From NCBI GenBank assembly GCA_011525265.1, contig WTHV01000073.1, positions 1 through 35,609 of the forward strand: a DNA stretch of 35,609 bases. The letters are read 5' to 3'. Shown here piece after piece: positions 1 to 35,609 of the stretch. The notes beneath the pieces were generated by a model, which did not search any database, had not been told where the DNA came from, and saw nothing but the letters and a program-made list of their open reading frames with translations. Source of the stretch: Alphaproteobacteria bacterium (lineage in GTDB: Bacteria; Pseudomonadota; Alphaproteobacteria; Puniceispirillales; Puniceispirillaceae). Both the position numbers and the translations under genes were made by a program. Positions within the stretch are counted from its first letter, which is position 1, and every line of letters begins with the position of its first letter.

Positions 1-462
1 TTTTTCTGCGATCTCATCTTGCTTGCCATCAAATAAATGCAACACATGAGCCGCTACAGCCGGTGCACCTATGACAGCAACCCCTGATAGCGCAGGCATT
101 TGCGGGGCAAGCGCAAGAACCGCTGCCCCACCAAGGGAATGCCCAATCAGGAGATCAGGCGCATGATAACTATCAGCTAGCCATCTACAAGCATCTTCCA
201 AATCATGAATATTGCCGCCAAAACCAGAGGTGGCAAATGCGCCTTCTGATTGACCAAGACCTGTGAAATCAAACCGCAACACCGCTATGCCACGTTCTGC
301 GAGACCTTCTGCGATACGTGAGGCGGCAAGACTTTCTTTGGAACAGGTAAAACAATGGGCGAAAACAGCACAGCCCCGCAATTGACCGACAGGATAATTC
401 AAACGCCCTGCCAAAAGATTGCCGTCACGATTTTCAAATGTGACTGATTTTATAAGTGCCAT
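1..462 (-). CDS. alpha/beta-fold serine hydrolase, N-terminal 154 codons only (3' end runs off the window)
   Basis: Hand translation of the minus strand from ATG (complement of 460-462) to base 1 gives 154 codons with no stop: MALIKSVTFENRDGNLLAGRL...DLLIGHSLGGAAVLA... The nucleophile elbow G-H-S-L-G-G lies at 127-144. AAGGAG (complement of 468-473) sits 5 nt upstream of the ATG. The ORF is absent from the supplied track, presumably because it is truncated by the window edge. Confidence 0.7.
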   Translation of the reverse strand, partial: MALIKSVTFENRDGNLLAGRLNYPVGQLRGCAVFAHCFTCSKESLAASRIAEGLAERGIAVLRFDFTGLGQSEGAFATSGFGGNIHDLEDACRWLADSYHAPDLLIGHSLGGAAVLALAPQMPALSGVAVIGAPAVAAHVLHLFDGKQDEIAEK

Positions 463-480
463 TTACGCTCCTTTTATCTC

Positions 481-1479
481 CTAGCTATTCGCAACATCTA
501 CCACAAGGCGACCCTTTACTTGCCCTTTCAAGATTTGTGCCCCTGCCTCTGGCAAATCGGATAGGCTAATTATTTGTGTCATCTCATCCAGCATCTCTTT
601 TGGCATATCCTTTGCAATACGAGCCCATGCAGCAACACGGTTATCATAAGGGCGCATCACAGAATCAATCCCAAGCAAATTCACACCGCGCAATAAGAAC
701 GGAATAATATTTGCTGGCACCGCAACACCGCCTGCATTACCAATGGCAGCCGCGCTTGCCCCATATTTTAACTGTCCCAAAATACGTGCCAACATCTCAC
801 CACCGACAGAATCAATACAGCCCGCCCATGTCGCACTTTCCATCGGACGCGCAATGGCCTCTGCGACCTCGGAGCGCTCAATAATTTGGCTAACACCAAG
901 TGATGTTAGGTAAGCGCCTGCTTCTTCTTTACGCCCTGTCACAGCCGCTACCTCATAGCCAGAGCGCGAGAGCATGATTGCCGCAACTGAGCCAACACCG
1001 CCAGATGCCCCTGTGACCAAAACAGGCCCTGAATCAGGGGTAAGACCATGGGCTTCGAGCGCTTGTATCGCAAACATCGCCGTTAGGCCTGCTGTCCCAA
1101 CCGCCATAGCATCCTTAAGCGATAGCCCATCTGGCAAAGGCACAAGCCAATCAGCCTTGACCTTAGCGTAATGGGCATAGCCACCATGCCAGGCTTCACC
1201 AACACGCCACCCTGTTAGCACCACCTCATCACCTGGCTTGTAGCGCGCATCTGATGAGGCCTCAACCACACCAGAAAAATCAATGCCTGGAATGCGCGGG
1301 TAATCGCGCACCAATCCGCCCTTGCCACAAAGCACCAGACCATCTTTGTAATTCACCGTGCTATAGGCGACTTTGACAAGCACTTCACCATCATCTGAAA
1401 GGAAATCATGATCGATCTCCTTAAGGTTTGCTTCAAACGGATTATCATCAGATTTTGATACAATTAGCGCTTTGAACAT
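481..1479 (-). CDS. acuI: YhdH/AcuI-family MDR oxidoreductase (acrylyl-CoA reductase type), 332 aa
   Basis: The track ORF 481..1554 is trimmed to the ATG at 1479 (MFKALIVSKSDD...), which matches family N-termini. The motifs VNYKDGL, PGIDFSGVV, LTGWRVGEAWHGGYA, VTGASGGVGS, WAGCIDSVGG and LRGVNLLGIDSV are collinear with E. coli YhdH as I remember it. The symbol reflects family membership, not proven function. Confidence 0.85.
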   Translation of the reverse strand: MFKALIVSKSDDNPFEANLKEIDHDFLSDDGEVLVKVAYSTVNYKDGLVLCGKGGLVRDYPRIPGIDFSGVVEASSDARYKPGDEVVLTGWRVGEAWHGGYAHYAKVKADWLVPLPDGLSLKDAMAVGTAGLTAMFAIQALEAHGLTPDSGPVLVTGASGGVGSVAAIMLSRSGYEVAAVTGRKEEAGAYLTSLGVSQIIERSEVAEAIARPMESATWAGCIDSVGGEMLARILGQLKYGASAAAIGNAGGVAVPANIIPFLLRGVNLLGIDSVMRPYDNRVAAWARIAKDMPKEMLDEMTQIISLSDLPEAGAQILKGQVKGRLVVDVANS

Positions 1480-1607
1480 GGTCTTTTCACCTGTAACGTT
1501 AAGGTTAGAACTTTCACGAGCCGCTATGGTGAAATGAATCATCATTTCAAGCAAGTGATTTTATAAGAAAAGACATGTAACGCAAAACATAGGCCCCTTA
1601 ATCAGCT

Positions 1608-2012
1608 ATGGTAAATGAAAAAGACCCGCAAGAATGCTATGATCAACTCGCCTCTGACCCGTCGGCATTGCTTGTTGATTGCCGCTCTGCTGTTGAATGG
1701 GAATTAGTGGGCACCCCGAATCTCAGTGCCGTTGGCAAGAAGACATTACTGGTTGAATGGACCACAGCCACTAATCAAAAAAACCCGCATTTTCTAGAGC
1801 AAATTAAAGGGTTTGCGTCCTCTGATACGCCTATCATTATGATCTGCCGCGTTGGTGGGCGTTCTGCCGCTGCGTGCCAGTTTTTGGCTGAAAATGGCTT
1901 TACCAATGTGACAAATATGCGTGAGGGCTATGAGGGGCGGGCAGATGAGAATGGCCATCGCAATAGTTTTGAGGGATGGCGCGCGCGTCAATTGCCGTGG
2001 CATCAATCTTAA
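1608..2012 (+). CDS. single-domain rhodanese-like protein (sulfurtransferase-like), 134 aa
   Basis: The ORF starts at ATG 1608. It has the rhodanese active-site loop Cys-X5-Arg type, MICRVGGRSAAACQ. Confidence 0.8.
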   Translation: MVNEKDPQECYDQLASDPSALLVDCRSAVEWELVGTPNLSAVGKKTLLVEWTTATNQKNPHFLEQIKGFASSDTPIIMICRVGGRSAAACQFLAENGFTNVTNMREGYEGRADENGHRNSFEGWRARQLPWHQS

Positions 2013-2028
2013 GGGGCATCAATCTTAA
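1999..2028 (+). repeat. 14-bp direct duplication ggcatcaatcttaa (1999-2012 and 2015-2028) that includes the rhodanese stop codon
   Basis: Read directly from the sequence. The two identical copies are separated by gg. Confidence 0.9.
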
Positions 2029-2169
2029 AAAGGTCTGAGAAAACCAAAAAGTAACAAATATGAATGACCCTTATGCACATCTATTACTTTGTCGCTAAGA
2101 TTGTTATTTCCTTGAATTTGTTCTAATTTAGAATCAGGATTGTTTAATCTTGAATCAGAGAGATGATTG

Positions 2170-2724
2170 ATGGATTTCGCACGATTTAACCAATTAAGCC
2201 ATTTACTGCTGAATGATGAATTTGTTCTCAGCTATTCTGGCTATGTATCAGAAGATATACTCAAAGCCGTTGGAGATACGTTGCGTGAACGCTTAACCTC
2301 TCATGTGGATAACAGCAATCAAATCCGGAATATCTTTTCTATTTTTGTCGAATTAATGCAGAATATCATTCGCTATGGCGATGATGGGCCGCAACCTGCG
2401 ATGAAAGATAGCATGCAAAAGCCCTCATTTGGCATTGTTTTGGTTTCGCAATCAAAGGGGCATTTATCTGTGATGGCCGGCAATTATGTGACAGATGATG
2501 AGGCAGAAATGCTGATGGGGCGTATCAACGCCCTTGCTACAAGCAGTGACGAGGAATTGCGTCAAATGTATCGTGATAAATTGCGTGAGCCAGTTGAGGC
2601 AACATCAAAGGGCGCATCACTTGGGCTGATTGAAATTGCCAGACGCGCCTCTTTGCCGCTAACCTGTGAAGCTATAAAAGATAGTAGTGGCCATAATTTA
2701 TTCATGATTAAAGCAACAGTCTAA
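2170..2724 (+). CDS. SiaB-like small protein kinase (GHKL/anti-sigma-kinase-like fold), 184 aa
   Basis: The track ORF starts at TTG 2167, and ATG 2170 immediately follows it, with GAGAG upstream. The segments FVLSYSGYVSEDILKAVGDTLRERL, FVELMQNIIRYG, VMAGNYV, YRDKLREP and KGASLGLIEIARRASLPL align along the whole length with P. aeruginosa SiaB as I recall it. Confidence 0.75.
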   Translation: MDFARFNQLSHLLLNDEFVLSYSGYVSEDILKAVGDTLRERLTSHVDNSNQIRNIFSIFVELMQNIIRYGDDGPQPAMKDSMQKPSFGIVLVSQSKGHLSVMAGNYVTDDEAEMLMGRINALATSSDEELRQMYRDKLREPVEATSKGASLGLIEIARRASLPLTCEAIKDSSGHNLFMIKATV

Positions 2725-2742
2725 CAATAGGGTTACAAGATT

Positions 2743-3138
2743 ATGTCGTCATTTTCACAAAAGGCCACCGCCAGAACGCCAGAAATTCTGCTTGATGCAG
2801 ATGCTGGGACTTTGGTGCTGTCTGGTGAATCTTACCCAGAAGATGTAACAGCCTTTTACAACACGCTTTCAGATGCGATTATCGCCTTTTTTGATAGCTC
2901 TGAGAGCGCTTTTGATGTGTCTATCAAATTGACCTATTTCAATTCTAGCTCTGCACGCTCTTTGATGGAATTGCTTGATTTGCTTGATAATGCGGCAGGT
3001 CAAGGTCGGCAGGTAAGCGTGCAATGGTATTGTGATGCGGAGGATGATATCACGCGGGAATTTGCGCAGGATATTTCATCTGACGTCACAAATGTCACTG
3101 TAACAATTTGCGATCTAGAGATGCCTGACGCCTCATGA
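2743..3138 (+). CDS. SiaC-like DUF1987 regulatory phosphoprotein, 131 aa
   Basis: The ATG at 2743 is 18 nt after the kinase stop. TPEILLDADAGTLVLSGESYPED and KLTYFNSSSARSLMELLDLL resemble the SiaC/DUF1987 core. Ser68 (2944-2946) aligns with the SiaC Thr68 phospho-site. Confidence 0.75.
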   Translation: MSSFSQKATARTPEILLDADAGTLVLSGESYPEDVTAFYNTLSDAIIAFFDSSESAFDVSIKLTYFNSSSARSLMELLDLLDNAAGQGRQVSVQWYCDAEDDITREFAQDISSDVTNVTVTICDLEMPDAS

Positions 3139-4121
3139 AGCCTGATGCCTTGCTTGAAAAAATCACCGCCCAGCTTAACGAGAGCGCACAAGGTGATGAT
3201 GTGGCACAAAGCTTAAAAGAGCTGAAACAGCTTTATGATAAGCAAAGCCGCCAACTTGATTCGCTGACAAAATTATCTGACAGCACACAGGCCAAATTAT
3301 CAGATTCCAATGCCAAGCTTGAAAAGTTTTTGCGTAATTTAAAGCGCTTTGTACCAGCTGGCGTTGTTGATGTCCTATTGCAAAGTGGAGCAGAACAATT
3401 ACCCACAAATTCACGTCAAACCATCACGGTCTTTTTCTCTGACATTGTGGGCTTTACGACAATAACAGAACGCCTTGACCCAGAGCGCCTCGCCGCGCTT
3501 ATGACTGACTATTTCACAGAAATGTCAGACATCTGCACGAAATGGGGTGGAACGCTTGACCAATTTGTGGGAGATGCGATTGTTATCTTTTTTGGTGCAC
3601 CAACCACATTAGGCGCAGAAGACGATGCAAGACGCACCCTTGGCATGGCACTTGATATGCAAGATAGGCTGAAGGCTTTGCGCCTAAAATGGCAACAAGA
3701 AGGCCTCACAACACCGTTTGAGGTGCGTATGGGTCTTTCAACTGGCACTTGTAATGTTGGCAATTTTGGCTCAGCCGATCGCCTGCATTACACAGCCATT
3801 GGCACAGCTGTGAATAGCGCAGCACGCATCCAATCCTTAGCCAATCCCAACCATATATTGCTCTCAGAGAACACCTACCTATTGGTGCGCGATCATTTTA
3901 AATGCCACTTGGAAAAAACAGTCATCCTAAGTGGTCAACAGCATGAGACAATGTTATATCAGGCAGCCTTAAATCAAAATGAATGGCAGGCCTCAACCAT
4001 CACCGCAGATGAAGAAGGCTATCGCCTTTATGTTGATCCGGCCGCTATCACAGATAAAGCTAAAGTAAAAGCGTTATTGACACGCGCCCTTGATGCGCTT
4101 GATACTGGCACAAAATCATAG
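3135..4121 (+). CDS. class III nucleotidyl (adenylate/guanylate-type) cyclase with N-terminal coiled coil, 328 aa
   Basis: The start overlaps the upstream stop (ATGA at 3135-3138). The first ~85 aa are heptad-like and rich in K/L/Q/S. The catalytic core carries ITVFFSDIVGFTTITE, GGTLDQFVGDAIVIFFGAP and YTAIGTAVNSAARIQS. Confidence 0.9.
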   Translation: MKPDALLEKITAQLNESAQGDDVAQSLKELKQLYDKQSRQLDSLTKLSDSTQAKLSDSNAKLEKFLRNLKRFVPAGVVDVLLQSGAEQLPTNSRQTITVFFSDIVGFTTITERLDPERLAALMTDYFTEMSDICTKWGGTLDQFVGDAIVIFFGAPTTLGAEDDARRTLGMALDMQDRLKALRLKWQQEGLTTPFEVRMGLSTGTCNVGNFGSADRLHYTAIGTAVNSAARIQSLANPNHILLSENTYLLVRDHFKCHLEKTVILSGQQHETMLYQAALNQNEWQASTITADEEGYRLYVDPAAITDKAKVKALLTRALDALDTGTKS

Positions 4122-4130
4122 AGGGTTGCT

Positions 4131-4433
4131 ATGAAACCAACGATTGCTAGAATCTATCAACGGGAATTTAAGACGCCAGCAGATGCTGAAGCCTTTATTG
4201 AGGCCACCCATCTGATTGAAGGTCGTATCTCAGCTGTTGATATGAGCTATCGTCTCTATCAATCTGATGAAAACCCCTGTCATATTATTGAGATTTGGGA
4301 ATATCCTGATGAGGAATCGATGGAATGGGTTCAGTCCTCAATGGAAGGGGCGGTTGCGATACCACGCCGGTTTAACCCTGAAACAAAATTGATCCCCGCC
4401 ACCATTAAAGTGACACTTGATAAATCAGAATAA
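4131..4433 (+). CDS. small ABM / dimeric alpha-beta-barrel-like protein, 100 aa
   Basis: GAGGG lies 5 nt upstream of ATG 4131, which is 9 nt after the cyclase stop. YRLYQSDENPCHIIEIWEYPDEESMEWVQSS resembles the ABM-family core pattern (y.l.q...dp..f...E.W.s.ea...h..s). The assignment is tentative. Confidence 0.5.
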   Translation: MKPTIARIYQREFKTPADAEAFIEATHLIEGRISAVDMSYRLYQSDENPCHIIEIWEYPDEESMEWVQSSMEGAVAIPRRFNPETKLIPATIKVTLDKSE

Positions 4434-4436
4434 ACC

Positions 4437-6338
4437 CTACTGATAAGGGCGAAATGACAAGATTGTCACATCATCTCTGCGCTCTTGTGCGCCTTGCCAT
4501 TTTTTGAGCAAAAAGGCGAGGCTCCTCACAATTTTCGCAGGCTTGTTCGTACCAGCGGACTCCATAGCCTCAACCATACGTCTTGTACCTAATACACGCT
4601 TTGTCTCTTCGCCAATTTGTGTTGGCATGCCATCTGTGATGAGCGTAAAGCTATTGCCAGCAAGCGGGACATTATGGTTTGTAAAATCGCGAGCTTGAGA
4701 AAATAGCTGATAGCCAAGCGTATAACGATCGCCCCGCAACCGTGTCACATGACCTGCTTCATTCGATACAAACAGATCAAGTGACGCACCGGCAAATTCT
4801 AACTGCCCTTCACTGGCTGTTAATTTGATAACCGCACAATCAAGCCCATCTTTTCCCACTTTATCTTGTGTAATGCCAAGCTGGGCAACAATCCCTCTGT
4901 GAATTTGCTCTAGCATTTGCGCGGCAGGCAGTGCCAAAGGTGAGGCGGCAGAAATCTTCTCAAGAACAGATGTTGTAATAAGTGTCATAAAGGCACCTGG
5001 CACGCCATGACCTGTACAATCAAAAAACACCAAATAGCGCGCGCCACCAATTTGACCCACCCAATAAAAATCACCGCCAACCACATCCTTTGGCTGCCAG
5101 ACAATGCTAACCTCGCCAAAATCCTCTTCTAATCTTTGTGATTGCGGCAAGAGGCACCGTTGAATAGAACTGGCATAGGAGACTGAGTCGCCAAAACTTC
5201 TATTAGCTTCTTCAAGCAATTGTCTGTCTCTGATGATCTCAGTGATATCTGTGCCTGTCCCGCGATAACCCATAAAGGTGCCATCTTCATCAAAAAGCGG
5301 CTTGCCTGTTACACGAAGCATCACATCACTGCCATCTGCTGACGTAATGGCATATTCAAAATTCTTAAAACTTTGATGGGCGTCTAATTGACTGAGATGC
5401 TCTTGCCAGGTGGCAGTGATATCCTTGCCTTCCATCATCTGTCGGCGTGTTTTGCCAATAACATCTGCAGGCGCAATTTTTGTGATTTCAAAAAACCTGT
5501 CAGAGATATAGGTAAAGCGTAACGCCTCATCCATCTCATAGAACCAATCACTTGAAATATCTGCAATATCTTTGAATTTGCCTTCTGACTCTTTCAACAG
5601 ATTCTGGCTTTTATCAAGGCGCGCAAAATAGATGCGTGATGCGGCGGCAAGCTTATTATAGGTCCGACTTACCGCCCCTATTTCATCATCACGAAAAACC
5701 TCTGCCAAGGCTGGCTTTGAGGGGCGTGAGGCACTCATTGCCTTTTGCAAATTCGCAAGAGGCGTCAAAATCAACCTCTGAAAGACAAAGGCTAGCAAAA
5801 TAAACACAACCAAAAGCGCACTTGTTGCAATTAGCGCAATCGTTCCTAATTGGAGATTACGCTCATCGGCAAAAAACCTGTCATCAATATAAAACCGGTA
5901 ATCACTTTTGGTCTGAGAGCGAATAGTGACTTCATGAAATTGATGCTCATCAGTTGCAAATGACTGGCACCCTGCCTTTGGCAAGGATATCACTATCTGA
6001 GAGGGGGTGGTGGTAATTGAGGGGCGGTAATCAACACAAATCACCCCATCCTCATTCACCACATCACTCAAAATCTGACGTGCGATTTGCGGCATATTAT
6101 TGCGCGACGCCCCATCAATGACGGGGGCAAGAACCAGAATTGACCGCTCTAATCTGGCCTCTGCCTCTTCTCTTGCCATCTGGTCAAAATAAAGGCTGAA
6201 GAGTGAGATCATAAGACCAATGGCAAGGGCACCAATAAGCAGAGCCGCCACCATAATGCGCGCAAACAGCCCCCAACTGTCCGCCAGTTGTGACGCCCTC
6301 TTTATCAGGGGTATTTTATCAATAATCTTGCCAAACAC
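4437..6338 (-). CDS. membrane sensor phosphatase: TM - extracytoplasmic segment - TM - HAMP - PAS - PP2C/SpoIIE domain (SiaA-like), 633 aa
   Basis: The ORF starts at GTG 6338. The first in-frame ATG is codon 29, inside the first hydrophobic helix, so GTG is preferred, but the start is uncertain and the RBS is weak. Two hydrophobic helices (about residues 23-50 and 165-192) are present. A HAMP-like linker contains DDEIGAVSRTYNKL. The PAS-like region reads DWFYEMDEALRFTYISDRFFEITK...GYRGTGTDITE. PP2C/SpoIIE motifs are VGGDFYWV, FFDCTGHGVPGAFMT, DGLDCAVIKL, ITDGM and RRDDVTILSF. Confidence 0.85.
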   Translation of the reverse strand: MFGKIIDKIPLIKRASQLADSWGLFARIMVAALLIGALAIGLMISLFSLYFDQMAREEAEARLERSILVLAPVIDGASRNNMPQIARQILSDVVNEDGVICVDYRPSITTTPSQIVISLPKAGCQSFATDEHQFHEVTIRSQTKSDYRFYIDDRFFADERNLQLGTIALIATSALLVVFILLAFVFQRLILTPLANLQKAMSASRPSKPALAEVFRDDEIGAVSRTYNKLAAASRIYFARLDKSQNLLKESEGKFKDIADISSDWFYEMDEALRFTYISDRFFEITKIAPADVIGKTRRQMMEGKDITATWQEHLSQLDAHQSFKNFEYAITSADGSDVMLRVTGKPLFDEDGTFMGYRGTGTDITEIIRDRQLLEEANRSFGDSVSYASSIQRCLLPQSQRLEEDFGEVSIVWQPKDVVGGDFYWVGQIGGARYLVFFDCTGHGVPGAFMTLITTSVLEKISAASPLALPAAQMLEQIHRGIVAQLGITQDKVGKDGLDCAVIKLTASEGQLEFAGASLDLFVSNEAGHVTRLRGDRYTLGYQLFSQARDFTNHNVPLAGNSFTLITDGMPTQIGEETKRVLGTRRMVEAMESAGTNKPAKIVRSLAFLLKKWQGAQERRDDVTILSFRPYQ

Positions 6339-6464
6339 GCCTATGATCTAGCCTATTCACCACTGTTTAAAACCTCATCACCTTAAGCCAAACATAACCA
6401 TAAAGGATAATCTTTAAAAATAAGTTAACAGGCGTTGAAAGCCGCGCATAGAAATGATTTCAGC

Positions 6465-7295
6465 TTAAGCAAATTTGCCTGCGCGGTAGTCTTGAACCGC
6501 TTGACGAATTTCGGCATCAGTATTCATAACAAAGGGGCCCATTTTGGCAACAGGCTCACCAATTGGTTTACCTGCCATGATAAGGCAGCCAGCCTTTTCA
6601 CTTCCCGCACGCAATTCTAGTGCACCTGATTGTGCAAAGACACCTAATTGATGTGCCGCAATCACCTTATCACCTGCGTGCATTTCGCCTTCATAGACAA
6701 ATACCATGACATTATGCCCTTCTGGAATATCATGGGTGAATACCGCACCTGGCTTTGCCATCACATCCATATATTCCACTGGCCATAGAGTCTGAGAGGC
6801 ACCATCCGTACCCTGATAATGGCCTGCCATAATCCGCACATGAAGCTCATCTGTAATCACCTCAGGGATGCCATCTTTTTGAATATCCTGATAGCGCGGT
6901 GCTGTCATCTTATGCTTAGCAGGCAGATTTACCCATAGCTGATAGCCCCATAGAAGGCCTTCTGTTTGCTGTGGCATCTCAGAATGGATAATACCGCTTC
7001 CCGCTGTCATCCATTGCACACCACCATCATGGATAATACCCTCATTACCCGCAGAATCACGATGCTTCATCGCCCCTTGCTTCATATAAGATACCGTCTC
7101 AAAACCACGGTGAGGATGTTCTGGAAAGCCCGCAACATAGGCGCCAGGGTCGTCATTTTTGAACTCATCAAGCATTAAAAACGGGTCAAGATAATCAATT
7201 TGCGGTGTGCCAACAACACGCAGTAAAGACACGCCCGCCCCATCAGATGTTGGCATACCATTCACAACACCAATGCAATTTCTTATCTCTGACAT
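6465..7295 (-). CDS. pirin family protein, 276 aa
   Basis: The ORF is trimmed to the ATG at 7295, which has GGGAG 8 nt upstream. It carries the cupin/pirin motifs FPEHPHRGFETVSYM, MTAGSGIIHSE and LWVNLP. Confidence 0.85.
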   Translation of the reverse strand: MSEIRNCIGVVNGMPTSDGAGVSLLRVVGTPQIDYLDPFLMLDEFKNDDPGAYVAGFPEHPHRGFETVSYMKQGAMKHRDSAGNEGIIHDGGVQWMTAGSGIIHSEMPQQTEGLLWGYQLWVNLPAKHKMTAPRYQDIQKDGIPEVITDELHVRIMAGHYQGTDGASQTLWPVEYMDVMAKPGAVFTHDIPEGHNVMVFVYEGEMHAGDKVIAAHQLGVFAQSGALELRAGSEKAGCLIMAGKPIGEPVAKMGPFVMNTDAEIRQAVQDYRAGKFA

Positions 7296-7432
7296 ATCAT
7301 GCTCCCATCTTATATGTATCAATGCGTCATACTCCCCTAAATGTGGTCAAATGCATAAAATTCAAGAGGCCGATATGCGTTGAAAAACGCTAAAGGGGTT
7401 TTCATTTCCGTAAACAGACTTATCTAGTAGCT

Positions 7433-8002
7433 ATGAGACATTTTTTAAGACGCCTTTTCGTGACTTCTGCGCTTGTGATAAGCCTTCAGTACGCTGTGCC
7501 TGCTTTGGCGCAAACTGATGATGCTGTGCTTGATAATTTATTCAGCACATTACAAGAGCTTGACGATCAAGGTGATGTGTCGCGTATTGTGGCAGAAATT
7601 TGGACAAGATGGTCTACCCACCCAAGTGAGCAAAGCATTACCGCACGCCTCAATAGGGGTGTTGCCATGATGAATCAAGGTGACTATGTGCATGCTGAAG
7701 GCTTGTTTTCTGACATTATTGCAGAAGACCCTACTTTTGCAGAAGCATGGAATAAGAGGGCGACACTCTATTATATCCAAGGCAAATTTGCTGAATCACG
7801 CTATGATATCGCACAGGCATTAATCCGTGAGCCACGCCATTTTGGCGCTTTATCTGGTCTTGGACTCATCGAATTATCATCTGGGAATTACGAGGCGGCT
7901 TTGCGCGCCTATGAGCAAGCGGCTGAGGTTAATCCCCATATGACGCAAGCAAATGAGATGATTAAAACACTCAGCGAAAAGCTACGTGGCCTCGCTCTTT
8001 AG
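7433..8002 (+). CDS. secreted TPR-repeat protein, 189 aa
   Basis: The N-terminal signal peptide is MRHFLRRLFVTSALVISLQYAVPALA/Q. Three TPR-like units are visible (GDYVHAEGLFSDIIAEDPTFAEAWNKRA; QGKFAESRYDIAQALIREPRHFGAL; SGNYEAALRAYEQAAEVNP). Confidence 0.75.
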   Translation: MRHFLRRLFVTSALVISLQYAVPALAQTDDAVLDNLFSTLQELDDQGDVSRIVAEIWTRWSTHPSEQSITARLNRGVAMMNQGDYVHAEGLFSDIIAEDPTFAEAWNKRATLYYIQGKFAESRYDIAQALIREPRHFGALSGLGLIELSSGNYEAALRAYEQAAEVNPHMTQANEMIKTLSEKLRGLAL

Positions 8003-8010
8003 ACCTCATT

Positions 8011-11000
8011 CTAATTCAATAACAAAGATAAAGGCCCGATTGGCGCATCAGTATTAATACCCACAGATGTTGCCGCAAGCGGTGTGCCATCATCTTCTGT
8101 ATTGGCCTCTTCGACAGGCTCTTCGCCGTCCTCTGCCTCTTCATCATCTAGGATATCGTTTGAGATAGGTGCTTGTTCAAAGACAGGCAAGCCAAGCTGA
8201 ATGATCGTATCAGTATCCACCTGAACCACGCCCAAGGCAGAGCTATCTCTAACACCAAAGCTGTTGGCAAAATCAGATGCCAAAGCACCATCACTCAGAC
8301 CCATATCAATGGCATCTTGTGCGATAACCTGCTCTGGTGCAACGCCTGGCGCCTCAAGTGTAATGCGTCTATCATTCGATAAAATAGCCTGCTCTAGGCG
8401 CACAGATGAAACAGGGTTAATCGCCACTGTGTTTGATGCACGCATAGTTTCAATCACATTATTTAATTCTTGTTCAACTGACTGCTCTGCCACCTGCAAG
8501 ACATATGGCAGGCGATAGAAAGCAAGCGTGCCAGAACAATTCACCTGTGGGTTATTATAGTTAAAGGTGAAATCAAGAACCGCATTGCCATTACCAATAA
8601 AGCTTGGCGCGCCTGTACAGCGATAATCTTCATCACGCTGACCTTGTAATAAAGCGCCATCAGAGAAATAGCCGGCATCATTTTGCGATAGCAACCATTC
8701 ATTCGGACTTAACATATTATCCATCAAGCGACCAACGCGCGCATCAAAAGCGCCCGCAGAAATATAGGCATCATCACGAATTGTGCCCTCTGTTACCGTA
8801 AAGACGTTTGATAATGGGGCATCAAAAGCAGCGCTATTGGCAATTAATCTTTGGACATTCACACCAGCTTCTGCCTCAATACCAAGCATTGTGCCAACAG
8901 CACGTGCACCAGCATTTTTGCCTTGAATATAGATATCAAGCGCATCAGAGCCATTATAATCAATCTCGTTCAAATTCGCATAAGCATGAACATTAAAGCG
9001 TATATCACCATTACCACCAAAGGTGATATCCGCATTGCTATTACCGCCATCTTGAATAGAGGTCGCATTAATTGTGACAGCATCAGTTGTGGTATTATTC
9101 GTCACCACACCAGTTAGTGTAACCGTATCAGAGGCATCGATTAACAAACGGCCCGCACCAAGATCTATAACTGACCCATCGCCAATTGTTACATTTTGAT
9201 AACCAAGACTATCGGCAAGAGAATCTGCATCAATTTCAAGATTACCACCAGATGTTGAAAGGCTTGTATTCTCGGCCATAGTGAAATTATCTGCCACCGA
9301 GGCAAGGATATCACCACCGCCTGTTGAGACTGAACCAGAAATGGCCATATTGTCACCAGATGAGAGGTTTAACACTGCGCCATTTGTATCAATGCCACCA
9401 ACACCCTCAAGATTCAAATCTTCAAATGAACGCAATGTCACAGAGCCGCCATTCGTATCAAGAGACCCAACAACCTTTAAGGTAGAGGCAACCGCCATAT
9501 CTAAATCACCATTGAGATCAGCCCCTGTCAGGCGCATTGGCTGGTCAAAATCAGTATAGAGCCATGCCCCATCTGTTTGGCTTGTCACGGTGAAGGTTGC
9601 GTTATCATCATTGATGGTTGCAATATCAAGTGCCTTATTCTTCTTAAGCTGATCACTATCGCCATCAGCAGGCTGCTGACCAATCGCACCTTGTGCTGAG
9701 AGGGCGACATATAAGCCTTTAATATCAGTCGTGGTATCAAGCGCATTATCCAAAATCGCACCAGGGCTAATCAGGTTAATCGCATCACGTGAATAGAAAG
9801 ACCCGACATTCACATCACCCGTTGCCTCGGTGAGGTAAATACCATCGCGTGAACGACCTGATAATGTGGAGCCATTATCCACATCGACCACAAATTGCTT
9901 ATCACTTGCCCCAATACGGCCTTTACCTGATTCAAGCAAGATATTCTGACCAGAGACAACCGTGTTGTTATCGTCTCTACCATTTAACAGATTGCCATCC
10001 ATCTTAATGCGGACATCACCACCTGCCTCAGCACGCTCGATAAGGGTATTTGTCTCAGAGCCTAAATAGACGACATCATCGGCAGAAATATTCACATTGC
10101 CAGAGGCACTAACATCAAAATCCTCATACATGGAAATCGTCATAATGCCTGTTTCATTGTCATATTGAGCATCTTCAGATTCAGCTGCCGCCAAGGCAAG
10201 ACGAGTGGTATTATCCAAGTTATTAATATCGTGATCAGCATTACCTTCTGAGAATAGATCCACTGTAAAGTTATGCGTTAACCGACCCAATGAGCCATTA
10301 TCAACATTGATCGTGATGTTATTAGCAGACACATTTGTGCTTTCAATCGCCAATGTTGTATCAGCAACCTCTTTGAATTCAATCACTGGAATTTTGTTAT
10401 TCAGCTGATCGTCTGTCCATTTAAATCCATTTGTGATAGAGGCGATCTCATCTTCGGTCGCACTATAAGAGAAATTATCATTATAAGATGTCGGGTCGCC
10501 AAATTTCTCATAGCCCGCTTGATATCTTGTTTGTTGTGCGGCTTCAAAATTCGCAATGCGTGTTGCATTATCATCAAGGGCAGAACGCTGGTCAGCAGTG
10601 GCTGTGTAAGAGAAGTTGGAATCATACGCATCCCAGCTTGTTTCATTATCAGAATTTGTGCTGACATTACGAAGCGCGAAATAGTCATTATAGAGCGTTT
10701 CAACCTGATCTTGATAGGTCTCAATCGTATTGTCTTTCTTTGAATCTGCCGCTGTGCCTGTCAGCCCCATCTGATCAACAAGGGCATTAAGGTCAGCTAT
10801 AGCAATCTCATCATCAACCTGCTCAGAATTACCATCAAGCAAGTCGCCATTCACGACTGTAATTGTGACATTGTCACTTGTGATCAATTGGTTAATACGC
10901 AAATCACCGGCTGTCTCTTCGACATTAATATTGCCGCCACCTGATGCGATTGACAAAGTGCCGCCATTTTCAGCATCTGTATTCACGCGGAAGATACCGC

Positions 11001-14000
11001 CCGCAGATGTCGCTGTACCTTCTTCCGCGACAATATCAATTGTATGGCCTGTTAAGACACCACTGCCCTTTAGCTCAACATTCTGATTGGCTGAGAGGCG
11101 GATAGCACCTGTACCACCCACATTGATAGAATTGATGTAAAGGCTGCCAGCAGGAGAGGCAACATTGACATTCTGACCAGCACTAATGGTCAAATTATCT
11201 GTTTCCGACTGGTTAATTCTAATCGGGTTTGCCGCAGTACCAATTGAACCTGATGTGGCCGCAAGCGTCAAATTACCTGTTGAAATAGAATCTGTCTGTG
11301 TTGCGTTCAGAATATCACCAGAAGATGCTGTGATAGATGTTGTGCCATTGGCATTGTCAATCTGGCCACTAATCACAACACCACCATTTGAGGTAACGGA
11401 AATGCTGCCGCCATCTTCATTGCCTGAGAAGCCAATCGCAATATCATTATCAGCGCGCAATGAATGGTAATTATAACGCAAAGAGCCAACAACAAAGGCG
11501 GTTGTATTATAGTAACGGCAATAGCGTACCATATTTAAAAAGCCGCCCCACCAACAGCGATCAGTGCCAGATTCATCCAAGACCAATGTGCGTTCTGTTT
11601 CAATCTGGTCAGCTTTAAAGGTGTAGTCACTTGAATCAGATGTATCAACAAGGATGTAATCACCTTCTGGCAATTGCTCACCAGAAAGAGATTGCGTTTC
11701 TGTATTATCAATCGCTTGGCCTGACCAGAAATCATTACCAACATCAAAGGCACTGACGCCCCAAAGGCGCTTTGTGGTCTTTGTGCGGTAATTTGTCTCG
11801 CGGTCAACTGTTTGTTGGCCAGACATGAAGTTAAAACGTGCACCAGATTCAGGGCTATAAGAGGATTGCGGATTGCTCACCACATTATCAACAGAGCTTG
11901 AGCCTTGGTTATTCGTAACAGTCAATGTGCCAGCATTGCGCGTATATTCGGTGATAAGTGAAGAGCCTAGACCATTATCTCTGAGGCTATCAACAATCGT
12001 AATCTTGCCTTCCATGCCACCAGTCGACAGATTAGAAAGGCTCAATTTCTTATCACTATTATTGGTGATGCTGATCTGGCCATAACCATCAGCTGCAACA
12101 AGCTTACCATTACCTGTTGAAATGATACGGCCAGCAACTGTCAAATTGCCACCTTTTACATCTGCTGTGGTGACAAATAGCTCTTCTTTTTCACGGTCAT
12201 ATTTCAGCTTAATATCACCAGAAACATAGCGGTTATCATTACTGCCAACAATTGACCCTTCAAGTGTCTTATTCACTGATTTCACTGTCACAATATTGGC
12301 TGTCGGATTAGCTGATAGGGCGCTATCAACTTCGGACTGGCTAACGGTGATTGACTTATTGGTGATACCAGCTTGCACAAGACCATTAATATTCAAGTTA
12401 TTGGCTGAGATAAACACATCATTTGATGCGGCAATCACAGATGAGCTGTTTGTATTGCTAGCAGAAGCAAATTCACCGCCACAATTACTGGCGTGAGTTG
12501 TAAAGGTTGGCGCATACATATGTGATGTCGGCTGATTTAGCAAAGTGGCTATAAGTACAGATGTGGCACTATAGCCGTCAGCATAGGTAAGACCTGTGAT
12601 TTCTTTGCGAAGCGGGTCACAGCCACCTGTGAAAGCACGATTATCCATCTCAGAGATCGTGTTCACGCCATTGCCATTATTATAATCAGAGATGGTATCT
12701 GATGTAGAGCCGCCTGTAGGTGAGCTAAAGGCCGTATTCGTGCGGGGGTCACCACCCACATGGAAGACATTCACATCAGCATCAAAGACATAATTGCCGC
12801 CACTTGAAATATCAACAGTACCAGCCGCGATTGAGGCTTGGCTGAAGATAGAGCCTGTTTCATTATTCACAGTCACAGTGCCGCGAATATTTCTGATACC
12901 GCCATAGCCATCTGTGCTTTCTGTGCGAAGTGCAATCGCAGGAGCGGTAATATCTGAAATACTATCAGGATTATAAGCAGCATTAGCGCTGTCGAAATTA
13001 TTATTAATCGTCACAGATGGATCAGCCGAATTCTCGCCAGATATCAATGTCAGACCCTGGGTCTGGCCATTAGGCACATTATTCAGATTGATCGTATCAA
13101 CCTCTGCCCCTGTTGTAACAGTCACACCATTAAAGATGATATTACCACCGCCAACATCAGGGATATCAATATCATTTACCACAAGAGCGATTGGCGAATT
13201 ATTGGTGATTGTGACTGTCTCACCAGATGGTGTGTTAATCGTACCGCTACCAGCAAGATAGTCAGAGACCACTTTCACATTACCTGTTGCCGCTTCGATA
13301 TCACTGATTTTAATGACTGGCACAGGCTCACTGCCATAAAGCGCGATGCTTGATTCAAGAACCGTGATACGTGACTGCACTTCATTACGCATTTCGCTAA
13401 GCTGATCGGTTGTATAAGATGATGAAGTTGTGACCGTTGTCGTATCAGTCCCATTATCAACTGACTCATCTTGCTCAATTGAGCCTTCTGTATAAGCGTT
13501 TAAAACCTCTTTTAAGGCAGCAATTTCAGCACGGACATTGGCCGCGAAATCAACCTCTGGATCAATCGTCCAGCTGGCATTCTCAACAGTGATATTGTCA
13601 TTTAAATAGCCAACAATCGGTGATATGCGGCTGTCATTATCGCCATCTGCTTCAAAGACAATATTTTGGTCAACAATGCGCTGATCAATTAAGACCCACT
13701 GATTAGACGGGTTTTCACTCTCATTATCAAATTGGATAGTATAGCGCTGTGTTGTGCCATTATCATCCACATAATAATCACTTAATGCGGCATTAATGGT
13801 AACACTGACATCTTTCTTAATACCTGTCTCAACTGTGCCTTCAATTGTCACACCTGCAGAGCCTGTGGTTGTCTCAGAGCCATAGAAATCAGAATAGTTA
13901 CCGCCTGTAATAGATTCGCCAGCAGCCTGATAGAGGTTCTTTGCCTCACCATAAGATTTTACAAGCAGATAGTCTCTATCAAGACCAAGTGTCTCAGCTG

Positions 14001-17000
14001 CTTGCAATCTCGTTGCCATTAATTGGGTATCTTTTGTGCTTTTCAGCGCTGCCCCAGATTGCACCGCAATGGTCGCATTATTGGTAAAGGTAATATCTGA
14101 CTGGCGTCCTGAATCAATCGGAATGGCTGTGTTGTTCCAGATACGGCTTTCTGTATCAATGGTATGTTCTTGATAATAGGCTGTTGCCAAACGCCCTGAA
14201 TAGACATCCAATGTACCATCAATTTCTGTGCCAGAATTTGTCTCAAAGATAACGCGGTCAGTCTTTGTGATATTGGCAACGGCACGCGCCTCTGCACCAG
14301 CACCCACAAGACCATAGGTTGAGGTAAAGGCACGCACATCAACAAGCGGGGCAGATTGTGTCTCGATAACCGCATCACTCCAGCTTGTTGTCAGGCTGGC
14401 ATTATCTTCAAAACGAATTGTGCTATTGGCCACGCCTGTTGCCATACTGTCTGAACGCGGTACTGAAATCGCACCACCGACATTAGTTTCTGCCTCATCA
14501 TCAATCTCAAGCCCAGAGAAAGCAGTAATTTGCGTCAGGCCACGTGCCGCGCTTGTACCCGTGCCAGTGATGGTTGAGAATTCGCCAATTGTGACATCGG
14601 TATTTTGCGTCAAATTCGCACGGCTTGTCCCAAGTGCCACAGCAATCGCACCGCCACCACGAACCGCAAAGTTCGGATCATTGACCCCTTTTTTCGCCAT
14701 TTTATTTGACGCATTAATGACGATATTCGTAGCTGATAAATCAAGATTATCACCAAGTGTCACATCCAAATCAGATGAACCTGTTGAGACGCCAAGACCT
14801 GCTGAAACACTGACCCCACCAACATTTGACGCATCAATCGCATGGTCAAACTGATCTTCATTCAACGCTTTGATCGTCGCATTATCAGTGGCTGAAAGCG
14901 TTGCTCGATTACCAGATGTGCTATTGGCAAAGGCAACGCGTGTGATGGCTGTATTGGTTGTTTGTGCCTCACCACCTGTGGCGGCAATCGCACCACCTGC
15001 ACCAGCGACCGTATCTGTCTTAGCATTCTTGGCACTTGTAGCTTGAACAGTAAGATGTTCCCCAGTTTCGATTGTGACGCCGCCGCCAATGGCAATTTGG
15101 CTATCTGAGGTATCATCAAGATAAGAGAAGTTCGCACCAATCGCAGCAAGGCCAACTGATAGGCCTGTTGTGCGTGATTGAGACCTCGTGCGGTTATTGG
15201 TTGTAATCGCCGTGGAACCTGCATCAGTAATCGTGCTGTTTGTGCCGATATTCACCGATGTATCAACATCAATATCTGTATCAGATACAGTCGCATTTGC
15301 CCCGACAAGTGCACCGCCAGCACCAGCAATTGTATAATTATTTGCCGCCTCTAATGCGCCATCACCTGCTTGCGCCGAAATCGTCACATCATCACCTGTA
15401 ATGGTGACATTATCATAAAGCTCAACTTCAGAATCGCGTGTGACATCAACCTCTGTGAATACGCCGCTTAAGCCAACACCTGCGGCAACAGCAACACCCA
15501 CAGCATCAACATCATTGCTTGTATTCTCATAAGATGTGATTTGAACGCTGCGATTAGAATAAATCGCACTATTTGTGCCAATAGACGCTTTGGTCTCGCC
15601 CTCATCAGAGATATTCACAAATGCACCAACAAGCGCGCCTGCATAGCCCAAACCAGCAGACACAGCCTTTGCTTGATGAGAAGAGTCATTGCGTGCCGTA
15701 ATCAGCACATCACCTGTACGATTATCATTTGTCCCAAATTGCGTATTTGCCCCAACAACCGCAAGAGAGTCACCAGAGGTGTTAATATCAACAACAGATA
15801 TACCAGCGGCAGCGATACCACCTGCGACGGCGGCAACCAATACTTCTGCGTCTATATCACGGTCAGATGATACTGTGATATCGGCTGTATTGCTTGCCGT
15901 ATTAATCGTGACATTATCCCCGATTTCAGCGCGGGCATTTTCCTCAAGATTGACCTGTGCGATTGAGGCAGCCAAGCCAACAAGACCGACAGAAGCGCCA
16001 ACAACAACTGAATGGACACCTTCAACTGAAACGCTATCATCATCTGGCAAATCAATTGAAATACCATCACCTGACAAAATAGCCGCATCAACTGTAACGC
16101 CTGTTGTATTATCGATTGAGGTGTTGCTGCCAATGCGTGATGTCACAGAACCGGCATAATCAGCGACCGCAACAAAGCCGCCAACGCCGACCGCACCAAT
16201 CGCAGCACCACCTGAGATTTGTGATAGCTCTAATGTTTCTGTGGCCTCTACGCTGACATCACCACCTGCAATGATTGTTACATTACTGCCAATCTCTGCG
16301 AGTGTGCTGTCACCATCTGTGCCTTCAACATCTGATTGAATGCCAGAGGTTTGTGCCATGGCAAGCTGATTGGCTTCAGCATCATCATCTTCTGTATAGG
16401 CTCTTGTATTTGTCATGGCATTGGCTGAGTCATTATCTGTCTCATATTCGCCGCGATCCTTAGAGGCATTTGCCTCAGCATCTGCCAGCATATTGCCATT
16501 ATCATTTGTCAAACTATCAGAGGCATTATCTGACATACCGCCACCGATCAATGTCAAAGCAACAGAGCCTGCTGCCCCAAGGCCAACGCCGCCCGCAAAT
16601 GCGATACCCTGATTTGAGATATCTTTGCGGCTATTGGCATCAACTGACACATCATCATTGGCAGTCAAGACAACATCATCACCAATTTTTGCTTGCACCG
16701 TATTGCGCGTGACAGTTGCCACAAGACCAAGACCAACACCCGCTGCACCGCCAATTGCTGCGGCACCTGCTGCACCTTGTGTGGTCACATTATCATTGGC
16801 CGCAACACGCACTGTTTGGGTTGCACCATCGCTATAGCCTGAAGCTTGGTTGATAAGCGCATCATCGCCAATTTCTGCAATTGTTGATGTCTTTAAGATG
16901 TTGATACCAACAGAGCCTGTCAGGGCAAGACCCATACCACCAGAGAAGCCAATGATATTTTGATTAATGCTTGTATCGCTATTTGCTTCGACAAGTAAAT

Positions 17001-20000
17001 CATCACGGGCGGTGACATTTGCCCCATCACCAATGCGCGCTGTATTTGTTGATTTGGCAACAAGCACACCAAGTGAGGCACCAATGCCGCCACCTGCACC
17101 ACCAGCCACATTACCAGCGGTTTGGATCATCGCGATATCTGAATCAGTTTTGACAGTTAAATCATCACCAGCTTCGACTGTTGTATTATCGCCAATTTCA
17201 GCCGTCACCGTATTATTGACGACAGAGACACCGACAATACCGCCCTGGCCATTGCCACCAACAGCGATAGAGACCATTGTCTGCAAAATCGTATCATCTG
17301 TTTTTGCTTCAACTGAGACATCGCGCTTAGCATAGGCATCGCCCAACATACGCGCGCGCACTGTCTTGGCAAAGACTTGCGTATCTGAATCAAGGCTGAC
17401 CGCCGCCGCACCAGCACTTATGCCGCTTGAAATATTATTCAGCAAGGTATTAGACGCAGCAAGCAAGCGCACATCTTGGTCACTTGCCCCATCATCATTA
17501 TCTTGGTTAATCACTGTACCAGCACCAACCAAAGCCTCTGTTGTAGAGGATGAGGTCGTAACCGCGACAGTACCAGCAACACCAACCGCACCAAAGCCAA
17601 GGCCAACTGGTGCAAAATTCATATCTTCACTTGTCACAGCAGCGATTGAAAGGCCACTGGCATTTTGCGTATCAAAGCTTAAGGCAACTTGCGTGAAATT
17701 ATCTTCTTTAGAGTTATTATCTTGGTCGCGTGTTGATTTTGTCACGATGCTTGTTGAGCTATTATCAACTGTGCCTGTGGCCGCATCAAGGCCAGAGCCT
17801 TGAGCCAATGCGGTAATAGTCGCATTATCGCCAATCTCAGCACGGTTTTCAGATTTCACAACATAAACACCGAACGCACCAGATACACCAACAGCCCCGC
17901 CTGAGCCAGCGACAACAATGCCATCTATTTCGATATCATCCTTACTTTCAAGACGAATAGAATCGCGCGCAAAGATAACCGCATTATCACCGATGCTGGC
18001 AGAGGTATTATTCTTGGCAACCACAACACCCGCAGAGCCTGTGACACCTACAAGACCCCCATTAATCGATAGAGCCACTTGAATGATATCTGTCTCAGCA
18101 TCAGCATCAACGGTGATATCACCTTCAGATGAGACACGGGCATTATCATCAATAAAGGCTTTGGTTTCCTTATCAAGGACGACAGAATCACCTGTGATAC
18201 CAACACCAACAAGTGCACCGCCACCAGAACCTGAGACTGATAAGAGATCTGTATCACTTTCAGCTAGGACAGCGACATTTTGCGCTGAGTCATTATCTGA
18301 TTGGTTCACAGACGCATTATCACCAATAAAGGCATGTGTTTTTGAAGTGGTCTTTTGTGCCATCACCACACCTTGGACAGATGTGATACCTGCACCACCT
18401 GCTGAAAGCGCGCCAGAATTGACGCTCTCAGATGTGCGGGCACGGATAAGCATATTACGGCTGGCATTAACCTCAGCATCATCGCCGACATAGGCTTGCG
18501 CGGTATTATTCACAAGGACAACACCAACTGTGACGCCAACACCGACAACACCTGCCCCGCCAATAGCCCCTGCTGTAAAGATGGTCTCGGTCGTATCTTC
18601 AGCCTCAACAGTGAGGTCTCTGCCTGCATTCACAATCGCACTTGATGCGATAAAGGCCTTTGTTTGATTCAAAGATGACGTATTATCTTCATTATTAAAG
18701 CGCGTACCGATATTGGTCTCTGCCTGCTTTGAATCAATGGTTGAGGCAACCTCAGAAAACTCATTACCTGTGCGCGCATAATCACCATCTGATTCATTAT
18801 CATTAATGATATTTGAGACAATAAGCGCGTTATTGCGGCTATCTGCCTCATCAGCAAGATTATTATCGCCAGAGCCTGTCATCTGCTCATCTGTCTCTTC
18901 ATCCGCTTGCGCACCGACAAGGATAACAGCCACATTACCTGCAACAGACACCGTACCACCTGCGGCACCAGCAAGGGTGAAATTCTTCGTTGATTTGGCT
19001 GAATCAGCTTCGACTGAGATATCTCTTACCGCGCTGACCACACCTTGGATAGACGCTTGCGCTTTATTATGCACCACAAGCGCATTCAAAGACACACCAA
19101 CACCAACTGTACCGCCGCCGCCAATGCCGCCAATCACATCAATGGTTGTCACACTATTTGTCGCTCTGACGGCAACATCTTGTGTTGTATAGCTGGCATT
19201 ATCATAGCGCTGATTGACCCCGCCAAGAATTTCAGCCTTGGTCGTTGAATCATGAACCTTGATACCAGCTGAGACAGACACACCAACCGTGCCACCAATG
19301 CCGCCAGCCAAGACAGCGGCAACTGAATTTTCTGTGCTATCTGCTGTTACAGAGGTTGTCCCAACAGCATCAACTTGCGCTGTATTGCCGATAATGGCAG
19401 TGGTTGTCCCTTTGACAACAGCGACCCCAAATGAGGCACCAATACCAGCCGTTCCACCACCGCCAACTGCACCGGCAATCTGAATCAATTCAGAGGTCGC
19501 ATTGGCATCAACAGCCACATCATTTTCCGCGCGCACATCACCATCAATGCGGGCATTTGTGTCATTAACAATGACGCCAACAGATGCGGTGCCAGCAACA
19601 CCTGCGGTACTGCCTACACCGATTGTGGCAGCAGAATTAATGACCTTGTCGCGCGCATTGGCTTCAACAATGACATCTCTATTGGCTTTAACAATCGCAT
19701 TTTCAGCAATATAGGCATCTGTATTTTTAACCTGAACAACCACATCAGCGCCAACACCCACACCAGCAGAGCCAGTGCCAACACCAAGGGCAGCAGATAA
19801 ATCAACCCAATAGGTATCTGAAATCGCTCTCACCGTGACATCTTGATCAGAATGCGGGCTTGTATTGGTCGCATTAATTGTTGCGCCATCACCAATACTT
19901 GCCTCAGTGGTATTAATCCCAACACCTGCAGAAAGCGAAATGGCAATCGCGCTATCAGATGAGACCGCACCAGAAGCGGCGATTGAAATCACATCTTGAT

Positions 20001-23000
20001 CAGAGACAGCAGAGACAGAGACACCACGGCGTGTCTCGGTATTGCGTGTTTCTGTTAAGAACAGATCCTTAATATTCTCGAAGGTGAAATTATCATTGAA
20101 ATCAGCAAGTGCGTTGCGTGTTTCATTATCACCACCACCAAAGATACCATCTAGCAAAGGAGATGAGGTATAAGTTGAATCAATTTCAACTTGCATCGCC
20201 TCCTGGCCTTTGGCTGTGATGGTCGCATTATCCAAAATACGGGCTTTGGTTGTGCCCATAAAGACTGCCGCACCAACCGCACCTGCAAGTGCTGTACCAC
20301 CTGATGAGAAGCTGGCCGCAGGCTCTAGCATAAAGATATCTGTATCATCACCAGCATGAATACCAACAGAGCCATCTGTTGTGATCACCGCATCAGAGCC
20401 AAGGTCAGCATAGGTTGTTGATTTAATCAGACCAAATGAGACAGACCCCGCACCTGAGAAACCACCTGTTGAGGCTGCAATACCGACCGTTGTGGCGGTC
20501 AGATTTTGCTCCGTATTGGCGCTCAGCATCACATTATCATCGGCGATGACAGTGCTGTTAATGCCTGCTTTGACATCTTTCCACATCACATTACCGGCAA
20601 GCGCAACACCAACAGAGGTTGAGCTTGAGGCGGCGAGTGTGCCTGTTAAATCAAATAAGGTTGTATTATCGCTGACTGCTACGTCCACACTTTGGGTTGT
20701 GCTTGCGCTATTGAGGGTGCTGTTATCATTAATATCTGCGCCTTCTTGGACAAGCGCATAGCTTTCGCCTTTAATCACATTGGCAGATAGGGCGCCAGAT
20801 ATCGCATTATTCGAAGTTGATACCGCAGCAGAAATAATGCCATTGGTAATTTCTTGGCGGGCATTCACACCCACATTCACATTACCTGCCGCATTAACAG
20901 AGATATCATTGCCATTTGCCGCATTACCAATGATCGCCTTTTTATCTGCTAGGAAGACATTGACCGCCAATGAGCCACCCGCAGAATTACCACCACCTGA
21001 GCCTGAGATGGCAAGGGCAAAATTGCGGATATTCGCATCATGATCTGCATTCACAGAAATATCACCATTTGTGGCTTGGATGACGGCATCTTCGACAATG
21101 CGCGCTTCAACATCACTATCCATCACGTTAAAGCCAAAGGCGCCAGCAAGCGCGAGATCATTGCCTGATACACCACCTGCGGCCATATAGGTTTGCGTTT
21201 CTTGTTCCGCACTTGCCAAGATGGTTACATCACCTGAATTCGCGACAAGGCGTGTGGTTGTATTATCATCACTATCGCCATTATCGCCGACAATCGCTGC
21301 CACATCTTCGCGCAGGTAAATACCGCTAATAGAGGCGCCAATTGCCTTTTTATCTGTTGAAATAGCAACGGCACCAACAAGCTGTTTGGCATCTGATTCA
21401 TTATAGGCCTTTAGCGTTACATCATCAGCTGAAATAACAACACCCTCACCGATGATAGCCTTGGTGCTACCTTTAGAGACTGTCACGGCCAATGACCCTG
21501 TGCCGGCATTACCACCTTGTGCCACACCGCCCGCAATTGCCTCAGCGTAATAAGACGAATTCTGCAAAATCGCTGTGTAATTGGTTGTCAGATAATCTTC
21601 AGTTGTGGTGCTATTATCTTCTGGGTCGAGGGTAAATTCACCTGCCGCTGAGGATAAATCCTCCGCCAAAATCGTCGCATTGTCACCTGCTGTGATGGTT
21701 GAATCCTCACCTATCTCAGCTTTGTTTGTATCAACCACAACATTCACAGCAATAGACGCACCAACGGCTGTTTTATCACCACCATCACCGCCACAATTAC
21801 CTGGATCATCACAGGTAACATCAGATGCCACAGCAATGGCCCATGCACGATTGACAATCTTGTTTGTCGCGGTTGATTTCACCGTGACCTCGCCAGGGGC
21901 TGTAATCGTAACGCCGCGCCCAACAAGTGCTGATTGCGTATCTGTTGACACAACAAGACCAAGCGCACCAGCAACGCCAAGCTCACCACCACCTGCACCA
22001 GCAATACCCTCAGCAGACGCAAAAGAGCGGAAGCTGTTATTATCTGAATCTATGCCTTGATTTTCTGACGTGCTTGCCAAAATAGTGACATCACCACTGC
22101 TTTGTGAATTGGTAATAGTCACCCCATCACCAACCTCAGCTTTGGTGGTCTGGCCTGTCTTAAGCAAGCCAACACCCACCCCAATTGACTGATCAGCAAA
22201 GACAGACATGCCTGAGCCGCGTGTGCGGTAATTTGAGTCATTATGCGCCTGAAGCGCGAAATCATCGCCAACCGTAATGCTGAGATTATCAGCCGTTGTG
22301 GCTCTTGCGGCATGCTCTGACCAATTTACAGCAACTGAGGCGGCAATATTGATAGACCCTGATTGCTGTGCCTCACCGCCAGATGTCTGACCCGTTGCGG
22401 CATCAGAGCCTGTTGTATCGAAAGACGCCCCATCACCACCTGTGAAACCACCATTTAGCGCCTCTAATGACGTAGGCTTATTATTCACATCAGCAATTTG
22501 ATTTGTGCTTTGTGTCAGCTGATCTGTGGTCTTACCAATTTTACTGGCATATTTATCAACCACCGCACCAGCGGCCACCGCATCTGCCAGAGCAATATCT
22601 TGGCTATCAGCACGCGCACTCAAGCTAAAGCCGCCTGTTGTCGAAAGGTCACGATTAAGACGCGTATCGACATTTTCTAGCGCCACCCCAACCGCAACAG
22701 ATGCCCCCACAGCAGTCTCACTTGCTGTGACCTCACCCTTGGCAGTCGAAATCGTTTTGGTGATAGCAGATGAGGCAATGGTGATATTATCTGTGGCATT
22801 AATCGCAGAGCCAGTGCCAACATAAGCATCAACATCTTTTAGCAAAATACCAACTGATACCGCCGCATCCAATGATGTTTTCGCATCATCACCACCTGCC
22901 TCACTTGGCTTTGCACCAGCAAAAGCAGATGTCTTTGTTGTTGTCTCAGCTGTAGCTGTGACAGATACAGCGCCTGTGTTACTGCCAAGCAAATCAGCAT

Positions 23001-26000
23001 CATTATCAAGAACGGCTTGGGTCTTTTCAGCTACAATGATATTCAGCGCAATACCTGCACCAACACCAACGCCGCCTTCAGACTCCTCCTCATCATCGCC
23101 GCCGCCATCACTATCAGATTGAGTCGCATTATCGACGCTTTCTTCGATATCGTCTTTGGTTGCTGCTAATGAAAAAGCGCCATCTTGCTTGAACATTTTC
23201 ATGTCCTTCAATGCGCGCAGCTCTTTTGTTACCCCAGACCAAAGCCCCTTCACCTCGCCCACAGTTGCCTTTGAATTGGCATCATATTTGCTTTTGGCAC
23301 CTGCCACGATTAGCACATCACCAGAGGCGGTGACATCCGTGCCAGAATTGATAATAGCTTTGGTGTTATTCTTTAGAACGATATTCAAGCCAACTGCACC
23401 AGCAAGCGCAAATTCGCCTGTGCCAACACCTGCCACCGCATCAGCGTAAATCACATTGGTGCTATCAGTTGTGTTATCCTCTTTGACCTTATCAAGCATG
23501 GCCGCACGCACGGTCAAATCGCCAGAGGTAATGGTGACATTATCACCGACCTCAGCGATATTTTCATTATCGACAATATTCAAGCCAACACCGCCGCCAA
23601 TATTATAATCACCATCTGTTGCAGAGGCATCAGCATCAGCAGAGAAATCAGCATTACTCAAGCTTTGCACTGTAACAGCGCCAGAGCCGGCATTTAAGGT
23701 CACCCCATCTGCGAGTGAGGCTGTGGCATCAGATTCGGTATAGGTCACACCCATTGCCGCACCGACTGTGATCTTTGAGCTAGATTCATCCTCGCCATCA
23801 CCACCAATGGCATCATCGGCATCGGTGCTTTGGGCAAAATCATAACTTGTGACACTGTCACCTGGTTCTACGACAGTGGCGATAGAGGCGTTATTTGTAG
23901 CGCCATCAGTATCAGATGACATTTGTGATGAGAAATCATAAGTGGTCGCATCATCATCTGAGTCAGACGTATAACCTGCAATCACAGATGAGCCTGCGGC
24001 AGACGCATCTTCTGTGCTGTTATTACTCGCATTATCAGGCGTGCTATCATCTGAATCACTATCGCTGCTATCATCATCTGAGGCTATTTTCGCAGATGAT
24101 TTTGCCGCCGCATTAATCTGCTTATAGGTCGAGGCGGTAACAGTGATATCACCGCCATTTGTTGAAACATCACGCTGAATTTCGGCTGTGTTACTGTCAA
24201 GGGCGACAGTGACAGCGGCCGAAATACCAATCGCGGCATTGCCATCTGAATTCGCTTGTGCCGTGCCATCAGCGGTAGCGGCAGATTTCAATGTTTGGGT
24301 TGATGAGACACGCACACCGCTTTGTGTTACAATGCCGCTCGCAGATTGTTCGATAATGGCACGCGCTGTATTACGCGCGGCTGTTACGGCCGCAAGTGGG
24401 GCAATTGAAATGGAACCTGCACCAGCACCTTTGGCTTCTGATTCTGTCGCTGAGCTCTGAATAGCGGCAATGCTGATATTATCTGGATTATCACTTCCTG
24501 TGAAACGTGCGCCGCCTTCGAAAATAGCCTCAACATCATTTTTATGTGTCGCAACAGCTATCGAAGCGCCAACGCCCAATCCACCACCATCATTGAGATC
24601 AAGCTCTGAATCTGTTTCAGATGAGTTATCACTATTGAGGGATTTAAATAATCGGCCAGATACCAAACCCGCCTTATCCGTTCCATCAGCAATGACCTTT
24701 ACCTCAGTATCATTTTGCGCTGTCAAGGTGAGGTCTTCATCCAAATCAAGTGTGGTATTATCACCAATGCGCGCGGTGGTATCATTCACTTCATTAATGC
24801 CAACAGCAATCGCACCCGCAATGCCGACACCATTATCACCGCCGCCTTGGCCAACACCAGAAATGCCATAAACAGATGAACGGCTCTGATTATCCATCTC
24901 GCCTGTGTAAGAGGTTGTTGTAGCTGTGACATTTAAATTATCTGCAGTCACAAGCACATTGGCATTCGCGCCACCATCAATCTGGCTTGTTAAGGTGCTT
25001 TCGAAAATTTGGATACCAATACCGGCCTGTCCCCCAAAGGACGCATTATCTGTGCGCCCCGAAGCAACAGACTGTGCTTGTGAGACAGCTTGTGCGGCCA
25101 CTGTCACATCATCGCCTGTGATTTCTGGCGCATCTGCTATGCTTGTGTTTGAGACGCCAATTGTGGTGTCTGTGTTATTGGTGATCTCGGCATAGGTAAC
25201 AGCGCCGCCTAGCTGGAAATTAGTGTCACTCTCTGGGCCAAATGAATCTGGCACCACATCAAGCATATCTTGGAAATTCGACTTCAGCGCATCTTGCAAA
25301 TTATAGCCAAGAAAATCGACATCCAACGCATCGGTATCATCCACACCTGCATCAAACTTTGATGTGACAGTCTCGGTAAAATTATCATCTTGGGTCGCGC
25401 GTGCCGCTGTAAGGGCAGATAATTCTGAATCAGCTAGGATGGCAATATCGCCAGAGGCTGTGATGCTCGCATTATCCAAAACAGAGGTTGAGGTATTATC
25501 ATTAATGATAGCCACACCAACCGCAATTTGACCTGAACTACCTGAAATACCAAACGCAGATGAATCAGCCACTGTTGTGATATTGGTTCTTGTACGCGTG
25601 CGCAACATGACATCATTGGCTGTGATGGCCGTATTGTCACCCATCTGCACAATAGCCTGATTATCAATCGCAGAAAAAGCCCCTGTAAAGGCAATGCCAA
25701 CTGATTGAGCGGTCGCTGTCACTGTTGATAGAGTCACGGCCTCTGCGGTGACATCTACATCACCTGTTGTAGCGGTGAGGGCTGTATCATCAGATAGCGT
25801 AATCGATGATTTAGAGGTCGTCACAGCCACAGAGACATCTGCCGGCAAGAGGCTAGCAAGATTTGCCCAGCCTTGTTTTGACAGGTCAGTGTTAATTTCT
25901 GAACGGCTATTTAAAATAATCGTATCATTCGCTGTTACGTCAGAGCCATCAATCACGATATTTGAAATGGCATCACGTGCATCAAATTGCACAAGCACGC

Positions 26001-27705
26001 CCCCTGAATAGCCAGGTGCTTTTTGCTCTGCCACGGCTGAGAGGGTGATATTATCACTTGCGGTGATTGTGCTTGATGATAGCACAGAGATTTCCGCATT
26101 TGCTTGGGCGGTTGGGTTATCATAGGCCCCATCAGGGTCAAATCTGGCATAAGCATCAAGGGTCACATTGCCGCCTGTCAGGCTCGTGCCAGTTAAGGTG
26201 ATAGAAGCATTATCCCTGTCATCTACATCAATAAGAATAGCGCCTGCCTCACCAGAGCCGCTCGCACTGGCATTGATTTCAGCCCCGTCATTGGCAATCA
26301 CAATACGACCATCAAGGGTGATATCACCCGCATTATAGGTGCCTGTTGATCGGCTTGTAAGAAGCGCGCCTGCGCCAAGCGTGATATTATCTGATTGCAA
26401 GATGATATTACCTGAATCAGCAATAGAGTTTGCTGTGCGGTGCGCTGAGGCATCACCTGCCGCACTCACGCGGCGGCTTGAAACCGTAATATTATCTGAG
26501 ATAGTAATGCTGTTTGAGGCTTGTAAGGTAAGCGCGCCCGCATTCCAGCTTGTGTTATTATCAGCATCCGCTGAGCCGCCATCTGTTGTGGCATCACGTA
26601 ATAAATCAGCCGAAATCACAATATCTTCTGGGTCAATTAGCACCGCACCATCTGTGCCATCTTGAGCCGCCGCAGATAAAGTACCACCTGCTAGCTCCAC
26701 AAGACGTTGTGCTGAAAATTCAACAAAGCCGCCATCACCTGACGTACCACCATCCGCAGATAGGCGCGCACCGCGGCCTAAAATCGCGGCATCATCGGCA
26801 AAGGTAATCACCGTGCCACCATCACTATTGACGCCCTGACCATCTGCAGAGAGATCAGCGCCATCCGTGATTGCGATATCATCACCAGCGCGCACATCAA
26901 TCATTCCGGCATCACGATTATCCGTGCCATCTGCGCCAAGGCGGCCAGCAAGCATGACATCATCATCAGCCACAATGCTGATACCGGCTTCGATATTGGA
27001 CATATCAATAACGGCGCCGCCAAGGCCGCCTTCATTCATATTCACCAAATTTTCAATAGCAACAACGCCATTTTGGCCTGTTTCAACAATGCCTGTTACG
27101 GTGACATCATTGGCAGAAATTGCGACATTATTTGTGGCATTCACCGTGCCTCTGACTGCGATAAGGCCATGAGATGATAGGGGTATATCACTATCTTGGA
27201 CGCGCGTGACTTGCGGTGCGCTTATCATGCCATTCGCACCAAACATATTTGTCATGAAATCTTGTGTCGGCGTTATCAGCTTGGCAGAGCCAACATTCAT
27301 CACACCTGTCTTACCAACCACAACACCATGCGGATTCAAGAAAAAGACATCACCGCCAATTTTCCCATCCTTATAGGCATTCAGGTAACCATCAATCACA
27401 GTTTGCTGGTTATGAACCATATTCATCAGGGCCGTGGCCCCATCTGGCAAAAACAGATTTACCTCATTACCCTCATAGACATTGAAGATGGAAAATGAGT
27501 TAAAACCCGTATGTCCAAGGACAGTGCTTGTGTAGACATCTGTCACATTCTGGTTGATGACAAGGTTCGTATTTGTGCGCCCATCAAGGACAATTTGCGC
27601 ATCTGATGACTGCGCAATCGCATAGGGCGGAAACGCAAATTGCAACATACCGGTAAAGTATGTTGCAATTCGAAACCCTTTTGATTTGCGCCACTCACGA
27701 AACAT
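8011..27705 (-). CDS. giant two-partner-secretion exoprotein (TpsA; filamentous haemagglutinin / LktA-like adhesin class), 6,564 aa
   Basis: This is a single open frame of 19,695 nt. The N-terminus MFREWRKSKGFRIATYFTGMLQFAFPPYAIA/Q looks like a signal peptide. TPS-domain motifs follow (GFNSFSIFNVYEGNEVNLF, GGDVFFLNPHGVVVG). A TpsB gene lies upstream on the same strand. Confidence 0.9.
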   Translation of the reverse strand: MFREWRKSKGFRIATYFTGMLQFAFPPYAIAQSSDAQIVLDGRTNTNLVINQNVTDVYTSTVLGHTGFNSFSIFNVYEGNEVNLFLPDGATALMNMVHNQQTVIDGYLNAYKDGKIGGDVFFLNPHGVVVGKTGVMNVGSAKLITPTQDFMTNMFGANGMISAPQVTRVQDSDIPLSSHGLIAVRGTVNATNNVAISANDVTVTGIVETGQNGVVAIENLVNMNEGGLGGAVIDMSNIEAGISIVADDDVMLAGRLGADGTDNRDAGMIDVRAGDDIAITDGADLSADGQGVNSDGGTVITFADDAAILGRGARLSADGGTSGDGGFVEFSAQRLVELAGGTLSAAAQDGTDGAVLIDPEDIVISADLLRDATTDGGSADADNNTSWNAGALTLQASNSITISDNITVSSRRVSAAGDASAHRTANSIADSGNIILQSDNITLGAGALLTSRSTGTYNAGDITLDGRIVIANDGAEINASASGSGEAGAILIDVDDRDNASITLTGTSLTGGNVTLDAYARFDPDGAYDNPTAQANAEISVLSSSTITASDNITLSAVAEQKAPGYSGGVLVQFDARDAISNIVIDGSDVTANDTIILNSRSEINTDLSKQGWANLASLLPADVSVAVTTSKSSITLSDDTALTATTGDVDVTAEAVTLSTVTATAQSVGIAFTGAFSAIDNQAIVQMGDNTAITANDVMLRTRTRTNITTVADSSAFGISGSSGQIAVGVAIINDNTSTSVLDNASITASGDIAILADSELSALTAARATQDDNFTETVTSKFDAGVDDTDALDVDFLGYNLQDALKSNFQDMLDVVPDSFGPESDTNFQLGGAVTYAEITNNTDTTIGVSNTSIADAPEITGDDVTVAAQAVSQAQSVASGRTDNASFGGQAGIGIQIFESTLTSQIDGGANANVLVTADNLNVTATTTSYTGEMDNQSRSSVYGISGVGQGGGDNGVGIAGAIAVGINEVNDTTARIGDNTTLDLDEDLTLTAQNDTEVKVIADGTDKAGLVSGRLFKSLNSDNSSETDSELDLNDGGGLGVGASIAVATHKNDVEAIFEGGARFTGSDNPDNISIAAIQSSATESEAKGAGAGSISIAPLAAVTAARNTARAIIEQSASGIVTQSGVRVSSTQTLKSAATADGTAQANSDGNAAIGISAAVTVALDSNTAEIQRDVSTNGGDITVTASTYKQINAAAKSSAKIASDDDSSDSDSDDSTPDNASNNSTEDASAAGSSVIAGYTSDSDDDATTYDFSSQMSSDTDGATNNASIATVVEPGDSVTSYDFAQSTDADDAIGGDGEDESSSKITVGAAMGVTYTESDATASLADGVTLNAGSGAVTVQSLSNADFSADADASATDGDYNIGGGVGLNIVDNENIAEVGDNVTITSGDLTVRAAMLDKVKEDNTTDSTNVIYADAVAGVGTGEFALAGAVGLNIVLKNNTKAIINSGTDVTASGDVLIVAGAKSKYDANSKATVGEVKGLWSGVTKELRALKDMKMFKQDGAFSLAATKDDIEESVDNATQSDSDGGGDDEEESEGGVGVGAGIALNIIVAEKTQAVLDNDADLLGSNTGAVSVTATAETTTKTSAFAGAKPSEAGGDDAKTSLDAAVSVGILLKDVDAYVGTGSAINATDNITIASSAITKTISTAKGEVTASETAVGASVAVGVALENVDTRLNRDLSTTGGFSLSARADSQDIALADAVAAGAVVDKYASKIGKTTDQLTQSTNQIADVNNKPTSLEALNGGFTGGDGASFDTTGSDAATGQTSGGEAQQSGSINIAASVAVNWSEHAARATTADNLSITVGDDFALQAHNDSNYRTRGSGMSVFADQSIGVGVGLLKTGQTTKAEVGDGVTITNSQSSGDVTILASTSENQGIDSDNNSFRSFASAEGIAGAGGGELGVAGALGLVVSTDTQSALVGRGVTITAPGEVTVKSTATNKIVNRAWAIAVASDVTCDDPGNCGGDGGDKTAVGASIAVNVVVDTNKAEIGEDSTITAGDNATILAEDLSSAAGEFTLDPEDNSTTTEDYLTTNYTAILQNSSYYAEAIAGGVAQGGNAGTGSLAVTVSKGSTKAIIGEGVVISADDVTLKAYNESDAKQLVGAVAISTDKKAIGASISGIYLREDVAAIVGDNGDSDDNTTTRLVANSGDVTILASAEQETQTYMAAGGVSGNDLALAGAFGFNVMDSDVEARIVEDAVIQATNGDISVNADHDANIRNFALAISGSGGGNSAGGSLAVNVFLADKKAIIGNAANGNDISVNAAGNVNVGVNARQEITNGIISAAVSTSNNAISGALSANVIKGESYALVQEGADINDNSTLNSASTTQSVDVAVSDNTTLFDLTGTLAASSSTSVGVALAGNVMWKDVKAGINSTVIADDNVMLSANTEQNLTATTVGIAASTGGFSGAGSVSFGLIKSTTYADLGSDAVITTDGSVGIHAGDDTDIFMLEPAASFSSGGTALAGAVGAAVFMGTTKARILDNATITAKGQEAMQVEIDSTYTSSPLLDGIFGGGDNETRNALADFNDNFTFENIKDLFLTETRNTETRRGVSVSAVSDQDVISIAASGAVSSDSAIAISLSAGVGINTTEASIGDGATINATNTSPHSDQDVTVRAISDTYWVDLSAALGVGTGSAGVGVGADVVVQVKNTDAYIAENAIVKANRDVIVEANARDKVINSAATIGVGSTAGVAGTASVGVIVNDTNARIDGDVRAENDVAVDANATSELIQIAGAVGGGGTAGIGASFGVAVVKGTTTAIIGNTAQVDAVGTTSVTADSTENSVAAVLAGGIGGTVGVSVSAGIKVHDSTTKAEILGGVNQRYDNASYTTQDVAVRATNSVTTIDVIGGIGGGGTVGVGVSLNALVVHNKAQASIQGVVSAVRDISVEADSAKSTKNFTLAGAAGGTVSVAGNVAVILVGAQADEETDEQMTGSGDNNLADEADSRNNALIVSNIINDNESDGDYARTGNEFSEVASTIDSKQAETNIGTRFNNEDNTSSLNQTKAFIASSAIVNAGRDLTVEAEDTTETIFTAGAIGGAGVVGVGVTVGVVLVNNTAQAYVGDDAEVNASRNMLIRARTSESVNSGALSAGGAGITSVQGVVMAQKTTSKTHAFIGDNASVNQSDNDSAQNVAVLAESDTDLLSVSGSGGGALVGVGITGDSVVLDKETKAFIDDNARVSSEGDITVDADAETDIIQVALSINGGLVGVTGSAGVVVAKNNTSASIGDNAVIFARDSIRLESKDDIEIDGIVVAGSGGAVGVSGAFGVYVVKSENRAEIGDNATITALAQGSGLDAATGTVDNSSTSIVTKSTRDQDNNSKEDNFTQVALSFDTQNASGLSIAAVTSEDMNFAPVGLGFGAVGVAGTVAVTTSSSTTEALVGAGTVINQDNDDGASDQDVRLLAASNTLLNNISSGISAGAAAVSLDSDTQVFAKTVRARMLGDAYAKRDVSVEAKTDDTILQTMVSIAVGGNGQGGIVGVSVVNNTVTAEIGDNTTVEAGDDLTVKTDSDIAMIQTAGNVAGGAGGGIGASLGVLVAKSTNTARIGDGANVTARDDLLVEANSDTSINQNIIGFSGGMGLALTGSVGINILKTSTIAEIGDDALINQASGYSDGATQTVRVAANDNVTTQGAAGAAAIGGAAGVGLGLVATVTRNTVQAKIGDDVVLTANDDVSVDANSRKDISNQGIAFAGGVGLGAAGSVALTLIGGGMSDNASDSLTNDNGNMLADAEANASKDRGEYETDNDSANAMTNTRAYTEDDDAEANQLAMAQTSGIQSDVEGTDGDSTLAEIGSNVTIIAGGDVSVEATETLELSQISGGAAIGAVGVGGFVAVADYAGSVTSRIGSNTSIDNTTGVTVDAAILSGDGISIDLPDDDSVSVEGVHSVVVGASVGLVGLAASIAQVNLEENARAEIGDNVTINTASNTADITVSSDRDIDAEVLVAAVAGGIAAAGISVVDINTSGDSLAVVGANTQFGTNDNRTGDVLITARNDSSHQAKAVSAGLGYAGALVGAFVNISDEGETKASIGTNSAIYSNRSVQITSYENTSNDVDAVGVAVAAGVGLSGVFTEVDVTRDSEVELYDNVTITGDDVTISAQAGDGALEAANNYTIAGAGGALVGANATVSDTDIDVDTSVNIGTNSTITDAGSTAITTNNRTRSQSRTTGLSVGLAAIGANFSYLDDTSDSQIAIGGGVTIETGEHLTVQATSAKNAKTDTVAGAGGAIAATGGEAQTTNTAITRVAFANSTSGNRATLSATDNATIKALNEDQFDHAIDASNVGGVSVSAGLGVSTGSSDLDVTLGDNLDLSATNIVINASNKMAKKGVNDPNFAVRGGGAIAVALGTSRANLTQNTDVTIGEFSTITGTGTSAARGLTQITAFSGLEIDDEAETNVGGAISVPRSDSMATGVANSTIRFEDNASLTTSWSDAVIETQSAPLVDVRAFTSTYGLVGAGAEARAVANITKTDRVIFETNSGTEIDGTLDVYSGRLATAYYQEHTIDTESRIWNNTAIPIDSGRQSDITFTNNATIAVQSGAALKSTKDTQLMATRLQAAETLGLDRDYLLVKSYGEAKNLYQAAGESITGGNYSDFYGSETTTGSAGVTIEGTVETGIKKDVSVTINAALSDYYVDDNGTTQRYTIQFDNESENPSNQWVLIDQRIVDQNIVFEADGDNDSRISPIVGYLNDNITVENASWTIDPEVDFAANVRAEIAALKEVLNAYTEGSIEQDESVDNGTDTTTVTTSSSYTTDQLSEMRNEVQSRITVLESSIALYGSEPVPVIKISDIEAATGNVKVVSDYLAGSGTINTPSGETVTITNNSPIALVVNDIDIPDVGGGNIIFNGVTVTTGAEVDTINLNNVPNGQTQGLTLISGENSADPSVTINNNFDSANAAYNPDSISDITAPAIALRTESTDGYGGIRNIRGTVTVNNETGSIFSQASIAAGTVDISSGGNYVFDADVNVFHVGGDPRTNTAFSSPTGGSTSDTISDYNNGNGVNTISEMDNRAFTGGCDPLRKEITGLTYADGYSATSVLIATLLNQPTSHMYAPTFTTHASNCGGEFASASNTNSSSVIAASNDVFISANNLNINGLVQAGITNKSITVSQSEVDSALSANPTANIVTVKSVNKTLEGSIVGSNDNRYVSGDIKLKYDREKEELFVTTADVKGGNLTVAGRIISTGNGKLVAADGYGQISITNNSDKKLSLSNLSTGGMEGKITIVDSLRDNGLGSSLITEYTRNAGTLTVTNNQGSSSVDNVVSNPQSSYSPESGARFNFMSGQQTVDRETNYRTKTTKRLWGVSAFDVGNDFWSGQAIDNTETQSLSGEQLPEGDYILVDTSDSSDYTFKADQIETERTLVLDESGTDRCWWGGFLNMVRYCRYYNTTAFVVGSLRYNYHSLRADNDIAIGFSGNEDGGSISVTSNGGVVISGQIDNANGTTSITASSGDILNATQTDSISTGNLTLAATSGSIGTAANPIRINQSETDNLTISAGQNVNVASPAGSLYINSINVGGTGAIRLSANQNVELKGSGVLTGHTIDIVAEEGTATSAGGIFRVNTDAENGGTLSIASGGGNINVEETAGDLRINQLITSDNVTITVVNGDLLDGNSEQVDDEIAIADLNALVDQMGLTGTAADSKKDNTIETYQDQVETLYNDYFALRNVSTNSDNETSWDAYDSNFSYTATADQRSALDDNATRIANFEAAQQTRYQAGYEKFGDPTSYNDNFSYSATEDEIASITNGFKWTDDQLNNKIPVIEFKEVADTTLAIESTNVSANNITINVDNGSLGRLTHNFTVDLFSEGNADHDINNLDNTTRLALAAAESEDAQYDNETGIMTISMYEDFDVSASGNVNISADDVVYLGSETNTLIERAEAGGDVRIKMDGNLLNGRDDNNTVVSGQNILLESGKGRIGASDKQFVVDVDNGSTLSGRSRDGIYLTEATGDVNVGSFYSRDAINLISPGAILDNALDTTTDIKGLYVALSAQGAIGQQPADGDSDQLKKNKALDIATINDDNATFTVTSQTDGAWLYTDFDQPMRLTGADLNGDLDMAVASTLKVVGSLDTNGGSVTLRSFEDLNLEGVGGIDTNGAVLNLSSGDNMAISGSVSTGGGDILASVADNFTMAENTSLSTSGGNLEIDADSLADSLGYQNVTIGDGSVIDLGAGRLLIDASDTVTLTGVVTNNTTTDAVTINATSIQDGGNSNADITFGGNGDIRFNVHAYANLNEIDYNGSDALDIYIQGKNAGARAVGTMLGIEAEAGVNVQRLIANSAAFDAPLSNVFTVTEGTIRDDAYISAGAFDARVGRLMDNMLSPNEWLLSQNDAGYFSDGALLQGQRDEDYRCTGAPSFIGNGNAVLDFTFNYNNPQVNCSGTLAFYRLPYVLQVAEQSVEQELNNVIETMRASNTVAINPVSSVRLEQAILSNDRRITLEAPGVAPEQVIAQDAIDMGLSDGALASDFANSFGVRDSSALGVVQVDTDTIIQLGLPVFEQAPISNDILDDEEAEDGEEPVEEANTEDDGTPLAATSVGINTDAPIGPLSLLLN
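14250..25700 (-). repeat. array of ~54-aa (~160-nt) degenerate coding repeats inside the TpsA gene (estimate 60-70 units)
   Basis: The recurrent unit is G-x-[VA]-G-[VI]-x-[GA]-x-x-[GA]-V-x-[VI]-x-x-N-x-T-x-A-x-[IV]-G-D-[ND]-A-x-[VI]-x-A-x-x-[DN]-[VI]-x-[VI]-x-A-x(8-12)-[AG]-G-G. Four consecutive units (54, 58, 53 and 54 aa) lie at ~17940-18600, for example GLVGVTGSAGVVVAKNNTSASIGDNAVIFARDSIRLESKDDIEIDGIVVAGSGG. The complement of the IGD(N/D) codons (atcaccaat / atcgccaat) recurs every ~160-165 nt, for example near 16680, 16868, 17032, 17192, 17828, 17988, 18320 and 18485. The boundaries and copy number were estimated by eye. Confidence 0.7.
26715..27609 (-). other. TPS (haemagglutination-activity / secretion) domain of the TpsA
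   Basis: Residues ~33-330 carry NLVINQNVTDVYT, HTGFNSFSIFNV, VNLFLP, IDGYLNA and VFFLNPHGVVVGKTGVMNVGS. This is the conserved order of TPS-domain motifs, with NPHG in place of the usual NPNG. The boundaries are approximate. Confidence 0.7.
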
Positions 27706-27740
27706 CGCTTTTGGCCTATCCTGTTTTTCGCATAATAAGG

Positions 27741-28067
27741 CTACCCGCGATTATCATCTGCTGATTGCGCATCATCGACAGCTGGTGCTGATAATGTTTG
27801 CAAACATTGCACATTGATAAGATCAACACGTCTGCCATCATATTGAATGAAAACCGTGTTACATTCATCATTGGCAGCTTTGTTGATAATATCATTATAA
27901 ATCTGAGCTGAAGCTTGCCCCGCACCACGCTCAATGCCAAGGCGAAGGCCTGAATCATAGACATTATTTTGCAAATAAGACCAGCCTATAAGCAAGAATG
28001 CCATTAGTGAAATCACAAACCAGCCAATCAAAAAAACTGTGACAAGATTTAATCCTTCGCGAAACAT
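27741..28067 (-). CDS. small N-terminally membrane-anchored protein of unknown function, 108 aa, between tpsB and tpsA
   Basis: The track ORF begins at TTG 28091. ATG 28067 is preceded by GAGGTAGAAGAG and is preferred. The sequence is MFREGLNLVTVFLIGWFVISLMAFLLIGWSY, then a ~80-aa soluble part with two Cys (DEC...VQC) and an acidic tail. I recognise no family. Coding status rests on ORF length, the RBS and its operon position. Confidence 0.55.
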   Translation of the reverse strand: MFREGLNLVTVFLIGWFVISLMAFLLIGWSYLQNNVYDSGLRLGIERGAGQASAQIYNDIINKAANDECNTVFIQYDGRRVDLINVQCLQTLSAPAVDDAQSADDNRG

Positions 28068-28162
28068 CTCTTCTACCTCGCATTTATTCAATTATTACTA
28101 ATATTTACTAGCATAGTTTGATTCCGCATCGCAAGTTTTGCGCGATATCTCACTAACCTTTA

Positions 28163-31027
28163 TCATTGCAACCTGAAACGAGCTGATAATGAGAATTGGA
28201 AAAGCTCATCATCATAGAATTCCTTTTCCTCTTCATGCACAGAGCCATCAAGCGGTTCTGACCAATAGACATCAAAGGTTAACAGATTGAAAATAGACGG
28301 AATTTGCAGACCAACACCATAGCCAGACCAGTAATCTGCGCGGCTGCGGACTTTATATTGTGACTGCGCCATCATATGGTCAACAAAGAAATAAGGCTGT
28401 GCTGATGGCATGAAATCTGGCAAAGACACCTCTTCCCAATTTGCCAAATCTGTGCGCAATTCACCTGAGACAAAATACCCTTGATAGCCAGAGGATTCAC
28501 CAGGCTGATAGGCGCGCACTGATGAGGGGCCACCAACTGATAGAATTTCAGATGGCATATTGATCATATCTCTTGCATCAGAATAGAGAAATTTTGCCCG
28601 CCCATTAAGCGTCCATTTCTCTGATAGGAAATGAGAGGCATTGGCATCAATATCAAGTTTTTCCATCCATTTTTCGCGTTCAGGAATTTGCGTGACAATA
28701 TTCAACGCATGAATAGATGGCGCAACAGAAATAGCCGTTGTGCCATTATTAAAGCTGTATGGTATGGCGAGTGAATATTTGCGCACCTCAGATTTTGAGA
28801 GCATATCGCCCGTTACAGGCTGAACAAGGTCACTTTTACTCACCCCATAGGAGGCTGAGAGATAGAAAGAATAATCATCGCCAAAATAGACAGGCTGAGA
28901 GAATGTGGCGGCAAAAGAACTTGCTGAACCACGATAGCCGACCGTCTCTTCTGAGCCAGCAACAATTTTGGTATCAGAGTTTGATAGCGCAAGCGAAATA
29001 TTGCGCCCCTTATGGTCAAGCGGCATTGAAAAACTGCCTGACATAGAGGTTGAGCCTTTACTATCTGAGTAAGTGAAAGCTGTTTCATCATCTCTGCCAA
29101 TCAGATTATTTAAGGTAATAGACAAGGCATTTTGACGCCAATCAGATGTTTGGTTGGCATAATTATTTATCGAAACAGACGGTAATTCCACCTTATCAGG
29201 CTCTGCCACATCAACAAAAATATCTGTTTCACCAAAATCAGAACCTGGCGCTAATTCCGTCGCAAGCTTGCTTTTGTTTGATAAATTATAGGTGCGAATA
29301 GATTGCTCTAGCGCTTTGAGTGAGATGAAATCACCTTCTTTGGCGGCCAAATGCGCCAAGACAAATTCTTCTGAGAGATCATCGCGATTTTCAAGCGTAA
29401 TTTTTCCGACTGTTGCCTCGACAAGCTGAATTTGCACAACACCATCTGTGACAAGCTGTTCTGGCAATAAGGCGCGTGATAATTCGAACCCTTTGTCAAC
29501 ATAAAGCGCATTGACCCTATCCAAAATGCTCTTAATCGCCTCAAGCGTAATCGGCGTGCCAAGCACCTGTTTTCGTGCCGCACGCAATTCACTAGCTAGC
29601 AATATCGCACTTGGCGAGAAATCAATATCTGTGAATGTCTTTGGCGATGTTGCGGCAATATCAAAACCGGGGGTGAGAGAATAAGGCGGCAAATCAGGCT
29701 CAGATATGAGGGCAGGTGCCTCTGCGGCGGTTTTTTCCTCTTCTGATATGTCATCTTTTGTGGGCACATCATCAATAATAATAGCAGGCGCATCAGCTTT
29801 ATCTGCTTTATAATCAGCGACCAAATCATCTATCGCCTCTTTTATGACCTCTTTTGCATCAAGCGTATCTGCTATTTCTGGCGGGGTAGGGCGAATTTTT
29901 GGACGGGCAATAGAGACGATAATCTCATCTTTTGCCTCATCTTTATCTTGTGTGTTGATAGCCTGTTCAAGCGCGGTGACATCAAGCGTCTTATTGGCAT
30001 CATCTATGACGATATTTTCGACAACATCTGCATTTGCCACAACAGGGCGTTCACGAATAATTTGTGAAAGGCTTGCGCTTCTGGCTTGCCCTTTTTGACC
30101 ATCTTGTGATTGCGGCTCCACACGAACAGTGATTTGGGCACCAATATCTTTTGCACCAACTTCATAGCTTGGGCCATTCGCATTTGGTATGACAATATTA
30201 TCACGAAGCCAAATAAAGCGCGTATCACCCTCACTATCACCTTCATTATCATCGATAAATTGATATTGCGCTATCAGCGCTTCACCTGTTTGAGGCGTGC
30301 CGATAATGGCAAGATCTTCAATACGTGGCGGGTAATTTGCTTCCAAAATAGTGGCATTTACCTGAGCTGTACGACTATCTGCTATTTGCGCATCATTGCC
30401 TTCATAAACAAGCTGGGCTGAGAGTGATTTCCCCACATCTGCACGTTGCAAACGATAACGGCTTTTGCTTGCGCCCGTAATTGGCAAGCCATCGCGGTAC
30501 CATTGCAAACGCAACCTGCCACCTGCCTGCTGATAGGCTTGTTCATTCACCGCATAACGAGCAATCAACTCTGCATCTTCTTGGGCTGTGCCTAGAATTT
30601 CAAGAGCTGTAATAATGGTGCCTGTAGCGGGTGGGCGCAATGGCAAAAGGACTGTCATCTCAGGGGCATCAGCCATTTCAGACTTTGTTTTCACGCGCAC
30701 CGAAACCACAGTATCATCATCATTTGCGATGATAGAAATCTGTGTAACATCTATGCCTTGCGCCTTTAATTTAACAGCCAACGTCTCTGTAATATCTGCC
30801 AAATAAGATGACCGCACACAACCCGTCGAAAGCACATTTGATAAGGCACTCTGCTGTTCACTTGACCATGCGAAATTATGATGTATTTGAATATAGCGTG
30901 GCAGGATATCACAATCAGATGCCGCAAATGCCTGTGAAGGCGCCATGAATAACGGTGCAACCAGCATTGCCATGGCAAGTAGGGAGACCTGTATAAAAGC
31001 CAGCTTCCCTAGCCATTTTTGCCTCAT
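28163..31027 (-). CDS. TpsB-type outer-membrane transporter (ShlB/FhaC/HecB family) with long N-terminal extension, 954 aa
   Basis: The ORF is trimmed from TTG 31048 to ATG 31027. The signal peptide is MRQKWLGKLAFIQVSLLAMAMLVAPLFMAPSQAFA/AS. From about residue 465 it has a POTRA-like region (LEAIKSILDRVNALYVDKGFELSRALLPEQLVTDGVVQIQLVEATVGKITLEN) followed by a beta-barrel region. The barrel region includes SINNYANQTSD, NLIGRDDE and the L6-type motif GGPSSVRAYQPGE (VRGY-like). Confidence 0.85.
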   Translation of the reverse strand: MRQKWLGKLAFIQVSLLAMAMLVAPLFMAPSQAFAASDCDILPRYIQIHHNFAWSSEQQSALSNVLSTGCVRSSYLADITETLAVKLKAQGIDVTQISIIANDDDTVVSVRVKTKSEMADAPEMTVLLPLRPPATGTIITALEILGTAQEDAELIARYAVNEQAYQQAGGRLRLQWYRDGLPITGASKSRYRLQRADVGKSLSAQLVYEGNDAQIADSRTAQVNATILEANYPPRIEDLAIIGTPQTGEALIAQYQFIDDNEGDSEGDTRFIWLRDNIVIPNANGPSYEVGAKDIGAQITVRVEPQSQDGQKGQARSASLSQIIRERPVVANADVVENIVIDDANKTLDVTALEQAINTQDKDEAKDEIIVSIARPKIRPTPPEIADTLDAKEVIKEAIDDLVADYKADKADAPAIIIDDVPTKDDISEEEKTAAEAPALISEPDLPPYSLTPGFDIAATSPKTFTDIDFSPSAILLASELRAARKQVLGTPITLEAIKSILDRVNALYVDKGFELSRALLPEQLVTDGVVQIQLVEATVGKITLENRDDLSEEFVLAHLAAKEGDFISLKALEQSIRTYNLSNKSKLATELAPGSDFGETDIFVDVAEPDKVELPSVSINNYANQTSDWRQNALSITLNNLIGRDDETAFTYSDSKGSTSMSGSFSMPLDHKGRNISLALSNSDTKIVAGSEETVGYRGSASSFAATFSQPVYFGDDYSFYLSASYGVSKSDLVQPVTGDMLSKSEVRKYSLAIPYSFNNGTTAISVAPSIHALNIVTQIPEREKWMEKLDIDANASHFLSEKWTLNGRAKFLYSDARDMINMPSEILSVGGPSSVRAYQPGESSGYQGYFVSGELRTDLANWEEVSLPDFMPSAQPYFFVDHMMAQSQYKVRSRADYWSGYGVGLQIPSIFNLLTFDVYWSEPLDGSVHEEEKEFYDDELFQFSLSARFRLQ

Positions 31028-31269
31028 ATTTCTTAAAAAAAACAACAAATTAACCGTTTTCTTGGCAAGAAAATAAACCGCTAGAAATGCCCGTTAAGGT
31101 CAAAATACTAGACTATGATTAAGTTTATGCTAAAGTTTAGTCCAATTGGCAAGTTTCACCTTTTGAAATATATCAAAATTATGATGCAAAATCGCAAGAC
31201 TGATTGTGCTAATTGGATAGCGATAAAGCTAGAAATAGAGCCTATATTATTAGTTTAAGAGAGACTTTC

Positions 31270-32145
31270 ATGACGAACCGCTCTGACATGCACGATGCTG
31301 AGACAAGCCTTAACGCTGTGTACCAAGGCGCATCACACTGTCCCTCTTGCGGTGATTTAGGAGAATTTGATTTACCTGCTGAAAGCGGCACATTTCAAAT
31401 CGCTTGTTTTGCGTGTGAGCATATTTACGAAATTGACGCAACGCACGCCATTGCCTCATCAGATTCCTCATCAGATCCCTCATCAGATTCCGCAGCTGAA
31501 ACAGCGCCTGACACGACATCTGAAGAAGACACCCAGCCTCTTACTATCCGATGTCTTGATTGTGGTGGTGCTATTGAACTATCAGATAATTTGGATGATG
31601 ACGCTGATATTCAGTGCCCACATTGCATGAGTGATGATGACAATACAAAGTCAGATAGCGATGATGTAACGTCACGTTTCACCACGCCAGCACTTGATGA
31701 TTATAAATCCATCCGGACACGCAAGACAGGCATTGTCTTAGTGTCTATTTTGTCAGCTGGCCTTGTCATAGCGGCAGGCAGTTTGGCTCTTGGCCTCTAT
31801 TTCCTGACCCTTCGCACCGATTCAGATATCACCCGCTATATTGAGACCACCATTTTACAGCTTGCACCGGCAGAATTTACCGTTGAACAAGCCGCTTATG
31901 AGATTAGCGACACAGATTTAGGTACCTCATTGCTCGTGACTATTACGCTCAGTAATTCTGGTGATGTTGAAGGGGCACCAGCTGAAATGAAGGTTGTTTT
32001 AACAGACGCTGATAATAATCAGCTTGTCTCATGGCCGCTTGATACAGCAGGTCAAATTATTGCACCCGGACAATCAGCACAGCTTTATACACGGTTATTT
32101 GAGCCACCTGCTGATTTTACCAATTTGCAAGTCTTCGTGCGCTAA
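31270..32145 (+). CDS. double zinc-ribbon / single-TM / DUF3426-like membrane protein, 291 aa
   Basis: The track ORF starts at TTG 31213. ATG 31270 has AAGAGAG upstream and is preferred. There are two CxxC...CxxC ribbons (CPSCG...CFACE; CLDCGG...CPHC), an acidic Ser/Asp linker and one TM helix (GIVLVSILSAGLVIAAGSLALGLYFLTL). The C-terminal ~100 aa follow the usual zinc-finger + DUF3426 architecture. The family name is from memory. Confidence 0.7.
   Translation: MTNRSDMHDAETSLNAVYQGASHCPSCGDLGEFDLPAESGTFQIACFACEHIYEIDATHAIASSDSSSDPSSDSAAETAPDTTSEEDTQPLTIRCLDCGGAIELSDNLDDDADIQCPHCMSDDDNTKSDSDDVTSRFTTPALDDYKSIRTRKTGIVLVSILSAGLVIAAGSLALGLYFLTLRTDSDITRYIETTILQLAPAEFTVEQAAYEISDTDLGTSLLVTITLSNSGDVEGAPAEMKVVLTDADNNQLVSWPLDTAGQIIAPGQSAQLYTRLFEPPADFTNLQVFVR
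31456..31491 (+). repeat. 12-bp tandem repeat x3 (tcatcagattcc / tcatcagatccc / tcatcagattcc), in frame, encoding SSDS-SSDP-SSDS
   Basis: Read directly from the sequence. There is one mismatch in the middle unit. The repeat lies in the acidic linker of the zinc-ribbon protein. Confidence 0.9.
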
Positions 32146-32166
32146 GCACCGCGCTTAACGCGGGGC
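32146..32166. terminator. possible bidirectional stem-loop between convergent genes (weak)
   Basis: GCACCGCG (32146-32153) pairs with CGCGGGGC (32159-32166): 8 bp with one A:G mismatch and a perfect CCGCG/CGCGG core. The loop is CTTAA. It sits between the TAA of the plus-strand gene (32143-32145) and the minus-strand gene, and it contains that gene's stop codon (32155-32157). No flanking U-tract is present, so intrinsic-terminator function is doubtful. Confidence 0.25.
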
Positions 32167-32988
32167 ACATATCAGCGGATTACAGATAAGATCCTCACGC
32201 CAATTTGGTGAATTGCGCAATGGTGCTAGCCTCTTGGCAAGCGCTGAAAGGCGCGCTGCACGGGCATCATCTGGCGGGTGTGTGCTGGTAAATAAGTTGA
32301 ATTTTGCTCTATTTTTTACCTCGGATAGACGATACCAAATCTCGGCCGCTTTATCGGGATCATAGCCGGCAAGCGTGGCATATAACAGCCCCACCAAATC
32401 TGCCTCATATTCCGATTCAATCGCATAAAAGCCTGTCAAGGCTGATAGGCTGTCATGATCATGCGCTAAATTCACCACATCACGGCTCACAGCCTCAAGC
32501 GCGTGCGAGGTTGCAATATGCGCAATCTCATGACCAATGATAATCGCAAGGCCATCATCAGATAGGCTCTGTGTCAAACCTGTGTAAAAAACAATTTCCG
32601 CGCCGCCCAATGTATAGGCTTGGAAAATATCACGCTCAATCAGCAAAGGGGTAAGCGTCATATCAGCTAAGTGAGAGCGCGCCTGCACCTTGGCAAATAT
32701 CTCAGCCAGCCTTTGTGCGCGCGGATCACTCGCGTCAACGACGTCAAAACCTTGCCAGCGATATTGTGCAAGCTTTTCTTCCAAGGCTTGTTTTGCAATG
32801 GCATTTTGTGTGATTTGATCACGCAAATGCAACACGCTCTCAGCAGTAACGCGATCTTGGCGCAAAGGCACAGAAGCAGCAGCTTTTACAGGGCTTGGCG
32901 TGACGCCAACAGGTTCAATCTGAATGCCAGATTGACACGCACCAAGCACCAAAATGCTTACCCATAAAGCTGTCATACGCCTTAACAT
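32155..32988 (-). CDS. M48-family zinc metallopeptidase, probable lipoprotein, 277 aa
   Basis: The ATG at 32988 immediately follows the TTG used by the track. The sequence has a lipobox-like VLGAC, the HExxH motif GHEIAHI and a downstream STHPPDDAR typical of M48. Confidence 0.8.
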   Translation of the reverse strand: MLRRMTALWVSILVLGACQSGIQIEPVGVTPSPVKAAASVPLRQDRVTAESVLHLRDQITQNAIAKQALEEKLAQYRWQGFDVVDASDPRAQRLAEIFAKVQARSHLADMTLTPLLIERDIFQAYTLGGAEIVFYTGLTQSLSDDGLAIIIGHEIAHIATSHALEAVSRDVVNLAHDHDSLSALTGFYAIESEYEADLVGLLYATLAGYDPDKAAEIWYRLSEVKNRAKFNLFTSTHPPDDARAARLSALAKRLAPLRNSPNWREDLICNPLICAPR

Positions 32989-33006
32989 CAAAAGACACCA
33001 ATAGCG

Positions 33007-33969
33007 CTATGCACGCCCTGTTGGGACGACTTCATAACCAGGCTCTTCTGGCTCATCATCAAGGATTTCAGCAGGGAAGCCGGATGCTGTGACATCAAGA
33101 CCAGATTGTTCTTCATATTTTTTGATAATATTTGGCGATAATTCACGCGGGCCATATTTTTCGATAGCTTGTTTGAACATTTTGACAAGCATGGGCGATA
33201 ATTCAAGATCAAGCCCTGCGCGCTTTGCGACCTCATCAAATAGGCCAATATCTTTTAGCACCAAATCCATTGTGAAATTAATATCGCGGCTACCATTTAG
33301 AATGACTTGGCTTTCGGTTTCATGCACAAAGCTATTGCCGCTTGAAATCTTAATGGCCTCAAAAGAGGTATTCAAATCCATGCCAGCTGCCTTACAGGTG
33401 GCAAGCGCTTCAGAGACAGACACAAGATTGGCCGTGGCAAGATAATTGGTGACCACTTTTAACACAGACGCAGAGCCTAATTCACCTGTATGCAAAACAC
33501 GGCGCCCCATCTTTGTCAGAAAAGGCAACATTTTCTCGAATACTGCACGCTCACAACCAGCGAAAATCGCAATATTTCCTGTTGCTGCGCGATGACAACC
33601 ACCAGAGACAGGGCAATCAACCGCATGACCACCGCGCTCTTGTACTATTCTACCAAGGCGTTTGACTTCTGCCTCATCTGTTGTGCTCATCTCTGCCCAA
33701 ATCATGCCAGCACGCATACCAGCCAAAATACCATCATCAGCTTCCATCACAGCCGCAGAAATGGCAGGTGATGGCAAGCAGGTGATAATGATATCGCAAT
33801 TTTGCGCCATCTCTTTGGGACTCTCAGCCCATTTTGCGCCCGCATCAAGTAGAGGTTGAGCCGCCGCCTTATCCAGATCACGGATCGTCAAATCAACCTT
33901 ATTGCGTAATAAGGTGCCTGCTAATTTTGCCCCAACATTACCAAGGCCAATGAAACCAATTGATGCCAT
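33007..33969 (-). CDS. NAD(P)-dependent beta-hydroxyacid dehydrogenase (3-hydroxyisobutyrate / 6-phosphogluconate dehydrogenase-like family), 320 aa
   Basis: AAGGA lies upstream of ATG 33969. The sequence has the Rossmann motif IGFIGLGNVGAKLA and the family core VDCPVSGG...LGSASVLKVVTNYL. An acidic C-terminal tail is present. The substrate cannot be predicted from the sequence. Confidence 0.8.
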   Translation of the reverse strand: MASIGFIGLGNVGAKLAGTLLRNKVDLTIRDLDKAAAQPLLDAGAKWAESPKEMAQNCDIIITCLPSPAISAAVMEADDGILAGMRAGMIWAEMSTTDEAEVKRLGRIVQERGGHAVDCPVSGGCHRAATGNIAIFAGCERAVFEKMLPFLTKMGRRVLHTGELGSASVLKVVTNYLATANLVSVSEALATCKAAGMDLNTSFEAIKISSGNSFVHETESQVILNGSRDINFTMDLVLKDIGLFDEVAKRAGLDLELSPMLVKMFKQAIEKYGPRELSPNIIKKYEEQSGLDVTASGFPAEILDDEPEEPGYEVVPTGRA

Positions 33970-34005
33970 ATCTCATCCTTACATGAACGGCGCGTGCTAA
34001 CCTTT

Positions 34006-35412
34006 TTACAGATCAACAACACGCATTGAATTTGTAGAACCAGACTTACCGAAAGGAATGCCCGCGACAACAATTATTTGTTGTCCGCTATGACCTATTT
34101 TTTCAGAAAGGACTAATTGACGCGCTTCTTCCACAGCTGTCTCATAATCTGTCTCTGCCTGCAAAAAGGAACGTGCGCCCCATAACATGCTCAGGCGGCG
34201 TTGCACGCTTTCCTCTGGCGTCATCACAATCAAAGGCACTTGCGGGCGCTCTCGCGAAACACGAACAGCTGTATTGCCAGAGGCGGTAAATACCACAAGA
34301 GCGGCGGCATCAATATCATCAGCAAGCTTTACCGCAGATTGCGCCACAGCATGATAGACAGATGGTTCAACCTGCAATTGGGCAGGGCCATCTTGCGGAT
34401 GGGCTGCGATATGGGCTTCTGTATTCGCCAAAATGCGCGACATAATAGACACAGCCTCAATCGGATAAGCGCCAGCTGCCGTCTCTGCCGATAGCATCAC
34501 CGTATCCGCCCCATCAAACACCGCATTGGCTACATCAGATGCCTCAGCTCTTGTGGGGGTTGGCGCTTCAATCATTGATTCAAGCATTTGGGTTGCGACC
34601 ACCACCGGCTTGCCAACTTGGCGACATTTGCGAAGGAGACGTTTTTGGACTGATGGCACCACCTCAGCAGGCAATTCAACACCCAAATCACCACGGGCAA
34701 TCATAATCGCATCACTAGCGGCGATAATATCGTCAATATCATCAAGCGCGGCAGGCTTTTCAATTTTTGATAAGACAAAAGCACGCCCTTTAATCGAGGC
34801 TTTGGCCTCAATCACATCAGAGGCGCGCTGAACAAATGACAGCGCAACACCGTCAACGCCTTGTTCAAGTGCAAAATCCAAATCTGCCAAATCTTTGGTC
34901 GTTAACGGCTTTGTATCAAGCACAACATCAGGGACATTCACCCCTTTTCGGCTTTTTAAGGGGCCACCTGTTTTCACAATAGCCGTAAAGTGGCGATTAT
35001 CAACTTTGGTGACTGTTAGGCGCAATTTGCCATCATCCATCAAAATTGTCGTCTTTGGCAGAATCACACGAAAAATATCTTCATGCGGCAAGTGAACGCG
35101 CTGATTATCGCCTTCAACCTCATCAAGTGTAAAAATAAATTCTTGGCCTTCTTCTAAGATAATGCCGTCCTTGACAACGCCAATACGATATTTTGGGCCT
35201 TGCAAATCAGCTAGGATGCCAATGGGCTTTCCTGTTTTTTGTGACACAGCGCGCACCGCTTGTACTCTTTTGGCATGATCGGCCTGACTGCCATGGCTAA
35301 AGTTCAGTCGCACCATGTTAACGCCTGATTCTACTAGCTTTTCTAGCATTTCTTCAGTGCCTGTATGGTCACCAATCGTCGCCAAAATTTTGGTGTAATT
35401 CACCTGCGGCAT
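34006..35412 (-). CDS. pyk: pyruvate kinase, 468 aa
   Basis: GGTGAG RBS lies upstream of ATG 35412. Characteristic motifs are TKILATIGD, MVRLNFSHG, LADLQGPKYR, MIARGDLGVE, VATQMLESM and MLSAETAAGAYP. Confidence 0.95.
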   Translation of the reverse strand: MPQVNYTKILATIGDHTGTEEMLEKLVESGVNMVRLNFSHGSQADHAKRVQAVRAVSQKTGKPIGILADLQGPKYRIGVVKDGIILEEGQEFIFTLDEVEGDNQRVHLPHEDIFRVILPKTTILMDDGKLRLTVTKVDNRHFTAIVKTGGPLKSRKGVNVPDVVLDTKPLTTKDLADLDFALEQGVDGVALSFVQRASDVIEAKASIKGRAFVLSKIEKPAALDDIDDIIAASDAIMIARGDLGVELPAEVVPSVQKRLLRKCRQVGKPVVVATQMLESMIEAPTPTRAEASDVANAVFDGADTVMLSAETAAGAYPIEAVSIMSRILANTEAHIAAHPQDGPAQLQVEPSVYHAVAQSAVKLADDIDAAALVVFTASGNTAVRVSRERPQVPLIVMTPEESVQRRLSMLWGARSFLQAETDYETAVEEARQLVLSEKIGHSGQQIIVVAGIPFGKSGSTNSMRVVDL

Positions 35413-35461
35413 ACGTTCTCACCCCCAAATTATGATAACGTTATAAATTACGTGATGGCGC

Positions 35462-35491
35462 ATAATAACCGAGGCTTATGAAGAAAGGCAA
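35462..35491 (-). promoter_or_regulatory. candidate sigma70-type promoter upstream of pyk (TTGCCT - 18 nt - TATTAT)
   Basis: On the minus strand the -35-like hexamer is TTGCCT (complement of 35486-35491) and the -10-like hexamer is TATTAT (complement of 35462-35467). The -10 element lies ~50 nt upstream of the ATG. This is a consensus match only. Confidence 0.25.
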
Positions 35492-35609
35492 GTAAAGCCC
35501 TCGCCTATTTAGTAATTTCAAATATTTCATGTCGCCTTTGGCATTGTCACTTATTCATTGAATTATATATTTGAGATTATTACGCTTGACGTATTAAAAG
35601 CTTTTTATG

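Follow-up and report, generated by a model that had tools for sequence, protein, structure and literature searches.

The window, a 35,609-nt stretch of a contig from an alphaproteobacterium of the Puniceispirillaceae (SAR116), contains three consecutive genes on the minus strand in the order tpsB, small gene and tpsA, with gaps of 95 nt between tpsB and the small gene and of 35 nt between the small gene and tpsA (Table 1). The layout, gene sizes, gaps and single intact tpsA given in the initial annotation agree to the base with the open reading frame list. Two of the starts have a longer alternative. For tpsB, a TTG start gives 28163..31048 (-) and 961 aa, while the ATG at 31027 gives 954 aa; for the small gene, TTG gives 27741..28091 (-) and 116 aa, while the ATG at 28067, which is preceded by a GAGG Shine-Dalgarno sequence, gives 108 aa. 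Promoter and terminator scans returned counts at background level, and the terminator scan placed no terminator-like site between the three genes.

Table 1. Genes and protein regions of the locus, in window coordinates; gene coordinates of tpsB include the stop codon
Feature	Position	Strand	Description
tpsB	28163..31027	-	954-aa outer-membrane transporter of the Omp85/TpsB family with N-terminal extension
TpsB signal peptide	30923..31027	-	aa 1-35, ends ...SQAFA|AS; read from the translation, cleavage site putative
TpsB extension domain 1	30626..30922	-	aa 36-134; Cys pair C39, C70 invariant in the alignment; predicted beta-alpha-alpha-beta-beta-beta
TpsB extension, two tandem Ig-like domains	30038..30625	-	aa 135-330
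TpsB extension linker	29678..30037	-	aa 331-450; acidic (pI 4.05), Pro-rich, length-variable, predicted disordered
TpsB core	28166..29677	-	two POTRA domains (aa ~451-610) and ShlB-type barrel (aa ~611-954) with invariant VRAY L6 motif
Small gene	27741..28067	-	108-aa bitopic membrane protein
tpsA	8011..27705	-	19,695 nt, start ATG; 6,564-aa LktA-family exoprotein, 666.5 kDa, pI 4.05
TpsA TPS secretion domain core	27094..27543	-	aa 55-204, FxxPxG/LktA type; preceded by a signal peptide (...PYAIA|QSS)
TpsA shaft	14506..25908	-	aa ~600-4400; divergent LktA-type 53-residue repeats
TpsA allelic (mosaic) cassette	22465..25980	-	aa ~576-1747, inside the shaft
TpsA C-terminal region	8014..14505	-	2,164 aa; three Cys pairs; acidic tail at the end

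An open frame of 6,564 codons cannot have arisen by chance. The contig is metagenome-derived, the gene is repeat-rich, and a stop or frameshift lies inside it in two related MAGs, all of which would fit an assembly artefact or a decaying pseudogene. However, there is not a single N in the window sequence and tpsA contains no near-identical DNA tandem repeats, which makes repeat collapse unlikely. [quoted passage not shown] Other assemblies yielded intact tpsA orthologues of 6,561, 6,717 and 6,221 aa, and dN/dS stays below 1 along the gene. Given the collinear scaffold, the intact orthologues and the absence of N, an assembly artefact was rejected, and it is hardly conceivable that the giant frame reflects either an artefact or gene decay.

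The transporter and the exoprotein

Family models uphold the assignment to two-partner secretion (TPS), with the ShlB, POTRA_2, LktA-type TPS-domain and LktA-repeat models all scoring above cutoff; judged from sequence, the locus encodes a type Vb (two-partner) system of the LktA family. In TpsB, ShlB (PF03865) matches residues 606–915 over profile positions 1–310 of 311 (51.4 bits, cutoff 22.7), and POTRA_2 (PF08479) matches residues 473–544 (49.7 bits, cutoff 24), followed by a second POTRA-like unit. The L6 motif reads VRAY at residues 837–840, with Ala replacing the Gly of VRG(Y/F), and is invariant in 25 aligned orthologues. Full-length orthologues (n = 34) measure 914–958 aa at 58–100% identity, and the barrel evolves with a dN/dS of about 0.11. 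The AF2 models of the locus are only moderate (mean pLDDT ~60); Foldseek matches of TpsB to BamA, CdiB and FhaC reach E-values of 1e-12 to 1e-14. These barrel matches dominate the Foldseek result, which contains nothing on the extension, and in the PDB sequence search the match to CdiB starts only at residue 449.

Ahead of this core, a 415-residue module stands where TpsB proteins usually have about 50 residues (the H1 helix and a linker). Its first domain, modelled by AF2 with pLDDT 70–83, has no Pfam relative and no PDB relative by profile search. The Ig-like region matches PF23197 (IG_AIR9; E 5.5e-11, 42.6 bits, cutoff 27.5), and its second domain resembles the ZirU family model weakly, at 38 bits and far below the cutoff of 100; both domains are modelled as all-beta (pLDDT 72–86) and have a dN/dS of about 0.15–0.3. 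The linker contains conserved short hydrophobic motifs, 'APAIII' and 'APALLSE', and the strand-like 'APAIII' motifs may be a stand-in for the usual TpsB linker. Neither the orthologue alignment nor the AF2 model gives evidence of a conserved H1-like plug helix upstream of POTRA1.

Searches for the same architecture elsewhere gave only large multi-Ig proteins as non-orthologous matches to the extension, and a metagenome scan with the Ig region recovered one orthologue and three unrelated multi-Ig proteins, with no further extended TpsB. A 2014 survey of 12,869 Omp85/TpsB proteins describes the TpsB-type barrel without extra domain architecture (PMC4104836). This lineage-specific module, in which the Cys-pair domain and the two Ig-like domains are followed by the acidic linker, has so far gone unreported.

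In TpsA, the LktA-type TPS domain is recognised by NF012204 with 150.7 bits (cutoff 60, E 2.9e-44) over profile positions 1–150 of 153, and by TIGR01901 with 29.9 bits (cutoff 29.1). The Pfam model PF05860 did not reach E 0.01 on TpsA and did so on a relative; PDB searches returned nothing for the TPS region. A FLPDG motif lies at about residue 84, and a scan with the expression F..P.G listed only positions 122 and 4993. Behind this domain, LktA_tand_53 repeats (NF012206) form 22 repeat stretches in total, with a top score of 266.3 bits (cutoff 50) in the protein's second quarter. The shaft is best conserved at aa 2400–3200, and Gly/Ala-rich hydrophobic segments occupy aa ~2,800–4,100. A rough estimate from the residue count suggests that the fibre is probably longer than 100 nm.

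At the DNA level, the cassette inside the shaft shares no similarity with relatives that are otherwise close, but is 71–74% identical to relatives whose tpsB, small gene and TPS domain are distant. The C-terminal region diverges fast, with 30–36% identity to a syntenic orthologue; its 2,164 residues contain no internal repeats and match no family and no PDB entry. When the C-terminal third served as query, the full-length orthologues did not come up; the matches were fragments and proteins of 2,300–3,800 aa with a similar composition.

The initial annotation had placed the exoprotein at or beyond the upper end of known sizes. Its 666.5 kDa do stand at the top of the reviewed range, in which TpsA and CdiA proteins reach ~650 kDa (PMC5422565), but not beyond what is known, as RefSeq plasmid records already annotate LktA-type TpsA proteins of 8,765 aa (Thalassospira marina pCSC3H3) and 6,361 aa (Terrarubrum flagellatum). 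Both are likewise alphaproteobacterial, with a TpsA of the same size or larger, a homologous TpsB core and TPS domains 42% (Thalassospira) and 35–36% (Terrarubrum) identical to that of the window. Unlike the locus studied here, they have the gene order tpsA then tpsB, hold no homologue of the small gene and lie on large plasmid-annotated replicons (435–908 kb), whereas here the locus is a conserved chromosomal one. Their TpsB proteins, of 597 aa in Thalassospira and 550 aa in Terrarubrum, align to residues 431–934 and 413–907 of the window TpsB, respectively. Since these giants manage with an ordinary TpsB of 550–597 aa and no small gene, size alone fails to explain the two deviations. The idea that a huge substrate requires the accessories is contradicted by both systems and was rejected; export of a very large substrate does not in general depend on such accessories.

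The small protein and the setting of the locus

The small protein is predicted to consist of an N-terminal signal-anchor helix that leaves about 8 residues in the cytoplasm, a long helix, and a beta-hairpin with the invariant cysteines C69 and C88, and carries the motif IYNDIINKAANxECNTVF..RRVDLINVxCLQ. AF2 models it with low confidence past the membrane helix (pLDDT below 50 in the hairpin). With a dN/dS of about 0.08, against about 0.11 for the barrel, its gene is under the strongest constraint in the locus. Sequence searches of Pfam, NCBIfam, PADLOC and PDB gave no relative, while 73 homologues were collected, one of them in the cultured SAR116 strain HIMB100. An exhaustive profile search gave 97 representatives, of which the weak ones that could be placed (L025, L026, L032 and L033; E 1e-8 to 1e-5) come from loci without TPS genes; the broad 'family' is therefore either loosely related or not specific to TPS.

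Comparison across genomes recovered the extended tpsB, small gene and tpsA in identical order in all 22 other loci of Puniceispirillales and Parvibaculales with sufficient upstream sequence; those studied in more detail also agree in their flanking genes. All of these loci come from related lineages, so that their agreement is not independent evidence. In two more distant genomes, the small gene lies directly 5' of an LktA-type tpsA with no tpsB upstream. The gap between the two genes is 25–35 nt in the window and in the truncated contig L028 (the two loci measured), and about 220 nt in L031 (ERZ28496108 contig_13), where the small gene precedes a 6,221-aa tpsA. The small gene is always found immediately 5' of tpsA, and its position appears to be linked to that gene. 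The N-terminal extension and the extra small gene, both pointed out in the initial annotation, are thus real and conserved across two alphaproteobacterial orders, and they do depart from the canonical plan, being absent from the other LktA-type systems examined. The small gene product, a highly conserved, lineage-specific protein predicted for the inner membrane, is unreported.

The surroundings are equally constant. In a further genome, TpsA retains only ~30% identity over its C-terminal third, yet the downstream TPR, pirin and Sia-like genes follow in the same order. GC content stays between 0.41 and 0.51 across the window with no compositional break, and the window has no tRNA genes and no Rfam matches. 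The conserved synteny, together with the lack of tRNA genes and of a break in composition, led us to reject a genomic island; the earlier statement that nothing pointed to one was borne out and is strengthened by the conserved chromosomal synteny. By its sequence context, the locus is chromosomal, vertically inherited core genome.

Function of the exoprotein and named relatives

We consider the filament most likely a surface adhesin or fibre and not a toxin-delivery device, because TpsA lacks a pretoxin motif, no co-oriented gene follows it, and the downstream gene order is kept despite the C-terminal divergence. A three-gene locus with a TpsB, a TpsA of very large size and one additional small gene would also fit a contact-dependent inhibition (CDI) locus of the CdiBAI kind, with the small gene as immunity gene or as an accessory resembling bcpO, the small accessory gene of Burkholderia bcpAIOB (PMC5422565). 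However, a motif scan of TpsA for VENN, ELYN, NEALV or similar found none, and the C-terminus has no recognisable toxin. In the open reading frame list, the position of an immunity gene is empty: the next gene beyond the 3' end of tpsA is a convergent one for a periplasmic TPR protein (7433–8002, +). Moreover, the small gene precedes tpsA and shows strong conservation instead of polymorphism, and the TPS domain is of the LktA and not the CdiA type. With no pretoxin motif, no toxin and no gene after tpsA on its strand, a CDI system was rejected; the reading is largely refuted and very improbable.

The bcpAIOB locus nevertheless offers a likeness in that a TPS locus carries an extra small envelope protein, BcpO, which is needed for TpsA function (PMC5422565). 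Unlike the small protein, BcpO is a lipoprotein or cytoplasmic, and its locus is of the CDI type, with genes for toxin and immunity; family-model and profile searches revealed no sequence relation between the two.

The closest named family is the leukotoxin LktA of Fusobacterium necrophorum. The lktBAC operon shares with our locus the FxxPxG/LktA-type TPS domain, the 53-residue tandem repeats, a TpsB gene placed upstream and the three-gene make-up. LktA has ~3,200 aa, about half the size of the present TpsA, and LktB is not known to carry an N-terminal extension. On the other hand, the host is an anaerobic pathogen and lktC follows lktA; the lktB-lktA-lktC order does not occur here, where the third gene separates tpsB from tpsA and none follows tpsA on the same strand. 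LktA is secreted by the type Vb system that this operon encodes (bioRxiv 10.1101/534297).

This kinship raises the prospect that TpsA is itself an LktA-like cytotoxin or pore-former directed at eukaryotic grazers, phytoplankton or competitors, with the small protein protecting the producer or activating the toxin, and the best-conserved part of the shaft (aa 2400–3200) overlaps the Gly/Ala-rich hydrophobic segments. However, no toxin domain or family was detected in the 6,564 residues, and the NCBI family name is 'filamentous adhesin'. The small protein lacks an enzymatic domain and hardly extends into the cytoplasm. Its sequence barely varies, whereas TpsA is a mosaic that evolves fast; a toxin-immunity pair would show the reverse and was rejected on this ground. 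The adjoining Sia-type module suits control of aggregation better, and altogether we regard a cytotoxic TpsA as improbable.

That neighbouring module combines a partner-switch of the SiaA/B/C type with a class III adenylate/guanylate cyclase (PF00211). It recalls Pseudomonas aeruginosa CdrAB/SiaABCD, in which a TPS adhesin is near or controlled by the partner-switch of SiaA phosphatase, SiaB kinase and SiaC, and SiaD activity raises cdrAB expression; the output there is the GGDEF cyclase SiaD, in contrast to the class III enzyme found here. From its conserved adjacency, the Sia-like module may control the timing of fibre production.

A proposed export route

Taken globally, we lean slightly towards a vertically inherited type Vb operon that exports a filament with the help of two periplasm-facing accessories for escort or capture. 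All three products have predicted Sec-type N-termini. As established for TPS systems, TpsA would leave the cytoplasm unfolded through Sec, its LktA-type TPS domain would be recognised by the POTRA domains of TpsB, and the chain would then thread the ShlB-type barrel and fold outside as a long acidic beta-helical filament. The small protein would sit at the inner membrane, presenting a helix and a disulfide-clamped beta-hairpin to the periplasm, and might act there as holdase or escort on the emerging N-terminal part of TpsA. The TpsB module, held on an acidic flexible tether of ~120 residues, could aid substrate capture or hand-over, and the two elements together may bridge the two membranes.

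The accessory role is most likely periplasmic escort or tethering of the substrate. A periplasmic or extracytoplasmic placing is suggested by the short cytoplasmic segment of the small protein and by the invariant Cys pairs in both this protein and extension domain 1, and also by the model, in which the extension joins the periplasmic POTRA1 through a disordered linker.

The paradigm of the family, Bordetella FhaB/FhaC, likewise pairs an Omp85-type TpsB with two POTRA domains and a beta-helical adhesin with a large non-shaft C-terminal region, but FhaC has a plug helix of ~20 residues and a 30-residue linker before POTRA1, the TPS domain is of the NPNL/NPNG class, and there is no dedicated small membrane protein. 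That system also offers precedents for the proposed accessories: export of FHA is assisted by a form of the periplasmic holdase DegP associated with the inner membrane, and the POTRA domains are bound by the linker of FhaC (PMC5422565). The N-terminus of FhaC reaches the cell surface through the barrel (PMC5422565), and by analogy the Ig domains of TpsB could be surface-exposed.

Extending this analogy, the system might be an ordinary TPS whose Ig module is threaded through the barrel to the surface as an adhesin or dock for the filament, with the small protein an unrelated, co-transcribed envelope protein. Ig domains of the AIR9/ZirU type are typical of surface proteins, and the non-orthologous matches to the extension are all large multi-Ig proteins; other giant LktA-type systems do without either part, and weak homologues of the small protein are encoded in loci that lack TPS genes. 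The likeness to Salmonella ZirTSU is limited to the generic Ig fold, and ZirT is not a TpsB. Against a surface location stand the lack of an evident conserved H1-like plug helix and the need for a folded, disulfide-bearing module of ~300 residues to pass the transporter's own pore. An unrelated small protein, in turn, fits poorly with a gene that is the most constrained of the locus and that keeps its place 5' of tpsA in both orders as well as in the two rearranged loci. We consider this reading unlikely, although it deserves more weight than a cytotoxin.

Within the favoured escort scheme, a bolder version has the small protein and the TpsB module contacting each other and the TPS domain and thereby forming a type Vb variant of three components that spans the envelope. 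This is speculative and, in our view, unlikely. If true, Sec export would be coupled directly to outer-membrane translocation, loosely like the pairing of TamB with TamA, and the locus would represent a new type V secretion subtype, so far confined to abundant marine Alphaproteobacteria.

Type Vb secretion is usually portrayed as a minimal two-protein machine. The present locus adds two conserved parts to it, one a dedicated inner-membrane protein, and bears on how a very long unfolded substrate passes the periplasm without an energy source. The novelty is the lineage-specific TpsB module and the bitopic small protein; the route itself is known two-partner secretion.

SAR116 bacteria are among the most abundant heterotrophs of the surface ocean and are treated as free-living plankton. 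They nonetheless keep a locus of ~23 kb for a probable surface fibre, next to a signalling module whose counterpart in Pseudomonas governs aggregation, and none of the SAR116 genomics papers examined mentions this locus. Because at least one cultured isolate, HIMB100, carries the small gene, the system is open to genetic testing.

Gene order and inheritance of the locus

The three minus-strand frames seen in the initial annotation, with gaps of 95 and 35 nt between them, match the ORF list and translations exactly. We treated the giant tpsA frame as real because the window contains no N bases and tpsA no near-identical tandem DNA repeats, because an independent scaffold from another assembly (99.4–99.9% identity for the most part, 97.4% in a single short block at one end) is collinear with the window apart from three N gaps, and because tpsA orthologues of 6,561, 6,717 and 6,221 aa are called in unrelated assemblies. 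In two related MAGs the frame is broken, both times at one shared poly-Gly/acidic hinge around TpsA residue 1530. These breaks (contigs L005, ~14878, and L016, ~14849–14942; homologous to window ~23050–23110) are an in-frame TAA in one and a frameshift in a GGC-repeat run in the other, and could reflect sequencing error, decay or slippage-prone switching.

Features of the locus and its surroundings (window positions, or residues where marked aa)
Feature	Position	Strand	Description
Sia-type module	2167–6338		SiaB-like kinase (DUF6272), SiaC, SiaA-like PAS-PP2C phosphatase
TPR protein	7433–8002	+	periplasmic, signal peptide; convergent with tpsA
tpsA	8011–27705	-	6,564 aa, ATG start
TpsA N-terminal part	aa 1–600		signal peptide and TPS region (self-comparison)
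TpsA allelic cassette	22465–25980; aa ~576–1747
TpsA shaft repeats	aa 600–4400		divergent repeats (self-comparison)
TpsA C-terminal part	aa 4400–6564		no repeats (self-comparison)
Small ORF	27741–28067	-	108 aa from ATG, preceded by GAGG
tpsB	28163–31027	-	954 aa
Extension domain 1	TpsB aa 36–134	-	invariant Cys pair; predicted beta-alpha-alpha-beta-beta-beta
Two Ig-like domains	TpsB aa 135–330	-	second: PF23197 IG_AIR9 above cutoff, ZirU_fam below cutoff
Conserved segment	TpsB, after Ig-like domains		VVENI..DADK.LD
Linker	29678–30037; TpsB aa 331–450	-	~120 residues, acidic, Pro-rich, variable length, predicted disordered
Gene divergent from tpsB	31213–32145	+	cytoplasmic zinc ribbons, acidic Ser/Asp-rich stretch, one membrane helix, weak FxLYD-like outer domain
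M48 metalloprotease	32155–32991	-	lipoprotein; LoiP/BepA-like, weak match

The earlier reading had found no direct evidence of an island, and this held: the window shows no tRNA genes, Rfam matches or GC break, and gene order at the flanks is conserved in relatives. The flanks are housekeeping (pyruvate kinase, NAD-dependent dehydrogenase, acrylyl-CoA reductase). The upstream order (pyruvate kinase, dehydrogenase, M48 peptidase, hypothetical, tpsB, small gene, giant gene) is repeated in both relatives looked up (TpsB 58% and 66% identical), and the downstream order (TPR, pirin, SiaA-like, cyclase, SiaC, SiaB-like, rhodanese) is kept in a further genome where the C-terminal third of TpsA is only ~30% identical. 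Homologues with a named source belong to Candidatus Puniceispirillaceae, Puniceispirillales, the SAR116 strain HIMB100 and Parvibaculales. Compared across genomes, the arrangement of extended tpsB (863–1,025 codons), small gene and LktA-type giant gene recurs in that order in all 22 other Puniceispirillales/Parvibaculales loci with enough upstream DNA. Judged from these sequence comparisons, the locus belongs to the core genome and is not an island.

The TPR protein and the M48 metalloprotease bracket the locus, and both hold their position in relatives. Taken as a pair, they are reminiscent of BepA split into its two halves, and a part in processing or biogenesis of the TPS system is possible. 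Two relatives (L001, L002) carry a similar-sized gene at the position of the one divergent from tpsB.

The giant exoprotein and its TpsB core

Profile searches bore out the TPS/TpsB assignment. In TpsA, the NCBIfam model of the LktA-type TPS domain (NF012204) scores 150.7 bits against a cutoff of 60, and 22 stretches of the LktA 53-residue repeat are detected; the protein barely passes the general TIGR01901 model and is missed by the Pfam TPS model. TpsB exceeds the cutoffs of ShlB (51.4 bits, cutoff 22.7) and POTRA_2 (49.7 bits, cutoff 24), with both matches only from residue ~450 on. Its PDB sequence match, CdiB, starts at residue 449, its predicted fold resembles BamA, CdiB and FhaC in a fold search, and its L6 motif, VRAY, is invariant among orthologues.

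With a mass of 666.5 kDa and a pI of 4.05, TpsA is nearly Cys-free and rich in A, G, T, S, D, V and N. The mass puts it at the upper limit of the sizes given in a 2017 TPS review, ~100–650 kDa for TpsA proteins and 180–650 kDa for CdiA (PMC5422565). The initial claim on size was overstated, since annotated genes of 8,765 and 6,361 aa make it unexceptional.

The protein is mosaic. Its allelic cassette has no DNA similarity to the otherwise closest relatives, L002 and L004, although the flanks are 76% identical, while it is 71–74% identical in DNA to L011 and L014, which are far more distant in tpsB, small gene and TPS domain; this suggests old alleles swapped by recombination. Residues 2400–3200 are 79–93% identical in all relatives compared. 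The C-terminal part matched nothing in Pfam, NCBIfam or the PDB. A shaft relative on contig L030 (14–19451; 3,145 aa, cut at the contig end, 34% identical to TpsA aa 3453–4674) has secretin, T2SSE, T2SSF and pseudopilin genes immediately downstream of it, which puts a related shaft into another secretion setting.

TpsA is more likely an adhesin or surface fibre than a toxin that is delivered, because no toxin domain was detected in it, the sequence is strongly acidic, and the neighbouring SiaA/SiaB/SiaC-type partner switch is conserved. A motif scan of TpsA found no CDI pretoxin motif, and no same-strand gene follows tpsA. The homology to LktA makes a membrane-active role possible. The Sia-type module is present also in L029 (18792–22968), and adjoins the tpsA 3' end even in a relative with a TpsA C-terminus only ~30% identical. 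The output enzyme encoded between these Sia-type genes belongs to the class III adenylate/guanylate cyclases (PF00211) rather than to the GGDEF type of SiaD.

The TpsB extension and the small membrane protein

The two departures from the usual plan singled out at the outset, the N-terminal extension of TpsB and the extra small gene, proved real and conserved in relatives. A tblastn search of plasmid records returned two LktA-type TpsA of larger or comparable size: a 26,298-nt gene (8,765 aa, [quoted passage not shown]) in Thalassospira marina, its TPS domain 42% identical to that of the window, and a 19,086-nt gene (6,361 aa, "leukotoxin LktA family filamentous adhesin") in Terrarubrum flagellatum. 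In both, unlike the window, tpsB lies downstream of tpsA; it encodes 597 and 550 aa, which align only to window TpsB 431–934 and 413–907, respectively, and neither locus has a small-gene homologue. In Selenomonas pSRC7, TpsB has 563 aa, and the LktA-type gene is preceded by one for a DHH phosphoesterase. These comparators show the extension and small gene to be lineage-specific. A need for them owing to substrate size is contradicted by Thalassospira and Terrarubrum: a huge substrate alone does not require them. As far as we could find, neither the extended TpsB nor the small inner-membrane protein has been described so far.

The extension follows the TpsB signal peptide and is found in Parvibaculales too. 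A metagenome scan with the Ig region as query revealed no other TpsB carrying one, and its first domain has no detectable relatives. It is under purifying selection weaker than that on the barrel, the values being rough since dS is saturated. Two or three short hydrophobic stretches, with Pro and acidic residues on either side, are conserved in the linker (APAIIIDD, APALLSE, APALISE, EPVIIAD). They look like strand-addition motifs and, by analogy, may be the counterpart of the POTRA-binding linker of FhaC.

At its N-terminus the small protein has roughly eight residues in the cytoplasm, then a hydrophobic helix of 23 residues that exceeds the length of an ordinary signal peptide and lacks a cleavage motif. 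Next comes a helical stretch that varies in length, and after it a segment that is almost invariant and holds two invariant cysteines (ASAQIYNDIINKAANxECNTVFIQYDGRRVDLINVQCLQ). AF2 predicts one long helix and then a hairpin, with low confidence past the membrane helix. Its gene is the most constrained of the locus (dN 0.08–0.13 vs dS ~1.0–2.4): in the closest pair compared the product is 88% identical, against 66% for TpsB and about 60% for the first ~3,200 residues of TpsA. The near-invariance of the small protein, set against the mosaic TpsA, makes a toxin-immunity pair unlikely. Two more distant genomes carry the small gene directly upstream of an LktA-type tpsA with no tpsB upstream; the small gene and tpsA are therefore the most tightly linked unit.

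An exhaustive profile search gave about 20 strong and roughly 75 weak representatives, all small, single-helix, two-Cys proteins. None of the weak ones that could be placed adjoins TPS genes, and our claim is limited to the strong subfamily. The weak relatives in L026 (SRR919300) and L032 (bacterium DOLZORAL124_38_8) lie in AT-rich genomes, away from any TPS genes; in L026 the adjacent reading frames are stop-broken under table 11, which hints at an alternative genetic code.

A possible escort or tether

By family membership and established knowledge, TpsA would be exported by Sec, its TPS domain recognised by the POTRA domains, and the chain threaded through the barrel to fold outside. We infer, by analogy, that the accessories act as a periplasmic escort or tether. 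Anchored at the inner membrane, the small protein would bind the emerging N-terminal region of TpsA, its predicted beta-hairpin being suited to strand addition onto the TPS domain or a POTRA sheet, and the TpsB module, at the end of a long flexible tether, would aid substrate capture or hand-over and may extend to the inner membrane. Precedents are membrane-associated DegP, which holds FHA, and the FhaC linker, which interacts with POTRA (PMC5422565).

In the main rival reading, the Ig module is exposed on the surface and the small protein has nothing to do with secretion. The extension is contiguous with periplasmic POTRA1, and the FhaC N-terminus reaches the surface through the pore (PMC5422565), so that the Ig module could be either periplasmic or surface-exposed. 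In the escort or tether reading, the three components might even form a bridge. The small protein (MFREGLN, 28055–28067) and TpsA (MFREWRK, 27694–27705) share an MFRE start, probably by coincidence.

Follow-up and report, generated by a model that had tools for sequence, protein, structure and literature searches.

The window analysed here, a 35,609-nucleotide stretch of a Puniceispirillaceae contig, encodes a 954-aa protein that is, judged by its sequence and its AF2 model, a predicted outer-membrane transporter of the two-partner secretion type (TpsB; type Vb, FhaC/ShlB family), and that carries an N-terminal extension of about 430 residues. The extension belongs to the protein, is conserved and, in comparisons between relatives, is under purifying selection. 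We propose, with a probability of roughly one half, that it is a clade-specific periplasmic arm that reaches for and captures the 6,564-aa exoprotein encoded beside it. Literature searches turned up no description of an N-terminally extended TpsB, of one with three POTRAs or Ig-like domains, or of two-partner secretion in SAR116; a layout in which two Ig domains and an acidic tether accompany a third POTRA-like module was found described for no studied TpsB.

Results

The features of the locus are listed in Table 1. Pfam recognizes the POTRA1 domain at residues 466-537 (POTRA_2, PF08479; E 3.2e-13, 49.8 bits, cut-off 24) and the barrel at residues 599-908 (ShlB, PF03865; E 1.4e-13, 51.4 bits, cut-off 22.7), in agreement with the first-pass annotation, which had the recognizable TpsB part begin near residue 465 and whose coordinates were correct to within about 10 nt. 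POTRA2 gives a weak match to PF07244 at residues 539-578 (E 0.048) and is visible in the AF2 secondary structure at residues 553-608. A Foldseek search with the full-length model recovered only BamA, FhaC and CdiB, at E values from 1e-13 to 1e-16 (about 1e-13 to 1e-14 for FhaC and CdiB). The L6 motif, V-R-A-Y at residues 837-840, has Ala in place of the Gly of the canonical (V/I)RG(Y/F) and is invariant in 24 relatives.

Table 1. Features of the long TpsB and of the genes that accompany it, in window coordinates.
Feature	Residues	Coordinates	Strand	Basis
Predicted TpsB signal peptide	1-35	30923..31027	-	Sequence reading
Two-Cys alpha/beta module ('POTRA0')	36-135	30623..30922	-	AF2, hhalign, Pfam
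Ig-like domain 1, A9/IG_AIR9 type	136-228	30344..30622	-	AF2, hhalign
Ig-like domain 2, A9/IG_AIR9 type	229-322	30062..30343	-	Pfam PF23197, AF2
Helix-prone segment	323-365	29933..30061	-	AF2, alignments
Acidic Ala/Pro-rich variable linker	366-445	29693..29932	-	AF2, composition
Pre-POTRA strand motif L-T-P-G-F-x-I-A	446-465	29633..29692	-	Alignments
POTRA1 and POTRA2	466-612	29192..29632	-	Pfam, AF2
16-stranded Omp85/ShlB-type barrel, stop codon included	613-954	28163..29191	-	Pfam, Foldseek
Small gene between tpsB and tpsA, 108 aa		27741..28067	-	Alignment
Giant TpsA substrate, 6,564 aa		8011..27705	-	Pfam TPS PF05860
Zinc-ribbon / membrane-helix / ~110-aa C-terminal-domain protein, divergently transcribed		31213..32145	+	Alignment

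The open reading frame runs over 28163..31048 on the reverse strand (961 open codons counted from a TTG), and the 954-aa product is obtained from the ATG at 31027 (28163..31027). The first 35 residues look like a Sec signal, with a basic n-region, a hydrophobic core and A-F-A followed by A-S-D-C, and cleavage is expected after A-F-A; in the alignment, all TpsB relatives have a hydrophobic leader ahead of the first Cys. It is conceivable, though highly improbable, that the extension is an annotation artefact, with the real start lying downstream to give an ordinary TpsB of ~500-550 aa and the upstream part being untranslated or a separate gene. Gene callers did produce versions of 553-687 aa in some metagenome assemblies, and no Shine-Dalgarno sequence is visible ahead of the ATG at 31027. 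However, when two of these short calls were inspected as potential natural arm-less forms, one proved to result from a run of N in the scaffold and the other from a frame break within a linker repeat, and in both the Ig-coding sequence upstream was intact. Moreover, we read no Met and no hydrophobic or signal-like stretch in residues 360-470; a TpsB starting near residue 465 would not be exportable, as residues 1-35 are the sole signal peptide. The frame is also open, with protein-level conservation, through dS >1. The long form noted in the first pass, with its extension of about 430 residues, is thus real, and the downstream start of a ~550-aa product, which would have undone it, is not borne out. 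Two further sequences, P0255 and P0263, were set aside as full of errors. In the phylum sample, several stop-to-stop frames with ShlB were very long (1,225 and 812 aa) and were rejected as high-GC artefacts whose first Met lies far inside.

The whole extension was matched by 33 clusters at 43-99% identity. Every barrel relative with an identity between 100% and 43% is 844-1,001 aa long and carries PF23197, whereas the next ones, at 30% identity, are ordinary TpsBs of 555 aa. The long-TpsB clade comprises SAR116/Puniceispirillales and Parvibaculales. The Ig domains gave dN/dS ratios of 0.15-0.29 and the POTRAs ratios of 0.12-0.21, crude values because dS is saturated. All clade members have the Ig pair, which is under tighter constraint than the linker. 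The first-pass annotation had made its claim depend on conservation of the extension, and conservation is what these comparisons revealed. In four genomes we found barrel-less versions of ~500 aa, consisting of the signal peptide, the arm and POTRA1 only, so the reading frame of the arm stays open even where there is no pore.

The extension starts with an alpha/beta module that holds the only two Cys residues of the mature protein, C39 and C70, which are present in 90 and 85 of 91 relatives, respectively. AF2 models it as beta-alpha-alpha-beta-beta-beta, with a pLDDT of about 80 in the full-length protein and, when modelled alone, 88 with a pTM of 0.79; this order of elements fits that of a POTRA (beta-alpha-alpha-beta-beta). 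In hhalign, the module aligned with POTRA1 of the same protein over 60 collinear columns (P 0.003). POTRA_2 was the top Pfam match in three of eight orthologous modules, the best being under the cut-off of 24 (E 1.2e-4, 22.3 bits), and the window's own module had no POTRA match in Pfam. Foldseek against the PDB returned nothing significant, the best match being a Nudix protein (E 0.03), and many weak POTRA matches (E 0.2-1.2). In a search of representative sequences, which was dominated by giant Ig-repeat proteins, the module was found only within its own family. The 'POTRA-like alpha/beta segment' of the first pass thus finds support in the element order, the weak fold matches, the hhalign alignment and the sub-threshold POTRA_2 matches of three orthologues; the missing Pfam match of the window's own module and the lack of a significant Foldseek match count against it. 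We consider the module to be probably a divergent third ShlB-type POTRA, on the basis of sequence and model.

Two Ig-like domains follow. The two repeats of ~90 aa, suggested earlier from their residue pattern, are real: they are 29% identical in BLASTP (E 4e-12), their profiles built from 91 relatives align in hhalign with E 7e-23 and a probability of 99.5%, and AF2 predicts both to be all-beta (pLDDT about 85). Ig2 passes the Pfam threshold of IG_AIR9 (PF23197; E 7.5e-9, 35.8 bits, cut-off 27.5) and also matches the NCBIfam ZirU_fam model (E 1.5e-9), below the cut-off of that family. Ig1 matches SCAB-Ig in Pfam and the structure 4dix, both weakly, and PDB chains searched with the sequence of the extension gave only a marginal match to the SCAB1 Ig domain (E 0.12). 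An invariant A-N-Y-P-P junction stands directly before Ig2. Ig repeats of the A9 type are numerous (8,389 matches, up to 24 copies per protein), and most of them form long tandem arrays within giant proteins that are presumably extracellular. The TpsA of the window, tested for the same Ig domain as its TpsB, does not have it.

Between Ig2 and POTRA1 the protein is variable. AF2 places none of residues 334-459 with confidence; the helices at 333-345 and 350-363 have a pLDDT <55, and the helix-prone segment to which they belong is kept only in nearer relatives and is missing from short-linker members. The charged linker of the first-pass annotation was found at residues 323-450, where 128 residues with a pLDDT <50 include 32 Asp/Glu, 14 Lys/Arg, 11 Pro and 19 Ala. 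In the 91 relatives, 21 to 216 aa (median 112) lie between the end of Ig2 and the pre-POTRA motif, and the linker is made of 13% Ala, 12% Pro, 12% Glu and 11% Asp; one lineage has a tandem Pro/Glu repeat as its linker. Short conserved motifs are embedded in it, P-x-x-R-P and A-P-A-I-I-I. P414, A415, I417, I418 and the L-T-x-G-F motif are invariant in 24 relatives, with the motif duplicated in some, and A-P-A-I-I-I is absent from deeper members of the clade. The pre-POTRA motif is present across the whole clade and is modelled as short strands at residues 449-459 with low confidence.

The long tpsB always occurs in a cassette with a gene for a membrane-anchored two-Cys protein of 96-116 aa and a gene for a TpsA of 5,455-6,717 aa. 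The cassette is shared by SAR116 and Parvibaculales loci whose flanking genes differ, which supports a multi-part machine, and the arm, apart from the barrel-less versions, is limited to it. The TpsA of the window begins with a signal peptide, and its residues 36-229 match the TPS domain (PF05860) as a putative divergent member just below the cut-off of 33.5 (E 1.4e-7, 32.2 bits). An N-P-H-G turn motif is visible in the protein, and Pfam identified no other domain in its 6,564 residues. Orthologues in the same size range were found in all related loci, so the suggested co-occurrence of long N termini with giant TpsAs is true of this clade. The 108-aa protein is composed of a single membrane helix at the N terminus and a domain whose two Cys residues are invariant, and its orthologues are 47-92% identical. 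Its gene follows immediately on the long tpsB in 18 of 96 family genomes; none of the 76 genomes that lack a full tpsB has it, and in the class sample 2 of 401 genomes do. This gene order makes the protein a candidate inner-membrane partner of TpsB, the genomes being related and not independent. The cassette is further accompanied by the divergently transcribed zinc-ribbon protein, whose orthologues are 20-55% identical and whose C-terminal domain is kept even in the Parvibaculales locus.

Discussion

The protein shares with FhaC-, ShlB- and CdiB-type TpsBs a ShlB-type 16-stranded barrel, the L6 V-R-x-Y motif, two ShlB-type POTRAs, a linker before POTRA1 and the position of its gene upstream of that for an exoprotein with a putative TPS domain. 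It differs from them in some 430 more N-terminal residues (a two-Cys POTRA-like module, two A9 Ig-like domains and a long acidic linker), in an extra gene for a small membrane protein and in a substrate of 5,500-6,700 aa. The H1 plug helix, which in TpsBs is typical but dispensable and leads into a linker of ~30 residues, does not appear to be conserved across the clade; the helices modelled at 333-363 are of low confidence and missing from short-linker members. That nothing more than a short helix and a linker precedes the POTRAs of TpsBs, as stated earlier, holds for those that have been studied (PMC5422565) but not for all genomic ones. For example, a 747-aa TpsB of Magnetococcus marinus MC-1 (Big_9, POTRA_2 and ShlB) and similar proteins have N-terminal extensions of about 230-290 aa with an Ig-like domain. 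That domain is single and of the Big_9/Cadherin-like rather than the A9 type, and Pfam indicates no extra POTRA-like module; the extension, likewise uncharacterised, has no detectable homology to the one described here. Ig-bearing TpsBs, thus, arose more than once. As for the proteins that the Ig domains resemble by passing the IG_AIR9 threshold (Ig2) or by their SCAB1 (Ig1) and ZirU (Ig2) matches, they are cytoskeletal proteins of eukaryotes or a protein that Salmonella secretes, and none is part of an Omp85 transporter.

Other members of the Omp85 superfamily offer partial parallels. The patatin-like PlpD ('type Vd') also has an extra folded, periplasmic domain N-terminal to the POTRA region of an Omp85-superfamily barrel (PMC11116518). 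PlpD, however, combines a single POTRA and a lipase domain with a barrel of the Omp85 type (PF01103) and lacks a partner exoprotein, whereas the long TpsB has two POTRAs, a barrel of the ShlB type, Ig and POTRA-like modules that are non-enzymatic, and an adjoining TpsA; a fused passenger-transporter of the PlpD kind is thereby ruled out. BamA (5 POTRAs) and TamA (3 POTRAs) also have a periplasmic POTRA arm longer than that of TpsBs, but in these proteins one POTRA follows directly on the next, without intervening Ig domains or a flexible linker; their task is to insert proteins into the membrane, not to secrete them, and no sequence relation to our TpsB extends beyond the superfamily. TamA pairs with the inner-membrane-anchored TamB to bridge the periplasm, and we propose that the arm and the small membrane protein may be arranged similarly.

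In our model the arm would consist, from its tip inwards, of a putatively disulfide-stabilised POTRA-like domain, the two A9 Ig-like domains acting as rigid spacers or binding platforms, the helix-prone segment and the acidic Ala/Pro-rich tether, whose variable length would join it to the canonical POTRA1-POTRA2-barrel. Extending far into the periplasm, the distal POTRA-like domain and the Ig pair would catch the giant TpsA near the inner membrane, either by its TPS domain as this emerges or by its unfolded repeats; the small two-Cys protein anchored in the membrane may serve as their docking site. The chain would then be passed to POTRA1/2 and on to the pore, so that a very long unfolded polypeptide would be less exposed in the periplasm. 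The arm is modular and probably dispensable for folding of the barrel.

We infer a periplasmic location, which we regard as probable, from the short spacing between Ig2 and the POTRAs, from the precedent of PlpD and from the barrel-less versions. The main rival to it is surface display, in which the helix after Ig2 (333-363) would sit in the barrel pore and the POTRA-like module and Ig pair would form a stalk outside the cell, holding or organising TpsA or binding a target. Just such a path is taken by the N terminus of FhaC, which lies at the cell surface since H1 traverses the pore (PMC5422565); AF2 predicts helices at 333-345 and 350-363, and both the typical occurrence of A9 repeats in giant, probably extracellular proteins and the sub-threshold likeness of Ig2 to the Ig domain of secreted ZirU would suit an external location. 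The geometry argues otherwise. In FhaC, the way from the cell surface to POTRA1 is spanned by a helix of ~20 residues and a linker of 30 (PMC5422565), and if this applies here, the shortest members of the clade, which leave 21-40 residues between Ig2 and the pre-POTRA motif and lack the low-confidence helix, have too few for a surface arm. Characterised Omp85 POTRA domains are all periplasmic (PMC4104836, PMC5422565), and no extracellular example of a POTRA-like fold is known. The Cys pair, if formed in the periplasm, would impede transit through the TpsB pore, and the N-terminal domain of PlpD, long believed to be secreted, was shown to be periplasmic (PMC11116518). The barrel-less versions, too, speak against a surface stalk. 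We therefore consider surface display unlikely.

Equally doubtful as the principal function is an autoinhibitory gate, in which the A-P-A-I-I-I and L-T-P-G-F-x-I-A motifs would lie in the POTRA1/2 substrate groove through beta-augmentation, in the manner of FhaC's linker, with the globular domains only tuning the gate or sensing a signal. The invariance of the linker residues, the duplication of the motif and its clade-wide pre-POTRA form speak for such a gate. On the other hand, A-P-A-I-I-I is not clade-wide, the universal Ig pair is more constrained than the linker, and about 290 residues of folded domains would be unnecessary for gating. Gating is compatible with a capture arm and does not exclude it.

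Pro-rich N-terminal regions of some Omp85 proteins serve as periplasmic spacers, as do Pro/Glu-rich segments such as that of TonB. The Pro-, Glu-, Asp- and Ala-rich linker, with its Pro/Glu repeat in one lineage, could likewise belong to an anchor that binds peptidoglycan or another envelope component and fixes the transporter or sets its distance from the wall, with no contact to the substrate. We find this improbable, more so than display or gating: a family profile search of TpsB gave no match to LysM, OmpA_C, SPOR or PG_binding at E up to 1, and the arm, barrel-less versions aside, is restricted to giant-TpsA cassettes. Of the periplasmic and surface roles first suggested for the extension, periplasmic docking of the giant substrate thus appears better supported than surface display or peptidoglycan binding.

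With one pore and one substrate, two-partner secretion counts as the simplest of the secretion routes, and it is a standing question how unfolded substrates of great length traverse the periplasm without aggregation or degradation. More speculatively, the long-armed TpsB, the two-Cys membrane protein and possibly the zinc-ribbon protein could form an envelope-spanning relay that gives inner-membrane Sec export a physical link to outer-membrane translocation of a protein of >6,000 residues; if so, 'two-partner' secretion in these bacteria would be the work of a multi-component trans-periplasmic machine. The abundant marine Alphaproteobacteria of the SAR116/Puniceispirillales and Parvibaculales provide a natural system in which to ask if TpsBs reach across the periplasm for their substrates. 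As other lineages have independently fused other Ig domains to their TpsBs, the extended TpsB may be a general, overlooked solution.

The extended transporter and its start

The transporter gene lies on the minus strand, and its product of 954 amino acids is classed as a TpsB by its barrel, POTRA1/2, L6 motif and gene order. Pfam placed the recognisable transporter part where the first-pass annotation had read it, starting near residue 465 (see table). The Pfam IG_AIR9 domain preceding it overlapped a sub-threshold ZirU-family match in NCBIfam. The first 35 residues resemble a Sec signal peptide, with basic residues at the start, an extended hydrophobic core, and A-F-A followed by A-S-D-C. As residues 360-470 contain neither a Met nor a hydrophobic leader, a protein initiated close to the POTRA region would lack an export signal. 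This result, together with the conservation described below, confirms that the long N-terminal extension is real.

Features and loci discussed in the text; L and G:C labels denote other genomic loci and contigs used for comparison
Feature	Position	Strand	Description
tpsB	window 31048-28163	minus	ATG at 31027
POTRA_2	TpsB residues 466-537	minus	Pfam, E 3e-13
ShlB barrel	TpsB residues 599-908	minus	Pfam, E 1e-13
IG_AIR9 (PF23197)	TpsB residues 236-318	minus	Pfam, above gathering score; N-terminal to POTRA_2
108-aa protein	window 27741-28067	minus	single membrane helix; highly conserved domain with two invariant Cys
Giant TpsA	window 8011-27705	minus	6,564 aa; signal peptide and divergent TPS domain at N-terminus
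Zinc-ribbon membrane protein	window 31213-32145	plus	N-terminal zinc ribbons, membrane helix, ~110-aa C-terminal domain
Ordinary TpsB, same genome	L002:832-2571 (contig C116)	plus	579 aa
Barrel-less arm protein	L011:4002-5510	plus	
Barrel-less arm protein	L010:4872-6404	plus	
Barrel-less arm protein	G013:C15:27361-28287		
Barrel-less arm protein	G005:C43:6181-7059		
Frame-broken long TpsB	L014:6866-8720	plus	350-aa and 687-aa ORFs
TpsB of Magnetococcus marinus MC-1	L020:596-2944	plus	747 aa
Related extended TpsB	L021:872-3121	plus	750 aa
Other extended TpsB	L018:371-3901	minus	1,177 aa

Conservation of the arm

The whole extension was matched by 33 protein clusters of 914-958 aa, at 43-99% identity. 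When the POTRA-barrel part alone was used as the query, all relatives sharing 43-100% barrel identity were 844-1,001 aa long and carried PF23197, one arm-bearing relative coming from a Parvibaculales MAG; the next matches, at 30% identity, were ordinary 555-aa TpsBs, for example from Variovorax. In the genome collection, a match was present in 24 of the 96 genomes of the same family (7 of 7 of the genus; 6 of 13 genera). The Ig pair was universal among 91 aligned relatives, and the N-terminal module was present in nearly all, being shortened in one sub-lineage. Pairwise dN/dS, a crude measure here because dS exceeds 1, was 0.09-0.16 for the barrel, 0.12-0.21 for the POTRAs, 0.15-0.29 for the Ig domains and 0.2-0.45 for the N-terminal module and linker. 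Judged by these comparisons, the arm is conserved.

Five clusters (553-687 aa) looked arm-less, and we inspected two of them. In one, a run of N in the scaffold falls within the linker and the arm coding sequence is intact upstream; in the other, the frame breaks in a tandem Pro/Glu linker repeat. Neither was retained as an arm-less relative.

Modules of the arm

The two ~90-residue repeats, earlier read as Ig-like from their pattern, proved to be mutual homologues (BLASTP E 4e-12; profile-profile E 7e-23), and both were modelled as all-beta with pLDDT of about 85 (AlphaFold2, 24-sequence alignment). A search with residues 36-365 against 1.8 billion representative proteins gave 8,389 matches. 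Because nearly all of these proteins ranged from 1,000 to 6,000 aa and held as many as 24 copies of the repeat in tandem, the TpsB repeat is a common A9-type Ig module of giant proteins.

Residues 36-135, the first 100 mature residues, folded alone in AlphaFold2 with pLDDT 88 and pTM 0.79, and their element order (beta-alpha-alpha-beta-beta and one strand) is that of a POTRA. Foldseek against the PDB returned no significant match, its list being rich in weak POTRA matches (BamA, TamA, Toc75; E 0.2-1.2). In hhalign, the module was collinear with the protein's own POTRA1 over 60 columns (P 0.003), a better score than that between POTRA1 and POTRA2 of the same TpsB (P 0.1). Pfam POTRA_2 was the top match in three of eight orthologous modules (best E 1.2e-4, with 22.3 bits where the cut-off is 24); for the module encoded in the window itself, Pfam POTRA_2 gave no match. 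C39 and C70 are essentially invariant and are the sole Cys residues of mature TpsB, a pattern that fits a disulfide made outside the cytoplasm. We read this segment, first noted as POTRA-like with two Cys, as a third POTRA whose identity is probable but not proven.

The charged linker first noted ahead of POTRA1 was also confirmed. After Ig2, residues 333-363 are helix-prone (AlphaFold2, low confidence) and are followed by an acidic Ala/Pro-rich stretch with two short conserved motifs; the strand motif L-T-P-G-F-x-I-A lies immediately N-terminal to POTRA1. Linker length was 21-216 residues among the 91 relatives (median 112). In one lineage (L014) the linker consists of Pro/Glu-rich units of ~20 residues repeated in tandem; within this array the reading frame of a long-read assembly is broken, leaving an Ig-pair ORF and a shorter TpsB; the break is either a sequencing error or slippage.

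Gene cassette

The tpsB gene is followed after 95 nt by the 108-aa gene and, 35 nt further, by the giant tpsA. The TPS domain of the latter (PF05860, E 1.4e-7) scored 32.2 bits, which is 1.3 bits under the gathering cut-off of 33.5, and no further Pfam domain was found in TpsA. Orthologues of the giant TpsA (5,455-6,717 aa) were present in all related loci, and the three-gene cluster also appeared in contigs from TARA metagenomes, on one contig of 2 Mb (867 + 106 + 6,075 aa) and, with unrelated flanks, in a Parvibaculales MAG (844 + 96 + 6,692 aa). The small gene was always wedged between long tpsB and giant tpsA. Of the 96 family genomes, 18 had it, each time ~100 nt past the end of a long tpsB; none of the 76 that lack a full tpsB did, and in a sample of the class it occurred in 2 of 401 genomes. 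Since these genomes are kin, the co-occurrence indicates linkage, not independent co-evolution. The zinc-ribbon membrane protein, encoded divergently from tpsB, recurs beside the cassette, the Parvibaculales locus included (20-55% identity), and Pfam matched nothing in it at E 0.001 or below. The same genome encodes a second, ordinary TpsB, with no giant gene beside it within the 4 kb fetched.

In a sister genus, four genomes carry genes for ~500-aa proteins that combine a signal peptide with the two-Cys module, the Ig pair, a linker and a POTRA1-like domain, but end in a short hydrophobic tail and lack a barrel. No giant gene adjoins them, and the 108-aa gene is absent from those four genomes. 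Such products may represent free 'arm + POTRA' proteins, or else remnants that have been conserved.

Location and possible function of the arm

The extension had been proposed to be either a periplasmic or a surface module. Of these, we favour the periplasm, with a probability of roughly 0.7. The first-pass interpretation is otherwise supported; the second adjustment to it is that other lineages also have long TpsBs (below). The tip of the arm resembles a POTRA, and characterised POTRA domains are periplasmic (PMC4104836, PMC5422565). An arm exposed at the surface would suit its A9 repeats, which are typical of giant, presumably extracellular proteins, and would parallel FhaC, whose own N-terminus is extracellular, but is less likely given that the shortest members of the clade have just 21-40 residues from Ig2 to the pre-POTRA motif, as against the ~20-residue pore helix and 30-residue linker that span surface to POTRA1 in FhaC (PMC5422565). 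A precedent for a periplasmic arm is PlpD, the one Omp85 protein in which the topology of a large additional domain at the N-terminus has been tested; that domain stays periplasmic, contrary to earlier belief (PMC11116518). That four genomes keep barrel-less versions with signal peptide, arm and POTRA1 also argues for the periplasm.

Because the 6,564-aa substrate has to traverse the periplasm in an unfolded state, the extension would most economically function as a reach-and-capture arm. In this model, a pair of rigid Ig spacers plus a flexible acidic tether would hold out a distal POTRA-like binding site, and the arm might dock on the 108-aa inner-membrane protein. Compatible with this model, the hydrophobic strand motifs of the linker could also serve as a pseudo-substrate on POTRA1/2, like the FhaC linker. 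We consider such a putative capture mechanism plausible.

Comparison with other TpsBs

The TpsB architecture is given as helix-linker-two POTRAs-barrel in a 2014 Omp85/TpsB census (PMC4104836) and a 2017 TPS review (PMC5422565), with WD40, patatin and metalloprotease fusions for Omp85-type barrels only; our literature search turned up no account of a TpsB with Ig domains or additional POTRAs. The premise that TpsBs have only a short N-terminal helix and linker thus holds for those described, but not for all: in a survey of TpsB lengths in 401 sampled Pseudomonadota genomes, ShlB frames were mostly 540-650 aa and a minority were genuinely longer. The TpsB of M. marinus MC-1 and a related 750-aa protein carry a Big_9/Cadherin-like Ig domain before POTRA_2, and the 1,177-aa TpsB has about 690 residues without domain match there. 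As these proteins have no sequence relationship with the arm described here, Ig-bearing TpsBs have arisen more than once. The one described here is a long-armed TpsB conserved in abundant marine bacteria.
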